Source of the DNA: Patescibacteria group bacterium | GTDB lineage: Bacteria > Patescibacteriota > Minisyncoccia > UBA6257 > UBA11618 | Length of the DNA: 35,338 nt | Assembly: GCA_043822345.1 (NCBI GenBank) | Contig: JBDRBW010000022.1 | Location: forward strand, 1-35,338 | Direction of reading: 5' to 3' | Part shown: positions 1-35,338 of the stretch, one piece after another | How the letters are laid out: every line of letters starts with the position of its first letter | Numbering within the stretch: position 1 is the stretch's first letter | The notes under the pieces: model-generated | Seen by the model: the letters and a program-made list of their open reading frames with translations, nothing else | What the model was told of the DNA's origin: nothing | Databases searched by the model: none | Position numbers and translations under genes: made by a program

Positions 1-80
1 TTAGTTTTTGTTGTTTTAGATTTTTTGTAGAGATTGGTTATTTTTTAGGTGAATTAGAAATTAGGTGAATTAGGTGAATT

Positions 81-704
81 TTAAAGTTTACTCTCTTCTA
101 TATGATAGGTCGTCCCTGGACCCATACTGCCGCTTCTATAAACCATCTTCTGATTGATTAATTTCTGTAAGTCATAACGCAAAGTACGCTCGCTAATATC
201 AGGAAACGCCTCCGCCAAATCGCCAATTCGGCACCCGCCGATTTTGCTATATTGCCGAATTTTCTTCAAAACCGCCGATTGGCGCATCAATGCCGCCTCG
301 CTATTATCATACCCATCATTCGGCTCAATCTCGTCAAAATCCCCATTTTTATTGGGTTTTTCCAAATCCGGCAATGAATCCGGCAATCCGGCAATCATAG
401 TCCGGAAATCCGGCAATTCGTCCTTGCCAATCAATTGCCGGATTGCCGCATTAACTGTGGATAACTCCTGAATAACTACAGTGGAGTTTATCGGCTCTAT
501 CTCATAAATTGACTCGCCGAAACGAATTAGGGCCTCAATAACATCAATGGCAGTCAACGCTTTCTCAAAATCATCAGCCGCCGCACCCTCCAAAAGCTCA
601 AAAGCCCAGTATTCCAATCGCTCTTTAAACTCCCGCCGACGGACATAAGCCGCCAAGCGCAGAACCACATAAGACAATCGCCGACTCTTTTGGAGAATGT
701 TCAT
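81..704 (-). CDS. Hypothetical protein: helical N-terminus plus C-terminal winged HTH (DeoR-like)
   Basis: 207 aa ORF. C-terminal IGDLAEAFPDISERTLRYDLQKLINQKMVYRSG matches the DeoR-type wHTH pattern (S-E-R-T-L-R-x-D-L). Confidence 0.7.
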   Translation of the reverse strand: MNILQKSRRLSYVVLRLAAYVRRREFKERLEYWAFELLEGAAADDFEKALTAIDVIEALIRFGESIYEIEPINSTVVIQELSTVNAAIRQLIGKDELPDFRTMIAGLPDSLPDLEKPNKNGDFDEIEPNDGYDNSEAALMRQSAVLKKIRQYSKIGGCRIGDLAEAFPDISERTLRYDLQKLINQKMVYRSGSMGPGTTYHIEESKL

Positions 705-750
705 TATCTGCCAAATTACACTATTAACTATTTTTTAGCAAGAACAGCTT

Positions 751-862
751 GTCATCTCGACCGAAACGAAGTGAAGTGGAGAGATCTCATTGCTTTCAAT
801 AATACCTAATCCATGAGATTTCTCCATTACGGCCGCTTCTAGCGGCCTCCAGTCGAAATGAC
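751..862. repeat. GTCAT/ATGAC REP-like inverted doublet
   Basis: GTCATCTCGACCGAA...GGAGAGATCTCAT (751-790) faces ATGAGATTTCTCC...GTCGAAATGAC (813-862). A degenerate third unit lies at 879-908. Confidence 0.85.
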
Positions 863-912
863 AGATAGAATATAATCTATGAGATTTCTTCACTTTATTC
901 AGAATAACAAAC

Positions 913-1635
913 TCAAAGCGTCCATCTGGAAGTAAGTAGCACCACCGCCAACAAAACCAAAAACACCATCAAATCCTTGATTATCATCTTTTGCCGCAAC
1001 TTCCCCTTAAAATACCCCGCCAGCAAATCAACCATTAATAACGAAACTAAAATCATCAAATTAGCCGAGGCCAAAAACCCAATCGGCAGCCAGCTCACCA
1101 CCCACAACAACTCGGCGGCAATCAAGGTCAAAACACCACCCACCACGCCCACCTTATCATCAGGCGCCCTTACCGTCCGCAATAAATCCCCGAACAACAA
1201 ATAAAAAACGACCAGAAAACCTCCCCATTTCAAAAAAAACAGCGAGGACTTATCTAATAAAAAGAAGTTTAAAAACCCCAGATAAAGCAAAGAAATATCC
1301 AGAAAAGCTCGCCACCCCTTCCGCCTCACCAAAATCAGATTTTTCAACCCCAGAATTACAAAAAACAAAAACGCTAGAAATACTACCGCTATATAGCTAA
1401 AAGTCACCGTCGTCGTCCAAAAAGCCAAAATCAAAAACACCGAAAATGGCCGTAACATCGCTACCGGATTAAAAAACGGCTTAAAATACAACCACATCAC
1501 CCCCACTACCAACGCCGCCGCCGCCGGCAAGCTGTGGCCATAGCCAAACCAAAGCAATAACAAGCCGAAAATCGCCGCCTTAAACGCTAACTGTGATATT
1601 TGATTTTTCCAAACCGACTTTAACTTTGCTACCAT
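913..1635 (-). CDS. Multi-pass membrane protein, unknown function
   Basis: 240 aa with about 8 hydrophobic segments. The 5' end overlaps the 3' end of clpB by 56 nt, so the start is uncertain. Confidence 0.7.
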   Translation of the reverse strand: MVAKLKSVWKNQISQLAFKAAIFGLLLLWFGYGHSLPAAAALVVGVMWLYFKPFFNPVAMLRPFSVFLILAFWTTTVTFSYIAVVFLAFLFFVILGLKNLILVRRKGWRAFLDISLLYLGFLNFFLLDKSSLFFLKWGGFLVVFYLLFGDLLRTVRAPDDKVGVVGGVLTLIAAELLWVVSWLPIGFLASANLMILVSLLMVDLLAGYFKGKLRQKMIIKDLMVFLVLLAVVLLTSRWTL

Positions 1636-4267
1636 TTTTAATTTGTCCTCTGATTATTTTATCGGCCAACTGGTCTAAAATAACCCGCTGAATCAGCCGT
1701 TTAATCGGCCGCACGCCGTAGTCGGGATCAAAACCATTTTCCACAATATATTTCTTCGCCGCGCTGTTAATAGTAACCTTAATATCCTTCTCCGCCAGCT
1801 TCTGCTTAGTCCTCTCTAGTTGAATATCAACAATCTTCCCGATATCTTTCTTGCGCAAAGAATTAAAGATAATAATATCATCCAACCGATTCAAGAACTC
1901 GGGGCGAAACCTTTCCTTCAACGACTGATGAACCCGCTCCCGAAACTGCTCCTCCTGTTCCCGCTGGCTCTCTTCTTCGCCGTTAGCCAAACCAAAGCCC
2001 AAGCTAGCCATCTCCTTAAAGTAACGACTGCCAACATTGGAGGTTAGAATAATAATAGAATTCTTGAAATTAGCCACCTTGCCCTTACTATCGGTTAAAC
2101 GGCCGTTATCCAGCATCTGTAATAGGATATTAAATACCTCGGGATGCGCCTTCTCCACTTCGTCAAATAAGATTAAGCTGTAAGGCCGATGGCGGACAAT
2201 CTCGGTCAACTGGCCGCCTTCCTCAAAACCAACATAACCGGGCGGCGAACCCACCAAGCGGGAAACGGAATGGCGTTCCATATATTCCGACATATCAATC
2301 CGCACCAGCGCTTTTTCGTCATTAAACATAAACTCCGCCAAGGTCTTGGCTAACTCGGTTTTGCCCACGCCCGTCGGCCCCAAAAACATAAACGAGCCCA
2401 GCGGCTGGTCGTCATCGGATAGGCCGGCGCGGCTGCGCCGCAAGGCGTTGGCGATAACGCCAATCGCCTCTTTTTGACCGACCACCCGCTTTGCCAGCAC
2501 CTCCTCAATACGGGTCAATTTCTCCGCCTCTGTCTCCAGCATCTTAGTAATCGGAATACCGGTCCAATGCGAAACCACCGAGGCCACATCCTCCTCGTCC
2601 ACCACTTCTTTGATAAACTTTTTTCTCTTGCCACTCGTCATCCCGACTCCCTCTGTCATCCCGGGCTTGACCCGGGATCCACTACCTTTCTCTCCCCCAA
2701 AATACTTCTTCTCAAACGCCTGATACTCATTCTCCGCCACCGGCAATTGCCCATAAATCAGCTGGGAAACCTTCTCCAAATCACCCTCCCGCTCGGCAAT
2801 CTCCGCTTCTCTTTTTAAATCATCAATCTTGCGCCGCAAATTATGCAGATTATCAAAGGCGATTTTCTCCGCATGCCATTGGGCGGAAATCTCGTCATTT
2901 TTACTCTTCAGCTCTCCCAGTTGTTTATTTAATTCATCTAAACGATTAACTTTTCCGTGTCCTTCCTTCATCAACGCCGACCGCTCAATCTCCAGCCGCA
3001 TAATCTCTTTTCTTATTTTTTCTATCTCTTGAGGGGTGGTCTCGGTCTCCAGACGCCGCGCCGCCGCCGCCTCATCCATCAAATCCACCGCTTTATCGGG
3101 CAAAAAACGGTCAGTGATATAACGCGCCGACAGATTAACCGCCGCCACTAGCGCCTCATCGCTAATCCGTAGACCATGATGAATCTCATACTTTTCCTTT
3201 AAGCCGCGCAAAATCGCCATCGTATCCTCCAACGACGGCTCATCTACCACAATCGGCTGAAAGCGACGTTCCAAGGCGGCGTCCTTTTCTATATACCGCT
3301 GATATTCCTTAAGTGTAGTAGCGCCAATGGCGTGCAGTTCGCCGCGCGCCAACGAGGGCTTAAGCAAATTAGAAGCATCAATCGCCCCCTCAGCCGCGCC
3401 TGCGCCCACTAGGGTGTGTAATTCGTCAATAAATAAAATAATCTTCCCCGCCGAGTTTTTCACCTCATTAATAAACGCCTTCAACCGATCTTCAAACTCG
3501 CCGCGAAATTTAGTGCCAGCAATTAGTGAACCAATATCCAACATTACCAACTCTCTGTCTTTTAATGTTTCCGGCACGTCGCCAGCCACAATCTTCTGCG
3601 CCAAGCCCTCGGCAATCGCCGTCTTACCAACGCCCGGCTCGCCAATCAACACCGGATTGTTTTTCGTCCGCCGCGAAAGTACCTGTATTACACGGCGCAA
3701 CTCTTCCTCTCTACCAATAACCGGATCCAACTTACTATCCCGCGCCTGCTGAGTAAGATTAACGGCATATTTATCCAGCACCTGCATTTTACTCTCCGGC
3801 ATCTCGTCGGTTACCCGCATTGAACCCCGCAGGTGCGCCAATGTCCGCAATAAATTCTCTCGACGTATGCCAAATTTCGCCAACAAAGCTTGGGCTTCTG
3901 ATTGAATATCAACCATTGCCAACAATAAATGCTCACAGGAAATGAATTCGTCATGCTGAGCTAAGGCAATTTTTGCCGCCCGATCCAACAACATCACAAT
4001 TTCTTGTGAAAGATAAAGCTGACCAATCGCCGAGTTGGCAAAAATCTTTGGTAACCGCTCCAGTTCCAATTGCAATTCTTGGCGCAAATTATCCAAATTA
4101 ACGCCCGACTTGGCCAGCATCGGCTGGACTAGTGATTGGCCATCGCCCAATAAACTATGCAATAAATGAAGCGCCTTAAACTCGCCGTGATGGCGTTGCG
4201 CCGCCAAATCCTGCGCGCTCTGCAAGGCCTCTTGAGCTTTCATTGTAAAACGATGAAAGTTATTCAT
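1580..4267 (-). CDS. clpB: ATP-dependent chaperone ClpB
   Basis: Clp N-domain, NBD1 [13 protein letters not shown], coiled-coil M domain, NBD2 [19 protein letters not shown] and [10 protein letters not shown]. Confidence 0.95.
2636..2681. repeat. REP-like palindrome inserted in-frame in clpB
   Basis: Partial CGTCATCCCGAC plus GTCATCCCGGGCTTGACCCGGGATCCA. Translated as [15 protein letters not shown] after the M domain. Confidence 0.85.
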
Positions 4268-4273
4268 AATCGT

Positions 4274-4300
4274 GTCATCCCGGACTCGATCCGGGATCTA
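4274..4300. repeat. REP-like palindrome just upstream of the clpB start
   Basis: GTCATCCCGGACTCGATCCGGGATCTA, same subtype as 2655-2681 and 17276-17302. Confidence 0.85.
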
Positions 4301-4353
4301 TATAAGTCCTATGTTACTGAAAAATAGAGAAAGTGTCAAATATTTCTCAAATT

Positions 4354-4460
4354 CCAGTGATCAGTTACCAGTGACCAGTCAAATTCCAATTATTAAAATT
4401 CCATTGGTCACTTATTCCATTGGTCACTGATTGGTCACTGAAAAATGGCCACTGGTCACT
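4354..4460. repeat. Short-unit (CAGTGAC/GTCACTG) inverted repeat array
   Basis: CCAGTGATCAGTTACCAGTGACCAGTC faces several TTGGTCACT/CTGGTCACT units and abuts the iscS stop. Confidence 0.75.
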
Positions 4461-4461
4461 C

Positions 4462-5976
4462 TTAGTTAAACCTATTCCTCAAAACTTCCAAAACATAATC
4501 AATCTCTTCTTGGGTAGTAAATTTCCCCAACGAAAAACGGATACTACTCGTCGGCCGATCGTCTCCCCCTGTGTTGCTCGTCATTCTGAGCTTTCGCGAA
4601 GAATCTTTCGCTTGTCGAAGGGCTTCAATTACATGCGACGGCTGGGCCGCCCGCGCCGAACAGGCCGAGACCGTGGAAGCCGCCACCCCCGCCAAATCCA
4701 GTTCAATTATCAAATCCTGCGCCGGCCTCCCCGGAAAATAGATATTCAAATTATTAGGGACCCGTCTCATGTTCGTCATCTCGAGCTTGTCGAGAGATCT
4801 CATCCGCGCCCCTTTCTCATTAAACCAACCATTCACTTCTATATCAGGCACAATTTTCTTCAACTCCTGCCAAAAATAATCCCGTAAACCGCCAATTCTC
4901 TTTACTTCTTCAGTTCGCGCCGCCTCCGCCAGCTCTACCGCCTTACCAAAGCCAACCACCCCTGCCACATTCTCCGTCCCCGCCCGCAGGCCCCACTCCT
5001 GACCACCGCCGGTAATAATAGGATTTAAGATTTTTTTCGGATTTCGCGCGAATAGTGCCCCAACTCCCTTCGGCCCATAAATTTTGTGCGCCGACAAAGT
5101 CATCAAATCAACCCCCAACTCCTCCACATCGCACTTTAGAAATTGGAACGCTTGAACAGCGTCTGTGTGGAAAAGAGGATACATAACGCCGTCATCTCGA
5201 GCCTGTCGCCCGCCCGCCTCGCTATGCAAGGCATTGCGGGCAGGAGAGATCTCAATGATTTGTTTTTTGGACGATGATGAGATTTCTCCACTCCTCCGCC
5301 AGCTGGCGGATTCGGTCGAAATGACACTCTTCTTTTTTACTATTCCATCTCTAAACTCTCCAATCATCCTCCCAATCTCCGCAATCGGCTGTACCACCCC
5401 AATCTCCGAATTCACCATTCCAATAGAAACCAACACTGTCCGCTCATTCAACTCCTCCTTCAACTTCTTCAAACCCACCAACCCTCCTCTGTCCACCGGC
5501 AAATAAACCACCTCCACCCCCCAATTCTCCTCCAAATCCTTACAGGTCGCCAAAACCGAAGAGTGTTCAATCTTAGATGTAATTAAGCGTAGAGGCGCAT
5601 TCGCATGCTGTTTTTCAGAATGTCTCGGAGGCGAGTTTGCTTGGTCCCGCTCCGCGGGAAACTCGCCGAGAGCCAAGCGGCTGGTTTTCGCTGGAAAAAC
5701 CAGACCGCGGTTCTGAAAAATAGCTGCGAATGCGCCTCGGAGCGCCAAATTATTTGCCTCACTCGCCGACCCGGTAAAAATCACCTCATTATATTTGCAA
5801 CCCAACGCCCGCGCTATCTGCTCATGCGCCGTAAACACCGCCCGCGACGCTTCCTGTCCAAAAGAGTGCACCGACCCCGGATTGCCAAAAATTTCACCAC
5901 AATAAGACCGCATCGCCTTTTCCACTTCCTTATCCATCGGCGTTGTCGCCGCATAATCCAAGTAGACACGTTTCAT
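4462..5976 (-). CDS. iscS: Cysteine desulfurase (IscS/NifS family) with four in-frame repeat insertions
   Basis: YLDYAATTP, GNPGSVH, HTDAVQ, SAHKIYGPKG (PLP lysine), RAGTEN and SACS. It is 504 aa versus roughly 380-400 aa typical for the family. Confidence 0.9.
   Translation of the reverse strand: MKRVYLDYAATTPMDKEVEKAMRSYCGEIFGNPGSVHSFGQEASRAVFTAHEQIARALGCKYNEVIFTGSASEANNLALRGAFAAIFQNRGLVFPAKTSRLALGEFPAERDQANSPPRHSEKQHANAPLRLITSKIEHSSVLATCKDLEENWGVEVVYLPVDRGGLVGLKKLKEELNERTVLVSIGMVNSEIGVVQPIAEIGRMIGEFRDGIVKKKSVISTESASWRRSGEISSSSKKQIIEISPARNALHSEAGGRQARDDGVMYPLFHTDAVQAFQFLKCDVEELGVDLMTLSAHKIYGPKGVGALFARNPKKILNPIITGGGQEWGLRAGTENVAGVVGFGKAVELAEAARTEEVKRIGGLRDYFWQELKKIVPDIEVNGWFNEKGARMRSLDKLEMTNMRRVPNNLNIYFPGRPAQDLIIELDLAGVAASTVSACSARAAQPSHVIEALRQAKDSSRKLRMTSNTGGDDRPTSSIRFSLGKFTTQEEIDYVLEVLRNRFN
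4579..4606. repeat. REP-like unit in-frame in iscS
   Basis: CGTCATTCTGAGCTTTCGCGAAGAATCT, translated as DSSRKLRMT. Confidence 0.8.
4774..4803. repeat. REP-like unit in-frame in iscS
   Basis: CGTCATCTCGAGCTTGTCGAGAGATCTCAT, translated as MRSLDKLEMT. Confidence 0.85.
5191..5325. repeat. REP-like doublet (135 bp) in-frame in iscS, with nested palindromes
   Basis: GTCATCTCGA...GTCGAAATGAC. Contains a nested 36 bp unit at 5209-5244 and the perfect palindrome TCCGCCAGCTGGCGGA at 5295-5310. Confidence 0.85.
5592..5738. repeat. Structured multi-stem element, copy A (in-frame in iscS)
   Basis: Arms GAGGCGCATTCGCA...TGCGAATGCGCCTC. Core nearly identical to 30727-30825. Length 147 bp. Confidence 0.85.
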
Positions 5977-6001
5977 ACTTTAAGTATAGAGTATAAAGTA
6001 T

Positions 6002-6697
6002 ATGGCGAAAACAGACAAATGTTTTTATTTATCAAAAATTGATGAGCGCGGCAAATTAAAAATCTGGCTGGTTGACGGCAGTTATATCCGCGGCCACTTA
6101 GACGAAGAATTTACCAACTTCGGCCAGCACTATCGCTATTCCTATATTCCCATCAATGAATTATGGGTTGACCAAGAGGCCGAACACGATGAACACAATT
6201 TTTTCATTGACCATCTTTTAATAGAATATCAATTGATGAAAAAAGGCGCTTCCTACGATGACGCCCTAGTAGCGGCCGACAAGGCCGAACAACGAGAACG
6301 GCGCCGCGCCGGCGATGTTAAAAAACTAACTCATAATGGCCAAAAATTGCCCGATGGAAAAGAGGTTCACGAAGAATTATGGAAAACACTAGAGAATGGT
6401 ATTCAAGTGTGGGTTGTTAACGGCCGATTGGTACGCAGTGTTTTTGACATTGATTTTACCGCCGGCGGCCATGATCATGTTTATGAATTCGTCCCCAAAA
6501 ACGAGGTGTGGATTGATGACGCGATTATTAAACCGGAACGCGGCTATGTCCTCCTCCACGAACTGCACGAACGCAACCAGATGGCTAAAGGGTTGCGTTA
6601 TAGTAAAGCCCACGCCGAATCCAGCCGTTTGGAATTCCATTGCCGCCACCATCCCGACGAACTCCACGACGCCCTCGCTAAAGAAGGCTGGGCATAA
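6002..6697 (+). CDS. Hypothetical protein with two tandem homologous domains, putative metal-binding HExxE motif
   Basis: 231 aa. IWLVDGSYIR...ELWVD...HLLIE aligns with VWVVNGRLVR...EVWID...HELHE. Confidence 0.8.
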   Translation: MAKTDKCFYLSKIDERGKLKIWLVDGSYIRGHLDEEFTNFGQHYRYSYIPINELWVDQEAEHDEHNFFIDHLLIEYQLMKKGASYDDALVAADKAEQRERRRAGDVKKLTHNGQKLPDGKEVHEELWKTLENGIQVWVVNGRLVRSVFDIDFTAGGHDHVYEFVPKNEVWIDDAIIKPERGYVLLHELHERNQMAKGLRYSKAHAESSRLEFHCRHHPDELHDALAKEGWA

Positions 6698-6722
6698 CAC
6701 TAGAAGCTAGAGGCTAATAAAA

Positions 6723-6746
6723 AACCCCAGATGTTATCTGGGGGTT
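6723..6746. terminator. Putative intrinsic terminator between convergent genes
   Basis: Hairpin CCCCAGAT-GTT-ATCTGGGG with an upstream A-tract (a U-tract on the - strand). Confidence 0.6.
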
Positions 6747-6778
6747 GTCAGCTCTTAAGCGGCTGACTTACTATTCTG

Positions 6779-7573
6779 CTACCGCACCGTTGGGCAGGGG
6801 GCGCCGCCACAGGGACCGCTAGGCGGTTGAGGCGGCCTTCCAATTATCGTGTTGTGATAATGGGAACGCGGTTGACCAGGGCTTCGATAACCCGGTCCCG
6901 GCGGACGCGGCATCACTGGTCGTGGCGGCGGCTGTCGCAATCTGATTGAATAATCATATCGCGGCTGCGGTAAACTGATATACCCACCACCCCAAGTTTG
7001 GGGCTGGTAAGTATAGCCGCCACCGTAACCACCATAGTACGAACCACAACCTTCTTGCTGACGAAACTGAAATGTCGGCGGCGCGCAGTAACGTTGCCGC
7101 TGTGGCGCCGGCTCATAGCAACGTTGTTGCTGTGGCGCTGGCGCGCATGACGACTCGCACCGCACATCAACCCGAGGACATCCAACCCGACACTGCGCGC
7201 AACAGCAAGAAACATGGCGCCGACAACGGCACATGGACCGCAACGACTTTTTCATGCTGTAATACCACTTGCGCAACGCCTTCTTCATGTCACGTTTTTC
7301 TTGATGGCAACTGCGCATAGTACAACACATGCATTGCCCACAAGAAGAGTGACTCTCCGTATAAACAGCGGTGTCCATTGGTTGCTGTACCGACGGCTGT
7401 TCAGGAACCGGCTGAAGTTGCGGGATCTGCTTCTGCTCCCCCACCTGTTCAGACGGCGGCGGCGGCGCCTCTTCAGCTTTCGCCATCCTTTCGTTATTGA
7501 GGTAGAACACTACTGCGCCAACCACAATCGCTAATGCCACCAAAAACGCCCATTTCAAAATATCGCTCCTCAT
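6779..7573 (-). CDS. Membrane-anchored Pro/Gln/Cys/Gly-rich orphan protein
   Basis: 264 aa with an N-terminal TM helix. AAGGAAGG lies upstream, with a strong promoter at 7709-7737. Confidence 0.65.
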   Translation of the reverse strand: MRSDILKWAFLVALAIVVGAVVFYLNNERMAKAEEAPPPPSEQVGEQKQIPQLQPVPEQPSVQQPMDTAVYTESHSSCGQCMCCTMRSCHQEKRDMKKALRKWYYSMKKSLRSMCRCRRHVSCCCAQCRVGCPRVDVRCESSCAPAPQQQRCYEPAPQRQRYCAPPTFQFRQQEGCGSYYGGYGGGYTYQPQTWGGGYISLPQPRYDYSIRLRQPPPRPVMPRPPGPGYRSPGQPRSHYHNTIIGRPPQPPSGPCGGAPCPTVR

Positions 7574-7593
7574 TCTACCCTTCCTTTCTTTTT

Positions 7594-7685
7594 GTCATCT
7601 CGACCGTGGTGGAGAGATCTCATAAACTTTGCAACGCACAAAGCACTGAGATTTCTCGACTTCGTTTCACTTCGCTCGAAATGAC
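7594..7685. repeat. REP-like inverted doublet in a predicted 5' UTR
   Basis: GTCATCTCGACCGTGGTGGAGAGATCTCAT ... TGAGATTTCTCGACTTCG...CTCGAAATGAC. Confidence 0.85.
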
Positions 7686-7708
7686 TAGTTGTCAAACTTT
7701 CTGCGTAC

Positions 7709-7737
7709 ATTATAGCAAATTCCTTGACAAAAGTCAA
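7709..7737 (-). promoter_or_regulatory. Sigma70-type promoter
   Basis: TTGACT-17 nt-TATAAT with an extended TG, on the - strand. Confidence 0.65.
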
Positions 7738-7785
7738 TAGCTGGACACTAATACTTAAATATAGTATTCTAAATCATACATTTAT

Positions 7786-8295
7786 ATGGATAATCTACTA
7801 TTCAAAACACCCGCTGGTATTCAGTTATCGCCTGAACAGGTGGTTACCGAAATCATCCAGTTTATGCAGGCCGATACCAAACGACCCTACAAAATCATCA
7901 TCGGCACCGATTCTGAAGAAATAGGCAACCTCAGCGCCGACTTTGTAACCGCCATCGTTGTCCACCGCATCGGCAATGGCGGCCGTTATTTTTGGCGCCG
8001 CGCCATCATCGGCAAAATGCATACCTTAAGAAACCGCATCTGGCAGGAAGTGCTTACCTCTCTTGATGTCGCCAAGGACTTTCTGGGCGTTGCTAAGCAA
8101 TTTAACCTACCTCACTTTGACTTTGAAATTCACATTGACGTCGGCGAAAACGGCAAAACTCGCGACATGATTCAGGAATTAGTCGGCGTCATCCGCGCCA
8201 ACAACTTTGAAGCCCGCACCAAGCCCTACAGCTACGCCGCTAGCTCTGTCGCCGATAGGCACAATAATAAACATTCGATACCGTCGTCATCCTGA
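7786..8295 (+). CDS. RNase H-like YkuK family protein
   Basis: IIIGTDS, TAIVVHRIGNGGRYF, EIHIDVGENGKT and KPYSYAASSVADRH. The TGA stop lies inside a REP unit. Confidence 0.85.
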   Translation: MDNLLFKTPAGIQLSPEQVVTEIIQFMQADTKRPYKIIIGTDSEEIGNLSADFVTAIVVHRIGNGGRYFWRRAIIGKMHTLRNRIWQEVLTSLDVAKDFLGVAKQFNLPHFDFEIHIDVGENGKTRDMIQELVGVIRANNFEARTKPYSYAASSVADRHNNKHSIPSSS

Positions 8296-8342
8296 GTGTT
8301 AACGAAGGATCTTTAAAGATTCTTCGCCTCGCTCAGAATGAC
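8285..8342. repeat. REP-like inverted doublet
   Basis: CGTCATCCTGAG...GAAGGATCT-TTAA-AGATTCTTCG...CTCAGAATGAC. Confidence 0.85.
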
Positions 8343-8351
8343 AGTAAACTT

Positions 8352-8918
8352 ATGAAAGATAAGCTCGTCATAGACATTGAGACAAAAAATACCTTCGCCG
8401 ACGTCGGTGGTCACCAAAACGTTGAGCGACTGGAGATTTCTTATATCGGCGCCTATTCCTACAACCAAGACAAATACTTCGGCTTTCACGAACACGAACT
8501 GGACAAGTTCGCGCCTATTTTGCAAAACGCCAGTTTAGTCATTGGCTTTGCCACCAAACGCTTTGACCTGCCGGTAATGAAAAAATATTACAACTTCAAT
8601 ATTATGGCGCTTCCCCAACTCGACCTACTGGAGGAAGTAGAAATCGCCCACGGCCAGCGCGTCAGCTTGGACATTCTTGCCCAAGCCAACTTAAGCGAAA
8701 GCAAAACCGGCCACGGACTTGACGCTATCAAGTATTACCAGCAAGGCAACCTCAAAGCGCTTGAAGATTACTGCCTCCAAGATGTTAAAGTTACCAAAAT
8801 GCTCTATGACCACATTAAAGAAAAGGGGCATGTTATCATCCCCCAAAAATTTTCCGGCGAACCCGTCAAGGTCTCCATTAACATCCAAGAGATGGATATG
8901 CCCGCCACTTTGTTTTAG
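8352..8918 (+). CDS. RNase H-like/DEDD 3'-5' exonuclease domain protein (YprB-like)
   Basis: VIDIET, GFATKRFD, SLDILAQANL and YCLQDV motifs. Confidence 0.8.
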   Translation: MKDKLVIDIETKNTFADVGGHQNVERLEISYIGAYSYNQDKYFGFHEHELDKFAPILQNASLVIGFATKRFDLPVMKKYYNFNIMALPQLDLLEEVEIAHGQRVSLDILAQANLSESKTGHGLDAIKYYQQGNLKALEDYCLQDVKVTKMLYDHIKEKGHVIIPQKFSGEPVKVSINIQEMDMPATLF

Positions 8919-8927
8919 AATTAAATA

Positions 8928-11027
8928 ATGAGAAAGAGAAAAATCAAAAGGAGCGAAAAAGAACTGGAGCTGAAAAAGGAAAAAGAAAGCCACGTTTCCG
9001 TAGAAATTAAAAAGAGTGTCCTCGCTGTATTGTTAGTTGGCGCCGCTATCGTCCTGATGCTCGCTAGCTTTAATCAGGCCGGCGTGGTGGGTGGGTTTTT
9101 GTATGAATCACTTTCCGCCGTTTTCGGCATCGGCTACTTCCTCTTGCCACTAGTAGCTTTTATCATCGCCGCCGTCTTTCTGCTCGCTCATGAGATAAAA
9201 TTTCTTAGCCCAACCTTTATCGGCGCCATCGTTTTAATTCTCTCCTCGCTCGGATTTATTGATATCGTCTTCCCCGGCAAAGCCGGTTTCACCGGCAACG
9301 GCTTGGGATTGATAGAGTCCCTGTTCGGCAACATCGCCTCGTTAGTAATAGTAGGCGCCCTTATTATTGGCGCGCTCGTTCTCACACTCAACATCCCTCT
9401 TAAAATTAAACGCAAGCCGAAAAAAGAAAAGCTCGGCGAGGAAGAAATCACTATTAAAGAACCGGAAGAAGGCAAGATTGTGAACAGTGATAAAAAAGAA
9501 GATGCTCTGGAAACAGCCGCTGAAAAAACACTGGCATCAGAATCAGAAAAAGAAAGTTTGTTAGAAAAAATAAAGCGACCTAAATTATGTAACTATCAAC
9601 CACCACCGCTAAGCTTGTTAAAATCGAACATTGAAAAGCCGAGCGCCGGCGACTTGCGGGCCAACGCCAACATCATCAAAAGAACTTTGGATAGTTTTAA
9701 TATCCCCGTTGAAATGAGTGAGGTTAACATCGGCCCTAAAGTTACCCGCTACTCTCTCAAACCAGCGGAGGGTATCAAACTAGCCCGCATCACCGCCCTT
9801 AACTCCGACCTAGCGCTCGCCTTAGCCGCCCATCCCCTACGCATCGAAGCGCCCATTCCCGGCAAATCATTGGTTGGCATCGAGGTGCCCAACAAAACCG
9901 CCGCTATGGTCCGGCTAGGCAGTTTAATGTCCTATCCCGAATTCACCAAGACCGGCCCTGTGAGTTTTGTATTAGGCAGAGATGTCAGCGGCAATCCCAT
10001 CGCCGCCCACATTGATAAAATGCCCCACCTTTTAGTTTGCGGCTCCACCGGATCAGGAAAATCCATCCTCATCCATTCACTTTTAATTTCCCTCCTCTAT
10101 AAAAATTCTCCCGAAACCCTGAAATTAGTATTAATCGACCCCAAACGAGTAGAGCTTTCGATTTATAACGAAATCCCCCACCTTATCGCCCCCGTCGTCA
10201 CCGAAGGCAAAAAAGCAGTCAATGTTTTCCGCTGGGCAATTCAGGAAATGGAAAGACGTTATGACATCCTGCTTAAAGCCGGCGCCAGAGATATCGCCCG
10301 TTATAACAGTAACGCCAAAGGTGAACAGTTACCCTACTTATTACTAGTAGTTGATGAATTAGCTGACTTAATGTCCTCTTATGGCCGCGAAGTAGAGACG
10401 GCTATCGTCCGCCTTGCCCAAATGGCGCGGGCCACCGGCATTCATTTGGTGTTGGCCACTCAACGACCATCGGTTGAAGTTATTACCGGCCTCATTAAGG
10501 CCAACATCACCTCCCGCGTCGCTTTGCAAGTCGCTAGTCAAGTTGACTCCCGCACCATTTTGGATATGGGCGGCGCCGAAAAACTACTCGGCGGTGGTGA
10601 TATGCTTTTCATATCTTCCGAATTTTCCAAACCAAAAAGAATTCAGGGTGCCTTTATTTCCGAAGATGAAGTTGGCAAAGTAACTGACTTTATTCGAGAA
10701 CACAATAAACCTAACGCCGAAAACGATAACGACACCCGTCATCTTGAGCGAAACGAAGTGGAGTCGAAAGATCTCATCAACGACCCACTCAACTTCAACT
10801 CTTTCTCCTCCAACGAAGATGATGATCTCTACGACGAAGCGGTGGAAACCGTCCGCCTGGCCAAAAAGGCCTCTGCTTCGCTCCTCCAGCGCCGCCTTAA
10901 AGTTGGTTACGCCCGCGCCGCCCGCCTCTTGGATTTGATGGAAGAAAACGGCCTGATCGGTCCCGGAGAAGGCGCTAAACCCCGAGAAGTTTTTGATGTT
11001 GGACAAAGTAATTCTGAACTGATATGA
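8928..11027 (+). CDS. ftsK: DNA translocase FtsK/SpoIIIE
   Basis: N-terminal TM segments, RIEAPIPGK, GSTGSGKS, IDPKRVEL, VDELADLM, ATQRPS and gamma domain SASLLQRRLKVGYARAAR. Confidence 0.95.
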   Translation: MRKRKIKRSEKELELKKEKESHVSVEIKKSVLAVLLVGAAIVLMLASFNQAGVVGGFLYESLSAVFGIGYFLLPLVAFIIAAVFLLAHEIKFLSPTFIGAIVLILSSLGFIDIVFPGKAGFTGNGLGLIESLFGNIASLVIVGALIIGALVLTLNIPLKIKRKPKKEKLGEEEITIKEPEEGKIVNSDKKEDALETAAEKTLASESEKESLLEKIKRPKLCNYQPPPLSLLKSNIEKPSAGDLRANANIIKRTLDSFNIPVEMSEVNIGPKVTRYSLKPAEGIKLARITALNSDLALALAAHPLRIEAPIPGKSLVGIEVPNKTAAMVRLGSLMSYPEFTKTGPVSFVLGRDVSGNPIAAHIDKMPHLLVCGSTGSGKSILIHSLLISLLYKNSPETLKLVLIDPKRVELSIYNEIPHLIAPVVTEGKKAVNVFRWAIQEMERRYDILLKAGARDIARYNSNAKGEQLPYLLLVVDELADLMSSYGREVETAIVRLAQMARATGIHLVLATQRPSVEVITGLIKANITSRVALQVASQVDSRTILDMGGAEKLLGGGDMLFISSEFSKPKRIQGAFISEDEVGKVTDFIREHNKPNAENDNDTRHLERNEVESKDLINDPLNFNSFSSNEDDDLYDEAVETVRLAKKASASLLQRRLKVGYARAARLLDLMEENGLIGPGEGAKPREVFDVGQSNSELI
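10737..10777. repeat. REP-like unit in-frame in the ftsK motor-gamma linker
   Basis: CGTCATCTTGAGCGAAACGAAGTGGAGTCGAAAGATCTCAT, translated as RHLERNEVESKDLI. Confidence 0.85.
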
Positions 11028-11042
11028 TAACAGAGATTATTT

Positions 11043-11738
11043 ATGGAACACGCCACCTTCAAGGAATTTCTTCAGGAGTATATCGACATCAAGGGTCTAA
11101 GTTTAAAAAAACTTTCTGATAGCACCGGCGTTCCCGAAAGATATATTGAGTCCCTGTTAGAAAGTAACTATGACGCCCTGCCTCCCGCTCCCTATATTCG
11201 CGGCTACATCCTCAAACTCTCCACTGTTTTAGATTTTGATAAAGAAGAAATGTGGCGTCTCTATAAAAAAGAAAGCGGTTATCACTCATCTGGCGCCTTT
11301 GATAAACTGCCCAGCAACCGCTTTGCTATTAAAAAATTAAACAAAAAACTAGCCGTCTACGTTGGTCTCGGTCTCATACTAATCATCTATCTTGGTTTAA
11401 ACTTCAATAAATTATTGGGGGCTCCGGAATTGGAAATTACCTATCCTTTGTCCGCCAATCTCATCGTCCAAGAGCCACTGGTTTCTATTGAGGGATTAAC
11501 TGACGCCGGCAATAAAGTAACCATCAATGGTGAAGAATTGTTTGTTGATAAAGGCGGCCGCTTCCAAAAAGAATATGCTCTCGACCCCGGCCTGAATACT
11601 CTGGATATAGTCGCCAGCAAATTTCTAGGCAAAGAAATAACCACCACTAAAAAAATTATCTATCAGAAACCAATAATCGAAAAAGTCGAAGAAAATATTA
11701 ACGTCATTCCCGACGAGATCGGGAATCCAACACAATAA
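11043..11738 (+). CDS. RodZ-like protein (Xre-type HTH, TM helix, Ig-like domain)
   Basis: LSLKKLSDSTGVPERYIESL...LPPAPYIRGYI, one TM helix and a beta-rich C-terminus. Lies between ftsK and recA. Confidence 0.75.
   Translation: MEHATFKEFLQEYIDIKGLSLKKLSDSTGVPERYIESLLESNYDALPPAPYIRGYILKLSTVLDFDKEEMWRLYKKESGYHSSGAFDKLPSNRFAIKKLNKKLAVYVGLGLILIIYLGLNFNKLLGAPELEITYPLSANLIVQEPLVSIEGLTDAGNKVTINGEELFVDKGGRFQKEYALDPGLNTLDIVASKFLGKEITTTKKIIYQKPIIEKVEENINVIPDEIGNPTQ
11702..11729. repeat. REP-like unit forming the C-terminus of the RodZ-like protein
   Basis: CGTCATTCCCGACGAGATCGGGAATCCA, translated as VIPDEIGNP. Confidence 0.8.
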
Positions 11739-11741
11739 TTT

Positions 11742-12713
11742 ATGACAGATGACCTTGATCAACTAATAGCTTCTCTTCGCGAAAAATACGGCGAGGACTC
11801 AATAATGAAATTGGGCGAGATAAGAAAAGTTGATGTCGACGCCGTTCCTTCTGGTTCTTTTTCGTTAGATATCGCTTTAGGCGTTGGCGGTCTGCCTAAA
11901 GGACGAGTAGTGGAAATATTCGGTCCCGAATCATCGGGTAAAACCACTCTAGCGCTCAACGTTATCGCCCAATCACAAAAGAAAGGCGGCAAGTGCGCCT
12001 TTATTGACGCCGAGCACGCCATGGACCCGGTTTACGCCGCCAATCTTGGCGTTAAAACCAAAGAACTTTTAATCTCCCAACCCAATAATGGTGAAGAGGC
12101 GTTAAATATTTTGGAAACACTGGTTCGGTCAGAAATGATTGATGTTATTGTAATTGACTCGGTCGCCGCCCTCACCCCCAAAGCCGAAATTGATGGCGAG
12201 ATGGGAAAGCAATTTGTCGGCTTGCAGGCGCGAATGATGTCTCAAGCTCTGCGCAAGTTAACCGCCATCACCGCCCACGCTAACACCTTAGTTATCTTTA
12301 TCAATCAACTCCGCGAGAAAATCGGTGTCTTTTTCGGTAACCCCGAAACTACCCCCGGCGGCCGGGCGCTTAAGTTTTATTCCTCGGTTCGCATTGATGT
12401 TCGCCGCATCGCCCAAATTAAAAAAGGTGAAGAAGTGGTCGGCAATCGCGTTAAAGCCAAGGTGGTGAAAAACAAAGTCGCCGCTCCCTTCAAAGTGGCT
12501 GAATTTGATATCATGTTCGGCGAAGGCATCTCTTACGAAGCCGATATCCTCAACTCCGGACTCAAGCACGCCGTCCTCGCCAAGTCCGGCTCTAGTTATA
12601 ATTTCGGAGAAATCAAGCTCGGCGTCGGCTTTGACAACGTCCGCCTCAAACTCAAAGAAGATCCCAAACTCCTCAAAGAAATTCAAAAACAAATCCAAGA
12701 AAAGCTGGTGTAA
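11742..12713 (+). CDS. recA: Recombinase RecA
   Basis: [35 protein letters not shown] and KNKVAAPF. Confidence 0.98.
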
Positions 12714-12959
12714 ACCACCCGATCTCTTTTACTTTAATAACCCGCTTTATTACTAAGCCAACTTAATTTGCTCAAAGAATATTTTCAAGAAAAACAAGAA
12801 CTCGCCCAAAAAGACCCTATAATCACGGCCGTGATTATAGGGTCTTTTTGGAACTCAAACAGCTTGTTTTTCTAAGAAAGTCTTCTTTTCGCTTCATTAG
12901 TTGGCTAAGTAAGGCGCTCAGCCTTTATGCTTATTAAAGCAAAAGAGATTGGGTGGTTT
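12712..12959. repeat. Long nested inverted repeat (rod-like hairpin)
   Basis: 29 bp outer arms (12712-12740/12931-12959), inner arms, and a perfect 46 bp palindrome at 12806-12851. Confidence 0.85.
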
Positions 12960-13081
12960 TCGTTTTGAAAAAATATTCGCTACCACCTGTTTTTTATTTT
13001 CTAAGCTTGTCGAAGAATTACATTAATGTTTATACTTTGAGAAGTTCCTTTTTTAAAAAAAATAGGAGGTATAATTAAGTT

Positions 13082-14188
13082 ATGAAAAAAGCTCTGGAAA
13101 GAATTGCCATCTTATGTATAGTTCTGTTTGTTGTAGTTACTAGTTTTTTTAGTTGGTCCATTTATATTAGTGATGATAATCCTGTAATATCTATCAAAGC
13201 TAATGACAAAAATAGATTAACAGATAAGGAATTAGAAGAGGAATGGAAATCTATAATAAAAGAAATGAGGGATCAAAAAATCTCTATAAGAGATCTCTTT
13301 CCTATTTCTCCTGCAGGAGAACCAGATATTGACCCCAAAAAAGATCTTGCCCCTAATTTATTTTCGCTAAGACAAAGAATCGAAAATATTCTAGATCAGG
13401 GATTTTTACCAACAGAAATAAGATTCGCTTATGAAAGAAATCATTTGAAGGCGCCTTCTATATGTAGCTTGTATATTGGGGCTAAGTATAATCCTTTTAT
13501 TAAACATTACTATTTCTGCGAAAACCAAGTAAAAGTAAAAGATGTTGTTAAAACCTTTGCTAGTATTGGAGTATTTATTGATAAAACAAGTAATTCCCCC
13601 GAGGGATCGTTGTTCCTAGTATCAAGTCAAGGTCACGTTTTAACAGCCGCGCATGTATTAAACAGTTTAATAGAAAACGATGGGGGAGATAAATCATCTT
13701 TTAGCGGAAGAGGTTTGGAAATTCTGATAGGAGATAAAAAATATTCTCTAGAAGGAGTTAAGGTGCTGTCTCGCCCGAAATGTTTAGGATGTAGCATCGA
13801 CCCAGAAGGTGATATAGCTTTACTACAAATACCTTCTTTAATAAACCGACCTTATCTAAAACTCTCAAAAAATGCAGTCGAGAAAGGTGCTAAGGTATTC
13901 CTAATAGGTTATCCAGACATAATGAGAGATAAAGTTTGTTCATTTGGAGAAGTTTTATGGTATTCTAAAAAATATCCCCGCGTTTTTGCTACCGACAATG
14001 AGGCTAGACTCGGCAACAGTGGTGGATCATTAGTTAATGAAAAAGGAGAGGTGGTTGGCTTAATATTTGCAGTTGTATTTAGTGGAGGAGGCAGCGCAAT
14101 AACGGATTTTACCGAGAGAGGATATTATTTAAAAGTTGATGTATTGCAAAAAATTCTACAAGACAACGGTCTTTGGCCCCAGAAATAA
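13082..14188 (+). CDS. Membrane-anchored/secreted trypsin-like serine protease
   Basis: N-terminal TM helix. Catalytic triad motifs LTAAHV, DIALL and GNSGG. AGGAGG at 13064-13069. Confidence 0.85.
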   Translation: MKKALERIAILCIVLFVVVTSFFSWSIYISDDNPVISIKANDKNRLTDKELEEEWKSIIKEMRDQKISIRDLFPISPAGEPDIDPKKDLAPNLFSLRQRIENILDQGFLPTEIRFAYERNHLKAPSICSLYIGAKYNPFIKHYYFCENQVKVKDVVKTFASIGVFIDKTSNSPEGSLFLVSSQGHVLTAAHVLNSLIENDGGDKSSFSGRGLEILIGDKKYSLEGVKVLSRPKCLGCSIDPEGDIALLQIPSLINRPYLKLSKNAVEKGAKVFLIGYPDIMRDKVCSFGEVLWYSKKYPRVFATDNEARLGNSGGSLVNEKGEVVGLIFAVVFSGGGSAITDFTERGYYLKVDVLQKILQDNGLWPQK

Positions 14189-14195
14189 ATTTTGC

Positions 14196-14226
14196 TAAAC
14201 GGCTCACTTAGAAAGTGAGCTGTTTA
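14196..14226. terminator. Terminator-like hairpin, near-identical to 34097-34127
   Basis: TAAACGGCTCACTT-AGA-AAGTGAGCTGTTTA between convergent genes. Confidence 0.65.
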
Positions 14227-14235
14227 TTTTAATTT

Positions 14236-14463
14236 CTAAAGCAAATCAATAAACTCGTCCACGGTCATATCGGCTTGTTCAATGATTGTTTTGAGAGTTT
14301 TCGGGCTTAGTTCTTTCCGATGAAAAGGAATGGTTACTCTTAGATTTGTTTTTATGGGATGACGAAATTGGATATGGCTACCAGATTGATGATATTCATA
14401 AAACCGAGCGCGTTTTAGCGCTCGGATTACTAGAATAGAAGGGATTCTTGGTAGCTTCGGCAT
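14236..14463 (-). CDS. hicA: HicA family toxin (mRNA interferase)
   Basis: MPKLP...HQSGSH...VTIPFH...TLKTIIEQA pattern. Confidence 0.9.
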   Translation of the reverse strand: MPKLPRIPSILVIRALKRARFYEYHQSGSHIQFRHPIKTNLRVTIPFHRKELSPKTLKTIIEQADMTVDEFIDLL

Positions 14464-14464
14464 A

Positions 14465-14707
14465 TTACACAGCGACTTTTAGACGTTCTTTCCGGAATAG
14501 ATTAGATTTTTGCGATTCTAACATTCTATCTTTTAACAAGGATTCAAGATAACAACGAATAGCATCCTTAGCCATTTCTCTAGCCTCTTTCAAATTATCG
14601 CCTTCAGTAACAAGACCCGGTAATTTAGGTACCGTTACAGTATATCCACTGCCGTTAGGATTAAAAACAACACTATATTGATAAATATCTTCTGTGTATT
14701 TTTTCAT
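14465..14707 (-). CDS. hicB: HicB family antitoxin (short form)
   Basis: YTVTVPKLPGLVTEGDNLKEAREMAKDAI. ATG 14707 chosen because TTGCTT-17-TACCTT lies just upstream. Confidence 0.85.
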   Translation of the reverse strand: MKKYTEDIYQYSVVFNPNGSGYTVTVPKLPGLVTEGDNLKEAREMAKDAIRCYLESLLKDRMLESQKSNLFRKERLKVAV

Positions 14708-14773
14708 TAACTTCAAGGTAACAAATAAATTAGTGAAAAGCAAATTTCATAAACGATCGCTTCAGGCGACCGT

Positions 14774-15658
14774 TTATTTTTTTGCCAACTTATAAAAATT
14801 CCTAAAAAGTTCCGCTACTAAAATCGGTCCGGTGCCGCCGGGGGTAGGAGTATAAAACTCTAGATGCTGGATGCTGGATGCTGGATTCTGGATTAGGTCT
14901 GGTGGATAACCGAAATCAATTACGCCCGCGCCGTCTTTCAGCCAATCTGGATTAATTAAATTAGCTTGTCCTACTCCGCTAATCACCAAATCCGCATCTT
15001 TTAATTCCTCCTCAAGATTTTTCGTTTCTATATCAACTTCCTTAATTGAAAATTGAAAATTGAAAATTGAAAATTGGGAAAGCCACTTCACGATTGGCTT
15101 TCCAACTAAAAACCCCTTCGCCCCCACCACCGCCACAATCAACCCATCGCCGTCGTCATTCTGCCTGCCCGCCACAGCTTTAGCGTCGGCGGGAGCGGAG
15201 GCCGCAATAAGCGGCCGTAGCCGAAGAATCTCATCATCTAACTTCTGCTCAATAATATATTTAATAACATCCCCCACTACCATTACCACCGGTGCTTCAA
15301 CGCCAGCTTCGCCTGTTAAATTATCAACGTCTTTTTGAGAATCTAATTTTAATAAAACTTTATCCCGATCAATTTTTTTCGGTAGAGGTAGTTGCACTAT
15401 TATCCCTCCAACTCGCTCATCGTCACTCAATCTCTCCGCGACGCTTTCTAGTTCTTTTTGTCTAATATTTATATCTAACTCGTATACTTTAAAATCTACC
15501 CCCAACTCCTCCGCCACTCGCTGTTTTTGTTTAATAAAAGACAACGAAGCCGGATCGTCTCCTACTAAAACAACCACCAAACTCTTGTTGGGCTTGGGTT
15601 GTTTTTTTAATCCCTCAACAATCCCCTGCGCAATTTTTCTGCCATCTACCTTGATCAT
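14774..15658 (-). CDS. folD: Bifunctional methylenetetrahydrofolate dehydrogenase/cyclohydrolase with repeat insertions
   Basis: VDGRKIA, LVGDDPAS, GIIVQLPLP, KDVD, LVGKP, VIDFG and TPTPGGTGP. Adjacent to glyA. Confidence 0.9.
   Translation of the reverse strand: MIKVDGRKIAQGIVEGLKKQPKPNKSLVVVLVGDDPASLSFIKQKQRVAEELGVDFKVYELDINIRQKELESVAERLSDDERVGGIIVQLPLPKKIDRDKVLLKLDSQKDVDNLTGEAGVEAPVVMVVGDVIKYIIEQKLDDEILRLRPLIAASAPADAKAVAGRQNDDGDGLIVAVVGAKGFLVGKPIVKWLSQFSIFNFQFSIKEVDIETKNLEEELKDADLVISGVGQANLINPDWLKDGAGVIDFGYPPDLIQNPASSIQHLEFYTPTPGGTGPILVAELFRNFYKLAKK
14863..14894. repeat. Heptamer tandem repeat (GATGCTG) in folD
   Basis: GATGCTG x3 plus GATTCTG and GATT, encoding IQNPASSIQHL. Confidence 0.8.
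15044..15076. repeat. Heptamer tandem repeat (AATTGAA x4.7) in folD
   Basis: Perfect tandem array encoding QFSIFNFQFSI. Confidence 0.85.
15154..15234. repeat. REP-like unit in-frame in folD with a nested 30 bp unit
   Basis: CGTCATTCTG[CCTGCCCGCC...GGCGGG]AGCGGAGGCCGC...CGAAGAATCTCAT. Confidence 0.85.
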
Positions 15659-15687
15659 TGTTATATTGTTATATTGTTATATTGTTA
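15657..15687. repeat. Octamer tandem repeat (ATTGTTAT x~4) at the folD start
   Basis: ATTGTTATATTGTTATATTGTTATATTGTTA, overlapping the start codon. Confidence 0.8.
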
Positions 15688-15704
15688 AAAATTAAGCAAT
15701 AAAG

Positions 15705-15899
15705 AAACAGGCAACACAGAGTTGTTTCGAAAAGTGTCTCGGAAGCCGCCCGAGCTTGGTGTTTCGCGATAGCGAAACTCGGGCGGCTGAGAGCAAGGAC
15801 GGCTCGCCGCTGCCTGCCCGCCAACGCCAGAGCGTAGCGATGGCAGGCGGGGAGCGAGCCGAGCCGTCTTTCTCGAAACAACCTCTGTGTTGCCTGTTT
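15705..15899. repeat. Structured multi-stem element, copy C, with a nested 39 bp unit
   Basis: Arms AAACAGGCAACACAGAG-TTGTTTCGA / TCGAAACAACCTCTGTGTTGCCTGTTT. Core TGTCTCGGA...CTTGGT...GAGAGCAAG...CGCTG[ins]GA. Abuts the glyA stop. Confidence 0.85.
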
Positions 15900-17117
15900 T
15901 TATAATATAGGGAATTTTTTGCAAATTGCCTTAATTTGGCGGTTGATAGTTGTTGGTTTTGCTTTTTTGAGCAATAAATCGGTAATCCAACTGGCGATTT
16001 TCTTCATCTCTTTTTCTTTCATACCTCGTGTCGTCACTGCTGGCGTCCCCAGACGTAAACCAGAAGGATTGAAAGGCGAGGTATCGCTGGGGATAGAGTT
16101 ACGATTGGCGATAATCCCCGCTTTCTCAAGAAGTCTTTCCGCATTCTTTCCACTATGTCCGGTAGGCCTCAAATCAACCAATATTAAATGATTATCGGTG
16201 CCGCCGGTTACTAAATCAAAACCGACTTTCATTAATTCATTAGCCAACACCTTAGCGTTTTTGATAATCTGTTTTTGATATTGCTGAAAAGATTTTTGCC
16301 GGCCAACAAAAGCCATTAGAGCAATCGCCGCCGTCTGGTTGTTGTGCGGCCCGCCCTGCATCCCCGGAAACACACTGCGGTCAATACGCTTAGCGAGCTC
16401 CTTGCGGCAAATAATTACCGCTCCCCGCGGCCCCCGCAAAGTTTTATGGGTGGTTGTCGTTACCACATCACAATTCTCAAAAGGCGATTGGTGCAACCCC
16501 GTCGCCACCAAACCGGCAATATGAGAAATATCAGCCAAATGATAAGCGCCAATCTTGCGCGCCACCTTGCTAATTCGCTTAAAATCAATTTCCCGCGGAT
16601 AGGCCGTCGTCCCCGAAGTAATTAGTTTCGGTTTGTGGTGATTAGCCAACCGCTCCAAATCCACATAATCCAATAAGCCAGTATCCATCTCTACGCCATA
16701 TTGAAATGCCTTATAAGCCCGGCCGGAAAAATTAACCTTATGGCCATGCGTCAAGTGGCCGCCCGCCGCCAATCGCATCCCCATTATTTTGTCACCAAAA
16801 TCCAATAAGGCGGCGTAAACCGCCAGATTGGCCGGCGAACCGGAATACGGCTGAACATTAACATGCCACTCTTTATCGCTTAGCCCAAACAACTTTAAAA
16901 CCCGCTCCCGCGCCAAATTCTCAATCTTGTCATAAACCTCATTACCCGGATAATAACGCCGCCCTGGGTAACCTTCGGAATACTTATTAACCAAAACCGA
17001 CCCTAAAATATCCAAAACTTCCGGCGAAGCATAATTTTCTGAAGCAATCAAACTAATCGTCTCTTCCTGCCGTTGCTCCTCTTGTTTTATTAATTTGTGT
17101 AGAATTTTGTCTTTCAT
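15900..17117 (-). CDS. glyA: Serine hydroxymethyltransferase
   Basis: LIASEN, NKYSEGYPGRRYY, GGHLTHG, TTTTHKTLRGPRG and SGLRLGT. Start set at MKDKIL because the longer ORF begins inside a repeat. Confidence 0.97.
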   Translation of the reverse strand: MKDKILHKLIKQEEQRQEETISLIASENYASPEVLDILGSVLVNKYSEGYPGRRYYPGNEVYDKIENLARERVLKLFGLSDKEWHVNVQPYSGSPANLAVYAALLDFGDKIMGMRLAAGGHLTHGHKVNFSGRAYKAFQYGVEMDTGLLDYVDLERLANHHKPKLITSGTTAYPREIDFKRISKVARKIGAYHLADISHIAGLVATGLHQSPFENCDVVTTTTHKTLRGPRGAVIICRKELAKRIDRSVFPGMQGGPHNNQTAAIALMAFVGRQKSFQQYQKQIIKNAKVLANELMKVGFDLVTGGTDNHLILVDLRPTGHSGKNAERLLEKAGIIANRNSIPSDTSPFNPSGLRLGTPAVTTRGMKEKEMKKIASWITDLLLKKAKPTTINRQIKAICKKFPIL

Positions 17118-17126
17118 ATATATATT

Positions 17127-17259
17127 CTTTGAATTACGAAACGTCCCATTTGTCATTTCGAGCGTAACGCAGTGAAGTCGAGAAATCTCATAAACTATAC
17201 ATTATTTCAAATCACTGAGATTCTTCGACAAGCTCAGAATGACGTTTCGTAATTCAAAG
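17127..17259. mobile_element. MITE-like composite: REP doublet within 19 bp perfect outer inverted repeats
   Basis: CTTTGAATTACGAAACGTC / GACGTTTCGTAATTCAAAG. 17214-17259 is identical over 46 bp to 34755-34800. Confidence 0.75.
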
Positions 17260-17275
17260 ATATATTACACTTTTT

Positions 17276-17356
17276 GTCATCCCCGACTCGATCGGGGATC
17301 CATTACGTTATTGTATTAGATCCCGGACAGTCGCCTACGGCGACTTCCGGGATGAC
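17276..17356. repeat. REP-like inverted doublet (GTCATCCC subtype)
   Basis: GTCATCCCCGACTCGATCGGGGATCCA ... AGATCCCGGA...TCCGGGATGAC. Confidence 0.85.
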
Positions 17357-17362
17357 AAAGAA

Positions 17363-18424
17363 TTAAAGCACCGGGCGTAAAAACAAAACAATCGCCGCCG
17401 CTAATCTTTGATACCATTTCTTATTCCCATTGTCAAAAATAAGCCGTTGACTACCCTTCTTCCACTGATTCAAAATCGCCCGCAAACTTCTAAGCATATC
17501 CTTTCGCTCAAACACCACACCGCCCTCCATATTAAAATCAAAACTATGGGCGTCAATGTTCTGTGAACCAACCATCGCCTCTCTATCATCAATCAACATC
17601 GCCTTAGCGTGAACCATTGATTTGGAAAAATAAAAATCTATCCCCGGCTTGTAGACCAGCGATGCCAAAACATAATTAGCAAAGGTTGCCACCCAATAAT
17701 CGGCCTTGACCGGTAAAATTATCTCTATCTTCACCCCGCGCCGCCAAGCGCGGTGCAATCCCTTAACTAACCAGGCCTGCGGAATAAAATAAGGCGTCGC
17801 CAAAACAATATGTTTTTTTGCGGAACACAAGCTTTTTTTATAATACTTTTTTAAAATCCCCTTCTCCGTTGCCGGCCGATGATGAAACACTCGCACCTTA
17901 TTCTCTTTAAAAACCGACTTGTATTTTATCTCCTCTTCCCCGCCCGCTAATTCATAAGAAACAACAAAAGAACGAATCAGATAACGGACAATCGCCCCCC
18001 GTAATTCCACCTGTAAATCAATCCAGTTAGTAAAGTGCTTGGCTACGTTTACCCCGCCAATAAATGCTACTTGCTCATCAATTATCAACAATTTTTTGTG
18101 GTTACGATTGAACCACCAATGCTTAAACCGCTGGGGATTCCACCACGGCAAAAACCGATTATAAAACAACACCTCCACCCCCGCCTCTTTCAAATCATTA
18201 ATCGCCTTTCGCTCTAGCCAAAAACTACCCAAACTATCCAAGACCAATTTAACTTTTACCCCCATTCTCGCTTTTTCTTTCAGAACATTAAAAAAATCGT
18301 GCTCGTCGGTATCGTCGCTAAATATATAGCACTCCCAATAAATAGATTTCTTCGCTCTCTTAATCGTCGCCAACATCGCATCCCATGCCCGCGAAGAAAT
18401 CGTATGAAATTTATAATTTTTCAT
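17363..18424 (-). CDS. Phospholipase D family protein, cardiolipin synthase-like
   Basis: Two HKD motifs: HKKLLIID...GGVN and HAKAMLID...GSQN. Confidence 0.9.
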   Translation of the reverse strand: MKNYKFHTISSRAWDAMLATIKRAKKSIYWECYIFSDDTDEHDFFNVLKEKARMGVKVKLVLDSLGSFWLERKAINDLKEAGVEVLFYNRFLPWWNPQRFKHWWFNRNHKKLLIIDEQVAFIGGVNVAKHFTNWIDLQVELRGAIVRYLIRSFVVSYELAGGEEEIKYKSVFKENKVRVFHHRPATEKGILKKYYKKSLCSAKKHIVLATPYFIPQAWLVKGLHRAWRRGVKIEIILPVKADYWVATFANYVLASLVYKPGIDFYFSKSMVHAKAMLIDDREAMVGSQNIDAHSFDFNMEGGVVFERKDMLRSLRAILNQWKKGSQRLIFDNGNKKWYQRLAAAIVLFLRPVL

Positions 18425-18429
18425 TAATT

Positions 18430-18520
18430 GTCATTTCGAGCTTGTCGAGAAATCTCATCGTTCATATTTAATCAATGATTACGAGATCCCTCGACTTCGC
18501 TCTGCTTCGCTCGGGATGAC
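18430..18520. repeat. REP-like inverted doublet overlapping the dedA 3' end
   Basis: GTCATTTCGAGCTTGTCGAGAAATCTCAT ... GAGATCCCTCGAC...CTCGGGATGAC, supplying the C-terminus VSSRAKQSEVEGSRNH. Confidence 0.85.
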
Positions 18521-19143
18521 ACTCTTCGCCACCACCAAAAACCAATTACCGCCACAACCAACAAGGCCACCGTCCCCCACTTCTCCCAATACAATAACTG
18601 ATCGCCAATTAACTCATATGCCTCGCCCATCTGCCAACCAGCAAAGCCCAAAATCACCAACCGCACAAAAGCGCCGGTCAACGTTGCAAACCCAAACTTT
18701 CTCCAAGGAATACGCATCGCTCCCGCTACTACCGAAACCACCGTTATCGAACATATTGGCAAAGCGCGCAATAAAAATATCAGCCAGCCATCGGCATTTC
18801 TCTGGGCAAACCGTCCTTCAATTTTCTCTACCTCCTCCCAAGAAACGCCAAAATACTTGCCGTATTTCTGCAAAAAAAGCTTTCCCCCCCAGTAAAACAG
18901 CCCATAAATAAGAAAGGATCCTATCGCCACACCCAATGATCCCCAAAAAGCAATATGAATCAATATCAACAAAAAAGCCGCCTCCAAACTTGTTCCCGGA
19001 GCAACCATAAAAAAACCGGCCGCCAAAAAAACCAAGCTAGAAGGAATAGGAAAAAAAATTTCCTCTAAAATTCCCATCAAAAAAACCGCTAAACTGCCGT
19101 GGTTAATAATAAATTCTCTAGCTAAATCCAAACCATACTCCAT
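18472..19143 (-). CDS. DedA/VTT domain membrane protein
   Basis: ILEEIFFPIPS, GS.LIY..FYWGG, FLLRALP and AGAMRIPWRKF motifs. Confidence 0.85.
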   Translation of the reverse strand: MEYGLDLAREFIINHGSLAVFLMGILEEIFFPIPSSLVFLAAGFFMVAPGTSLEAAFLLILIHIAFWGSLGVAIGSFLIYGLFYWGGKLFLQKYGKYFGVSWEEVEKIEGRFAQRNADGWLIFLLRALPICSITVVSVVAGAMRIPWRKFGFATLTGAFVRLVILGFAGWQMGEAYELIGDQLLYWEKWGTVALLVVAVIGFWWWRRVSSRAKQSEVEGSRNH

Positions 19144-19147
19144 TTAT

Positions 19148-19822
19148 CTAGCTTAACACTTTCTCCGCCCCCTTTAAATCCTCTATGGAAGCAATCGGGT
19201 ACCACAACCTCGCCCGCTCAACGGCCACCGGATGTTCCTGCGCCATTAAATGCAACATCGTTGGTAAATGATATTCGCCATTGGCCGCCGCTTTGGCTTT
19301 ATAATTAAAAATACGCTTATCCAGCATCATTACGCCCGTGCTTACCAAACAAGAAGTTGGCTTTTCTGGTTTTTCTATAATTTCACCGACACTACCATTC
19401 TCTCGCAAAGAAATAACCGCGAATCTTCTCGGATCTTCCCGCTCATCTGTTAGTAGACACAAATCGTGTTTTAAACAAGAAGCGAAGTCCTCTGCTCCAT
19501 GCAAATCATCAGCGCAAAGCACAAAAAATCTTTCGTCTCCCAGATAATCCTTGCACAACTCCAAAGCGTGGCCGGTGCCCAATTGTTCTTTTTGCTCAAC
19601 ATAAACCACTTTCCGCCCACAAAACTCTTCGCCACAATATGCCCTAATCTGTTCCTGCAGATAACCAACCACTAAAATCAACTCATCCACCTCCTTGGGT
19701 AACTTTTCAACAATATGCCTAATCAACGGCTTACCGGCCACTTTAATTAACGGCTTTGGTTTTACTAAAGACAGCGGCATCATACGGCTTCCCCGCCCCG
19801 CCGCCAAAATTACTGCTTTCAT
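19148..19822 (-). CDS. Sugar-phosphate nucleotidyltransferase (GlmU/RmlA-like NTP transferase)
   Basis: MKAVILAAGRGSRM..L...KPKPLI.VAGKP and QKEQLGTGHAL. Start set at ATG 19822. Confidence 0.9.
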   Translation of the reverse strand: MKAVILAAGRGSRMMPLSLVKPKPLIKVAGKPLIRHIVEKLPKEVDELILVVGYLQEQIRAYCGEEFCGRKVVYVEQKEQLGTGHALELCKDYLGDERFFVLCADDLHGAEDFASCLKHDLCLLTDEREDPRRFAVISLRENGSVGEIIEKPEKPTSCLVSTGVMMLDKRIFNYKAKAAANGEYHLPTMLHLMAQEHPVAVERARLWYPIASIEDLKGAEKVLS

Positions 19823-19844
19823 CACCTCCAATATATCACATTCA

Positions 19845-22439
19845 TTACCACTTTGCCATGCTTTTACGAAAAATTTTTCTTATTTCTTCCGCAAAAATTA
19901 TCAATAAAGCTGCGCTAAACACTACTCCCCAGTCCGCCCCAGCCAACGGCACCGTTCTTAAAATAGCTTGTAATGGCGCCCAATAAATAACTAAAAGCTG
20001 TAACACAATTACTATCCCCGTTGCCGCCATCAATGGTTTGTTTTCTAGGGGATTCATTTGAAAAATGGACTTGGTTTCCGAACGAACATTCCACGCGTTA
20101 AACCACTGCATCATTGCTAGGGTAGTCAAAGTAACCGTCAACGCTTTAGGTAAATTATCTTCAAAATAAAAACTAAATACCAACAAGCCGGCCACCATCA
20201 TCGCCAACGCCATAACAATCGTCCTTTCAATCATTAGTCCATCAATAATAAATTTGCTACGTTTATTTTCTCTGTCTTCCAATAATTTTTTATCTTTTGG
20301 TTCCCAAGCAAAAGGAACATCTAAAAATCCATCTGTCACCAAATTCAACCAAATAATTTGCGTCGGCAATAACAATAACGGCCAGCCCATAAAAATAGAG
20401 CCGGTAATTGCCAAAATTTCTCCCATACTAGTAGAAAAGAGAAAAAGGATTGTCTTTTTTATCGTCTGGTAGACGTGGCGGCCCTCTTCTATTGCCGGCA
20501 CCAACGTCCCAAAATTATCATCAAGCAGTACAATATCTGACGCCTCTTGAGCGACAGAGGTGCCAATCTTTCCCATCGCCACCCCCAAGTCAGCCGCCAC
20601 CAACGATGGGGCATCGTTAACGCCGTCACCCGTCATCGCCACCAATTCCCCACGCCGCTGGTAAGCCCTGATAATCCTCATCTTATTTTTCGGCGAAATT
20701 CTGGCAAACACCGTCACTCTTCCAATTTCCTTTTCTAACCGCTTGTCGCTAAGGCGATCTAAGTCGCTATCGGTAAGCACTCCGTCTTTTTCCCGAAAAA
20801 TACCCGCTTGTTTGGCAATCGCTATCGCTGTCGGCTCATAATCGCCGGTAATCATTACCGGCTTCATCCCCGCCCGACGAACCATTTTAACCGCATCAAC
20901 AACTCCCTCTCTTACCGGATCCTCCATCGCGAAAAACCCTCCAAAAACCAAATCTGTTGGAATTCTTTTTTTATAATCAAATTCGGAATAAGCAAAACCA
21001 AAAGCCAATACCCTCAACCCATCATTTGATAATTTACGCAATGCATTCTCTGCTTCTTTGTAATTTTTTTTACTAAAACTATCTACTTTGCTGTTCAACC
21101 AGATTTTTTTACAAAGCAATAAAATAGCTTCCGGCGCCCCTACAACAGTTGTTAGCTTTTTCCCATCAACTTTATTAAAAGTAACGTGATATTTTGTTTT
21201 TCGATTAAAAGGAATATCGCCAATTAAGGGATTTTTTGCTAATAATTCTTTTTTAACAAAACCCATTTTTTTAGCAAATTCAAAAATAGCTACTTCAGTT
21301 GGATCACCAATCGCTATTTTCGAACTTCTCTTTATGGTGGTAGAAAAAGCGGCTAATTCGCCAGCTAATTTAAGCTCTTCTTTCGCATCCACATCAAAAA
21401 CTTTTCTGTTGGTATAAATCTTTTTAATCGTCATCTTATTTTCGGTAATCGTCCCCGTCTTATCCAAAGCCATAATCTTTGTTTCGCCCAACGCCTCTAC
21501 CGCCTGCAACCTTTTTACCAAAGCATTTTTCTTGGCCATTCTCGTTATCCCCAAAGCCAAAATTAAAGTGCTGACGATTGGCAGTCCTTCCGGAATAACC
21601 GAAACCGCCAAAGAAACTGCCGTTAAAAACATTGTCGTTAAGTCACCGGCATTGAGGATTAATCCCGAAAATATTAAAAAAACACTAACGACTCCCACTA
21701 ACGCCATTATTAAATAAGAAAAGTTGCGCAAACTAGCCTGAAAAGGAACTTCTACTTCAATGTTGGCGATTAATGTGCCAATCTTACCAATTTCGGTTTT
21801 TAACCCCGTCGCCACCACCACCGCTGTCCCCGCCCCGCTCAACACGCTCGTGCCTTTAAAAATCATATTTTTCTGCTCTACAATTGGCGGTTTCTTTTTC
21901 TTTGATGATTGTATAGTTTTAATTACCGGATTTGATTCCCCGGTCAATGCCGCCTGATTAATCATTAAATTATTCGCTTCAATCAAAAAGCAATCCGCTG
22001 GCACTTTATCGCCTTCCCTAAGCTCAATAACATCTCCAGGAACTAATTTATTATCCAGTATTATTACCTCGTTTTTGTTTCTAATAACTGAAACAAAAGT
22101 TTCCACAAAATCCTTCAATGCCGCTAGCGCGGTCCTCGCCTTGCCCTCTTGAATGGTGCCTACAATCGCATTAAAACAAAGCACAAACAAAATCACATAG
22201 CCATCAACGTATTCTCCCAACAAAAAAACCACCACTGTTGCCCCTAAAAGAATATAAATTAGCGGGTTCTTAAATTGCCGCCAAAAAATAACCGGCCAAC
22301 TGTCAATTTTTTGTTCCGGCAACTCATTGGGTCCGTATGATTCTAATCTTTTTTCCGCCTCCCTATCAGTTAGCCCTTGTTCTGACGTATTTAGTTCCCG
22401 AAAAACTTCTTTTGCTGATAATTTGCACCAAGTTACCAT
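19845..22439 (-). CDS. Cation-transporting P-type ATPase (P2A, Ca2+-type-like)
   Basis: TGES, IPEGL, DKTGT, DPTE, MITGD, TGDGVNDAP and WLNLVTD. Confidence 0.93.
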   Translation of the reverse strand: MVTWCKLSAKEVFRELNTSEQGLTDREAEKRLESYGPNELPEQKIDSWPVIFWRQFKNPLIYILLGATVVVFLLGEYVDGYVILFVLCFNAIVGTIQEGKARTALAALKDFVETFVSVIRNKNEVIILDNKLVPGDVIELREGDKVPADCFLIEANNLMINQAALTGESNPVIKTIQSSKKKKPPIVEQKNMIFKGTSVLSGAGTAVVVATGLKTEIGKIGTLIANIEVEVPFQASLRNFSYLIMALVGVVSVFLIFSGLILNAGDLTTMFLTAVSLAVSVIPEGLPIVSTLILALGITRMAKKNALVKRLQAVEALGETKIMALDKTGTITENKMTIKKIYTNRKVFDVDAKEELKLAGELAAFSTTIKRSSKIAIGDPTEVAIFEFAKKMGFVKKELLAKNPLIGDIPFNRKTKYHVTFNKVDGKKLTTVVGAPEAILLLCKKIWLNSKVDSFSKKNYKEAENALRKLSNDGLRVLAFGFAYSEFDYKKRIPTDLVFGGFFAMEDPVREGVVDAVKMVRRAGMKPVMITGDYEPTAIAIAKQAGIFREKDGVLTDSDLDRLSDKRLEKEIGRVTVFARISPKNKMRIIRAYQRRGELVAMTGDGVNDAPSLVAADLGVAMGKIGTSVAQEASDIVLLDDNFGTLVPAIEEGRHVYQTIKKTILFLFSTSMGEILAITGSIFMGWPLLLLPTQIIWLNLVTDGFLDVPFAWEPKDKKLLEDRENKRSKFIIDGLMIERTIVMALAMMVAGLLVFSFYFEDNLPKALTVTLTTLAMMQWFNAWNVRSETKSIFQMNPLENKPLMAATGIVIVLQLLVIYWAPLQAILRTVPLAGADWGVVFSAALLIIFAEEIRKIFRKSMAKW

Positions 22440-22465
22440 TATACTTAAATTTTAACATATAAGAG

Positions 22466-22537
22466 GGTGCCTGATGGGGATCGAACCCACGTAGCCGCTG
22501 CCACAGAGCGGTGCTCTACCATTGAGCTACAGGCACC
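22466..22537 (-). tRNA. tRNA-His(GTG)
   Basis: Cloverleaf with anticodon arm CCGCT-CTGTGGC-AGCGG, G-1:C73 pair and GTTCGAT T-loop. CCA not encoded. Confidence 0.93.
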
Positions 22538-22540
22538 ATG

Positions 22541-22612
22541 TGCCGCGAGGGTGAATCGAACACCCGACGCTTTGCTCTTCAAGCAAACGCTCTACCACTG
22601 AGCTATCGCGGC
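22541..22612 (-). tRNA. tRNA-Phe(GAA)
   Basis: GCCGCGA acceptor stem and anticodon arm TTTGC-TTGAAGA-GCAAA. CCA not encoded. Confidence 0.93.
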
Positions 22613-22623
22613 TTACAAGCTCT

Positions 22624-22652
22624 ATTATACTACTTTAACACTCCTAGGTCAA
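22624..22652 (-). promoter_or_regulatory. Sigma70 promoter of tRNA-Phe/His
   Basis: TTGACC-17 nt-TATAAT, 11 nt before tRNA-Phe. Confidence 0.7.
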
Positions 22653-22680
22653 TAAAAATACCAACAACACAAATAAAAAT

Positions 22681-22854
22681 AAAAAGACACCGTAAGGTTG
22701 TTTTGAAAAATGTTTCGGAAATCGCTTGAGCTTGGTGTCCCGCCTACTTTTAAAATTAAACGATGGCGGGACTCAAGCGATTGAGAACAAGAAGCGGCTC
22801 ACCGCTGGAGTGAGCCGACTTCGGTTTTTCAAAACAATCTTACAGTGTCTTTTT
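22681..22854. repeat. Structured multi-stem element, copy D
   Basis: 30 bp arms AAAAAGACACCGTAAGGTTGTTTTGAAAAA / TTTTTCAAAACAATCTTACAGTGTCTTTTT. Core TGTTTCGGA...CTTGGT...GAGAACAAG...CGCTGGA. Confidence 0.85.
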
Positions 22855-22859
22855 TTTAC

Positions 22860-22934
22860 CTACATCATCAACCACCAATACCCCAACGCCACAACCACAA
22901 CAGCCCCAATAACCCACCACCAAACTTTATTCAT
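22860..22934 (-). CDS. Putative 24 aa single-TM microprotein
   Basis: Hand translation MNKVWWWVIGAVVVVALGYWWLMM*. TGCTATAAT lies upstream at 22983-22991. Confidence 0.45.
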   Translation of the reverse strand: MNKVWWWVIGAVVVVALGYWWLMM

Positions 22935-23020
22935 GGTAAATTTGATTTCTTATTAATTTACTCGCGACTGTTTAATCATTTAATTATAGCACACTCACAC
23001 CCCCGCCAAGCTGTGTAAAA

Positions 23021-23266
23021 CTATTTACTTGCTTTGTAAGTTGTCTCGTTCCGTCGTTCGATAGCCAAAATAAATATTTGATTGTTAATTTTTCTGTAAA
23101 TAATTCTCAAATTGCCTTTTCGAACACGAAAAATATCCTCCCTATCTATTAATTTCTTGATATCTAAGCCATTTAAATTATCTGAAGATAATTTTTTAAA
23201 TATTTCCTTTGCAAACTCTCTCTCCTTAACAGAAAGTTTTTTGAGAGCTTTTCCAATTCTATCCAT
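23021..23266 (-). CDS. RelE/ParE family toxin
   Basis: KALKKL...DIKKL....IFRVRKGNLRIIY...ILAIERR..TY pattern, downstream of an antitoxin. Confidence 0.8.
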   Translation of the reverse strand: MDRIGKALKKLSVKEREFAKEIFKKLSSDNLNGLDIKKLIDREDIFRVRKGNLRIIYRKINNQIFILAIERRNETTYKASK

Positions 23267-23269
23267 AAA

Positions 23270-23485
23270 TTAAAGTCGAGAGAGTAAACTCTCAATAGCA
23301 ATACCACCCTTCTTAATTGTGGTAAAATCAACAACTGTTTCCCAGCTATCTTCTTTGATGGGAGATGAAATTTTAAAGATTGGCCGAGAACGACGCAAAA
23401 CAATAAAAGAATCTCCTCTTTCGACACGAGAAATATACCTATCAGTATTCTCTCTTAATTCTTTTAATCCGATAATTTTATTCAT
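23270..23485 (-). CDS. Phd/YefM family antitoxin
   Basis: IIGLKELRENTDRYISRVERGDSFIVLRRSRPIFKI. Confidence 0.85.
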   Translation of the reverse strand: MNKIIGLKELRENTDRYISRVERGDSFIVLRRSRPIFKISSPIKEDSWETVVDFTTIKKGGIAIESLLSRL

Positions 23486-23491
23486 AATCAA

Positions 23492-23520
23492 AGCTTATCT
23501 TAAGATAAACTTTTTGTCAA
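23492..23520 (-). promoter_or_regulatory. TA promoter with palindromic operator
   Basis: TTGACA-17-TAAGCT-6 nt-ATG. The perfect palindrome TTATCTTAAGATAA (23495-23508) overlaps the spacer and -10. Confidence 0.7.
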
Positions 23521-23531
23521 TAAATAATTTA

Positions 23532-23711
23532 TGTACCCCCTGAAGGAAACATTATTGAATCCCCAGGGCGAACTAATGCAAAAGCGATGCCTAAATTAAT
23601 GACGGATTATTTTTTAATCGCTTTTGCGTCCGCCCGTTCGATTCCTACCTCGGCAATTCAATTAAAAATAGACCCGACTGGGTCTATTTTTAATTGTACC
23701 CCCTGAAGGAA
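23532..23711. repeat. 17 bp direct repeat of the tRNA-Arg 3' end (att-like) enclosing a structured segment
   Basis: TGTACCCCCTGAAGGAA at 23532-23548 and 23695-23711. Confidence 0.8.
23659..23696 (-). terminator. Intrinsic terminator after tRNA-Pro/Arg
   Basis: Perfect hairpin CAATTAAAAATAGACCC-GACT-GGGTCTATTTTTAATTG. Confidence 0.7.
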
Positions 23712-23768
23712 TCGAACCCTCATCGACGGGATAGAAGCCCGTTGCTTTGTCCATTAAGCTAAGGGGGC
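23697..23768 (-). tRNA. tRNA-Arg(TCT)
   Basis: GCCCCCT acceptor stem and anticodon arm ACGGG-CTTCTAT-CCCGT. Confidence 0.92.
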
Positions 23769-23842
23769 TGGTCGGAGCACCCAGAATCGAACTGGGACCA
23801 GATCTTCCCAAAAGACCCGTGCTACCACTACACCATGCTCCG
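23769..23842 (-). tRNA. tRNA-Pro(TGG)
   Basis: CGGAGCA acceptor stem, anticodon arm GGTCT-TTTGGGA-AGATC and encoded CCA. Promoter TTGATT-17-TATAAT at 23853-23881. Confidence 0.92.
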
Positions 23843-23930
23843 TATAACCACTATTATACCCCGAAACCACCAAAAAATCAAAAAAAATGTCCGCCAAATT
23901 GACGGTCGTCAACTTAGTGGACAAATAGTT

Positions 23931-24602
23931 CTAGTTTCCAGCCTCTAGCAAGATTTTCACCGTATTACTACAACCAATGCGATTGGCGCCGGCTTCAATC
24001 ATCGTCACGGCAGTAGCGTAATCTTTAATGCCACCGGCGGCTTTGACGCCCAATTCCAGACCAACAGTCCGCCTCATTAGCGCGACATCATAAATCTTCG
24101 CCCCGCCAGAAGCAAAACCGGTAGATGTCTTCACAAAATCCACGCCGGTACTCTTGGCAATCTTACAGGCATTAACAATCTCATCATGATCCAAATAACA
24201 CGTCTCCAAAATCACCTTTACCACCCGATCTCCCGCCAACTGCTTCAAACTCCACCACTCGTTCTCAATAAATTGATAATTACCGCTCTTAAACTGGCCG
24301 ATGTTCATCACTACATCCAACTCTTTAGCGCCATCACGCAAGGCCTCAGTCGCCTCAAGTTGTTTAGCATAAGTAGAGCTAGCGCCCAAAGGAAAGCCAA
24401 TCGTCGCGCAAACTGCGATGTCAATTCGTCCAAGATGTCGCTGTAATCGCTTGGCGGCATATCTTACCCAGCCGGAATTAACGCAAACCGCGTGAGTATT
24501 CCACTCCGCCGCTTCTTCACACAAAAAGGCGATATCCTGCTCGGTGGCATTCGGCTTCAAATTGGTATGGTCAATCATACTGGCTAATTCGGCTCGCTGC
24601 AT
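23931..24602 (-). CDS. deoC: Deoxyribose-phosphate aldolase
   Basis: IDHTNLKP, IGFPLGA, KVILET, VKTSTGF and VKAAGGI. Confidence 0.96.
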   Translation of the reverse strand: MQRAELASMIDHTNLKPNATEQDIAFLCEEAAEWNTHAVCVNSGWVRYAAKRLQRHLGRIDIAVCATIGFPLGASSTYAKQLEATEALRDGAKELDVVMNIGQFKSGNYQFIENEWWSLKQLAGDRVVKVILETCYLDHDEIVNACKIAKSTGVDFVKTSTGFASGGAKIYDVALMRRTVGLELGVKAAGGIKDYATAVTMIEAGANRIGCSNTVKILLEAGN

Positions 24603-24700
24603 TTTTAATCTCCTTTTATGGGACTCTGATTGGAACTGATAAAAAACTTCTCACACTCTAACATATTGAAAATAAAAATGCAAACGATTACACTAAAGCT

Positions 24701-24991
24701 ATGCGATTGATATTAAAAAACTTCACTCAAAATCCCATAGTTTTTATGAGGAATTGTGGCTATGCTTTTGAAAGAAATGTCGGTAAAGAGCAAAGCTTTG
24801 TCCGCCGCATTACCGGCCAGAACTTCCCCCGCTATCATACCTACGTCCGCCAAAGTGGCGCCGATTTGGAAATAAACCTCCACATTGACCAGAAAAAGCC
24901 ATCATACGGCGCCGGCCATGCTCATGGCGGCGACTACGAAGGAGAGCTAGTAGAAAGAGAGCTTGAAAGAATTAAGAGTTTTGTACAATAA
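24701..24991 (+). CDS. Hypothetical protein
   Basis: 96 aa (FPRYHTY...NLHIDQKKPSY...HGGDYEG). TTGAAA-17-TACACT-6-ATG upstream and a terminator downstream. Confidence 0.75.
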   Translation: MRLILKNFTQNPIVFMRNCGYAFERNVGKEQSFVRRITGQNFPRYHTYVRQSGADLEINLHIDQKKPSYGAGHAHGGDYEGELVERELERIKSFVQ

Positions 24992-24994
24992 AAC

Positions 24995-25039
24995 AAAAAC
25001 AGCCGAACACTCAGAGTGCTGAATGCTCGGCTGTTTTTT
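24995..25039. terminator. Bidirectional intrinsic terminator
   Basis: AAAAACAGCCGA...TCGGCTGTTTTTT between convergent genes. Confidence 0.7.
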
Positions 25040-25083
25040 AAAATCTAATGAATTTCTAAAAATTTATTGGGTAGTTACTGGAA

Positions 25084-26943
25084 CTACGAGGGTGTGTTTG
25101 GACAACCAACCATTCCCATAACATCGATAAAACTCTGACAATCAGACGGAGGACTGTTTGGTGGTGGATTATACGGATTCCTACAACTATTGTATGCAAG
25201 AAACATATCAGAGCAATAATAATAATCATTCGTAGAAGCAATGCAATTAGGTTCCCATGTACACACTAAAGAATCTGCCGACTGATAAGCACCACAACTT
25301 CTCTCGCCAAGCGATGCGCATATATTCCTAATAATTGAAGGTTGCCCAGGTTTTGCTTTGCAACAACCGGTTCTTTCTGGGGGTGTGTTTGAACAACCAA
25401 CCATATCTATAGCATCTTTATAAAGCTGACAATCACGTGGAAGACCCATTGGTGGTGGATCATCACCAATATACCTACAATCACTGTAGGCATTAAGCAT
25501 TCCTTGGCAATAGGGCGTAGGATCGCCGGTTTCATAAACAGGACAACTAGGCAACCAAGGAGTAATAATACCTCCTGCCTTCTTACAAGAGTTTTCTTTT
25601 ATATCGTGCATGTATATACCTTTATACAAACAGCATACTTCTTTAACTTCACCTCCATTTCCTGTCCCTGTTCCTGTGCCACTAGCAGGACTACAAATTC
25701 CTCGTAGTTCCCCATTTATGCCCAAATATGTATTAAAAATACATAAACCTGGAGGAGCTTGGTCGCATGAAGCTTTTTGCTCTTTAATTGTTGATCCAGA
25801 ATTATAACCCGTTTCAGGATCATTACAAGCATTCTTCTCCATTATTAATCCTCCACCTCCTCCGCCACCACCGCTACCCGTCCCTACCGGACTAGAACAA
25901 GAATACGCCGCCAGAGAACTATCTGTAACCCCCCATCCTACTATGCCAGGAAGAATGCTAGAACAAATACCGGTTACTACCTCACCCCCTACCGCAAACG
26001 GATCATCTAAAAAGAGATCGGAAAAAAGATCCGACCAATCTCCATCGTCACCAAAAATCTCCGCGCAGATATCACAAGTACCGGTGAGCGCGCAGTCACC
26101 AACCGGGCAAGTGCCAGTGAGCGCGCAGTCGTTAATAAACGGCACCCACTGGCAATGGTTGCCACAAACCGCCTCCGCTGTGCCATCGTCATTAAACAGA
26201 ATATCTCCGGGAGGGTCGCATTCTTCACCAGGACCAACACCGTAGTCACCACAACTACCACCGACATAAAAACACTCTCCACATCGATCGTCACCGGTTT
26301 CCGCACAATCAAAACCTATTCCACATCCATGAGGAACGGCGGAAGAATCACAATTCTCGCCCAAATCATTGACACCGTTGCCGCAAGTTGATGAAGGCGG
26401 AGTTACTGGCGGAATTACTGGCGGAGTCGTGCCGCCACAACCACAAGAGGGCGCACTGCCTCCTGGAAATTCTAGAGAACCAGGTGGATAACCCCAACTA
26501 ACAACACAGCCATAGATGGCATTTGCCGCCTCACAAGCCCCCACATCCGACCCAAAAGCCACGCAAAATGTCATATCACAACCACCGCCGCCACAATAAG
26601 TGCTTAGCAAAGGAACATAACCCCCGGTGGGATTAAAACTACAACAAAGCGGATATTCAGCCGCTTCACAGGCCGCTGAATCAGGATAGACCGGCGGCGG
26701 AATCCCACCTCGACACCCTTCATAATTATCCCAATAACAAACACCTGAAGGGTCGTTATGACAAGCTTCATCATTTGTATACTGCGCACAATTCGCCACT
26801 GGTACCTGCGCCCCCACCTGAACACCAACATCGGTACCGGCCACAAACCATATAATTAATCCGACCATAATAACGGCAAAGACGACCCAAAATAAAGTTT
26901 GGTTTGTCGACATGCCATTGCAACATGTTTTTTTCTTTTTCAT
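25084..26943 (-). CDS. Membrane-anchored Cys/Gly/Pro-rich surface protein
   Basis: 619 aa with an N-terminal TM helix, CGNGVNDLGENCD and CGDYGVGPGEECD repeats, and a duplicated C-terminal Cys module. Confidence 0.8.
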   Translation of the reverse strand: MKKKKTCCNGMSTNQTLFWVVFAVIMVGLIIWFVAGTDVGVQVGAQVPVANCAQYTNDEACHNDPSGVCYWDNYEGCRGGIPPPVYPDSAACEAAEYPLCCSFNPTGGYVPLLSTYCGGGGCDMTFCVAFGSDVGACEAANAIYGCVVSWGYPPGSLEFPGGSAPSCGCGGTTPPVIPPVTPPSSTCGNGVNDLGENCDSSAVPHGCGIGFDCAETGDDRCGECFYVGGSCGDYGVGPGEECDPPGDILFNDDGTAEAVCGNHCQWVPFINDCALTGTCPVGDCALTGTCDICAEIFGDDGDWSDLFSDLFLDDPFAVGGEVVTGICSSILPGIVGWGVTDSSLAAYSCSSPVGTGSGGGGGGGGLIMEKNACNDPETGYNSGSTIKEQKASCDQAPPGLCIFNTYLGINGELRGICSPASGTGTGTGNGGEVKEVCCLYKGIYMHDIKENSCKKAGGIITPWLPSCPVYETGDPTPYCQGMLNAYSDCRYIGDDPPPMGLPRDCQLYKDAIDMVGCSNTPPERTGCCKAKPGQPSIIRNICASLGERSCGAYQSADSLVCTWEPNCIASTNDYYYCSDMFLAYNSCRNPYNPPPNSPPSDCQSFIDVMGMVGCPNTPS

Positions 26944-27072
26944 AAGTTAATTTTAGCAGATATAAAATTAATGCAATAGTGCAAAACTGTGGATAAGTTT
27001 ACGTGAATTTCGAAAGCCAAATTTTGAATTTCGAATAAATTTTGAATTATCTTAATTTCGAAACATTTTTTT

Positions 27073-27550
27073 CGTCATCTCGACCGAAGTGGAGAGATCT
27101 CATTAATGTGGACGCATTGAGATCTTTCGACTCCGCTTCGCTTCGCTCAAGATGACAAGATGACAGAAGTAGTCATCTCGACCGAAGTGGAGAGATCTCA
27201 TTAATTCCAATCATCAGATAAATCCTTAAATTCGGGATTATTTTTCTTAATTAGCTCTATCTTTTTCTTTCTTGACCACCTTTTAAGTTGTTTTTCTCTA
27301 GAAATCGCATCATACGGATTATCAAAAACTTCATAGTGTATAACCTTATTTAAATTATATTTTTCAGTAAAACCTTTAACTTGCTTTTGTTTGTGCTGCC
27401 AAGCTCTGTTAGAAATATCGTTAGTAACTCCTATATAGGATGTCGTATTCCACTTGTTCATCATTATGTAAACATAAAGATTTTTGCTCATAGTGATGTT
27501 GATGAGATTTCTCGACTTCACTCACTTCGTTCGTTTCGCTCGAAATGACG
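27073..27550. mobile_element. Candidate REP-flanked GIY-YIG cassette
   Basis: REP units at 27073-27103, 27118-27156, 27172-27201 and 27502-27550. The last two face each other around the nuclease gene. Confidence 0.65.
27201..27491 (-). CDS. Small stand-alone GIY-YIG nuclease family protein
   Basis: LYVYIM...YIGVTND...R..QH...GFTEKY...YEVF...AISREKQLKRWSR..K..LI...NP. Start set at MSKNLY. Confidence 0.92.
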   Translation of the reverse strand: MSKNLYVYIMMNKWNTTSYIGVTNDISNRAWQHKQKQVKGFTEKYNLNKVIHYEVFDNPYDAISREKQLKRWSRKKKIELIKKNNPEFKDLSDDWN

Positions 27551-27608
27551 GGATTGAAAATTCAGTCATTAGAGTTTTATTCGAAATTCAAAATTAGAAA
27601 TTCGAAAT

Positions 27609-28208
27609 TCAGCGCGTAGCGCTGTCAAATTGCTCCATCGTTGCCGTAAATCGTTGATTGAGTTCGTTAATGTTGCGAATCTCCTGATTAATTGCGTCCA
27701 TATACTGCTTCACTAATTGATCGCTATTCGTCGCTTCTCCTCTAAACTTTTGTTGTAACAAATCATATAACTGGCGCAATAAGCTATGATAGTTAATCAA
27801 GCGATTAACCAAACTCACCTCATAACCCACCGCCTCGGTCGCCAGCGCCTGCGCCTGGCCAGGATTAATCTGCTCCAAATAGGCCGCCATAATACCTAGC
27901 TGGCTGGAAAGTAAAATCGCTTGTTGGCGCGCCTCGCTATTTCTTGCTAGCTCTTTATCGGCTAATTCCAGCGCTTGAGAATATTTTTTCTGCTCATCTA
28001 ATCCGGCGATTTGCTCCAGTCCAGCCAATGATTGGTGCGCCAAAAAAACAATCTGCTCCGCCACCAAAGCGCCGGACTCTCGCGCTTCACTGAATTCATA
28101 AGGAACATAAGGATTCCCCCACCACCAACTCTCCCCAAAAATATAAACGCCGCCGGCAACCAAAAACACCGCTATGGTGGCTATCAAAATAATTTTACGC
28201 GTATCCAT
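27609..28208 (-). CDS. Membrane-anchored helical hypothetical protein
   Basis: 199 aa with an N-terminal TM helix and amphipathic helices. Confidence 0.75.
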   Translation of the reverse strand: MDTRKIILIATIAVFLVAGGVYIFGESWWWGNPYVPYEFSEARESGALVAEQIVFLAHQSLAGLEQIAGLDEQKKYSQALELADKELARNSEARQQAILLSSQLGIMAAYLEQINPGQAQALATEAVGYEVSLVNRLINYHSLLRQLYDLLQQKFRGEATNSDQLVKQYMDAINQEIRNINELNQRFTATMEQFDSATR

Positions 28209-28209
28209 G

Positions 28210-28281
28210 AGCGGGTAAGGGGAATTGAACCCCTGTCAACAGGTTGGAAACCTGTGGTAATAGCCACTATACGATACCCGC
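28210..28281 (-). tRNA. tRNA-Gly(TCC)
   Basis: GCGGGTA acceptor stem, U73 and anticodon arm ACAGG-TTTCCAA-CCTGT. TGCTATAAT at 28292-28300. Confidence 0.92.
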
Positions 28282-28305
28282 TGATTCATGTATTATAGCA
28301 TAGAA

Positions 28306-28330
28306 GTAACTAAAACGCCATTTTTTCGTT
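28306..28330 (+). promoter_or_regulatory. Putative ECF autoregulatory promoter
   Basis: GTAAC-16 nt-CGTT directly before the ECF sigma ATG. Confidence 0.5.
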
Positions 28331-28334
28331 ATCT

Positions 28335-28889
28335 ATGTTAGAGGACGAGTATAAAATAATAAAACGCGCCCAACGAGGTGATCAGGAGTATTTCGGCCAA
28401 TTGTACGACCACTATACTCCCCAAATCTACCGCTTCGTCTTCTTTAAGGTCGGTCACCAACAGGAGGCCGAAGATCTGACGCACGAGATATTTCTCAACG
28501 CCTGGAAGAATATTGATAATTTCACCTATCGAGGACACCCCTTTTCCAGTTGGCTGTACCAAATAGCCCGCAATCGCATTATTGATTACTACCGCGCGAA
28601 AAAAGATACCATTTCCCTAGATGATGTAAAAGAGATAATTCCCGAAACCGGCAATAGTATAGAAGAACGGCTGGACATCGGCTATGATATGGAAAAAATC
28701 AAGATGGCGATGCGACAGCTAAACGGAGACCAGCAGAACGTTATCATTCTTCGTTTTATTGAAGAACTATCCCCCGCCGAAATCGCCAAGGCAATGGATA
28801 AAAGCGAGGGCGCCGTCCGCCTCATCCAACACCGAGCAATTAAAAATCTTCGCGTCATTCTGAACACAAGTGAAGAATCTTATGAATAA
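28335..28889 (+). CDS. ECF RNA polymerase sigma factor
   Basis: Region 2 AEDLTHEIF...FSSWLYQIARNRIIDYYR and region 4 LSPAEIAKAMDKSEGAVRLIQHRA. Confidence 0.93.
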   Translation: MLEDEYKIIKRAQRGDQEYFGQLYDHYTPQIYRFVFFKVGHQQEAEDLTHEIFLNAWKNIDNFTYRGHPFSSWLYQIARNRIIDYYRAKKDTISLDDVKEIIPETGNSIEERLDIGYDMEKIKMAMRQLNGDQQNVIILRFIEELSPAEIAKAMDKSEGAVRLIQHRAIKNLRVILNTSEESYE

Positions 28890-29241
28890 TCTAGAACAAC
28901 AACTAAAACAATTAAAACACCTGAAACCCGACCAGGAGTTTTTGCAATACTCGCGGCAAGAAATTTTAAACACATCCAAGCCCCCCCGAAGTATTTTCTT
29001 ACTTAAAAATAGTTTAAACTTCGCCGTTGCCGTCGGCTTGGCGGCGCTACTGATGTTTGTCGTTACTGATGGCCTTAACAAAAGTGCCCAACCATCATCG
29101 CTAGTGGAGAACAAGCCAGATTTCAGCATTAAACTGGAAGAGGCGCGTTATTTTAAAGAAATTGCCCCCGATGTTTATGTGGTCGTCCTCAACGACGCTC
29201 CCGAAAACACCGAAAGGACTATAGAAGAGCTGACTAAGTAA
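28882..29241 (+). CDS. Single-TM protein, putative anti-sigma factor
   Basis: Overlaps the ECF stop. Short cytoplasmic N-terminus followed by a TM helix. Confidence 0.6.
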   Translation: MNNLEQQLKQLKHLKPDQEFLQYSRQEILNTSKPPRSIFLLKNSLNFAVAVGLAALLMFVVTDGLNKSAQPSSLVENKPDFSIKLEEARYFKEIAPDVYVVVLNDAPENTERTIEELTK

Positions 29242-29285
29242 ATTAAAAAATCGCCTCGATTGTTTGTCGAGGCGATTTTTTAATT
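29241..29285. terminator. Bidirectional intrinsic terminator
   Basis: AATTAAAAAATCGCCTCGA-loop-TCGAGGCGATTTTTTAATT. Confidence 0.75.
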
Positions 29286-29557
29286 TACATAACAGCTTCT
29301 TTCATCAACTTACCCGGTCGAAACTTGGGCTTGACCATCGCTTTAATCTTAATCGCTTCACCAGTGGCCGGATTACGGCCCATTCTTTCAGCTCTCTTAT
29401 AAACCTTAAAGGTGCCGAAGCCGGTAAAGACCACATCCTCGCCGCGGCTCATTGTCTTGACAATAACATCAAGAACGGCCTCAACAGCGGCCTGCGCCTC
29501 CTTTTTCTGCATGCCAGTCGCCTCAGCGACGGCCATAACGAAATCTGGTTTCTTCAT
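29285..29557 (-). CDS. hup: DNA-binding protein HU
   Basis: GFGTFKV..RAERMGRNPATGE.I.I....PKFRPGK. Confidence 0.95.
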   Translation of the reverse strand: MKKPDFVMAVAEATGMQKKEAQAAVEAVLDVIVKTMSRGEDVVFTGFGTFKVYKRAERMGRNPATGEAIKIKAMVKPKFRPGKLMKEAVM

Positions 29558-29646
29558 AAAAATATAAACTTAAAAACGACCTTTTACTTCTAGAGTATAG
29601 CAAAAATAGCTATTTTATACCAGCTAAATAAATTATCAGCAACTTA

Positions 29647-30582
29647 CTAAGGAAATGGTGAGTTGGTCAAGGTGGGTTGAGGTCTTAAAAACTTATTTTT
29701 AAATTCATTAAAAATCTCTTGAAGAACAGGACTATTTCCATTGCCGTTATTGTAATCCCTAAGCTGTATAAAATACCGCGATGATAACGCCTTAGATATT
29801 CTTTCTATTAAAGAATCCACACACTCCTCATTATTTTCACAATAAGACTTAATCTTATTTAATACGCTATTATCTGCTTTAATAATGCTTACAAAAATTT
29901 TAGCAGTAAGTTCCCAATCTTCCTGTTCAGCAAATATCTCTACAAAATTGAAATAACCGATTACGCCCTCAAAAAATAAACTGATAGGAGCAACTACTCT
30001 TCCCGCAATCCTCCACCCCGTTCCCGCTTTGGAAGAACACCATCGCCACAACCTACTCAACGCGCCAACCTTTGTTCCTCCTCTCTTCAAATATTGTATT
30101 ACATCCTTCAGTTGTTTAATCTTATCTTTCATCATCTTTATTTGATCACGCGTCCCCGGCATATCCATCATAATATTTCTTCCTCGTCGGCTAATATAGT
30201 CAGAATGACCGAATATTTTTTCTTTAAGAGCCGTATATCTATTATATCCCGGAGTTCCTTCTGGTGCGCTTCTCAGAGACTCAAGCTCCCAGAGGTCCTG
30301 TGTTATCTCTACTTCCGCTCTTCTAAGAGCCGCTTCCATACCCCCAAGTCTCGCTTCTAAATTTGGCACATCCAAAGCGGAAAGCCTTCCTCCTAGAAAA
30401 TCTGGCACAGTAGGTCCTTCTGCCTTGATTAATTTTGGTATTGGTTGACTACTTTTATAAAAAACAAACCCGATACCACTACTAACCACAACAGCCACAA
30501 TTAAAACCGATACCAAAAAACTAGTCCAAAAACCGACCTCGCGCACCGGTCTAAAAAGAAACTTCTTTAAGTTATTTTTCAC
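29647..30582 (-). CDS. Membrane-anchored coiled-coil orphan protein
   Basis: 311 aa with an N-terminal TM helix, a coiled-coil segment and a second hydrophobic stretch. TGATAGAAT lies 6 nt before the GTG. Confidence 0.7.
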   Translation of the reverse strand: MKNNLKKFLFRPVREVGFWTSFLVSVLIVAVVVSSGIGFVFYKSSQPIPKLIKAEGPTVPDFLGGRLSALDVPNLEARLGGMEAALRRAEVEITQDLWELESLRSAPEGTPGYNRYTALKEKIFGHSDYISRRGRNIMMDMPGTRDQIKMMKDKIKQLKDVIQYLKRGGTKVGALSRLWRWCSSKAGTGWRIAGRVVAPISLFFEGVIGYFNFVEIFAEQEDWELTAKIFVSIIKADNSVLNKIKSYCENNEECVDSLIERISKALSSRYFIQLRDYNNGNGNSPVLQEIFNEFKNKFLRPQPTLTNSPFP

Positions 30583-30700
30583 CCTTTAATTCTATCACAA
30601 AATCTATATTTTATTCCCACTAAAAAGAGCGAAACCCACGCTGTTCTATAATAATAGATAAAAAAATAAGTAACGCGGAGTTGCAGAGAAAAATGTTAAA

Positions 30701-30851
30701 ACAACGGTAGTGGATATAGTTCGAAGGAATGTCTCGGAGGCGAATTTGCTTGGTCCCGAGCTTGCGAGGGAAATTCGCCGAGAGCCAAGCGGCTGATTTT
30801 CGCCGGAAAAATCAGACCGCGGTTCCTGAGAGCTATATCCACTACCGTTGT
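30701..30851. repeat. Structured multi-stem element, copy B
   Basis: Perfect 19 bp arms ACAACGGTAGTGGATATAG / CTATATCCACTACCGTTGT. Core matches copy A. Lies 7 nt after the rny stop. Confidence 0.85.
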
Positions 30852-30858
30852 CATATTC

Positions 30859-32382
30859 CTACCTAGCGTATTCCACAGCGCGCATTTCGCGAATCACATT
30901 TACCTTGACCTCCCCCGGAAACTTCAATTCCGCCTGAATCTTGCCCGAAATATCCTTCGCCAACTGCAAGGCCGCGAAATCATCAATCTTCTCCGGAATA
31001 ACAAAGATTCGCACCTCCCGTCCGCCGGAGAGCGCATAGGCGGTCTTAACGCCGTCAAATGATTGGGCGATTTTCTCCAAACCTTCTAAACGTTTCAAAT
31101 AATTTTCCAAACTGTCGCGGCGCGCTCCCGGCCGGGCGCCCGATATCACATCAGCCGCCGAAACCACAAACGCTTCGGGGATGGCGCATGGATAGTCGTC
31201 ATGGTGCGCCTCCATCGCCTGAATTACCCTTTCATTAACATTATATTTCTTCAATAATTTTCTACCCAGCTCCACGTGCGTTCCCTCGGCCTCGTGGTCA
31301 ATCGCCTTGCCAATATCATGCACCAACGCCCCCTTCTTGGCCACCTCCACATCTAAGCCCAACTCACTGGCAATCATACCGGCAATATGGGCCATCTCTA
31401 TGGAATGCAATAAAACATTTTGTCCGTAACTGGTGCGAAAATTGAGCCGTCCCAGCAAATGAACAATTTCTTTGGGAAAATCAACAATCCCCAATTCATA
31501 AACCGCCTCCTCGCCAACCTCCTGCATCCGCTTGTCCAACTCCCGCTTCGCCTCTTCAACTTTTTCCTCAATCTTCGCCGGCTGAATACGGCCGTCCTTA
31601 ATCAGTTTTCCCAAAGCCAGCTTCGCCGTTTCTCGGCGTAGCGGGTCAAAAGAAGAAATCATAATACTCTCCGGTGTTTCGTCTACCACAATTTCTACGC
31701 CAGTTAACCGCTCCAAAGTCCTGATATTTCTCCCCTCACGACCGATAATCTTGCCCTTCAAATCCTCATCGGGCAAAACAAAATTCGTTGTCGTTAGCTC
31801 GGCAATATGAGAGCGGGCATAGCGCTGTAACGCGGTGGTAATAATCTCTACACTCTTTTTTTCAATTTCCTCCACTCGCTCCTTCTCCATCTTTTTCACC
31901 GCCTCCATTAAATCCTTGTTATACTCCTCCTTGGCTAGCTTAATCACATAATCCCGCGCCTCTTCTATGCCCATGCCAGCCGCCTGCTCCAATCGTTGGG
32001 CCGCCTGCTTATACAAACGACTCGTTTCGGCTCTGGTCTCATTAATCCGAGAAAGTTCATCATTTAAATCTTTCTGCTTAACAACTGCATCTTGCGCCTG
32101 TTTGTCCAACCCCTCCTCTTTTTTCAGTAGTCGTTCCTCCGCCTTGTCCAAGCGCCGCTTTCTTTCTATTTCCTCTTTTTTAACTTCATCAAAAATCCCA
32201 GCCGACTTATCCTTGGCTTTTAAAACAATATCCTGCGCCTCTCGTTTGGCGTCTTCAACCTTCGCCTTTATTTTTTGCTCTAGTGAATTAGCCTTGTTTA
32301 CGGCTATCGCCTGACGAATAAAGTAACCAGCAACCAAGCCAAAAGCAACACTGCCCACCAGCAAAAGTAAGTTTTGATCCAT
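30859..32382 (-). CDS. rny: Ribonuclease Y
   Basis: TM helix and coiled coil, KH domain KGKIIGREGRNIR, HD domain RTSYGQNVL.HS...HDIGK, and SGARPGAR. Confidence 0.96.
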   Translation of the reverse strand: MDQNLLLLVGSVAFGLVAGYFIRQAIAVNKANSLEQKIKAKVEDAKREAQDIVLKAKDKSAGIFDEVKKEEIERKRRLDKAEERLLKKEEGLDKQAQDAVVKQKDLNDELSRINETRAETSRLYKQAAQRLEQAAGMGIEEARDYVIKLAKEEYNKDLMEAVKKMEKERVEEIEKKSVEIITTALQRYARSHIAELTTTNFVLPDEDLKGKIIGREGRNIRTLERLTGVEIVVDETPESIMISSFDPLRRETAKLALGKLIKDGRIQPAKIEEKVEEAKRELDKRMQEVGEEAVYELGIVDFPKEIVHLLGRLNFRTSYGQNVLLHSIEMAHIAGMIASELGLDVEVAKKGALVHDIGKAIDHEAEGTHVELGRKLLKKYNVNERVIQAMEAHHDDYPCAIPEAFVVSAADVISGARPGARRDSLENYLKRLEGLEKIAQSFDGVKTAYALSGGREVRIFVIPEKIDDFAALQLAKDISGKIQAELKFPGEVKVNVIREMRAVEYAR

Positions 32383-32458
32383 AATTTAAGTTGTGAACTA
32401 TACAGTTCATTGGTTATTATTAATATGACTACCAATATTATAGTAAAATTAATTTAAA

Positions 32459-34069
32459 ATGTCAAAGCCCCACAAACAAACAATTACTTTATTGATTCTA
32501 GACGGCTGGGGCATTGGCGCCAACAACCCCACCAACCCCATCCACATCGCCCAGCCCAAAAACATCCAACAGATAAAAAACCATTATCTAGGAGGTAATT
32601 TACAGGCCTCCGGTATCGCCGTCGGCCTACCATGGAATGAAGAAGGCAATAGCGAGGTCGGCCACCTCACCATCGGCGCCGGTAAAACTATTTATCAAAA
32701 CTACCCCCGCATCACCCTTGCTATCCAAAGTGGTGAGTTCGCTAAAAATAAAATTTTTCTTGATGCCTTTGAGCATGCCAAAAAAAATAATTCTTCTTTG
32801 CACCTAATTGGCTTATTATCCGAAGGCAACGTTCACGCTTCTCTAACGCATCTTACTGCTCTTATTGATTTAGCAAAAAAACACCAGGTTGCCCAAATTA
32901 AACTTGACCTGATTAGCGACGGCCGCGACAGCCCTCCGCAATCGGTTTTACAACTCCTAGAAAAACTTAAATCTTCAGGCGTCATCCTGAGCGCAAGCGA
33001 AGGACCTTCGAAAGATTCTTCGGTTCCACCTCAGAATGACAGTAGCATAACGATCGCCTCCCTCTCCGGCCGCTACTTTGCTATGGATCGCGACCGCCAC
33101 TGGGACCGCGCCCAAGAATACTACAATACCCTTTTGGGTAAAAAAGAATCTGACGGCAATATTACCAAACACATAAAAACTCAATACGAACACGGTCTTA
33201 ATGACCAATACCTCGAACCTATCAGTATCGACCCCAAAAACAACGCTATTAAGAACAATGACGCCGTCATCTTTTTCAACTTCCGCGAGGACCGAATGCG
33301 CCAGCTAACAGCGATCTTCCTTAACCCTGACTTTAAAGAATTTGCCACCGCGCCGATCAAAAATCTCCACATCGCCACCATGGTCCAGTATTCCGACCAA
33401 TTTAAAACCAATGTCGCCTTTCCTCCGGAAAAAATTGCTCTGCCACTCGGCAAGGTGTTAGCCGACAATAATAAATTACAATTAAGAGTCGCTGAGACAG
33501 AAAAGTATGCTCACGTAACCTACTTCTTCAACGGCCTTAAAGATAAGCCGGCAAAAAATGAGTACCGCATTCTCATCCCCTCTAAAAACATCGTTCGCCA
33601 CGAAGAACATCCAGAAATGATGGCCGCCGAAATTACCGACCGAGTAATACAAGCTATTGAAGAGGGCGAGATGGACTTTATTCTAGCCAACCTCGCCAAC
33701 CCCGATATGATTGCCCATACCGGCGACTTCAACGCCACCGTTACCGCTATTAAAGTGGTTGATGAACAGGTCGGCAAAATTCTCCAAGCCACCATCGCCC
33801 GCGACGCCGTTTTAATTATCACCTCCGATCACGGCAACGCCGAAAGAATGCTAGATCCGCTTACCGGCCACATAGAGACCAAACACGACACCAGTCCCGT
33901 CCCCTTTTATTTAGTCGGTAAGCGATTTGAAAGAAAATCGGGCACCGAATGGCACCCGGCTATGCCAGTTGGCGTCCTCTCTGACATCGCCCCCACCATT
34001 CTTGACTTAATGAAAATCCCCAAACCCGCCGAAATGACCGGCGAAAGTTTATTAAAACGGCTTTTATAA
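32459..34069 (+). CDS. gpmI: 2,3-bisphosphoglycerate-independent phosphoglycerate mutase
   Basis: ILDGWG, GNSEVGH, DGRD, GRYFAMDRD, AETEKYAHVTYFFNG and TSDHGNAE. Confidence 0.96.
   Translation: MSKPHKQTITLLILDGWGIGANNPTNPIHIAQPKNIQQIKNHYLGGNLQASGIAVGLPWNEEGNSEVGHLTIGAGKTIYQNYPRITLAIQSGEFAKNKIFLDAFEHAKKNNSSLHLIGLLSEGNVHASLTHLTALIDLAKKHQVAQIKLDLISDGRDSPPQSVLQLLEKLKSSGVILSASEGPSKDSSVPPQNDSSITIASLSGRYFAMDRDRHWDRAQEYYNTLLGKKESDGNITKHIKTQYEHGLNDQYLEPISIDPKNNAIKNNDAVIFFNFREDRMRQLTAIFLNPDFKEFATAPIKNLHIATMVQYSDQFKTNVAFPPEKIALPLGKVLADNNKLQLRVAETEKYAHVTYFFNGLKDKPAKNEYRILIPSKNIVRHEEHPEMMAAEITDRVIQAIEEGEMDFILANLANPDMIAHTGDFNATVTAIKVVDEQVGKILQATIARDAVLIITSDHGNAERMLDPLTGHIETKHDTSPVPFYLVGKRFERKSGTEWHPAMPVGVLSDIAPTILDLMKIPKPAEMTGESLLKRLL
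32981..33040. repeat. REP-like doublet (60 bp) in-frame in gpmI
   Basis: GTCATCCTGAGCGCAAGCGAAGGACCT...AGATTCTTCG...CTCAGAATGAC, translated as VILSASEGPSKDSSVPPQND. Confidence 0.88.
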
Positions 34070-34096
34070 TTACCACCTCGTCATATTGGACAAACG

Positions 34097-34127
34097 TAAA
34101 CGGCTCACTTTGAAAGTGAGCCGTTTA
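34097..34127. terminator. Terminator-like hairpin after gpmI
   Basis: TAAACGGCTCACTT-TGA-AAGTGAGCCGTTTA. Confidence 0.65.
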
Positions 34128-34133
34128 TTGTTG

Positions 34134-34275
34134 CGTCATCCTGAACCGCAGTGAAGGATCCTATGTCATTGCGAGCGAAGCCGAGTCGGACTCGGCGAAG
34201 CGTGGCAATCTTAAAGATTCTTCGTACGACTTCCTCCTTCGCTTCTCGAGCTACGGAAGGACACGGCAGAATGAC
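34134..34275. repeat. Cluster of three REP-like units of different subtypes
   Basis: CGTCATCCTGAAC..GGATCC (34134-34161), GTCATTGCGAG..GCAATCT (34165-34211) and AGATTCTTCG..CAGAATGAC (34215-34275). Confidence 0.8.
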
Positions 34276-34292
34276 ACGATGAGATTCATAAA

Positions 34293-34640
34293 CTAAGGAA
34301 AAACTCCGTACCACGGCTGTTCATTATTATCTCCAGACGGCCGGCAATAGTTGTAAATAGCTAAAAGAAAATCTCTAAAATCTCTAATTAAGCTCTGTTG
34401 ATACAAAGCGGCGGCTAATAATAACTGATCGATGAGATTACTTTGTTGAATAGCAGCTGTCAGTAAAAGGTTATCGATAGCTTCCGATTGAGCAATAGCG
34501 GCGTTGAGTAATTCTTGGTCGGTGGTGGGAGTTGTGATTTGCGCCCAAACAACTGATGAGAAACTTAAACTTACAACTAACACTAAAAACACAACACAGC
34601 ATGTCATTCTGAACGAAGTGAAGAATCTTGAGGTTTTCAT
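34293..34640 (-). CDS. Secreted orphan protein with 15 aa helical repeats
   Basis: Signal-peptide-like VVWA/Q and LLxAAIxQSxxID repeats. The N-terminus includes the REP unit at 34603-34628. Confidence 0.65.
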   Translation of the reverse strand: MKTSRFFTSFRMTCCVVFLVLVVSLSFSSVVWAQITTPTTDQELLNAAIAQSEAIDNLLLTAAIQQSNLIDQLLLAAALYQQSLIRDFRDFLLAIYNYCRPSGDNNEQPWYGVFP

Positions 34641-34656
34641 AAAACTATGTAGCCTG

Positions 34657-34800
34657 CTTTGAATTACGAAATGCCGGTTTCGTCATCTTGAGCGAACCCC
34701 GCACTTGATGCGGGGGAAGTCGAAAGATCTCATAATTATTGCATTACTGAAAGTACTGAGATTCTTCGACAAGCTCAGAATGACGTTTCGTAATTCAAAG
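34657..34800. mobile_element. MITE-like composite, second copy of 17127-17259
   Basis: CTTTGAATTACGAAA / TTTCGTAATTCAAAG arms around a REP doublet, with nested CCCCGCACTTGATGCGGGG at 34697-34715. Confidence 0.75.
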
Positions 34801-34817
34801 TATCCTAGTCAATGCCG

Positions 34818-35231
34818 CTAAAAGCTAACGCCCATATTCTGCAAGGCGCCTTGCAATGCATTAAGCTTGGTTTGATTGCTATTGAGAATATCTACAGCTG
34901 CCTGAAAAGCGCCGGTGCCACCCGTTCCTCCCGTGCCTGTTCCTCCCGTGCCTGTGCCACTACCCGCTTCCTCACAAGTACTTCCATCGCTGAATGTCCA
35001 AGTGCAACCAGCATAGCTGCCTTTTTGACAATAATGAGGATTCGCAAGATTTGGACTTAAACAAACACCTCCGCCAGTACAAGTTCCTGAACTAGTGAAA
35101 TCACCCATACAAGCTTTGGTGCCAGCCAACGCCAACAACCCATCAGACCAGTTTGAATAAACATACCAACTAGCGATTAAAACCACGACCACGACGACTA
35201 CAATGAGCCAAAAGATATTTTTATTTTTCAT
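34818..35231 (-). CDS. Membrane-anchored small Cys-rich protein with Gly/Thr linker
   Basis: MKNKNIFWLIVVVVVVVL TM helix, six Cys and GTGGT repeats. The longer ORF start lies inside a REP. Confidence 0.7.
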   Translation of the reverse strand: MKNKNIFWLIVVVVVVVLIASWYVYSNWSDGLLALAGTKACMGDFTSSGTCTGGGVCLSPNLANPHYCQKGSYAGCTWTFSDGSTCEEAGSGTGTGGTGTGGTGGTGAFQAAVDILNSNQTKLNALQGALQNMGVSF

Positions 35232-35243
35232 ACGCGCATTCGT

Positions 35244-35308
35244 GTCATTCTGAGCCACAGGCGAAGAATCTTTTTTAAGATCCTTCAGGCCTTGCCTTCA
35301 GGATGACG
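35244..35308. repeat. REP-like inverted doublet
   Basis: GTCATTCTGAGCCACAGGCGAAGAATCT ... AGATCCTTCAGG...TCAGGATGACG. Confidence 0.85.
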
Positions 35309-35338
35309 AGATAAGAACGTTTGTTTTTACGTTCTAAT

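Follow-up and report, generated by a model that had tools for sequence, protein, structure and literature searches.

The 35,338 nucleotides of patescibacterial DNA analysed here (the window) are crowded with CGTC-tagged hairpins; two of the copies flank a gene for a small nuclease, which likely cuts and spreads these repeats. The core Ssn/repeat system is already known, and the one described here is a dense variant of it, not a new kind. We consider it probable that the units are ssDNA recognition sites of Ssn, that the cassette of unit, gene and unit is a gene-carrying selfish element, and that the tags-out pairs and single units are its gene-less derivatives.

Each unit consists of a Y-GTC tag, a 5-bp stem starting with AT, usually a GA·GA mismatch with a second stem, and a CY tail. 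A strict pattern (GTC-AT-xyz...complement-AT-C-Y) found 37 matches in the window, whereas 100 dinucleotide shuffles gave 0.32 on average and never more than 2. Two matches (2637 and 27164) are truncated extra 5' arms before a full unit, which leaves 35 distinct units; with the single-mismatch unit 32981-33007 there are 36 complete ones, so the first-pass annotation, made from the window alone, was right to count about 37 in 35 kb. Genome-wide, unit lengths range from 25 to 89 bp, GA follows the 5-bp stem on both sides in 219 of 289 units, and the base 5' of GTC (itself fixed by the search pattern) is C or T in 237 of 289. The (C/T)GTCAT tag ascribed to every unit holds for its GTC but not always for the preceding base, and the suggested count of at least four subtypes has to be corrected to eight 5-bp arm types, the TGCGA subtype occurring once in the window and 22 times in the genome. 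The claim that the stem arms change together was borne out in 235 genome-wide matches selected without imposing complementarity. All three variable stem positions were Watson-Crick paired in 223 of them (shuffled mean 51.5, maximum 71; 2000 shuffles), an inner pair unused for selection was paired in 220 (shuffled mean 154.6, maximum 170), and the backwards-sequence control gave 1 match; covariation was also examined on 21 window units. Of 705 stem positions only 7 hold G:T pairs, which is what a DNA-level element should show. Several units recur letter for letter in public-run contigs that come from two or more studies, one of the runs possibly being the source sample, so the units are no assembly artefact.

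Singles, inverted doublets and a mixed cluster are arranged in the window as previously described. Intergenic pairs with tags pointing outwards include ATCTC 751-787 (+) with ATTTC 816-862 (-), which folds as one long ssDNA hairpin (z -5.1), ATCTC 7594-7620 (+) with ATTTC 7649-7685 (-), which a contig of one public run (X3) spans without differences, and an ATCCC/ATCCC dimer with perfect stems (17276-17356). The neighbouring heterodimer ATTTC/ATTCT (17152-17243) is enclosed by a 17-bp outer inverted repeat common to the heterodimer ATCTT/ATTCT at 34682-34784, which lies inside a 15-bp outer inverted repeat. Further heterodimers are ATCCT 8286-8312 (+) with ATTCT 8317-8342 (-), which overlaps the upstream gene at its end, ATTTC 18430-18455 (+) with ATCCC 18484-18520 (-), the latter unit being in the 3'-terminal part of a VTT-domain gene, and ATTCT 35244-35271 (+) with ATCCT 35278-35307 (-). 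The mixed trimer comprises ATCCT 34135-34161 (+), ATTGC 34165-34211 (+) and ATTCT 34215-34275 (-). Single units are found directly upstream of the clpB start (ATCCC, 4274-4299, +), within the 3' end of a gene for an ECF sigma factor (ATTCT, 28854-28880, +) and at 34603-34628 (ATTCT, +).

The first-pass annotation had called for a protein recognising tag and hairpin, and a likely candidate, judged from its sequence, lies in the window itself between two inverted units. The standalone gene at 27201-27491 (-) encodes a 96-aa protein with a single domain (PF01541 only, E 3.8e-15), close to the approximately 95 aa of the Ssn family of GIY-YIG nucleases. An ATCTC unit (27172-27198, +) ends 2 bp from its stop codon and an ATTTC unit (27505-27549, -) ends 13 bp before its start codon, forming the downstream and upstream ends of the cassette; the heterodimer ATCTC 27074-27100 (+) with ATCTT 27120-27156 (-) and a truncated extra arm (27157-27164) adjoins it. 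Against the N. gonorrhoeae SsnA homologue, whose gene has 7 NTS matches within 400 bp, tblastn gave E 7e-18 at 89% cover and 44.7% identity; the threshold of E < 1e-10 over > 75% of the length is thereby exceeded in the reverse search direction, with the N. gonorrhoeae homologue in place of the N. meningitidis protein. Residues Y8, Y19 and E66 align at identical spacing with the Neisseria catalytic residues (SsnA Y6, Y17 and E64). A second cassette is located at C8:28810-29100, its protein being 56% identical to the Neisseria homologue, and both ssn genes appear intact. For the YCT-GA (143 of 289 units) and TGC-GA (22) classes the assembly, which is 77.5% complete, yielded no cognate gene.

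The link between such repeats and Ssn has already been published by Chenal et al. (2025; PMC11893778), who only propose that NTS-ssnA-NTS is mobile or has been domesticated. The Neisseria enzyme SsnA binds its hairpin in single-stranded DNA alone, depends on the tag bases and on the C that follows the stem, and cleaves a short distance (a few bases) 5' of the unit. As in the published Ssn and NTS/SRM systems, the present genome combines a standalone gene of about 95 aa (44% identity to the Neisseria homologue for the window protein) flanked by oriented hairpin units with hundreds of dispersed copies having the GTC tag, an AT-starting stem and a C after it. However, the published SRM pattern fits only 14 of 289 units, all ATCCC/ATTCC with perfect stems, and none of the 233 units of the six remaining arm types; a GA·GA mismatch and loops that are long and variable mark most units, which are SRM-like variants outside the published SRM definition. 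Also unlike published Ssn systems, at least four stem classes coexist here, 48% of units lie inside ORFs as against 2% of NTS in N. meningitidis, and the density is 555/Mb against 294/Mb at the top of the published table, a comparison that is not strict as the patterns differ. CPR genomes found in that table (Saccharimonas and Nanosynbacter; three of four rows) show neither ssn nor enrichment (PMC11893778).

Assignment to the CGTC-tagged palindromic repeats was correct: the units share with these REPs an unpaired CGTC/TGTC tag at one end, a stem starting with complementary AT, a short unpaired tail, predominant tags-out (HH) dimers with TT dimers rare, a preference for heterodimers, intragenic copies and no tyrosine transposase (Di Nocera et al., 2013; PMC3733652). 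Membership in CGTC-1 to -4, which by their description have an 8-9-bp stem and a 4-5-nt loop, was rejected, as only the perfect-stem minority fits (PMC3733652). Across the genome 82 pairs are tags-out, 3 tags-in and 14 tandem, ATCCT/ATTCT pairs outnumber ATTCT/ATTCT pairs 33 to 3, and the two ends of tags-out heterodimers differ in the same way as the cassette ends. In REPIN/RAYT systems, too, inverted REP pairs form the non-autonomous unit and a REP-flanked nuclease gene is the partner. That partner is an HUH tyrosine transposase and the tag GTAG, whereas here they are a GIY-YIG hydrolase and CGTC; no Y1 (HUH) transposase was found in the 77.5%-complete assembly (no PF01797 match), and REPIN/RAYT membership was rejected.

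The whole assembly of 0.52 Mb holds 289 units, 243 of them distinct sequences, which speaks against a very recent burst. Target-site duplications, proposed earlier as a check, did not appear, direct repeats showing no excess over shuffled pairings around 82 and 79 dimers, and an origin as classical MITEs or IS derivatives was therefore rejected; around 124 single units, direct repeats were marginally above the control (mean 5.23 vs 5.11). In the flanks, G makes up 6-15% at positions -1 to -7 of the tag against 21.5% in the background, a second tag lies at most 40 nt upstream in 29 of 289 units (9.1 expected), and about 20 nt of flank beyond the tag are common to the copies in genome G097. Among the joints listed in contigs of five public runs of low depth, none cleanly removes a unit, and no insertion event was caught.

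The load, called unexpected for a CPR genome, is exceptional, with the highest density among 301 class genomes, but presence in the group is not unexpected since repeats occur in 67 of the 300 others. The groundwater origin of matching runs, the genome sizes in the class and the names given to the nearest Ssn homologues all point to the CPR/Patescibacteria. The recommended scan of relatives gave 214 pattern matches in this genome and 0-1 in each of 16 same-family genomes. At least five matches were found in 24 of 31 class genomes with ssn as against 14 of 269 without, kin not being independent. Among 31 Ssn loci (30 best hits and the C8 gene), tags-out units stand on both sides in 24 and on at least one side in 29, and both cassette ends are of the same class in 22 of the 24 two-sided loci. 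Subtype labels change 10 times on the Ssn tree (shuffled mean 18.1; 0 of 200 as low), a weakly supported tree (1 of 28 branches starred) on which YTC-GA and TGC-GA form no cluster of their own. GTDB-wide, a flanking unit accompanies 12 of 13 strong Ssn homologues and none of 4 weak ones. Orthologous sites do not share fixed copies: in a same-genus pair (G273 and G040), all 12 sites examined, one of them with a whole ssn cassette of about 600 bp, are occupied in one genome and empty in the other, although the sites were picked from the richer genome and are only about 75-80% identical, gain and loss both fit and junctions are approximate. In five repeat-rich genomes (97-100% complete, 32-297 matches), none of 25 GIY-YIG hits was an Ssn-grade gene; units stand beside a weaker GIY-YIG locus (L167).

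The route of insertion is inferred. DNA left single-stranded at the replication fork, in repair gaps or on entry into the cell would open the units to Ssn, whose cuts would fall immediately 5' of each tag and so, in a tags-out pair, at the two outer ends on opposite strands. We know of no strand transfer by GIY-YIG enzymes, which hydrolyse DNA; host repair or microhomology recombination, without a transposase, may paste the copy elsewhere imprecisely, taking some flank along and preferring sites where the DNA 5' of the tag is poor in G. Every stem class would likely derive from an Ssn of its own, some since lost or unassembled, and frame-keeping copies in tolerant loops likely survived as translated inserts while others were likely purged.

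Other explanations have been weighed against this route. An unlikely one is that the host keeps Ssn and its sites to control recombination of incoming or damaged ssDNA, as with SsnA and NTS in Neisseria, selection driving the load. SsnA does lower transformation with NTS-bearing DNA in N. meningitidis (PMC11893778), the two ssn genes appear intact, and ligA, polA, gyrA, recO and recR are among the host genes, echoing the repair-gene bias of Di Nocera; yet host genes span all housekeeping classes, intergenic units resemble the background in gene context (102 tandem, 18 convergent and 13 divergent vs 349/58/57), the spread is patchy across the family and repeat-rich genomes without ssn exist. 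ComEC and DprA were not found either, which in an incomplete assembly is no proof of absence. The five repeat-rich genomes that lack ssn, the commonest class lacking an ssn here, the incompleteness of the assembly (77.5% complete) and the fact that no joining activity of Ssn is known would suit a spread by a different enzyme that has been lost or was not assembled (an HUH transposase of RAYT/IS200 type or an unknown recombinase), with ssn a passenger that only cuts. We find this more doubtful still: this assembly has no Y1_Tnp match, Di Nocera tied no transposase to CGTC repeats (PMC3733652), the gene between unit ends is ssn in most loci examined, and the cassette itself is present or absent at an orthologous site.

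It is very improbable that the units are RNA regulatory hairpins (terminators or stabilisers) held by selection at gene ends, a role suggested by their intergenic excess (151 of 289 units in about 16% of the genome) and by the proposal that REPs act as RNA elements (PMC3733652). Rfam matched only tRNAs, G:T pairs are almost absent, convergent gene gaps are not enriched, 138 units lie inside ORFs on both strands, relatives' orthologous sites are empty, and Neisseria SsnA ignores RNA.

The way in which CGTC REPs and Rickettsia-type palindromes spread has been an open question; no transposase was found in the 2013 survey (PMC3733652). Cassette mobility by way of Ssn, the reading we prefer, draws support from the filled and empty sites, which include the whole cassette, from the end asymmetry common to cassettes and dimers, and from the grouping of subtypes on the Ssn tree; these comparisons make the NTS-ssnA-NTS idea testable. 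With the GA-mismatch classes the range of Ssn enzyme/target pairs becomes wider, a point that matters for ssDNA tools; these classes lie outside the SRM pattern, so that published SRM counts miss many genomes. More tentatively, the cassette of about 400 bp may be an autonomous mobile element that moves by its GIY-YIG single-strand nuclease, without a transposase. Several of these elements could have colonised the lineage one after another, every one with a separate enzyme and stem code; among them would be a large GA-mismatch branch that the published SRM search does not see. Repeat peptides in about one in six larger proteins might be the heaviest palindromic-repeat protein invasion found on record, and a second, GC-clamped hairpin family may parasitise units by precise stem insertion.

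The first-pass annotation was silent on in-frame intragenic copies. The 138 units inside ORFs occupy 67 of 428 ORFs, in frame, many of them essential, and sit in loops and linkers; R. conorii, the top intragenic case of the earlier survey, has 28 entries (PMC3733652). Rickettsia RPE-4/6/7 are likewise inserted in frame into exposed loops of housekeeping proteins, and as in 'extended RPE-4' the inserts exceed the core unit and are rich in ATGAC; counting all families, the 1.49 Mb of R. felis contain 728 RPEs, 85 of them in ORFs (12%), against 48% of one superfamily here, in a different phylum and with a directly linked ssn cassette (PMC1166351; PMC3767692). The genome shows how much inserted peptide the essential proteins of a reduced bacterium tolerate. 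Twelve of the 36 window units are located inside genes. The cysteine desulfurase gene (4462-5976, -) carries, all in frame, an ATTCT unit (4580-4606, +) as a 12-aa insert absent in all 8 orthologues covering the site, an ATCTC unit (4775-4800, +) that adds about 14-17 aa (none of 9 orthologues has a unit-derived peptide), and a heterodimer (5191-5252, +; 5280-5325, -) as an insert of about 50 aa absent in 9 of 9. In gpmI (iPGM), the heterodimer ATCCT 32981-33007 (+, one mismatch) with ATTCT 33013-33040 (-) is in frame and lies where 9 of 9 orthologues are about 17-23 aa shorter. A perfect-stem ATCCC unit (2655-2680, +), preceded by a truncated tag and arm (2637-2654), is in frame in clpB (1580-4267, -), an ATCTT unit (10738-10774, +) in the ftsK linker between motor and gamma domains, and an ATTCT unit (15155-15231, +) at the junction of the two folD domains, while a perfect-stem ATTCC unit (11703-11728, +) upstream of recA codes for part of the C-terminus of an HTH_25 protein. 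GC-clamped hairpins are nested within the cysteine desulfurase heterodimer (36 bp, 5209-5244) and the folD unit (30 bp, 15164-15193).

The CGTC-tagged units of the window share one layout, in which a Y-GTC tag is joined to a 5-bp arm of the form AT-xyz, itself usually followed by GA; an inner hairpin that varies, another GA, the complement of the arm, and a terminal C-Y complete the unit. With strict criteria, a scan returned 37 matches in the window, where 100 shuffles gave a mean of 0.32 and a maximum of 2, and 306 in the whole assembly, which comprises 520,449 bp in 27 contigs (the window being contig C22) and is 77.5% complete. After nested starts and rare arms were dropped, 35 units were left in the window, where one additional unit carries a single mismatch, and 289 in the genome (555 per Mb), 243 of these being distinct in sequence; as such counts come from pattern searches with backwards controls, diverged copies are undercounted. 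Eight arms cover nearly all units (ATTCT, ATCCT, ATCCC, ATTTC, ATCTC, ATTCC, ATTGC, and ATCTT) and sort into about four classes: YCT-GA, YTC-GA, TGC-GA, and YCC, the last with a mismatch or a perfect stem.

Given that the strict scan itself selects for pairing, covariation was retested without imposing it. All three variable positions were paired in 223 of 235 matches (shuffled mean 51.5, maximum 71), as was the inner pair, lying outside the selection, in 220 of 235 (shuffled 154.6, maximum 170), with G:T in just 7 of 705 stem cells and one match in the backwards-sequence control. Among 21 window units, 99.1% of cells were paired and both sides had changed at four of six pairs. The dense, covarying REP-like family described in the first-pass annotation is real. 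Because the subtypes are inherited, the covariation signal stems from a small number of compensated changes that were multiplied by copying, and not from hundreds of events. A DNA energy model folded isolated single units no better than shuffles (z -0.3 and 0.2); the evidence for the unit hairpin is its covariation, and it may face competition from the long hairpins of dimers.

Units are typically arranged as inverted pairs with the tags at the outer ends. A tags-out partner lies within 150 bp of 191 of the 289 units, and, across the genome, neighbours no more than 100 bp apart are oriented tags-out in 82 cases, in tandem in 14, and tags-in in 3. ATCCT/ATTCT pairings number 33 against 3 ATTCT homodimers. 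The idea that single units are decayed dimers was unsupported, partner remnants being found at 8 and 5 of 98 against backgrounds of 5.1% and 6.0%. Two window dimers, at 17127-17259 and 34657-34800, share an outer inverted repeat of 15-17 bp, and their right halves are nearly identical, a likeness which suggests a composite element copied whole.

Four GIY-YIG genes are present in the assembly, and two are bracketed by tags-out units, forming cassettes with the gene of a standalone nuclease of the Ssn family (ssn). In the window cassette (27201-27491), YTC-GA units stop 13 bp short of the gene on one side and 2 bp short of it on the other; the second cassette, on another contig (C8:28810-29100), has perfect-stem ends. 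The window protein is 44.7% identical (E 7e-18) to the product of an N. gonorrhoeae gene flanked by NTS, the sites of the Neisseria nuclease SsnA, and the C8 protein is 56% identical to the same product. By alignment, Y8, Y19, and E66 of the window protein are the counterparts of SsnA Y6, Y17, and E64. Three of the GIY-YIG proteins had no match above cut-off in NCBIfam, a PDB sequence search gave a weak UPF0213 match alone and no Ssn structure, and a phage collection held no match to Ssn. The repeats belong to the CGTC REP superfamily, as had been read from the tag, and have a bona fide Ssn-family partner; the protein predicted to recognise tag and hairpin has a candidate in the product of the window ssn gene.

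The CGTC superfamily was defined by Di Nocera et al., who report that no transposase was found (Di Nocera et al., 2013; PMC3733652). SsnA is described as binding and cutting single-stranded DNA only, a few bases 5' of its hairpin, in an article that leaves mobility as a hypothesis (Chenal et al., 2025; PMC11893778). The SRM (Ssn-related motif) pattern given there fits just 14 of the 289 units studied here. Relative to known CGTC/Ssn repeats, the novelty lies in structure (the GA mismatch), lineage, density, and intragenic share; a literature search, with most subscription journals outside its coverage, found no paper on these repeats in Patescibacteria/CPR.

The window cassette and its adjoining dimer lie within an AT-rich TTCGAAATT palindrome (about 26990-27065 and 27568-27610). 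In contigs of three public sequencing runs, 27046 is followed by 17 other letters and then by 27568; one side is only 27 bases long, and these joints are probably copies from other organisms. At 25084-26943 a cysteine-rich surface protein of 619 aa is predicted, with internal 83-bp repeats and no Pfam match, and the C8 cassette is followed by a paralogue of it.

The association between repeats and ssn extends across the class. The GA-class pattern has 214 matches in this genome, none in 14 and one each in two of 16 same-family genomes, and occurs in 67 of 300 other class genomes, this genome being the densest. Strong Ssn homologues, whose best E values reach no higher than 1.7e-19 while the next weaker match stands at 4e-13, were found in 31 of these 300 genomes. 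At least one repeat match occurs in 28 of the 31 genomes with ssn vs. 39 of the 269 without it, and at least five in 24 of 31 vs. 14 of 269, although the genomes are not independent. Units stand at both sides of 24 of the 31 Ssn loci and at one side or more of 29. Class labels are clustered on the weakly supported Ssn protein tree (10 changes vs. 18.1 shuffled), individually for YCT-GA and perfect-stem units only. In wider searches, units flanked 12 of 13 strong and none of four weak homologue loci, one 17-residue match being left out. As GA-type units also accompany Ssn homologues of Ignavibacteria, Gracilimonas, Bacteroidota, and others, the variant reaches beyond the present group.

Presence/absence differences were seen between two congeneric genomes from another part of the class, G273 (59 matches) and G040 (10). 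All 12 sites examined were filled in G273 and empty in G040; their DNA is about 75-80% identical and the sites were picked from the richer genome, so the differences may reflect gain or loss. The boundaries are imprecise: most differences are whole tags-out pairs plus extra flanking bases, and one is an entire ssn cassette of about 600 bp. One long G040 piece matched a loose pattern away from the aligned site. In the window's own genome, no target-site duplication was found around units, G is depleted over about seven bases 5' of the tag, and a second tag stands just upstream of 29 units vs. 9.1 expected; by eye, six of these extra tags belong to full neighbours and the others to truncated arms. 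Young copies in another genome (G097) have about 20 nt beyond the tag in common. Low-depth DNA contigs of public runs carried the same alleles, with no clean excision or filled/empty polymorphism of a CGTC unit; no RNA run was among the public runs listed as containing such sequence.

We propose that, where single strands are exposed, Ssn cuts them on the 5' side of every tag, which would free or prime the pair; host repair would then insert it, and in-frame copies in loops would be kept by selection. Mobilisation by another enzyme is a weaker explanation. Five repeat-rich class genomes in which no Ssn-grade gene was found, and the failure to find ssn genes cognate to the YCT-GA and TGC-GA classes in this 77.5%-complete assembly, count against a tight dependence of repeats on ssn; a RAYT/Y1 transposase was sought as mobiliser in the same assembly and none was found. 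Weaker, too, is the reading of the system as a domesticated recombination filter; ComEC and DprA were not found in this assembly with the queries used. Regulation by the units at the RNA level is likewise less well favoured than Ssn-dependent movement, and Rfam returned five tRNAs and nothing else from the window.

Many units lie inside genes. ORFs of 120 aa or more fully enclose 138 of the 289 units, which are spread over 67 of 428 such ORFs; the ORFs are our own calls, and the true start may be downstream of some N-terminal units. Window hosts are clpB, a cysteine desulfurase gene (four units), ftsK, an HTH_25 gene, folD, a VTT gene, an ECF sigma gene, and gpmI. Of 59 hosts elsewhere, 58 were scanned against Pfam and 50 matched, including nine aminoacyl-tRNA synthetase subunits, IF2, LepA, NusA, SecA, SecD, GyrA, LigA, Pol I, TsaD, TsaE, MnmA, ribosomal proteins S2 and L25, enolase, Mur ligases, alanine racemase, ParB, RecO, and RecR. 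The desulfurase inserts are missing in all same-family orthologues covering each site (9/9, 9/9, and 8/8), as is the iPGM (gpmI) insert in 9/9. Desulfurase residues H138, D272, Q275, K298, and C439, which we take to be catalytic or PLP-binding, are invariant. The desulfurase core is retained in an AlphaFold model (pTM 0.77), where the inserts are segments 222-262, 387-402, and 461-470 of low confidence, partly owing to missing alignment rows. A metagenome scan for close relatives of the desulfurase gene gave loci at 25-46% identity only. The most decorated ORF of the genome (701 aa, C2:4735-6840) carries nine in-frame units and has no Pfam match at 1e-8.

Seven other class genomes were compared over their element-rich stretches, and there 2/65, 12/52, 0/12, 3/12, 4/6, 0/11, and 1/5 units were intragenic, which places the present genome high among well-sampled ones. 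Intragenic CGTC copies were also noted by Di Nocera et al., with 28 entries for R. conorii (PMC3733652). R. felis is reported to have 728 RPEs, 85 of them in ORFs (PMC1166351), and for RPE-4/6/7 extended ATGAC-rich inserts located in exposed loops have been described (PMC3767692).

Other palindromes were encountered. A second hairpin family of 20-47 bp, GC-clamped with CCYGCCYGC...GCRGG ends, occupies about 30 loci genome-wide (in the window, 5209-5244, 15164-15193, and 15813-15851). Its members are inserted precisely, without duplication, in the stems of other palindromes and of CGTC units, where they often split the mismatch between its G and its A. For 38 of 52 strand-level matches, this genome also contains an empty version (backwards control 2 vs. 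55). Contigs of four runs skip exactly 39 bp at 15812-15850, with short sides that may be other loci. The remaining GIY-YIG genes, at C8:21174 and C1:31605, were rejected as partners of the CGTC units, since neither is flanked by units and their similarity to the Neisseria protein by BLAST is weak or absent. Small and not Ssn-grade, each adjoins a tRNA-Ser gene (loci C8:~20990-21740 and C1:~31450-31850), and around the C8 gene tRNA-like sequences seem interrupted near the anticodon by GC-clamped inserts; these genes may drive one of the other repeat families. A third palindromic family, of about 130 bp, is found at about 5600-5725 and 30720-30833 of the window, both intergenically and within the reading frame of the cysteine desulfurase gene (aa ~86-128), where two family orthologues (L040 and L042) have related inserts in the same loop; contigs C27, C17, C8, C9, C24, and C16 carry additional copies. 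Another short family, of AAACGGCTCAC...GTGAGCCGTTT type (14196-14228 and 34097-34129), has more copies elsewhere, these too hosting the GC-clamped insert. Past gene ends at 30-85 and 4360-4460 there are short tandem runs of degenerate sequence, TTAGGTGAA-like and GGTCACT/GTGACC-like.

Follow-up and report, generated by a model that had tools for sequence, protein, structure and literature searches.

The window analysed here, 35,338 nucleotides in length, is one entire contig of a 520 kb genome that is 77% complete and assembled in 27 contigs. The named relatives of its encoded proteins are Patescibacteria, and the host is a tiny groundwater bacterium. By a strict count the window holds 32 units of a short palindromic repeat (REP), both between genes and inside them, together with an element of a second repeat family. 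The genes and repeats are listed below, with strand where assigned.

751..862: inverted REP dimer, intergenic
1580..4267, minus strand: clpB, 895 aa (Pfam Clp_N, AAA, AAA_lid_9, AAA_2, ClpB_D2-small)
2637..2679, plus strand: REP unit in clpB, its opposite-strand reading giving ClpB aa 530-544 (15 residues); the unit proper is 2655-2679 (CCCGGG type, tail CCA), with a partial duplicate ahead of it
4462..5976, minus strand: IscS/NifS-type cysteine desulfurase, 504 aa (Pfam Aminotran_5 in three stretches)
4580..4605, plus strand: REP unit in iscS, IscS aa 458-466 (DSSRKLRMT)
4775..4799, plus strand: REP unit in iscS, IscS aa 393-401 (RSLDKLEMT)
5191..5325: inverted REP dimer in iscS (units 5191-5251 plus, 5281-5325 minus), IscS aa 218-262, both units with nested GC hairpins in the loop
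5592..5738: element of the second repeat family in iscS, IscS aa 85-129
7594..7685: inverted REP dimer, intergenic
7786-8295: YkuK-like gene (PF04308)
8286..8342: inverted REP dimer, units separated by a 6-nt spacer; the first unit ends the YkuK-like gene (three final codons plus stop)
8928..11027, plus strand: ftsK, 699 aa (Pfam FtsK_alpha, FtsK_SpoIIIE, FtsK_gamma)
10738..10773, plus strand: REP unit in ftsK, read as FtsK aa 604-616 RHLERNEVESKDL
11043-11738: gene for a RodZ-like protein (HTH_25)
11703..11727, plus strand: REP unit (TCCCGA type, tail CCA), C-terminal VIPDEIGNP of the RodZ-like protein (aa 221-229 of 231)
14774..15658, minus strand: folD, 294 aa (Pfam THF_DHG_CYH, THF_DHG_CYH_C)
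15155..15234, plus strand: long-loop REP unit in folD with two nested GC hairpins, FolD aa 142-168
17152..17356: two neighbouring inverted REP dimers, intergenic (17152-17243 and 17276-17356)
18485..18520, minus strand: REP unit in a DedA/VTT gene, aa 208-220 of 223 (VSSRAKQSEVEGS)
27074..27197: three-unit REP cluster, intergenic
28335-28889: sigma-70 factor gene
28854..28879, plus strand: REP unit at the 3' end of the sigma-70 factor gene, VILNTSEES (the protein ends VILNTSEESYE)
32459..34069, plus strand: gpmI, 536 aa (Pfam Metalloenzyme, iPGM_N)
32981..33040: inverted REP dimer in gpmI (GTCAT...ATGAC), exactly 60 nt, GpmI aa 175-194 VILSASEGPSKDSSVPPQND
34135..34275: three-unit REP cluster, intergenic, two units long-loop
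34603..34784: single REP unit and inverted dimer, between short ORFs
35244..35307: inverted REP dimer, 31 nt before the contig end

An earlier note on this DNA had described repeat-derived peptides in ClpB, IscS (three REP sites), FtsK, FolD and GpmI (60 nt); every peptide and coordinate it named was found, and Pfam agrees with the identities it gave the host genes. It had also assigned the C-termini of the RodZ-like, DedA and YkuK proteins to repeats, which holds for the first two, while in YkuK the repeat supplies only the last three residues and the stop. The sigma-70 factor C-terminal unit and the fourth IscS insert, from the second family, did not appear in it.

The REP unit follows the hairpin consensus (C/T)GTC-AT-YYY-GA-RC...loop...GY-GA-RRR-AT-C. 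By strict counting the genome contains 273 units, whereas the reversed genome yields 5 and five shuffles 6-18, and the exact motif GTCATYCTGARCN{3,7}GAAGRATC has 82 matches in the genome and 0 with the backwards-read control. GTC was part of the search seed and AT...AT was likewise imposed; the base preceding GTC was left free, and its counts across 297 units are T 128, C 113, A 33 and G 23. Stem positions 1-5 were fixed by the search and are uninformative on covariation. At the free positions 6/7, 72 of 83 25-nt units carry G·A/A·G and 8 carry G-C; at position 8, 79/83 are paired, 49 as G-C and 30 as A-T, which leaves only 4 unpaired. A nine-position stem is thereby supported, and hairpin covariation shown, at positions free of the search. 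The folding energy of short units is -6.5 kcal/mol and rises to -3.2 after shuffling.

Most units (172/297) are 24-27 nt long. Loops measure 3-5 nt in the modal 25-27-nt units, while about a third of the units exceed this, with nested hairpins in loops that can reach 60 nt and beyond. The commonest subtype combines the tandem G·A/A·G stem mismatch with a CTT/CTC tail; ATC is followed by TCAT, TTTA or TTTT in the commoner subtypes, and the CCCGG/TCCCG subtype (units at 2655, 11703 and 17276) has the tail CCA. Half of the units are arranged as inverted dimers with tags outward, mostly 55-110 nt long (range 55-135 nt); unit pairs genome-wide comprise 69 such dimers, 4 with tags inward and 8 in the same orientation. 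Around the 69 dimers, target-site duplications number 0 at k=3, 4 and 6 and 1 at k=5, and flanking direct repeats are at or below chance for k=2-6. The transposase profiles PF01797, PF01548, PF07282, PF01609 and PF00665 have 0 matches in the 77%-complete genome, and throughout the phylum the Y1 transposase PF01797 is unlinked to motif abundance, occurring in 8/18 of the richest genomes and 189/401 overall. We also saw no presence/absence polymorphism of REP units. Present-day mobility is unsupported, since neither a mobilising enzyme nor target-site duplications nor such polymorphism was found.

Within genes, taken here as ORFs of at least 100 aa chosen greedily rather than from gene-caller output, 106 strict units occupy 79 sites inside 50 of 458 ORFs genome-wide, a load of ~11%, or about one in nine. 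ORFs cover 84.7% of the genome and hold these 106 units; the intervening 15.3% holds 109, so that the density per kb is ~5.7x lower within ORFs. Pfam families were assigned at E<=1e-8 to 39/44 host ORFs outside the window and 5/5 inside, and hosts include aminoacyl-tRNA synthetases, SecA, GyrA, IF-2, LepA, NusA, LigA, PolA and ribosomal protein L25. No Pfam family was assigned to five host ORFs, one of them with 8 units, and these five may be spurious. Separately, 8 of the 54 contig ends lie <=300 nt from a REP unit, and because of this we take the repeats to break the assembly.

Intragenic units are read in both orientations and in all six frames (same-strand 28/27/2, opposite-strand 23/11/17). 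The tag-to-tag length of dimers is a multiple of three in 15/23 intragenic against 3/25 intergenic cases (Fisher p 0.00024). Eight of the 23 intragenic dimers depart from this rule and single units show no such enrichment (12/59); the true insert edges therefore do not always coincide with tag and tail as delimited. The YCTGA-type unit is unused in same-strand frame 2 (2/57 same-strand), and stop-bearing variants are unseen in the stop frame. The repeat peptides are hydrophilic, with a mean Kyte-Doolittle hydropathy of -0.95 against -0.15 for the proteome, and are enriched in S, R, H and D and depleted in Y, W, C, F and L.

Among the genes compared with orthologues, IscS at 504 aa exceeds relatives of mostly ~375-430 aa. 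The 15-aa addition at aa 458-466 is found in 0/12 orthologues; at aa 393-401, 9/12 orthologues lack any counterpart of the 17-aa addition and three carry short unrelated inserts; and the ~52-aa addition at aa 218-262 is absent from 11/12, the remaining one (L048) having an unrelated insert there. The second-family element has a conserved core of ~100 nt, a covarying outer stem of 20-25 bp and a folding z of ~ -9. K298 and C439, which we take to be the PLP lysine and the catalytic cysteine, are invariant columns in the alignment. The AlphaFold model of IscS matches solved IscS/Nfs1/NifS structures at TM 0.82-0.90 (target-normalised), and pLDDT falls below 50 at 460-470, 387-402, 222-262 and, in the second-family insert, 93-126.

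A 14-aa addition in ClpB is found in 0/13 orthologues (68-78% identity), a net 17-aa addition in GpmI in 0/11, an addition in L25 in 0/11 and three in enolase in 0/3. In FolD, the ~30-aa addition separates the catalytic and NAD-binding domains and is absent in 10/12 orthologues. In L064, a different family-level relative, FolD carries a REP unit of its own in the matching alignment columns, and FolD of L066 has another insert at this inter-domain site; the site was hit independently in the second lineage, L064, a recurrence at a permissive position. FtsK is the weak case: its peptide sits in the linker ahead of the gamma domain (630-689). The length of this linker varies across 13/13 orthologues; it is ~10 aa longer than in the closest and shorter than in most others, with no clear net gain relative to most. 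The RodZ-like tail likewise varies across 12/12 orthologues. Overall, the frame is kept at 13/13 aligned sites, with the two flanks of each insert matching a single orthologue in one frame, and 12/13 sites in seven genes (ClpB, IscS, FolD, GpmI, FtsK, L25 and enolase) are lineage-specific in-frame additions, FtsK being the exception.

In the AlphaFold models, DSSP assigns coil or poorly supported helix to each of the four IscS inserts and to that of GpmI (pLDDT <50 at 180-193), which lie between confident elements; the GpmI model was built from a shallow alignment and is also of low pLDDT outside the insert (51-83, 326-363 and 461-478).

The repeats are likely to be REP-type hairpins of the CGTC-tagged superfamily that have expanded in one lineage and are kept in frame within genes as extra loops. 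By expanding in this single lineage the family would have reached 263 or more units in 0.52 Mb, with copies landing anywhere in the genome. A copy within a gene would persist only where it adds a length divisible by three, where the frame in use is free of stops, and where the site is a loop, an inter-domain linker or a terminus. The tolerated cargo would be 9-50 hydrophilic, probably disordered residues; the ribosome would read through the units, leaving about one ORF in nine with repeat-coded loops. The inserts are probably translated and may be neutral; the repeat DNA may be selfish and might still move.

Several further claims of the earlier note bear on this account. The use of both orientations and several frames is confirmed, as is the spread of repeats through many genes. 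Its idea of in-frame, Rickettsia-like insertion at tolerant sites accords with the mod-3 dimers, the intragenic depletion and the orthologue gaps at 12/13 sites. That catalytic motifs remain intact is partly borne out, by full-length Pfam domains, the invariant IscS residues and many invariant GpmI residues. As for its proposed surface loops, the IscS and GpmI inserts do fall in low-confidence coil between confident elements, and they may be exposed to solvent.

Could intragenic copies instead be retained for a function, as mRNA hairpins that pause ribosomes at domain boundaries or set half-life, or as flexible linkers, including bridges that join two enzymes in a single ORF? Some inserts lie exactly between Pfam domains (in FolD, ahead of FtsK gamma, and between Arginase and Urocanase at C17:5859-8489), the FolD site recurs in L064, and the G·A-mismatch hairpin is kept across many phyla, which hints at a conserved partner. 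However, inter-domain placement is equally predicted by a tolerance filter, the lower density within ORFs is expected for mostly harmful insertions, and only 2/33 sampled units in five other motif-rich genomes lie deep within open frames. Moreover, the closest orthologues do not have the inserts, and the proteins therefore work without them. We consider retention for function unlikely.

Less likely still is the removal or skipping of the hairpins before the protein is complete, whether the RNA is cut and religated, the ribosome bypasses the segment or the protein is spliced, leaving a mature product of normal length. Removal at the RNA level was already raised in the earlier note, and it is helped by stable hairpins that bring the insert edges together, as in the GpmI 60-mer (RNA MFE -20.7 kcal/mol), and by the strong folding of the second-family element. 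Removal before translation, however, creates no need for a length divisible by three or a stop-free frame, whereas the mod-3 excess of intragenic dimers, frame-keeping at all aligned sites and the avoidance of the stop frame by stop-bearing variants all point to such a need. Besides 5 tRNAs, the window has no Rfam match, and known inteins exceed the 9-50 aa inserts in length, which counts against protein splicing.

An artefact, whether mis-assembly at repeats, a chimeric bin or decaying pseudogenes of a degenerating genome, might be suspected from the incomplete, 27-contig assembly and the contig ends next to units, but is highly improbable given that both flanks of each insert match one orthologue in one frame, that the FtsK unit and others are crossed, with 0-1 differences, by contigs assembled independently from the runs of other studies, and that host ORFs are full-length with complete Pfam domains and invariant residues. 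Many of the host families are usually single-copy and essential, and the genome cannot hold all of them as pseudogenes.

In-frame retention of REP-type hairpins, the reading we prefer, has precedents. CGTC-tagged REPs, as described in a survey (Di Nocera, De Gregorio, Rocco 2013, PMC3733652), have the tag CGTC, often TGTC, a stem of 8-9 bp with first pairs A-T and T-A, a loop of 4-5 nt and an unpaired CCA tail; one inverted dimer type predominates with direct pairs negligible, intragenic copies occur and a dedicated transposase is not known. The present units share with these the YGTC tag, the AT-first stem, the predominance of inverted dimers, the presence within genes and the lack of a dedicated transposase; the CCA tail is shared by the CCCGG/TCCCG subtype. 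They fit the superfamily, which includes Rickettsia RPE-4/-6 and Neisseria dRS3, and are therefore of a known kind, an additional member. They differ in the mismatch and CTT/CTC tail of the commonest subtype, and in loops that extend to 60 nt or beyond and enclose nested GC hairpins. The survey places CGTC repeats in 5 phyla, mostly Alphaproteobacteria, and the text examined makes no mention of Patescibacteria (PMC3733652). The intragenic load looks far higher here. The host phylum and this load are the unusual points.

Like Rickettsia palindromic elements (RPEs), the units enter unrelated housekeeping genes in frame without destroying them. The link is closer than analogy, as RPE-4 and RPE-6 are assigned to CGTC families in the survey sections examined (PMC3733652). 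RPE-4/-6/-7 are described as enriched in ATGAC, which on the other strand reads GTCAT, the start of every unit here, and RPE insertion hot spots common to several lineages are discussed in the same account (PMC3767692, in part); the link consists of this motif and the published assignment only. Classical RPEs measure 100-150 bp (PMC3767692), in contrast to units here of mostly 25-27 nt and dimers of 55-135 nt, and all six frames are in use here.

GTAG REPs and REPINs likewise form short, imperfect hairpins that frequently occur as inverted pairs, lie mainly outside genes near gene 3' ends and lack a target-site duplication; the tag here is GTC(AT)/YGTC, and the PF01797 tyrosine transposase of REP/REPIN-RAYT systems was not found in the genome. 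MITEs (Correia/NEMIS, ERIC, RUP, Nezha) are also small non-autonomous repeats with inverted ends, and in-frame fusion with host ORFs is possible (PMC10969869). Here, unlike in MITEs, there is no target-site duplication, the ends form hairpins instead of transposase-derived terminal repeats, and PF01548, PF07282, PF01609 and PF00665 were not found in this genome.

The genome of R. conorii is ~1.27 Mb. In that species 44 RPE insertions in genes are given in a review (PMC10969869), against 79 sites in 50 ORFs here, in a genome less than half the size. Dozens of hairpins sit in frame within essential genes, as in Rickettsia but more densely, where they seemingly form extra floppy loops.

Repeat finding and pattern listing bring out one dominant repeat family in this genome, a short hairpin (REP) unit that reads (C/T)GTC, AT-YYY-GA-RC, loop, GY-GA-RRR-AT, C and a short tail. 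In a first census 163 of 297 units were 25-27 nt long; the others have longer loops, which often contain nested G+C hairpins (e.g. 5191-5251 and 15155-15234). The stems fall into three or more subtypes: YCTGARC/GYGAAGR; YTCGAGC/GTCGAGAR, after which comes TCAT; and CCCGG or TCCCG, after which comes CCA. The strict caller, the tighter of our unit-finding procedures and the source of all counts unless stated, finds 273 units genome-wide (263 without nested calls) against 5 in the reversed genome and 6-18 in five shuffles; units cover 1.6% of the genome. Two earlier, looser hairpin callers gave 33-57 matches in shuffles. Because the strict caller skips degenerate units, such as those at 32981-33008, 5191-5251 and 15155-15234, its counts are lower bounds. 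The exact motif GTCATYCTGARCN{3,7}GAAGRATC has 82 matches, against none in a backwards-read control.

At stem positions left free by the search, 72 of the 83 25-nt units carry a tandem G·A/A·G mismatch and 8 carry G-C pairs, while the next stem pair is G-C in 49, A-T in 30 and a non-pair in 4. Judged from sequence, the changes at free positions are compensatory and preserve the hairpin. Half of the units lie in inverted dimers (two units facing opposite ways) whose tags point outward; there are 69 of these, against 4 with inward tags and 8 direct pairs, and spacers of 7, 21 and 29-30 nt are favoured. No target-site duplication was found flanking the dimers.

The reading that we hold to be very probable is that these REP hairpins were inserted in frame into genes, survived at tolerant sites and are read as loops of the encoded proteins. 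The earlier note had described palindromic repeats translated in frame inside housekeeping proteins and likened them to Rickettsia palindromic elements (RPEs); our analysis confirms that observation and supports the interpretation. The peptides it named were all in their places, and Pfam bears out the identities of the host genes in the window:

1580-4267, minus strand, ClpB
4462-5976, minus strand, IscS
8928-11027, plus strand, FtsK
14774-15658, minus strand, FolD
32459-34069, plus strand, GpmI

Orthologous loci were fetched from up to 30 relatives and their proteins aligned. The alignments revealed in-frame additions in GpmI, ClpB, IscS and FolD and, outside the window, in ribosomal protein L25 and enolase, whereas FtsK, also named in the note, has no clear net insertion. 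GpmI gains a net 17 aa at a 60-nt dimer, an addition seen in 0 of 11 orthologues (the nearest 61-65% identical), and ClpB gains 14 aa seen in 0 of 13 (68-78% identity). The three REP sites of IscS add about 52, 17 and 15 aa; nothing is present there in 11, 9 and 12 of 12 orthologues, respectively, and the rest have short unrelated inserts. A fourth IscS insert, at aa 85-129 and absent from the earlier account, derives from a different repeat. FolD has ~30 aa added between its two domains, absent in 10 of 12 orthologues. L25 carries a 41-aa dimer insert (0 of 11 orthologues) and enolase three inserts (0 of 3). The FtsK unit sits in the linker before the gamma domain, whose length varies in every relative and is here ~10 aa longer than in the closest orthologue and shorter than in most; FtsK would thus be better described as holding repeat-derived sequence in a linker than as a clear net insertion. 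The folD frame also holds two heptamer tandem repeats, AATTGAA x4.7 (15044-15076) and GATGCTG x4.4 (14863-14893), the first of which lies at a second length-variable spot of FolD and is covered very deeply by a large number of unrelated metagenome contigs.

Units also shape protein ends. As had been proposed, a unit supplies the last residues of the RodZ-like protein, the tail of which is variable in 12 of 12 orthologues; the same proposal for YkuK holds only for three codons plus the stop. A unit that had escaped notice (28854-28879) also forms the end of a sigma-70 factor.

Relatives from other families of the same order carry REP units of their own. The FolD of G026 (locus L064), one of the two orthologues that do have sequence at the window's insert site, has one of a different subtype at the same alignment columns as the window FolD and a second near its N-terminus (L064:1846-1893 and 2266-2289), and the IscS of G030 has one in frame (L048:1499-1523). 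Such units, one of them at the same FolD inter-domain site, point to recurrent survival at permissive sites. Many IscS homologues hold different inserts at the same columns; a regular-expression screen found REP-like peptide signatures in 3 of 119 other cysteine desulfurases, 2 in reversed-sequence controls and 4 in the window IscS. The latter forms a singleton cluster in a collection of 5.8 billion proteins, with the next match 50% identical, and its named relatives are labelled Patescibacteria, Wolfebacteria, Minisyncoccota and Giovannonibacteria; the host is accordingly placed in the Patescibacteria (candidate phyla radiation).

The lengths and frames of the units suggest how they are expressed. 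Of 23 intragenic dimers, 15 have a tag-to-tag length that is a multiple of 3; between genes, the count is 3 of 25 (Fisher p 0.00024). Eight intragenic dimers depart from this rule and single units show no such enrichment, so the true insert ends are not always those assumed. The use of both orientations and several frames, already recognised, extends to all six frames, with 28, 27 and 2 units read on the same strand and 23, 11 and 17 on the opposite strand; in the frame with only 2 units, the commonest subtype contains TGA. The encoded peptides are hydrophilic, with a mean hydropathy of -0.95 (proteome, -0.15); Ser, Arg, His and Asp are over-represented among their residues, and aromatics, Cys and Leu are scarce. 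Excision of the hairpins from the RNA would free both their length and their stop content, which fits poorly with the dimer mod-3 bias. We infer that ribosomes would instead read the inserts through.

AlphaFold2 models were built with alignments of the fetched orthologues. The IscS model has a mean pLDDT of 73.5 and falls below 50 at 28-35, 93-126, 222-262, 322-334, 387-402 and 460-470; four of these six segments are the four inserts, and 322-334 we take to be the mobile loop of the enzyme family. Against solved IscS, NifS and Nfs1 chains of 359-403 residues the model reaches target-normalised TM scores of 0.82-0.90, and the extra 100 residues accordingly fall outside the fold. For GpmI the mean pLDDT is 71.3, with weak prediction at the insert (180-193) and at three other stretches. 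On the favoured reading the inserts would lie at the protein surface.

The phenomenon extends over the whole genome. A greedy, non-overlapping set of 458 ORFs of >=100 aa takes up 84.7% of the genome. Within it, 50 ORFs hold 106 strict units, at 79 sites, that are over 25 codons away from both ORF ends; 109 further units fall between ORFs, 25 near ORF starts and 23 near ORF ends. Unit density per kb is ~5.7-fold lower inside ORFs than between them, and ~11% of ORFs >=100 aa carry units. From a looser list of 52 hosts we removed three apparent false unit calls (C1:115-1968, C15:302-3748 and C27:7186-7941, on other contigs of the assembly) and the five in the window, and scanned the remaining 44 with Pfam; 39 have a family at E<=1e-8. 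Named by Pfam domain, the hosts in translation are PheS, the Met-, Leu- and Cys-tRNA synthetases, an Ile/Val-type and a class II synthetase, IF-2, LepA and ribosomal protein L25, making six aminoacyl-tRNA synthetases among the host ORFs. DNA and RNA handling is represented by GyrA, LigA, PolA, NusA, ParB, MnmA, TsaD, a CCA-adding-type enzyme and TatD; envelope and secretion by SecA, two Mur ligases, alanine racemase, three glycosyltransferases, a type IV pilus ATPase and prepilin peptidase; and other functions by GrpE, enolase, asparagine synthase and further families.

The 701-aa ORF at C2:4735-6840 (L081) has eight REP units and no Pfam family; it may be a genuine protein that repeats have largely remodelled, or else a repeat cluster may have created the ORF. 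In the 876-aa ORF at C17:5859-8489 (L110), an arginase-family domain (aa 3-267) is fused to a complete urocanase (aa 327-864). Its linker is almost entirely a REP dimer (aa 274-310), and the repeat may therefore have welded the arginase and urocanase genes together; among 30 relatives, none matched the urocanase half.

A second repeat family has a ~100-nt conserved core with two inner hairpins, closed by a 20-25 bp outer stem whose sequence differs among the eight copies while its complementarity is kept:

window, 30696-30856
window, 5592-5738, read in frame as IscS aa 85-129
C27:16512-16646
C8:54410-54547
C9:40647-40754
C24:2065-2164
C17:10803-10909
C16:13828-13940

Its RNA folds have z scores of -8.8 and -9.8. 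Rfam recognises nothing in the window besides 5 tRNAs, and the second family has no match there at E<=1. The 99-nt core was found in 0 of 300 other phylum genomes, save for one weak 35-nt match, and the family was undetected in the IscS inserts of relatives. Other window repeats include a near-identical 31-nt perfect hairpin at 14196-14226 and 34097-34127, 90% complementary between sites, after the stops of two plus-strand genes (13082-14188 and gpmI), which resembles a terminator-type element common to the two genes and separate from the REP family. Next to the tRNA cluster at 22466-22612 are a 67-nt direct repeat (75% identical; 15701-15767 and 22677-22743) and a 33-nt inverted repeat (22678-22710/22825-22857). 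Within the 619-aa ORF at 25084-26943, an 83-nt duplication (78% identical, 291 nt apart; 25090-25172 and 25381-25463) suggests a repeated protein module.

The 35,338-nt window makes up the entire contig C22 of an assembly of 520,449 nt in 27 contigs that is 77.5% complete and has ~43% G+C. The host genome is roughly 0.6-0.7 Mb; sampled genomes of the same phylum span 0.4-2.1 Mb. A REP unit is found no more than 300 nt from eight of the 54 contig ends (e.g. window 35244-35307, C1:86-111, C3:123-147, C14:144-169 and C26:111-136). The assembly is probably broken up by REP units and likely lacks some of their copies. The sequence occurs in 5 DNA runs (groundwater and biofilm metagenomes from 3 studies), with 24-71% of sampled words in each; none of the sequencing runs searched was an RNA run holding it. 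Short Logan contigs aligned to the window (minimum likeness 88) gave no clean case of insert presence/absence polymorphism; the joints they contain mostly link different repeat copies or come from other organisms.

The closest described elements are the CGTC-tagged REPs. As described by Di Nocera and co-workers (PMC3733652), these have a CGTC or TGTC tag, an 8-9 bp stem starting A-T, T-A, a loop of 4-5 nt and a 3-nt tail that is mostly CCA; one inverted dimer predominates, intragenic copies code for 20-30 residues, there is no dedicated transposase, and the members include Neisseria dRS3 and R. conorii RPE-6 and RPE-4. Passages of the R. japonica genome paper (PMC3767692) give ATGAC as enriched in RPE-4/-6/-7, the reverse complement of the GTCAT that opens every unit here. 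On the features tested the present units fit the CGTC-tagged REPs, and the negative transposase search described below agrees with that account. Compared with the families' textual descriptions, what sets them apart is the subtype with the G·A mismatch, loops that are long and nested, the host phylum and the load; as to the last, a 2024 review (PMC10969869) regards the frequency of RPE insertions in R. conorii genes, 44 in number, as unusually high. The elements fit an extreme new case within the CGTC-tagged REP superfamily. Intragenic palindromic repeats in CPR/Patescibacteria were not described in any of the literature text searched, and the listed matches to 12-mers of the unit were all primers in unrelated work.

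Outside the host genome the motif is scattered. It is absent from 14 of 16 same-family genomes and has one match in each of the other 2, yet occurs in 94 of 401 phylum genomes (control, none), of which the host is the richest (82 in 0.52 Mb), followed by one with 54 in 1.0 Mb. At least 120 motif stretches occur across prokaryotes (one genome per species), the matches listed including Nitrospirota, Chloroflexota, Acidobacteriota, Bacteroidota, Firmicutes, Verrucomicrobiota, Planctomycetes, Proteobacteria, Saccharibacteria, Gracilibacteria and others. The motif is thus old or widely exchanged. At the first places listed, a non-random sample, the units deep in open frames number 2 of 33 in five other motif-rich phylum genomes and 23 of 74 in the host (p 0.006). 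The burst, above all its intragenic load, is special to the host lineage.

No matches to the transposase families Y1/RAYT, IS110, TnpB, DDE_Tnp_1 and rve were found in the 77.5%-complete genome. Y1 transposases occur in 189 of the 401 phylum genomes and in only 8 of the 18 with at least 12 motif matches, so motif load shows no association with Y1. Several phylum Y1 (IS200/IS605-type) matches sit in open frames of 200-320 aa, against 140-170 aa for the best matches. The 25-nt G·A hairpin recurs in almost identical form in Patescibacteria, Chloroflexota, Acidobacteriota, Bacteroidota, Nitrospirota, Firmicutes and others, and no transposase tracks it. A far bolder proposal, which we regard as improbable, is that this hairpin is copied by a universal host process (e.g. 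hairpin-primed template switching at the replication fork) or a conserved hairpin-binding enzyme, and is a main engine of protein-length change in this ultra-small genome, through loops in one ORF in nine and gene fusions such as arginase-urocanase, with some intragenic copies kept for mRNA or folding control.

Until now, palindromic repeats in frame were an oddity known from Rickettsia and a small number of other bacteria. On the favoured reading of in-frame insertion at tolerant sites, the CGTC superfamily has gone beyond this in a candidate phyla radiation bacterium, hitting L25, six synthetases, SecA, GyrA and IF-2. The question of how CGTC-type repeats spread without a transposase is sharpened by their occurrence in nearly a quarter of the phylum genomes and in many phyla, with no Y1 link. 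For annotation, repeat-coded segments lengthen proteins, seed spurious ORFs and break domain matches, IscS appearing as three Pfam pieces. Overall, the genome offers a natural experiment of dozens of insertions of 9-50 residues in well-studied enzymes, each marking a site tolerant of a disordered loop, with a survival filter that is quantifiable through the mod-3 and stop-codon biases.

Follow-up and report, generated by a model that had tools for sequence, protein, structure and literature searches.

Four sequences in the window, the 35,338-nucleotide stretch of a patescibacterial contig analysed here, belong to a strongly folded repeat that had not been catalogued before and that recurs across the tiny genomes of Patescibacteria, even within essential protein genes and rRNA genes. 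The fold is under selection. The repeat reaches new loci, and its sites are gained and lost between close relatives; its copies persist where a self-contained hairpin is tolerated, namely in protein loops, in a 16S rRNA gene, in the spacers of tRNA operons and in the bases that follow stop codons. The element is probably a non-autonomous palindromic repeat family of Patescibacteria, of the same kind as the Rickettsia palindromic elements (RPE) and other MITE-like repeats. An earlier note on the window had described four copies of an unrecognised element with a common layout, all in one orientation and in or just after minus-strand ORFs, among them iscS, glyA and rny. The copies lie where it placed them, with that layout and gene context and all on the + strand (Table 1), and its view of them as an unrecognised structured multi-copy element is borne out: the stems covary and no Rfam family fits.

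Table 1. Copies of the element in the window, with the nested hairpin and neighbouring genes.
Feature	Position	Strand	Description
copy 1	5592..5738	+	subfamily A; core 5607-5724; R1 115.2 bits; in frame in iscS, antisense
copy 2	15701..15904	+	subfamily B; core 15721-15883; R1 97.8 bits; abuts glyA stop
copy 3	22681..22854	+	subfamily C; core 22697-22838; R1 111 bits; antisense to two tRNA genes
copy 4	30701..30851	+	subfamily A; core 30716-30836; R1 122.3 bits; 8 nt past rny stop, antisense
nested hairpin	15812..15850	+	39 nt, GC-rich, in P3 loop of copy 2
iscS (cysteine desulfurase, 504 aa)	4462..5976	-	hosts copy 1 and further in-frame insertions
glyA (SHMT)	15900..17156	-	stop at 15900 adjoins copy 2
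two tRNA genes	22466..22612	-	69 nt from copy 3
rny (RNase Y)	30859..32382	-	stop at 30859, 8 nt from copy 4

Family identity and distribution

Searched against the window at the gathering score, Rfam 15 returned only five tRNAs and nothing at the element copies, and a search of copy 1 at E ≤ 10 gave a single chance match of 9 bits. At 48 copy-bearing loci, the gathering score yielded tRNAs and one 16S rRNA gene, with no family fitting the element, and below that score only chance matches appeared.

The 520,449-base genome to which the window belongs (G000; assembly 77.5% complete) contains 17 strong and three weak copies, 135-249 nt in length. An exact two-motif pattern matched 12 sites in the whole genome (none for a reversed control), a looser regular expression recovered 17 copies, and the covariance model R1 gave 20 matches at E ≤ 0.01, of which 17 had E ≤ 4.7e-21 and three were weak. 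With the covariance model, the repeat was found in 31 of the 60 further genomes sampled from the order (32 of 61 with G000), each bearing 1-20 matches, and in seven of 150 genomes sampled across the phylum (eight of 151 with G000). Those matches that carry names are Patescibacteria MAGs.

Conserved fold

What is conserved is a unit of ~120 nt folded as a three-way junction, in which a long stem, P1, closes both P2 and P3. P2 is interrupted by a 3-nt bulge (CG-N-A) and by a GCWTGGT bulge and has a free tip, and P3 ends in a CG(C/T)(T/A)GGA loop. The predicted fold of copy 1 has an energy of -89.7 kcal/mol, compared with -50.3 +/- 3.8 kcal/mol in 200 shuffles (z = -10.4). Among the 17 cores of G000, 25 of 35 predicted pairs hold pairing through two-sided changes, and the compensatory stem changes to which the earlier note had pointed are therefore real; the variable base of TGT[C/A/T]TC, for example, covaries with that of GA[G/T/A] (C-G in 12, A-U in three and U-A in two). 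The larger, 30-copy alignment likewise supports the structure: 33 of the 35 pairs are altered on both sides, and 93.6% of the cells are paired, against 60.8% in shuffles, none of 500 of which reached the observed value, and 36-50% in slid controls. The unpaired motifs are conserved phylum-wide.

The pseudoknot suggested in the earlier note did not hold. The bulged (G)CTTG(G) is indeed complementary to (C)CAAG(C) in the window copies, but this complementarity is neither conserved nor covarying in relatives, the six pairs concerned being paired in 61.7% of cases versus 62.9% after shuffling, with 438 of 500 shuffles reaching the observed value. In one copy (C24:2039), it is an ordinary helix that the G-to-A and C-to-T changes restore.

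In some copies, the outer part of the closing stem repeats, in inverted form, the host sequence lying on the gene side. The arm that lies beside alr spans ~40 nt of the alr coding end, and the far arm is an inverted copy of that stretch (match score 39, with a shuffle mean of 13.9 and a maximum of 26); the C-terminus of Alr is complete by Pfam. The termini are common within a genus only and differ between the copies of G000. Insertions are mirrored in both arms. The closing stem of copy 2 has an A-run on its 5' side and a T-run on its 3' side. The 39-nt hairpin nested in this copy is also found, by alignment, in two further copies (C4:11528 and C26:1095), and metagenome contigs jump exactly from 15811 to 15851, that is, without it. 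A related palindrome occurs in iscS at 5202-5244.

Sites of insertion

The same site of iscS is occupied in five genomes (G000, G002, G009, G013 and G030), where it measures 66-90 amino acids versus 23-36 in empty alleles, and the reading frame is open in all five, as it is across an insertion in mnmA of G002. In G000, the iscS translation crosses copy 1 without a stop, and comparison with solved cysteine desulfurase structures places query residues 92-130 opposite two chain residues, which marks them as an insertion. These open frames imply that the element stays in the mRNA and is translated with it; a self-splicing or otherwise excised intron was rejected on the same ground, all six coding insertions examined staying in open frame. 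The P3 loop encodes a recurring (A)PA(A) peptide in the iscS and mnmA insertions. At least one frame is open on the host-sense strand of 42 of 47 cores, compared with 29 of 47 for the other strand, revealing a depletion of stop codons.

Elsewhere, one copy forms a stem-loop insertion of ~150 nt within a 16S rRNA gene (locus L047), two loci have copies between tRNA genes (L031 and L040), and ribosomal-protein operons also contain copies. Most copies lie just outside ORFs.

Evidence for mobility

Two comparisons of copies within G002 gave 96% and 95% identity over 178-182 nt, with flanks of 40-53% identity. Within one genus, the iscS site is filled in G009 and empty in G016. A three-locus alignment of the gatB 3' flank detects a copy in G015 but not in G009 or G016, the GatB proteins being 94-96% identical. 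G009 and G015 differ in the variant present at one orthologous site, with 74% identity in the element and 88% in the left flank. Some copies are nested in one another or have doubled arms. No direct repeats, and hence no target-site duplication, were found around the 95-96% identical G002 copies, and no clean empty-versus-filled junction was seen among the metagenome contigs and compared loci. Of the three identities offered in the earlier note, the mobile element folding as single-stranded DNA is the nearest, its mobility being supported by the in-frame insertions, the near-identical copies in unrelated flanks and the gain and loss of copies; an independent ncRNA gene is unlikely, and nothing supports a ribozyme.

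No transposase or autonomous partner was found for the element. Y1_Tnp occurs in 13 of the 32 genomes with the element and in six of the 29 without it; in G000, at its 77.5% completeness, neither Y1_Tnp nor TnpB was matched and a reverse transcriptase (RT) appeared only as a sub-threshold fragment, and in G002 and G046 none of the listed Y1 genes is near a listed copy. A larger, ORF-carrying version of the kind that the earlier note had envisaged was also not found: in five genomes, the arm motif of genus g4 marks element-sized sites only (known copies and two previously unlisted ones) and never flanks a larger unit. A classical MITE was rejected, as the terminal inverted repeats are not conserved, there is no target-site duplication and there is no longer relative with the same ends. 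A REP/REPIN-RAYT or IS200/IS605 derivative was rejected because Y1_Tnp fails to track the element and is absent from the G000 matches.

Comparison with known systems

The closest likeness is to RPE, described in the passages of PMC10969869 devoted to it as a palindromic repeat of ~150 bp with many copies in a reduced genome and no known transposase, frequently inserted in frame in unrelated housekeeping genes, where it encodes a recurring peptide. The present element is likewise palindromic and multi-copy, is in frame in iscS and mnmA and encodes the (A)PA(A) peptide; the host phylum differs, and the likeness, drawn from description, is one of kind and not of descent. It differs from RPE in conserving a three-way junction whose loops do not vary, in having a variable closing stem that may hold host sequence, and in lying mostly just outside ORFs with a strong orientation bias.

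The ERIC/IRU, Correia (NEMIS) and BOX/RUP/SPRITE repeats, which are MITE-like and fold in mRNA, are characterized in the corresponding passages of PMC10969869 as sequences of 100-200 bp that form long hairpins and are co-transcribed with their neighbours, and the effects of repeats of the ERIC/Correia type are there said to depend on orientation, with nesting in one another possible. That group has conserved terminal inverted repeats and, in several cases, target-site duplications and related IS, whereas the present element has variable termini, and neither a duplication nor an IS relative turned up for it. Numerous insertions shorter than 200 bp, lacking ORFs and matching none of the intron classes, are reported for CPR rRNA genes in PMC11270868; the stem-loop in a 16S rRNA gene resembles these and rRNA intervening sequences, but the element is found mainly outside rRNA genes. 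REP/BIME, REPIN and IS200/IS605 palindromes are alike in being structure-dependent and strand-specific without target duplications; however, REP stems are short and conserved in sequence, and REPs flank a RAYT gene, while Y1_Tnp does not track the present element. Integron attC sites are recognised by structure and lie at the 3' end of genes, and their folding strand is complementary to the coding strand. The element differs from attC in having no R/L box pattern, cassette arrays or integrase context, and its hosts are core housekeeping genes.

Strand and orientation

In G000, 15 of 17 copies are antisense to the host gene. Among 98 unique copies, 42 are antisense and 14 sense, a bias of ~3:1, with 35 left unclassified because the gene calls were ORF-based and seven partial copies skipped. 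The bias is weaker in this wide sample than in G000. Orientation tracks the neighbouring gene and not the contig. The ratios of G-T to A-C are 37:13 and 20:7 in core pairs and 22:10 in the outer arms, and folding favours the + orientation in 17 of 17 and in 26 of 30 copies, although the wobble counts overstate significance, since the copies are related and the alignment was partly fitted to the + strand. Where the earlier note saw no decision on the strand from G-T pairs, the wobble counts allow a sharper statement, favouring the + orientation by ~2-3 to 1. They would point to the strand complementary to host transcripts as the one that folds, and the antisense bias may result from the copying mechanism or from the elimination of copies in which the opposite strand interferes with host transcripts or reading frames.

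Alternative explanations

It is conceivable, if rather doubtful, that the element is a cis-acting RNA module formed by the reverse complement of the + orientation, serving as a 3'-end stabiliser, an RNase III/RNase Y processing site or an inter-cistronic insulator, with mobility accounting for its distribution only. Host transcription yields one particular strand in most classified copies (42 versus 14), and many copies lie 0-130 nt past the stop codons of housekeeping genes, including those for L11, L14, L21, GyrA, SHMT, RNase Y, Alr and an aminoacyl-tRNA synthetase. Some gene ends bear copies in more than one genus, the 3' end of glyA also in G001 and that of rny also in G016, and the iscS site is likewise shared; with the phylum-wide motifs, this fits a selected cellular function as well as it fits a mobile element. 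ERIC and Correia repeats act on mRNA via RNase E and RNase III, as stated in the part of PMC10969869 concerned with them. On the other hand, the wobble pairs favour the strand that is absent from host transcripts, copies in ORFs and in a 16S rRNA gene are hard to square with a cutting signal, sites turn over among close relatives, and about half of the order's sampled genomes are without any copy. A T-run follows the stem in six of 70 copies on one strand and in six on the other, and the remaining 58 have neither, so the copies are not generally intrinsic terminators, a candidate that was rejected.

An unlikely alternative is a SINE-like short retroelement, for which a resident RT (of the DGR or group-II type) would make cDNA antisense to the transcript, the folded cDNA then integrating at hairpins or microhomologies. 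The strand favoured by wobble is cDNA-like, being the complement of host transcripts, and the lack of target-site duplications is also compatible; moreover, in three genomes (G056, G044 and G054) a copy lies within ~1 kb downstream of an RT gene, accompanied in G044 by an Avd-like gene whose match (E = 7.8e-18) falls short of the curated cut-off. However, RVT_1 is present in just 13 of 32 element-bearing genomes and also in eight of 29 without the element, G009 and G002 have six and nine copies, respectively, and no RVT_1 match, and the RT-adjacent copies are mixed in orientation (two sense and one antisense). In G044 and G056, the differences of copies from the RT-adjacent one, compared by eye and uncounted, are compensatory stem changes or whole-hairpin swaps and not adenine-focused, and a DGR template/target repeat was rejected on this basis and because RT adjacency is confined to the three genomes.

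A free-standing structured ncRNA or self-cleaving ribozyme gene in many copies is very improbable: strong covariation, invariant unpaired motifs, the better folding of the + strand and an A/T-rich TATGACAT-like motif that precedes several copies in genus g4 would suit it, but copies within open ORFs, a 16S rRNA gene and ribosomal-protein operons make an independent gene unlikely, the pseudoknot is unsupported, upstream flanks compared by eye share that motif only within g4, with no promoter motif common across lineages, and neither the gathering-score searches of the window and 48 loci nor the E-value searches matched an Rfam ribozyme or ncRNA. Nothing in the analysis supports the ribozyme-like motif of the earlier note.

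Mechanism and significance

For a non-autonomous palindromic repeat, the preferred reading, intrastrand template switching at the hairpin, as DNA is synthesised, could build the closing stem and keep it perfect, which would also explain the missing target-site duplications, the mirrored arm insertions and possibly the copying itself; the conserved unpaired motifs may be where some factor recognises the element as a folded single strand. A bolder proposal, put forward only tentatively, is that the element is either a transposase-free, structure-driven parasite, whose very stable junction hairpin would trigger template switching, enter new sites at microhomologies and make its closing stem by backward copying of the adjacent host strand, or the target of an as yet unknown enzyme of Patescibacteria that recognises DNA folded as a single strand. 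If true, either reading would represent a new way for DNA to move and for the smallest genomes among bacteria to gain segments of peptide and rRNA.

The unusual anatomy of the element, with its invariant loops, covarying stems and host-derived arms, makes the movement of RPE-type elements testable by genome comparison. Adding the family to RNA and repeat libraries would stop gene callers and ncRNA screens from misreading its copies, as in the case of a false 'domain' of 45 amino acids in IscS. Patescibacteria genomes are among the smallest and most compact, yet G000 carries ~20 copies of this repeat of 120-250 nt, one of them inside iscS; some of the short rRNA insertions without ORFs noted in CPR can now be assigned to a concrete family, which also helps to explain the extra segments of CPR proteins.

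Fold and identity of the element

The four copies described in the window were recovered at the same positions, on the + strand and with the same order of motifs, and copy 1 folds with an energy of -89.7 kcal/mol, compared with -50.3 ± 3.8 for shuffles. The source genome (G000; 520,449 bases in 27 contigs, 77.5% complete, 43% G+C), of which the window is contig C22, contains 12 sites with the exact two-motif pattern and none with a reversed control, while a looser regular expression yielded 17 copies of 135-249 nt, which form three subfamilies of 8, 5 and 4 members. A covariance model (R1; 121 positions, 35 pairs) built from the cores of these 17 copies, the conserved units within the arms, recovered all of them at E <= 4.7e-21, together with three weak copies.

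The fold of the element is real. The covariation of its stems, claimed in the earlier note from four copies, is borne out by the 17 cores, in which 25 of the 35 predicted pairs keep pairing through two-sided changes. Among 30 copies from 29 other genomes, such changes occur in 33 of the 35 pairs and 93.6% of cells are paired, against 60.8% in shuffles; none of 500 shuffles matches the observed value on any measure, and controls with slid partners pair at only 36-50%. The overall architecture is a three-way junction closed by stem P1. Inner stem P2 starts with a YCYC/GRGR helix, followed by a three-base bulge (CG-N-A), the bulge GCWTGGT and a free hairpin at its end; inner stem P3 bears the loop CG(C/T)(T/A)GGA and is able to hold an extra hairpin. 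An additional asymmetric loop, with TGGC facing GACAGGA, and a helix outside it are present in some copies. The pseudoknot that had been considered possible did not survive: its six pairs are 61.7% paired in the 30 copies and 62.9% in shuffles, 438 of 500 of which equal or exceed the observed value. Its partner is not kept, relatives reading CGTAG, GCAG, AGAA, CGAA and others while the GCWTGGT bulge stays, and in the copy at C24:2039 both changes instead restore the ordinary helix 15-16/95-96.

In agreement with the description of the element as unrecognised, Rfam 15 at gathering score reports only five tRNAs in the window, and a permissive scan of copy 1 returned one 9-bit chance match. Across 48 copy-bearing loci of other genomes, Rfam identified tRNAs and one 16S rRNA gene, with no family for the element and only chance matches below gathering score. 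A search of the open literature found no paper in which terms for MITE, REP or palindromic elements are combined with Patescibacteria or CPR.

Distribution and genomic sites

Within the order of G000, R1 has matches in 32 of 61 genomes, from many families and with 1-20 matches each, and across the phylum in eight of 151 genomes (G000 included in both counts); these sets are samples, and lack of a match means not found in the genomes searched. All matched genomes are 0.4-1.3 Mb in size. A pattern scan of the whole genome collection gave mostly chance matches, R1 confirming two of the 80 loci given to it, one in a MAG of Candidatus Spechtbacterales (96.8 bits) and one in a MAG of Candidatus Saccharibacteria (44.3 bits), and nhmmer matched two more loci of the same scan (L137 and L153). 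Taken together, the R1-positive genomes and both MAGs indicate that the family belongs to the Patescibacteria (CPR). A two-motif pattern scan of viral contigs, a weak search, returned at least 116 stretches, and R1 confirmed none of the 80 loci listed.

In 15 of the 17 copies of G000 the + orientation is antisense to the gene that contains the copy or ends 0-70 nt away, and where genes converge (five pairs), it is the nearer one to which the element runs antisense. The hosts are housekeeping genes (encoding IscS, SHMT, RNase Y, GyrA, Alr, a class II aminoacyl-tRNA synthetase, L11, L14 and L21); since ribosomal protein genes are among them, several copies lie inside operons. When a crude ORF rule was applied to the 98 unique copies from all loci examined, skipping seven partial hits, 42 were antisense (28 after a gene, ten inside a long ORF, four convergent), 14 were sense (eight, two and four, respectively) and 35 were unclassified. 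Copies are also found between tRNA genes, antisense (L031 and L040), and singly beside tRNA (L035 and window copy 3), with a sense copy at L227. At L047 a copy lies antisense inside a 16S rRNA gene, which spans 2071 nt for 1512 model positions; the same gene contains a group-I-intron-like stretch of 38.5 bits, below gathering score.

Coordinates of the features discussed (contigs are those of G000 unless another genome is given; C22 is the window)
Feature	Contig	Position	Strand
Element, copy 1	C22	5592-5738	+
Element, copy 2	C22	15701-15904	+
Element, copy 3	C22	22681-22854	+
Element, copy 4	C22	30701-30851	+
iscS	C22	4462-5976	-
Small palindrome in iscS (residues about 212-264)	C22	5202-5244	
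Small palindrome in mnmA	C9		
Related hairpin in P3 loop	C22	15812-15850	
Related hairpin in P3 loop	C4	11528 (position of the copy)	
Related hairpin in P3 loop	C26	1095 (position of the copy)	
Hairpin, stem of at least 12 bp; CACG(A/G)(T/C)CGTG-type palindrome	C22	12806-12851	
Hairpin, stem of at least 12 bp	C22	14196-14226	
Hairpin, stem of at least 12 bp	C22	23659-23696	
Hairpin, stem of at least 12 bp	C22	24995-25038	
Hairpin, stem of at least 12 bp	C22	29238-29288	
CACG(A/G)(T/C)CGTG-type palindrome	C9	2442-2491	
CACG(A/G)(T/C)CGTG-type palindrome	C25	2265-2314	
CACG(A/G)(T/C)CGTG-type palindrome	C4	10893-10934	
GTTATATT tandem array, immediately upstream of copy 2	C22	15660-15686	
ATTGTTA-type repeat, long imperfect palindrome	C25	2860-2911	
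ATTGTTA-type repeat, long imperfect palindrome	C27	22921-22976	
ORF with metagenome pile-up	C22	14774-15658	-
Pile-up of metagenome contigs	C22	about 15042-15076	
Bin of high summed depth	C22	14604-15254	
Open frame with RVT_1 match	C10	13783-14082	
Locus L047, with the 16S rRNA gene	G020:C3	8942-11097	
Element in L047 16S gene		1501-1628	antisense
Group-I-intron-like stretch in L047 16S gene		880-1165	
RT locus L246	G044:C1	52500-57500	
RT locus L245	G056:C42	9500-13500	

Read-through in protein genes

The insertion of copy 1 into IscS follows the conserved EANNLALRGA, and residues 92-130 of the query face two residues in a solved cysteine desulfurase chain. Five genomes (G000, G002, G009, G013 and G030) have the site filled, EANNLA and IEH being 66-90 residues apart, and three (G016, G017 and G007) have it empty, the distance being 23-36; each of the five filled alleles keeps its reading frame open. 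MnmA of G002 also carries the element in frame, and the invariant P3 loop translates as (A)PA(A). The host-sense strand is depleted of stops, at least one frame being open in 42 of 47 cores compared with 29 of 47 on the other strand. As the element is thus read through in protein genes, intron-like removal is excluded. In-frame read-through is also what a review of MITEs says of Rickettsia palindromic elements (PMC10969869), which are the closest to the element in behaviour.

A second, smaller GC-rich palindrome of approximately 40 nt lies in frame in IscS and MnmA of G000, with the shared peptide ISPARNALHSEAGGRQARD; a related hairpin occupies the P3 loop of three copies, which are thus a case of nested repeats. 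Two more stretches of IscS, at about residues 385-402 and 445-473, align to gaps in the solved homologue and may represent further in-frame insertions.

Origin of the closing stem

The inner ~20 bp of P1 in the G000 copies are family sequence, whereas the arms beyond are unique to each copy. At alr, the gene-side arm spans ~40 nt of coding sequence and the stop codon, and the far arm repeats it in inverted form (score 39, against 13.9 ± 2.2 and a maximum of 26 in shuffles); no part of the Alr domain is missing at its end. By gyrA and by a gene on C4, the arms of the copies take in the final 12 nt of the coding sequence. The gene-side arm at iscS encodes the native RGA/V motif, and empty iscS alleles have no matching inverted repeat downstream. 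Host DNA thus supplies at least part of the stem, during or after insertion. Intrastrand template switching at quasi-palindromes, known from templated mutation in E. coli, would be the simplest known process for building such a stem; selection would then retain only events that overwrite the unconstrained side.

Alternatively, the element could have inserted into pre-existing terminator hairpins. Several copies have A- and T-runs outside the arms, and the 0.52 Mb of G000 include 81 hairpins whose stems reach 12 bp or more, many of them terminator-like. However, the alr and iscS arms include coding sequence that is non-palindromic in empty alleles; this route is therefore at most part of the story. 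The element itself does not read as an intrinsic terminator, T-runs not being general among copies, and when 15300-31200 was scanned for promoters and terminators, the P3 hairpin of copy 3 gave the sole signal, a weak one.

Among the 81 hairpins, one terminator-like family, AAACGGCTCAC...GTGAGCCGTTT or AAACGGTCGCC...GGCGACCGTTT, has stems equal to the P3 stem and P2 tip of subfamilies B and C. Another palindrome family of G000 is built around a constant centre (CACG(A/G)(T/C)CGTG or close to it), with perfectly paired arms of 12-21 bp that differ per copy, and is often flanked by TTGAGT/GAACTC; it follows the same pattern as the main element, a conserved centre with variable arms.

Mobility and partner proteins

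Comparison of copies shows that the element moves or is copied. Two copy pairs in G002 are 96% and 95% identical over ~180 nt, with flanks only 40-53% identical. In G009, G015 and G016, whose GatB proteins are 94-96% identical, the occupied sites differ (iscS and the gatB 3' end), and one site common to G009 and G015 holds different variants. P3 stems have been swapped whole between otherwise similar copies in G044, and some copies have doubled, mirrored arms. Arms are common to copies within a genus, and only the fold and loops persist across genera. On the other hand, different genera have copies at the glyA and rny 3' ends and at the iscS site, which implies that copies either persist for long or enter preferred sites repeatedly.

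In genus g4, the gatB flank, the one flank aligned, was not alignable beyond the stop codon and gave no empty-site junction. At the ftsZ and pilB-like loci, the contig of the closest relative (G016) breaks off directly at each of the two genes, and the other matches are only 76-83% identical. Four metagenome DNA runs, with short contigs, contained no joint skipping a whole copy, the uncovered parts being uninformative. Separately, metagenome contigs pile up with loose ends on both sides within the minus-strand ORF 14774-15658, where the summed depth of the bin is 67-862, compared with about 1-60 elsewhere; this is a short stretch common to many organisms or loci.

No partner protein tracks the element among Y1_Tnp, TnpB and RVT_1 in G000 or Y1_Tnp and RVT_1 in the 61 genomes, and a search by arm motif found no larger, ORF-carrying version. 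Three RT genes have a copy within ~1 kb downstream, in mixed orientations, one of them beside an Avd-like gene. At L246 and L245 a group-II/DGR-type RT has the copy at its 3' end on the same strand, and in G044 the Avd-like gene is divergent beside the RT. A link to DGRs was rejected, copies showing no adenine-focused differences by eye. A 126-aa open frame on C10 with a sub-threshold RVT_1 match (25.6 bits) is possibly a reverse-transcriptase remnant.

The folding strand

The + orientation gives the better fold in 17 of 17 and 26 of 30 copies. G-T oppositions outnumber A-C ones 37:13 and 20:7 in core pairs; for the outer arms, to which no model was fitted, the ratio is 22:10. G-T pairs had been said not to settle the strand; the counts favour the + orientation, although they are suggestive only, the copies being related and the counts modest. 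The usual biases of transcription and replication would be expected to produce the opposite skew. The wobble skew and the better folding suggest that the strand under folding constraint seems to be the one complementary to host transcripts, which fits a single-stranded DNA or cDNA intermediate, or an antisense RNA. The strand preference is the main unexplained point about the element.

Conclusions

The element is a new family of palindromic, MITE-like repeats with an anatomy that is a new variant; Rfam has no entry for it, although it occurs widely in Patescibacteria. A selected RNA role of the element in host transcripts is a live rival to this reading. Short uncharacterised rRNA insertions have been reported for CPR (PMC11270868), and the element is likely to be the identity of some of them.

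What the first reader, a model, noticed from the sequence alone, without database searches (positions are those of the whole stretch)
4462..5976. IscS carries ~340 bp of inserts from at least three repeat families yet stays open
Seen: inserts at 4579-4606, 4774-4803, 5191-5325 (with nested units) and 5592-5738 add roughly 110 aa. The PLP lysine and catalytic Cys persist, but the usual GSAC motif reads VSAC. One arm of the 147 bp element overlaps host-like codons (NLALRG), hinting that arms may be extended by inverted copying of the target. Inference: either an extremely insertion-tolerant enzyme or an insertion hotspot under relaxed selection.
Basis: partly seen in the sequence, partly recalled or inferred. 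Interest (0 to 1): 0.7.

Follow-up and report, generated by a model that had tools for sequence, protein, structure and literature searches.

The report
Self-mirroring hairpin repeats inside cysteine desulfurase
A sulfur-mobilising enzyme gene of an ultra-small groundwater bacterium carries four in-frame stretches of hairpin repeat DNA (113 extra codons) that are predicted to form surface loops of a likely working enzyme, much as is known from Rickettsia; the unusual part is the largest repeat, whose two arms mirror each genome's own enzyme codons, likely because one arm is repeatedly copied onto the other.

Summary
The 504-aa class I cysteine desulfurase has four in-frame inserts (net 36+52+10+15 aa = 339 bp), supported by public contigs. 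Three are CGTC-REP/Ssn-motif-type hairpins. The fourth is a copy of a ~150-bp three-way-junction repeat ('L') with no Rfam match, found in 21 of 41 related Patescibacteria genomes.

Inserts 1-3 lie in loops that relatives also expand (41-63 of 119 homologues). L occupies loop 1 in 14 genomes. Frames are kept genome-wide (58 of 59) and the modelled core fold is intact. This is a tolerated hotspot under selection, not a dying gene. Against this: three rare substitutions (including G436V beside the catalytic Cys) and a near-unique insert 4.

L's outer stem has a near-fixed length (17-22 bp in 54 of 90 copies) but free sequence. It overlaps the Arg-Gly-Ala/Val codons and co-varies with them (32 of 34 double changes keep pairing), and one allele has an inverted core. 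Arm-to-arm copying is the likely cause; copying from the target at insertion is not shown.

The scan already noted repeat-laden IscS in other CPR genomes and private stems in Saccharibacteria. Verdict: a new variant of a known kind.

The parts
4462..5976 (-). Class I (IscS/NifS/YrvO-like) cysteine desulfurase ORF, 504 aa; the only copy found in the assembly
5592..5738 (+). Insert 1: L element with its basal-stem arms (folding strand = window +, antisense to the gene); net +35 to 36 aa in the loop after NLALRG
5618..5714 (+). Conserved core of L (two inner hairpins, three-way junction); 85-91% identical to the closest six other copies in this genome
5711..5738 (+). Right arm of L; on the coding strand it includes the host-type codons Leu-Arg-Gly-Ala
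5592..5620 (+). Left arm of L, mirror of the right arm; read as H-A-N-A-P-L-R on the coding strand
5190..5325 (.). Insert 2: inverted dimer of CGTC-tagged hairpins with two nested palindromes; net +52 aa
5209..5244 (.). Nested 36-bp palindrome; the 62-bp composite around it is 100% identical to one in mnmA (G000 C9:41584-41645)
5295..5310 (.). Nested 16-bp perfect palindrome in the second hairpin of insert 2
   Evidence: sequence
4774..4803 (+). Insert 3: CGTC-tagged hairpin monomer; net +10 aa against G001
4579..4608 (+). Insert 4: CGTC-tagged hairpin monomer plus ~15 nt; net +15 aa, in a segment of fixed length in 114 of 118 homologues
5083..5085 (-). Lys298, PLP Schiff-base lysine (SAHK)
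4660..4662 (-). Cys439, catalytic cysteine
4669..4671 (-). Val436 in place of the near-invariant Gly of the S-x-G-x-A-C motif
   Evidence: contig support
15726..15876 (+). Intergenic L copy (folD-glyA) with a nested 39-bp palindrome
22702..22833 (+). Intergenic L copy
30721..30831 (+). Intergenic L copy downstream of rny; closest relative of the iscS core (91%)
27201..27521 (-). 106-aa single-domain GIY-YIG gene flanked on both sides by GTCAT hairpins; Ssn-like, candidate partner of inserts 2-4

Best explanation
Small hairpin repeats sit in frame in four loops of this cysteine desulfurase gene and are likely translated as dispensable surface loops of an enzyme that is likely still active, while the two arms of the largest repeat mirror each other and the host codons they overlap, most likely through repeated template-switch copying during replication. 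Shown: the inserts, their family membership, frame retention, reuse of the same loops across the order, and arm co-variation. Inferred: (1) repeats land throughout a gene-dense genome and survive in genes only if they are 3n long, stop-free and in a permissive loop; (2) the CGTC hairpins are spread with help of the Ssn-like nuclease; (3) L is a ~150-bp mobile hairpin with a basal stem of fixed length and free sequence, which entered loop 1 at least three times in the order and has since been lost, inverted and core-swapped; (4) once the stem overlaps coding sequence, a change in one arm is copied to the other when both peptides stay tolerable; (5) the enzyme's job is sulfur supply to MnmA.
For: Selection on the frame:
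- 58 of 59 repeat regions inside spans homologous to G001 proteins lie in one open ORF; neither of the 2 frameshifts found has a repeat.
- The nested palindrome is 3n long in 6 of 7 core-gene copies but only 5 of 12 intergenic ones; only 15-50% of frames of intergenic repeats are stop-free; 198 of 294 repeat regions lie in the 13% of the genome outside ORFs.

Permissive loops: one search counts; L in loop 1 of 14 genomes; other repeat types in the same loop.

Enzyme intact:
- D7, H138, N189, D272, Q275, S295, K298, T334, C439 and R480 are all present.
- AlphaFold model: 311 residues at pLDDT >= 90, with low confidence only inside the four inserts. TM 0.90 (target-normalised), rmsd 2.6 A to E. 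coli IscS 1p3w.
- Identity to G001 0.60 against a genome median of 0.63; end branch 0.61 = median of 28.

Arm copying:
- Inverted-repeat score 29-49 in 4 filled alleles, against 8-17 (none above its shuffle 95th percentile) in 21 loops without L.
- Over the 12 nt from the Arg codon, three genomes differ at 4 positions, including synonymous Arg and Gly letters; the mirror arm follows in 11 of 12 cells (sequences).
- Among five alleles with homologous arms, 32 of 34 double changes keep Watson-Crick pairing (10 non-independent pairs).
- G286 carries the core inverted between collinear outer arms.
- Template switching converting imperfect to perfect inverted repeats is described in PMC5941160 (passages).

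Partner: MnmA family in 40 of 41 genomes, desulfurase in 37 of 41, no NifU/IscU found in G000.
Against: No RNA, protein or activity data. R51H, T72S and G436V put this protein among the 3 of 120 with at least 3 departures at near-invariant columns. Insert 4 is nearly unique. In the 52-row tree the end branch is 0.76 against a median of 0.49 (insert columns partly kept, no close relative). Low pLDDT in the inserts may only reflect thin alignment there. Arm mismatches are biased to G-T pairs on one strand (131 vs 32), which suggests selection on the fold as well as neutral copying. The G030 allele has lost its arms, so copying is not perpetual. No mobiliser for L was found.
Confidence: 0.7

Rival explanations
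1. The enzyme in this lineage is in early decay or under relaxed selection, and G436V with insert 4 has weakened or killed it.
For: Val436 is unique among 120 proteins, His51 unique, Ser72 seen once more; top 3 of 120 for such departures; site 4 expanded by at least 8 aa in only 2 of 118 homologues; 4 of 41 genomes gave no desulfurase match.
Against: Four inserts with two nested units all keep the frame (chance at most (1/3)^4, about 1%, if lengths were free; intergenic lengths are not restricted to 3n). No stop codon; catalytic set intact; sole copy found; ordinary divergence. Insert load does not correlate with loss of conserved residues across 120 proteins (Spearman -0.13, p 0.17).
Confidence: 0.15
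2. L's outer arm is made at insertion: the mobile unit is the core plus the left arm, and the right arm is the target itself, either copied in inverted form or chosen because it matches the left arm.
For: In 11 of 14 iscS alleles the loop outside the core is 55-73 nt, as long as an empty loop (about 63 nt), so the arms are not additive. In iscS (4 alleles), G032 mnmA and G017 tsaD the host-like codons are always in the element's right arm. At one intergenic site G009 and G016 lack exactly the core plus left arm (144 nt) and keep a homologue of the right arm. Each iscS core is closest to copies of its own genome or genus. Arm length is nearly fixed.
Against: About half of the arms are shared between loci of one genome (42 of 89 private), so arms can travel whole. 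The 'empty' right arm at the G015 site resembles the family arm, and G003 holds ~90 unexplained nt there, so it may be a deletion scar. P0003 and P0009 keep the downstream host loop, and P0104 looks like a scar with both arms. Sister proteins P0003/P0006 (81% identical) carry different cores at one site, which points to core replacement rather than fresh insertion.
Confidence: 0.25
3. The arms stay paired only through selection on a functional RNA or single-stranded DNA fold, by stepwise compensatory mutation.
For: 27 of 31 predicted pairs show two-sided changes; G-T bias to one strand; fixed stem length.
Against: Inside iscS both arms also encode protein and the folding strand is antisense to the gene in 12 of 14 alleles. 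Stepwise change does not explain an inverted core between collinear arms. Two-sided changes (34) outnumber one-sided ones (17).
Confidence: 0.15
4. The inserts are removed at the RNA level or skipped by the ribosome.
For: Strong hairpins; no expression data to exclude it.
Against: Inserts in genes are 3n and stop-free while intergenic copies are not; they fall in loops that differ in length across homologues.
Confidence: 0.04
5. Misassembly at repeats.
For: Metagenome assembly with about 300 repeat regions; one junction is not bridged by a listed contig.
Against: Contigs of two studies match across most junctions; 13 other genomes have L in the same loop.
Confidence: 0.01

Closest known systems
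Rickettsia palindromic elements (RPE), as described in PMC3733652 (passages) and cited in PMC2759123 (passages); the primary papers were not read
   Same: Palindromic repeats inserted in frame in conserved genes that likely stay functional; RPE-4 and RPE-6 are CGTC-tagged like inserts 2-4.
   Different: Different phylum; four inserts from several families in one enzyme; one loop reused across an order; L's stem is sequence-free and co-varies with host codons, which the passages read do not describe for RPE.
CGTC-tagged REPs (PMC3733652) and Ssn-related motifs with the Ssn GIY-YIG ssDNA nuclease (PMC11893778, passages)
   Same: CGTC/TGTC tag, 8-bp stem starting with AT, head-to-head dimers, intragenic copies, and a small GIY-YIG gene flanked by the repeats in the window.
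   Different: The iscS hairpins carry a tandem G-A mismatch and CTC/CTT tails and do not match the published SRM pattern (15 matches in the genome, none in iscS). The Ssn paper has no occurrence of 'Patescibacteria'. L is not an SRM.
Template-switch correction of quasi-palindromes (PMC5941160, passages) and coding palindromes of Nematomorpha mitochondria (PMC6649704, passages)
   Same: Both arms of an inverted repeat encode protein and are kept complementary, with template switching as the proposed cause.
   Different: Here the stem closes a ~100-bp mobile core, has a near-fixed length, and keeps family-specific mismatches.
Class I cysteine desulfurases (IscS, NifS, YrvO; PMC8300815, passages)
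   Same: Fold, PLP lysine, catalytic Cys loop.
   Different: Val in place of the Gly of the SSGSAC identifier; below the IscS and NifS equivalog cut-offs (as are insert-free relatives); no isc operon around it.

Membership tests
Class I cysteine desulfurase | PLP lysine and PLP/substrate residues (His, Asp/Gln, Thr, Asn, Arg) | tested here: met
Class I cysteine desulfurase | Catalytic Cys in the extended class I loop | tested here: met
Class I cysteine desulfurase | SSGSAC-type identifier with Gly (PMC8300815) | tested here: not met
   STVSAC; Gly in 118 of 119 homologues
Class I cysteine desulfurase | IscS/NifS fold | tested here: met
   predicted model, TM 0.90 to 1p3w
Class I cysteine desulfurase | Desulfurase activity | not testable with these tools
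   needs an assay
IscS in the strict sense (TIGR02006, isc operon) | Score over the equivalog cut-off; iscU nearby | tested here: not met
   291 bits against 643; insert-free relatives 344-347; no NifU_N match in G000, 77.5% complete; neighbour is clpB
CGTC REP / SRM (inserts 2-4) | Unpaired CGTC/TGTC tag followed by an 8-9 bp stem starting with AT | tested here: met
   sequence; the stem has a tandem G-A mismatch
CGTC REP / SRM (inserts 2-4) | Loop of 4-5 nt and CCA-like tail | tested here: inconclusive
   loops of 5 and 6 nt, tails CTC and CTT
CGTC REP / SRM (inserts 2-4) | Match to the published degenerate SRM pattern | tested here: not met
   15 matches in G000 (0-1 in 5 shuffles), none inside iscS
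CGTC REP / SRM (inserts 2-4) | Small GIY-YIG gene flanked by the repeats | tested here: met
   assignment to cd10448 could not be run
CGTC REP / SRM (inserts 2-4) | Cleavage of the hairpin by the cognate nuclease | not testable with these tools
   needs an assay
Rickettsia palindromic elements | In-frame insertion into conserved genes, multi-copy, palindromic | tested here: met
Rickettsia palindromic elements | Sequence homology to an RPE family | not tested
   no RPE sequence was fetched; filed as works-like, not as a member
MITE (for L) | Family-wide terminal inverted repeats | tested here: inconclusive
   inner ~11 bp conserved by subfamily; outer 17-22 bp variable, private in 42 of 89 copies
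MITE (for L) | Target-site duplication | tested here: inconclusive
   one filled/empty pair, only a short T run on both sides
MITE / REPIN-RAYT (for L) | Cognate transposase next to or matching the element | tested here: inconclusive
   no Y1 transposase in G000; no recurring nuclease or transposase neighbour among 103 copies; other transposase families not searched
Any Rfam family (for L) | Covariance-model match | tested here: not met
   0 matches up to E = 1 in 4300-6100

The most novel reading that the evidence does not exclude
L is an undescribed mobile hairpin of Patescibacteria that carries its own ~20-nt targeting guide: the core plus left arm inserts beside a site that matches (or is copied into) that arm, so the target becomes the right arm of a fixed-length stem. 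Later arm-to-arm copying rewrites the guide to the host sequence, which would let the element retarget itself and explain why one enzyme loop is occupied again and again.
Probability: 0.2. Interest if true: 0.78.

Novelty: new variant of a known kind. Interest (0 to 1): 0.47.

Why it matters
In-frame palindromes in enzymes have been known since the Rickettsia work, so the inserts alone are a further example, in a phylum where four paper searches found no report.

This locus adds two things. First, a natural deletion-and-insertion series: one enzyme loop filled, emptied, inverted and core-swapped across at least 14 genomes, which maps where a class I desulfurase accepts foreign peptide. Second, a comparative case of paired changes in two coding arms, which makes template-switch mutagenesis countable in nature. 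If L proves to pick targets with its arm, it would be a new programmable-insertion principle. The G436V enzyme is also a ready test of how essential that glycine is.

Tried and rejected
- Rfam scan of 4300-6100: nothing.
- No RNA holder listed for this gene.
- Runs X5 and X6 added no cover of the Val codon or of an empty allele.
- The metagenome scan gave 11 loci, none close (best segment 46% identity). The protein search found no relative above 52%. So no same-genus comparison was possible, and dN/dS was not computed because synonymous sites would be saturated at 60-69% amino-acid identity.
- My first strict GTCAT-hairpin scan (46 hits) missed the iscS copies and was replaced by a BLAST census.
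- 'Every arm is private and target-made': rejected; many are shared within a genome.
- 'RG[AV]F is host sequence': cut back to RG[AV].
- 'Four independent insertions at one codon in the family': weakened; core replacement at an old site explains the data as well. The three different offsets (20 nt in 4 alleles, 30-32 in 9, 41 in 1) remain.
- 'Element inserts into pre-existing hairpins': 21 iscS loops without L show none; 4 full-length orthologues were missed by the pattern and 2 are fragments.
- Private arms around inserts 2-4: none seen by eye in the sequence.
- Three of four filled/empty searches gave no usable empty site.
- Search for a mobiliser of L: none.
- No complex prediction was run.

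Full report
Setting. The window is contig C22 of a 520-kb, 77.5% complete assembly, G000. Holders are groundwater metagenomes. Named homologues are Patescibacteria, several Ca. Wolfebacteria.

1. Observation. The ORF 4462-5976(-) is open for 504 codons and is a class V aminotransferase-fold protein whose HMMER match to solved desulfurases breaks or gaps at four places. Self-BLAST marks repeats at exactly those places. Against the insert-free orthologue of G001 the net additions are 36, 52, 10 and 15 aa. Public contigs of two studies match across most junctions. One junction (4803-4887) is not bridged by a listed piece, and the best two runs may be the source. The motif reads STVSAC; the Val codon is the same in two contigs of one study.

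2. What the inserts are. Inserts 3 and 4 are single CGTC-tagged hairpins and insert 2 is an inverted dimer of them with two nested palindromes. This is the layout of CGTC REPs (PMC3733652, passages) and of Ssn-related motifs (PMC11893778, passages). The iscS copies are a variant with a tandem G-A mismatch and miss the strict SRM pattern. A 106-aa GIY-YIG gene flanked by such hairpins lies at 27201-27521; it is one of four small GIY-YIG genes in the assembly, two of which have these hairpins beside them.

Insert 1 belongs to another family, here called L. It has a ~100-bp core folding as a three-way junction (27 of 31 predicted pairs show two-sided changes in 18 copies) and no Rfam match. A model built from those 18 copies gives 108 hits in 21 of 41 related genomes, 20 of them in G000. 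I analysed 103 of the 108, leaving out 5 of the weakest.

3. Hotspot or decay. The genome has 294 regions of the two main repeat groups. Of these, 198 lie outside ORFs, which cover 87% of the sequence, and 96 lie inside. Of 294 genes with a reciprocal best hit in G001, 47 carry a repeat. IscS has the largest repeat-derived addition (113 aa), then TsaD (101 aa); MnmA has 69 aa (two larger gaps are an intein and a divergent repeat-free protein; gene names in that list are my reading of the sequences). Of 59 repeat regions inside homologous coding spans, 58 sit in one open frame. The exception is at a contig end and was not followed up. The nested palindrome is a multiple of three in 6 of 7 core-gene copies and 5 of 12 intergenic ones. 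Frame retention is therefore selected, and four in-frame inserts by chance would be about 1% or less.

Among 119 homologues, loops 1, 2 and 3 are at least 8 aa longer than the base length in 63, 58 and 41. Five control segments show 0-3 and loop 4 shows 2 of 118 (the search favours proteins that share the inserts). All PLP and catalytic residues checked are present. The AlphaFold model has 311 residues at pLDDT 90 or more, is uncertain only within the four inserts, and superposes on E. coli IscS with TM 0.90.

Against a clean bill: R51H, T72S and G436V. That is 3 of 71 conserved columns in the 29-row set, unremarkable there, but among the top 3 of 120 in the larger set. The end branch is the median in one tree and above it in another (0.76 vs 0.49).

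The protein is not IscS in the strict sense. With MnmA found in 40 of 41 genomes, the likely role is that of B. subtilis YrvO, the sulfur donor for s2U (PMC8300815, passage). This role is inferred.

4. The arms. 90 of 101 L copies have an inverted arm beyond the model ends that scores above the 99th percentile of cross-genome pairs. In 54 of the 90 it is 17-22 nt long. It is private in 42 of 89 copies and shared with other copies of the same genome in the rest. So the outer stem is a part of the element with fixed length and free sequence.

In iscS it overlaps host codons. G000, G009 and G013 differ at 4 of the 12 positions starting in the Arg codon, two of them synonymous, and the downstream arm follows in 11 of 12 cells. 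iscS loops without L have no such repeat (21 of 21 at or below the shuffle 95th percentile).

A search of 401 genomes with a weak 80-aa query (35 matched) added nine more iscS genes with L in this loop. That makes 14, at three offsets and in both orientations. The label needs 8 changes on a 52-row tree, 6 of them forced by well-supported branches. Five alleles with homologous arms show 34 double changes, 32 keeping Watson-Crick pairs, against 17 single-sided changes (10 pairs, not independent). G286 has the core and inner arms inverted relative to G295, with the outer letters collinear. Paired changes are what template switching produces (PMC5941160, passages; PMC6649704, passages); that it can also invert the spacer is recalled, not read here. 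A G-T bias to one strand (131 vs 32 in 95 copies) suggests that the fold is also selected or that this strand is the single-stranded intermediate.

Whether the outer arm is taken from the target at insertion stays open. For it: net length (11 of 14 alleles), the side on which host codons lie (6 of 6 cases judged) and one filled/empty site. Against it: shared arms, apparent scars (P0104, and the short loops of G003, G015 and G016) and different cores at one site in sister proteins. Each iscS core is closest to copies of its own genome or genus (G000 0.85-0.91, against 0.59-0.69 to other iscS cores), which fits fresh insertion or core replacement equally well.

5. Gene preference. Of 103 copies, 14 lay in long open frames and 9 were real in-gene insertions by alignment: iscS 5, mnmA 2, tsaD 1, prfB 1. 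Eight of the nine are in tRNA-modification genes, and IscS and TsaD also head the G000 list, with MnmA sixth among repeat-bearing genes. Permissive loops in modestly expressed enzymes is the plain reading; it was not tested.

6. Comparison and novelty. It works like the Rickettsia palindromic elements. It is not shown to be a member of them, since no sequence comparison was made. Inserts 2-4 are a variant of CGTC REP/SRM. L has no match in Rfam, and four searches found no paper on such repeats in Patescibacteria or on target-mirroring arms (listings only; other searches were). The library lacks most subscription papers, and I opened no supplements; the intragenic REP table of PMC3733652 and the genome lists of PMC11893778 may bear on this. 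Earlier unchecked notes of this scan report repeat-laden IscS in several other CPR genomes and private stems in Saccharibacteria, so the phenomenon is recurrent, not peculiar to this window.

Verdict. Real and well explained as selected tolerance of selfish hairpins, with a less ordinary twist in the co-evolving coding arms. Interest 0.47; new variant of a known kind.

Noticed in passing
window 5193-5254 and G000 C9:41584-41645: A 62-bp composite (hairpin plus nested palindrome) is 100% identical in iscS and mnmA, the two genes of the likely s2U pathway; a recent copy or conversion.
   Followed up: partly
window 4625: Two contigs read C instead of T here (Glu451 to Gly), so the population or the assembly varies next to insert 4.
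   Followed up: no
G000 C13 ~5285: An rpoC-like gene is frameshifted with no repeat nearby; probably an assembly error.
   Followed up: partly
G000 C8:60722-64996: DnaE carries a ~376-aa insertion with intein-like ends.
   Followed up: no
G000 C16:13142-13942; L144; L131; L125: Inverted pairs of L copies bracket single, unrelated accessory ORFs in three genomes, like a cassette system.
   Followed up: partly
window 15726-15876 and 30721-30831: L sits at the same intergenic sites in other genera (folD-glyA in G001; downstream of rny in G016), each time with different arms.
   Followed up: partly
L213-L216 (G000 C8:21174, C1:31605): Two further small GIY-YIG genes lie beside tRNA-like sequences and another repeat type, not beside GTCAT hairpins.
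   Followed up: no
window 4354-4463: A TGGTCAC-type short-unit repeat lies directly after the iscS stop, with relatives on C6, C23, C5 and C26.
   Followed up: no
window 5612-5719 and 4579-4803: The inner stem of most L copies and the stems of the GTCAT hairpins share a tandem G-A mismatch; in the iscS copy of L it has become perfectly paired.
   Followed up: partly
103 L copies: L mostly lies just after a stop codon and antisense to that gene: a gene ends toward its right arm in 57 copies, toward its left arm in 43, and closer on the right.
   Followed up: partly
window 14465-14743 and 23021-23266: A HicB-like antitoxin and a ParE-like toxin ORF, far apart; partners not looked for.
   Followed up: no
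G000 C2:4735-6840: One 701-aa ORF holds about ten repeat regions, more than iscS; it did not appear among the top 60 genes compared with G001.
   Followed up: no

What the first reader, a model, noticed from the sequence alone, without database searches (positions are those of the whole stretch)
27073..27550. GIY-YIG nuclease gene inside a REP doublet: candidate mobiliser of the GTCAT/ATGAC repeat family
Seen: empty doublets elsewhere (751-862, 7594-7685, 18430-18520, 27073-27156) consist of left unit, short AT-rich spacer and inverted right unit. At 27172-27550 the same two unit types enclose a 96 aa GIY-YIG gene in place of the spacer. Its TAA stop abuts the left unit, and the ATG is 10 nt from the right unit. 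The left unit is an exact 34 bp direct repeat (27074-27107 = 27172-27205). Known: GTAG-type REPs flank, and are processed by, HUH tyrosine RAYT transposases. No RAYT, TnpA or integrase is present in this window. Inference: this is a REPtron-like system in which a GIY-YIG nuclease, not an HUH enzyme, cuts and spreads the palindromes.
Basis: partly seen in the sequence, partly recalled or inferred. Interest (0 to 1): 0.92.

Follow-up and report, generated by a model that had tools for sequence, protein, structure and literature searches.

The report
Ssn hairpin nuclease with its repeats
A tiny GIY-YIG nuclease gene sits between two inverted copies of a hairpin repeat that litters this small genome, and this gene-plus-repeat pair matches the Ssn single-stranded-DNA nuclease system published in 2025, so it is a new example, with an unusual repeat shape, of something already known.

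Summary
ORF 27201-27491(-) encodes a 96 aa single-domain GIY-YIG protein. It lies between two inverted GTCAT...ATC hairpin units, beside an empty doublet that shares an exact 34 bp copy. About 288 such units occur in the 520 kb genome, against 7-16 in shuffles.

The gene-repeat link holds across phyla. Of 74 homologous loci with full flanks, 45 carry units on both sides, against 4 of 1016 control ORFs.

The system is already published. Chenal et al. 2025 (Nat Commun 16:2388) describe the Ssn family: ~94 aa GIY-YIG enzymes flanked by these hairpins, which bind them as single-stranded DNA and cut just upstream. The units are also the 'CGTC-tagged REPs' of Di Nocera 2013.

The window protein is 44% identical to the Neisseria gonorrhoeae homologue, which sits among NTS repeats, and it keeps the three residues needed for cleavage.

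What differs here:
- Most units, including those flanking the gene, have a 5 bp stem plus a G·A internal loop. The published search string misses them.
- The genome also holds a second Ssn paralogue, flanked by canonical units.
- Its unit density is the highest of 201 sampled phylum members.

The 'mobiliser' role remains unproven.

The parts
27201..27491 (-). ssn gene: 96 aa single-domain GIY-YIG nuclease of the Ssn family
   Evidence: PF01541 E 3.8e-15. 44% identical over 88 aa, E 1e-27, to the N. gonorrhoeae gene that sits among NTS repeats. 2672 homologues at E<=1e-3. Y8, Y19, R29 and E66 are conserved.
27506..27549 (-). Upstream hairpin unit (SRM) of the gene: 44 nt, stem triplet TTC/GAA, G·A internal-loop class, followed by tail TCATCAAC
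   Evidence: The same orientation (unit on the gene strand, upstream) is seen in 37 of 74 homologous loci together with an inverted downstream unit.
27172..27197 (+). Downstream hairpin unit (SRM), inverted relative to the gene: 26 nt, triplet CTC/GAG. Its tail reaches 27205 and overlaps the stop codon.
27074..27099 (+). Left unit of the adjacent empty doublet. It is an exact copy of 27172-27197; the identity runs for 34 bp, 27074-27107.
   Evidence: (D1).
27121..27156 (-). Right unit of the empty doublet: 36 nt, triplet CTT/AAG. The spacer is 21 nt (27100-27120).
27157..27164 (-). 8 nt partial copy of the 5' end of the unit (GTCATCTT), directly upstream of unit 27121-27156 on its own strand
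   Evidence: Similar 5' half-copies occur at 7 of 288 units, against 0 of 288 3' half-copies.
27004..27074 (.). AT-rich arm with AATTTCGAAA-type motifs. It forms an imperfect inverted repeat with 27541-27611, and the pair brackets the doublet plus the gene.
   Evidence: I1: 71 nt, 70% complementary. Related motifs flank the doublets at 17152-17243 and 34682-34784.
27541..27611 (.). Second arm of the AT-rich inverted repeat
   Evidence: I1.
751..862 (.). Empty doublet (+,-), 30 nt spacer
7594..7685 (.). Empty doublet (+,-), 30 nt spacer
8286..8342 (.). Empty doublet (+,-), 6 nt spacer (CCT|TCT type). It folds as one long hairpin, z -4.2.
17152..17243 (.). Empty doublet (+,-), 31 nt spacer, bracketed by GAATTACGAAAC / GTTTCGTAATTC
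17276..17356 (.). Empty doublet of canonical perfect-stem units, 18 nt spacer
18430..18520 (.). Empty doublet (+,-), 30 nt spacer
34682..34784 (.). Empty doublet (+,-), 30 nt spacer, with the same AT-rich brackets as 17152-17243
35244..35307 (.). Empty doublet (+,-), 8 nt spacer

Best explanation
This is an Ssn/SRM module.

The 96 aa protein is a member of the Ssn family of single-domain GIY-YIG nucleases. The GTCAT...ATC units are its Ssn-related motifs, which are the same repeats earlier catalogued as CGTC-tagged REPs.

Mechanism. When DNA is single-stranded, one strand of a unit folds into a hairpin. The hairpin has a 5 bp stem that begins AT. In this genome the stem is usually followed by a tandem G·A internal loop and a variable inner stem. 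The enzyme recognises the hairpin together with the unpaired GTC tag at its 5' side and the C at its 3' side, then hydrolyses the strand a few nucleotides 5' of the tag. This activity is shown for the Neisseria and Wolbachia enzymes and inferred here.

The gene sits between two units with tags outward, the arrangement kept by its relatives in many phyla. This genome holds two such pairs:
- the window's Ssn, with internal-loop units;
- a 52%-identical paralogue on contig C8, with canonical perfect-stem units.

What the cutting is for in this organism is not shown. Most likely it cuts unit-bearing single-stranded DNA, either incoming or arising during replication and repair, and so shapes recombination. 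That the same cuts seed new copies of the units is plausible but is only an inference.
For: Identity of the protein
- Single GIY-YIG domain, 96 aa.
- 44% identical over 88 aa, E 1e-27, to the N. gonorrhoeae gene that lies among copies of the published NTS repeat.
- The published family is ~94 aa, single-domain, flanked by these hairpins, and cleaves ssDNA upstream of them; Y6A, Y17A and E64A abolish cleavage (PMC11893778, sections 7, 8, 10). Counting from the gonococcal frame, these residues align with Y8, Y19 and E66 of the window protein.

Identity of the repeats
- The tag, the AT-first stem and the C after the stem match the NTS string and the CGTC-REP description.
- Canonical units are also present in this genome. 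C7:621-644 and three further sites listed equal the 24 nt NTS core.
- A relative's Ssn is preceded by a unit matching 27 of 28 NTS positions.

Association of gene and repeats
- 62 of 74 homologous loci with full flanks have a unit within 150 nt, and 45 of 74 have one on both sides. For other ORFs of at least 80 aa in the same loci the figures are 87 of 1016 and 4 of 1016.
- 16 of 20 further copies from 10 phylum genomes are flanked tags-outward on both sides (read).

Pairing is selected
- 142 of 153 sites matching GTCAT-N3-GA...GA-N3-ATC have complementary triplets, and all eight pyrimidine triplets occur.

Cognate pairs
- Flank class (perfect stem versus internal loop) changes only twice on the tree of 82-83 Ssn proteins.
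- The gonococcal protein groups with this genome's second, canonically flanked copy.

Genome level
- 22 of 27 phylum genomes with at least 10 internal-loop units have Ssn, against 40 of 174 with fewer.
Against: - No biochemistry exists for this protein or for any enzyme paired with the internal-loop units.
- The units flanking the gene do not match the published SRM search string as I coded it, without mismatches. It hits 14 of my 288 units, and 1 of 54 loci flanked by loop-class units.
- With DNA nearest-neighbour parameters, the four units at this locus (the two flanking the gene and the two of the adjacent empty doublet) fold no better than shuffles (z +0.04, +1.6, -0.35, +0.37). Their hairpin form therefore rests on covariation, not predicted stability.
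- No promoter-like site was found upstream of the gene on its strand, and no RNA data were looked at.
- CDD cd10448, the family's formal definition, could not be run. The N. meningitidis SsnA sequence itself was not available.
- Some repeat-rich genomes lack a detectable Ssn.
- The Ssn tree is weakly resolved: 50 of 80 inner branches are under 80. After the gonococcal row was added, the perfect-stem rows were no longer a single clade.
Confidence: 0.85

Rival explanations
1. REPtron-like mobiliser. Ssn is the enzyme that creates and spreads the units and doublets, playing the part RAYT plays for REP/REPIN. The doublets are non-autonomous copies of the SRM-ssn-SRM element.
For: - Doublets have the gene's own arrangement: of 102 adjacent unit pairs in the genome, 78 are (+,-) with tags outward, against 7 (-,+), 12 (+,+) and 5 (-,-).
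- An exact 34 bp copy of the gene's downstream unit heads the neighbouring empty doublet.
- Unit class follows nuclease lineage.
- Unit-rich genomes mostly carry Ssn, 22 of 27 against 40 of 174.
- This genome has both the gene and the highest count of 201 sampled: 150, with the next at 63.
- Partial copies occur only on the 5' (tag) side, the side where the published enzymes cut: 7 of 288 against 0 of 288.
- The gene is patchy among relatives (3 of 40), and its tree mixes phyla.
- The authors of the Ssn paper raise the same idea.
Against: - GIY-YIG enzymes are hydrolytic nucleases with no known covalent intermediate or strand-transfer step (general knowledge, not tested here). Copying would therefore need host repair or replication.
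- Only binding and cleavage have been shown in vitro, and the shown biological effect is on transformation.
- Unit-rich genomes without a detectable Ssn exist. In the order sample: G008 (59 canonical units), G026 (19 canonical and 9 loop-class), G030 (24), G005 (8). In the phylum sample: G112 (59), G152 (21), G193 (19), G087 (14), G044 (13).
- Copies of the gene within one genome are old: 38-69% identical in 9 of 10 pairs, 93% in one.
Confidence: 0.3
2. Hairpin-targeting selfish gene. The units came first, as REP-like structural or regulatory elements. The small GIY-YIG gene is a homing-type parasite that inserts into the spacer of pre-existing doublets, so the repeats are its target rather than its product.
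For: - The gene occupies exactly the spacer position of a doublet.
- Other small GIY-YIG genes in the same order sit in their own private inverted repeats, or at tRNA 3' ends with a 62 nt target duplication. This shows that small GIY-YIG genes here do behave as insertions.
- Unit-rich genomes without Ssn exist.
Against: - The flank class tracks the nuclease lineage across phyla. This fits co-inheritance of gene and flanks better than insertion into whatever doublet is present.
- Many loci have the two flanking units as the only units in 10 kb (for example L005, L007, L022, L033, L058, L076, L082), so there was no resident repeat family to target.
- Published enzymes cut ssDNA only, not the double-stranded empty allele a homing enzyme needs.
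Confidence: 0.1
3. Coincidence. At about one unit per kb, a short gene may simply have landed between two units. On this reading the gene is an ordinary repair-type GIY-YIG nuclease unrelated to the repeats.
For: - Unit density in the window is about 1 per kb.
- 87 of 1016 control ORFs have a unit within 150 nt.
Against: - Both-sided flanking is found in 45 of 74 homologous loci, against 4 of 1016 control ORFs.
- Both Ssn paralogues of this genome are flanked on both sides, though the downstream unit of the C8 copy is degenerate and was read by eye, as are relatives in the order.
- The published association is 71% of homologue regions with at least one SRM and 42% flanked on both sides.
Confidence: 0.02

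Closest known systems
Ssn nucleases with NTS/SRM repeats (Chenal et al., Nat Commun 2025;16:2388; PMC11893778; I read the abstract, sections 6, 7, 8, 10, 12 and searched passages)
   Same: - A single-domain GIY-YIG protein of about 94 aa.
- The gene is flanked on both sides by inverted hairpin repeats that begin (C/T)GTCAT and end ATC.
- Hundreds of copies of the repeat are scattered through the genome.
- The catalytic Tyr, Tyr and Glu are conserved.
- 44% identical to the gonococcal homologue.
- The family is spread across phyla.
   Different: - Most units here (211 of 288), including those flanking the window's gene, have a 5 bp stem followed by a tandem G·A internal loop and a variable inner stem of 24-60 nt, not an 8-9 bp perfect stem.
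- The published SRM string, as I coded it, misses them.
- The host is a 0.5 Mb groundwater bacterium of a phylum that the main text does not name.
- Two divergent Ssn/SRM pairs co-reside in this genome.
- No activity data exist for this lineage.
CGTC-tagged REPs (Di Nocera, De Gregorio, Rocco, BMC Genomics 2013;14:522; PMC3733652; I read the abstract, sections 6 and 8 and searched passages)
   Same: - A (C/T)GTC tag and stems that start with AT.
- Short unpaired tails. The perfect-stem units here end ATC-CA, as in the CCA tail.
- Units are mostly arranged as inverted dimers and are found in many phyla.
- That paper records that these repeats 'apparently lack a dedicated transposase'.
   Different: - That catalogue describes 8-9 bp stems with 4-5 nt loops in five phyla. 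The internal-loop class and this phylum are not in the text I read.
- It found no associated gene.
- The Ssn paper does not use the term CGTC REP. The two literatures are not joined in any paper found.
RAYT/REP/REPIN 'REPtrons' (Nunvar 2010; Bertels and Rainey 2011; seen only as listings and abstracts, and as described in PMC3733652)
   Same: - One small nuclease gene flanked by inverted copies of a genome-wide hairpin repeat.
- Repeats occur mostly as inverted doublets.
- The enzyme acts on folded single-stranded DNA.
- Gene copies within a genome are few and old.
   Different: - The enzyme here is a hydrolytic GIY-YIG nuclease, not an HUH Y1 transposase. No PF01797 match was found in the genome.
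- The tag is GTC, not GTAG.
- No transposition chemistry is known for GIY-YIG.
UPF0213 / YhbQ-like small GIY-YIG proteins (PDB 1zg2, 1ywl)
   Same: About 100 aa, a GIY-YIG domain only. These are the only solved structures found by sequence.
   Different: - The match is distant: profile E 4e-6 and 8e-5.
- The four GIY-YIG hits in this genome split two and two. The UPF0213-like pair (79-81 aa, 26% identical) has no GTCAT units nearby and sits next to tRNA genes.
GIY-YIG homing endonucleases (I-TevI type)
   Same: A GIY-YIG catalytic domain and a selfish-element flavour.
   Different: - No DNA-binding extension.
- The NCBIfam group I intron endonuclease model scores 18.4 bits against a cut-off of 56.
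- The published family cuts ssDNA, not double-stranded homing sites.

Membership tests
Ssn nuclease family (Chenal et al. 2025) | Single-domain GIY-YIG protein of about 94 aa with no extra DNA-binding domain | tested here: met
   96 aa. PF01541 covers residues 6-77 and no other Pfam family matches. No NCBIfam family is above its cut-off.
Ssn nuclease family (Chenal et al. 2025) | Homology to Neisseria SsnA | tested here: met
   tblastn hits one place in each of two N. gonorrhoeae chromosomes that PLSDB files as plasmids. Pairwise identity is 44% over 88 aa, E 1e-27. That gene lies among NTS copies. The N. meningitidis protein (CAX49033.1, named) was not available to compare.
Ssn nuclease family (Chenal et al. 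2025) | Assignment to CDD cd10448 (GIY-YIG_unchar_3) | not testable with these tools
   No CDD/rpsblast is on hand.
Ssn nuclease family (Chenal et al. 2025) | Residues whose mutation abolishes cleavage (Y6, Y17, E64 in N. meningitidis SsnA) are conserved | tested here: met
   They align with Y8, Y19 and E66 of the window protein via the gonococcal frame. Y19 and E66 are invariant in 24 homologues. The numbering transfer is my inference.
Ssn nuclease family (Chenal et al. 2025) | Gene flanked 5' and 3' by SRM hairpin repeats | tested here: met
   Units 27506-27549(-) and 27172-27197(+) flank the gene. The same holds in 45 of 74 homologous loci. However, these two units do not match the published SRM search string as I coded it.
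Ssn nuclease family (Chenal et al. 2025) | Binds the repeat as ssDNA only and cuts a few nt upstream | not testable with these tools
   This needs purified protein and oligonucleotides.
CGTC-tagged REPs (Di Nocera et al. 2013) | Unpaired (C/T)GTC tag at one end and a stem whose first two pairs are A-T and T-A | tested here: met
   My scan fixed GTCAT at the 5' end and ATC at the 3' end, so cannot test the tag or these two pairs. The base before the tag is C or T in the copies printed (D3, D5). The repeat finder (D1-D5) found unit families beginning GTCAT (and ending ATGAC on the opposite strand) with no motif imposed.
CGTC-tagged REPs (Di Nocera et al. 2013) | Perfect stem of 8-9 bp with a 4-5 nt loop and a CCA-like tail | tested here: not met
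   This is met by only 32 of 288 units (the perfect-stem class). 211 of 288, including the four units at this locus, have a 5 bp stem followed by G·A/A·G and a variable inner part.
REPtron (RAYT plus GTAG REPs) | HUH Y1 transposase gene flanked by the repeats | tested here: not met
   No PF01797 match in the genome, which is 77.5% complete. The flanked gene is GIY-YIG.
REPtron (RAYT plus GTAG REPs) | GTAG tag on the repeats | tested here: not met
   The tag is GTC.
GIY-YIG homing endonucleases | Catalytic domain joined to a DNA-binding domain; matches the group I intron endonuclease model | tested here: not met
   TIGR01453 scores 18.4 bits against a cut-off of 56.05, over residues 7-43 only.

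The most novel reading that the evidence does not exclude
The window's nuclease may represent a second, large Ssn lineage. Its cognate hairpin would be a different structural class from the characterised NTS: a 5 bp AT-YYY stem, a tandem G·A internal loop and a free-form inner stem. The published search string misses this class.

In this 0.5 Mb genome that lineage coexists with a canonical Ssn/SRM pair as two orthogonal enzyme-hairpin systems. The internal-loop lineage has driven, or tolerated, a burst of about 210 units, mostly as REPIN-like doublets. This is the densest load among 201 sampled members of the phylum.

If the enzyme is also what copies the units, Ssn would be the long-missing dedicated enzyme of the CGTC REP superfamily. 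It would also be the first hydrolytic nuclease known to drive a REP-type repeat family.
Probability: 0.3. Interest if true: 0.6.

Novelty: new member of a known kind. Interest (0 to 1): 0.35.

Why it matters
The remaining value is narrower, in three points.

1. Reach and shape of the family. The case shows that the Ssn/SRM pairing extends into very small groundwater genomes: Ssn was found in 62 of 201 sampled genomes of the phylum. It also points to a hairpin class with a G·A internal loop that the published search string does not find. This class appears to go with its own branch of the nuclease tree. Surveys based on the published string would therefore undercount both repeats and cognate pairs, and more enzyme-hairpin specificities would be available as ssDNA tools.

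2. Two literatures joined. The evidence links the catalogue of 'CGTC-tagged REPs without a transposase' with the Ssn family. I did not find these connected in print.

3. A test bed. With two co-resident pairs and one repeat per 1.8 kb, this genome is a good place to ask the open question of whether Ssn only cuts these hairpins or also multiplies them.

Tried and rejected
Excision or empty-site evidence. I laid the contigs of four groundwater-metagenome runs (X1-X4, two studies) on 26400-28400.
- The gene is contiguous with its flanking units in several contigs.
- The listed joints do not show excision. The 27046>27568 joint has only 27 nt on its shorter side and 13-40x depth against 3-6x locally, so it belongs to the AT-rich repeat elsewhere.
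- The 27102/27200>27498 joints carry 18 letters that match the spacer of another doublet (C8:26827-26906).
- Only contigs were available, so rare forms could not be seen.

Deletion model for the doublets. I considered that doublets with 21 nt spacers are internal-deletion derivatives of the gene-bearing element. I dropped this. The spacers are better described as two conserved tails, TCATCAAC-like and TCAGTGCGTCCA-like, placed end to end, whereas the gene has TCAT-type tails on both sides.

Searches that gave little.
- A second protein search, meant to reach a Neisseria-named homologue, listed none in its top 120. The link came instead from gonococcal chromosomes filed in the plasmid collection.
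- NCBIfam gave nothing above cut-off.
- The PDB by sequence gave only distant UPF0213 entries. No structure was predicted.
- Rfam found only five tRNAs in the window.
- The promoter/terminator scan found nothing on the gene's strand.

Order-level correlation. Among 41 genomes it was weak. Ssn is in G000, G012 and G039, while the genomes with at least 8 units are G000, G008, G012, G026, G030 and G005. The phylum sample was clearer. Related genomes are not independent, so the Fisher value overstates.

Limits of my unit scan. It demands GTCAT, five perfect pairs and ATC. It therefore misses degenerate copies, such as the ..GACGAC unit downstream of the C8 paralogue seen by eye, and it yields about 7-16 false hits per genome.

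Things I could not see.
Supplementary Data 3-5 of Chenal et al. may list internal-loop repeats or genomes of this phylum, which would lower the 'variant' claim further.

Not in print, as far as searched. No paper held both GIY-YIG and 'repetitive extragenic palindromic'. The GIY-YIG and REPIN hits were an author name. No paper held both GIY-YIG and RAYT/COG2827 in a bacterial-repeat context. Eight papers mention CGTC-tagged repeats and none is on Ssn. No later Ssn paper was found.
Full report
WHAT IS THERE

ORF 27201-27491 on the minus strand encodes a 96 aa protein whose only recognisable domain is GIY-YIG (PF01541, E 3.8e-15, residues 6-77).

On the gene's own strand the layout is:
- a 44 nt unit (27549-27506) lies upstream;
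- a 26 nt unit in inverted orientation (27172-27197 on the plus strand) lies downstream;
- both GTC tags therefore point outward.

The stop codon lies inside the tail of the downstream unit. The ATG is 10 nt from the TGAGAT tail of the upstream unit.

Immediately to the left is an empty doublet (27074-27099 plus, 27121-27156 minus, 21 nt spacer). Its left unit plus eight further bases is an exact 34 bp copy of the gene's downstream unit.

The window is contig C22 of a 520,449 bp, 27-contig genome that is 77.5% complete. It is held by groundwater metagenomes.

THE REPEAT FAMILY

A scan for GTCAT, at least five nested pairs starting at the AT, and a closing ATC within 20-60 nt finds 295 units in the genome (288 after removing nested calls). 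Five shuffles gave 7-16. The window holds 35, about one per kb.

The consensus is GTCAT-YYY-GA-GC...GA-RRR-ATC.

Pairing is selected, not assumed. With the triplets left free, 142 of 153 sites matching GTCAT-N3-GA...GA-N3-ATC have complementary triplets, and all eight pyrimidine triplets occur.

Three classes can be told apart:
- 211 units with a 5 bp stem followed by opposed GA/GA (a tandem G·A internal loop) and a variable inner stem;
- 32 units with a perfect stem of seven or more pairs;
- 45 others, of which 21 are a TGC/GCA type.

With DNA energy parameters the perfect-stem unit folds far better than shuffles (z -4.7). The four internal-loop units at this locus do not (z between -0.35 and +1.6).

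Units are mostly paired. Of 102 adjacent pairs, 78 are plus-minus with tags outward, the same arrangement as around the gene. Spacers cluster at 7, 21 and 29-30 nt.

IS THE GENE-REPEAT LINK MORE THAN CHANCE?

The protein has 2672 homologues at E<=1e-3 in the size range searched, many of them on contigs under 2 kb.

Scanning one genome per species gave 588 relatives. The 80 best loci come from many phyla at 46-60% identity.

| Set | Unit within 150 nt | Units on both sides |
|---|---|---|
| 74 homologous loci with full flanks | 62 | 45 |
| 1016 other ORFs of at least 80 aa in the same loci | 87 | 4 |

- 37 of the 74 loci have the exact plus-upstream, minus-downstream arrangement.
- Background density away from the gene is 0.29 units per kb. 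In several loci the two flanking units are the only ones in 10 kb.
- Upstream and downstream units share the same stem triplet in 28 of 37 loci, against 15.9 expected by re-pairing (maximum 22 in 1000).
- A further 20 copies from ten genomes of the phylum show both-sided, tags-outward flanks in 16 cases (read).

Coincidence is therefore excluded.

IT IS ALREADY DESCRIBED

Di Nocera et al. 2013 (PMC3733652; abstract, sections 6 and 8, passages) defined 'CGTC-tagged REPs':
- a (C/T)GTC tag, 8-9 bp stems that almost always begin AT, 4-5 nt loops and a CCA-like tail;
- found in five phyla, including Neisseria dRS3 and two Rickettsia palindromic element families;
- the authors concluded that these repeats 'apparently lack a dedicated transposase'.

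Chenal et al. 2025 (PMC11893778; abstract, sections 6, 7, 8, 10, 12, passages) report the following:
- They started from the meningococcal form of the same repeat (NTS, CGTCATTCCCGCGMAVGCGGGAATCYRG) and asked which gene is associated with it across bacteria. The answer was a 94 aa single-domain GIY-YIG gene, ssnA.
- 71% of homologue regions carry at least one repeat, and 42% are flanked on both sides.
- 137 of 169 genomes with more than 200 repeats have the gene.
- Purified SsnA binds the repeat only as single-stranded DNA, only on one strand, and cuts a few nucleotides upstream.
- Y6A, Y17A and E64A abolish cutting.
- Homologues from two other Neisseria species and from Wolbachia do the same on their own repeats.
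- In N. meningitidis the system lowers transformation by repeat-bearing DNA.
- The Discussion likens repeat-ssnA-repeat to an insertion sequence and to RAYT/REP, and proposes domestication.

MEMBERSHIP

CDD could not be run, and the meningococcal protein was not available. However, the plasmid collection holds two N. gonorrhoeae chromosomes filed as plasmids.
- The window protein hits one place in each.
- That gene lies among five NTS copies within 700 bp.
- It is 44% identical to the window protein (E 1e-27) and 57% identical to an Ssn from a relative of this genome.
- Counting in the gonococcal frame, the published Y6, Y17 and E64 fall on Y8, Y19 and E66 of the window protein. Y19 and E66 are invariant in 24 homologues.

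Canonical units also occur in this genome. C7:621-644 and three further sites listed equal the 24 nt NTS core. A relative's Ssn is preceded by a unit matching 27 of 28 NTS positions.

By sequence, the nearest solved structures are only distant UPF0213 proteins.

WHAT DIFFERS HERE

First, the hairpin class. The published SRM search string, coded without mismatches, hits 15 sites in this genome. These cover 14 of my 288 units, all of the perfect-stem class and none of the four at this locus. Within 200 nt of the gene it hits 1 of 54 loci whose flanks are of the internal-loop class and 4 of 11 with perfect-stem flanks. The main text of the Ssn paper contains neither 'bulge' nor 'internal loop'.

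Second, the class goes with the nuclease.
- On a tree of 82 Ssn proteins, all 11 perfect-stem-flanked rows fall in one group of 18 (SH-aLRT 95) and the 54 loop-flanked rows lie elsewhere. Only two changes of state are needed.
- With the gonococcal protein added, two changes still suffice. The gonococcal row joins a supported set of nine that includes this genome's second copy. The perfect-stem rows are no longer one clade, and 50 of 80 branches are under 80. This conclusion is moderate, not firm.

Third, this genome has two pairs. The window's Ssn has internal-loop flanks. A 52%-identical paralogue at C8:28810-29088 is preceded by two canonical units and followed by a degenerate inverted one.

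Fourth, load. A pattern for the internal-loop class gives 150 hits here, the most among 201 sampled genomes of the phylum (next 63, 62 and 59; reversed-pattern controls 0-2).

GENOME-LEVEL ASSOCIATION

In the phylum sample, Ssn (profile E<=1e-25) is found in 62 of 201 genomes, with up to four copies, some containing stops.
- 22 of 27 genomes with at least 10 internal-loop units have Ssn, against 40 of 174 with fewer (odds ratio 14.7; relatives are not independent).
- Five rich genomes have none: G112 (59), G152 (21), G193 (19), G087 (14), G044 (13).

Among 40 closer relatives:
- Ssn is found in G012 and G039, both with canonical flanks. The single-protein search also hit G032, but that hit (L088) is the tRNA-type GIY-YIG, not an Ssn.
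- G008, G026, G030 and G005 carry 8-59 units but only other classes of small GIY-YIG genes, or none.

DOES IT SPREAD THE REPEATS?

For:
- the doublets copy the gene's own arrangement;
- an exact 34 bp copy lies next door;
- class tracks lineage;
- the genome-level association holds;
- the gene is patchy among relatives and its tree mixes phyla;
- partial copies occur only on the tag side, 7 of 288 units against 0 of 288 for the other end. This is the side on which the published enzymes cut.

Against:
- GIY-YIG chemistry is hydrolytic, with no known strand transfer (general knowledge);
- only cutting has been shown;
- rich genomes without the gene exist;
- gene copies within a genome are old (38-69% identical in 9 of 10 pairs, 93% in one), which resembles domesticated RAYTs more than active insertion sequences.

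Laying metagenome contigs on the locus gave no credible excision joint (see Tried and rejected).

I put this reading at about 0.3. It does not exclude the main one.

VERDICT

That system is the published Ssn/SRM system, not a new class.

The instance is a new member in an unreported host group. It has a hairpin class and a nuclease branch that may not have been characterised.

Interest is modest (0.35). It would rise if the internal-loop pair proves to be an orthogonal specificity, or if copying by Ssn is shown.

Noticed in passing
G000:C8:21174-21374 (L002 ORF 1501-1746) and G000:C1:31605-31811 (L004 ORF 1501-1740); relatives L088 and L091: A second class of tiny GIY-YIG genes (79-81 aa, 26% identical to Ssn) sits directly beside tRNA genes (Ser, Ser, Gln, Ser). 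In L091 a 62 nt direct repeat (97% identical) begins inside the 3' end of tRNA-Ser and recurs right after the gene. The gene alone thus looks like a 376 bp insertion with a target duplication. In L002, tRNA fragments alternate with four copies of a 61 nt repeat.
   Followed up: partly
L106, L108, L111, L117 (relatives G030, G037, G012): Other small GIY-YIG genes of the MFYVY type are each bracketed by their own private inverted repeat of about 15-22 nt, placed just before the start and just after the stop. It looks as if each gene sits in the loop of a long hairpin. This was read by eye and not quantified.
   Followed up: no
window 26999-27070, 27575-27612, 17127-17148, 17244-17259, 34657-34680, 34785-34800: AT-rich motifs of the GAATT(T/A)CGAAA type bracket three of the doublets in inverted orientation. 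15 such sites occur in the genome, 6 of them in this window and 7 within 60 nt of a unit. Metagenome contig depth over them is 80-140x against 3-6x for the neighbouring genes, so the motif is shared with other organisms or loci.
   Followed up: partly
window 28854-28879 within ORF 28335-28889: The last dozen codons of the sigma-70 family gene (Pfam r2 and r4) are encoded by a hairpin unit, and the next ORF starts inside it. Genome-wide, 134 of 288 units lie wholly inside six-frame ORFs of at least 150 aa. This is an upper bound, because ORF starts are over-extended. The figure reported for N. meningitidis is 2% inside genes.
   Followed up: partly
G000:C8:28624-28728 (L003 about 1306-1410): Five tandem copies of an 18 nt piece (the first 13 nt of a unit plus 5 nt) precede a full canonical unit, just upstream of the second Ssn gene. 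Similar single 5' half-copies occur at six other units, and there is an 8 nt one at window 27157-27164.
   Followed up: partly
L121-L129 (G095, G148, G217, G126, G225, G096, G101, G234, G063): In nine sampled genomes of the phylum, two divergent Ssn genes (38-69% identical) lie 0.6-13.3 kb apart on one contig. Each has its own flanking units, sometimes of different classes, as in L129. It is unknown whether these mark a hotspot or bracket a cargo segment.
   Followed up: partly
window 25084-26943(-) and L003 1840-3198(+): Both Ssn copies of this genome adjoin genes for large cysteine-rich proteins. Pfam finds no family for the window's 619 aa protein; the C8 neighbour was not scanned. The two share a similar N-terminal membrane anchor (38% over 39 aa, E 3e-6). 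This recalls the clustering of NTS near surface-protein genes reported for Neisseria, but n = 2.
   Followed up: partly
L120 (NZ_CP119142.1:1881119-1882573): Two complete N. gonorrhoeae chromosomes (about 2.17 Mb) are filed as plasmids in the plasmid collection. In this record the reading frame of the ssnA-like match has no in-frame ATG in the stretch printed, and the nearby ATG is in another frame.
   Followed up: no
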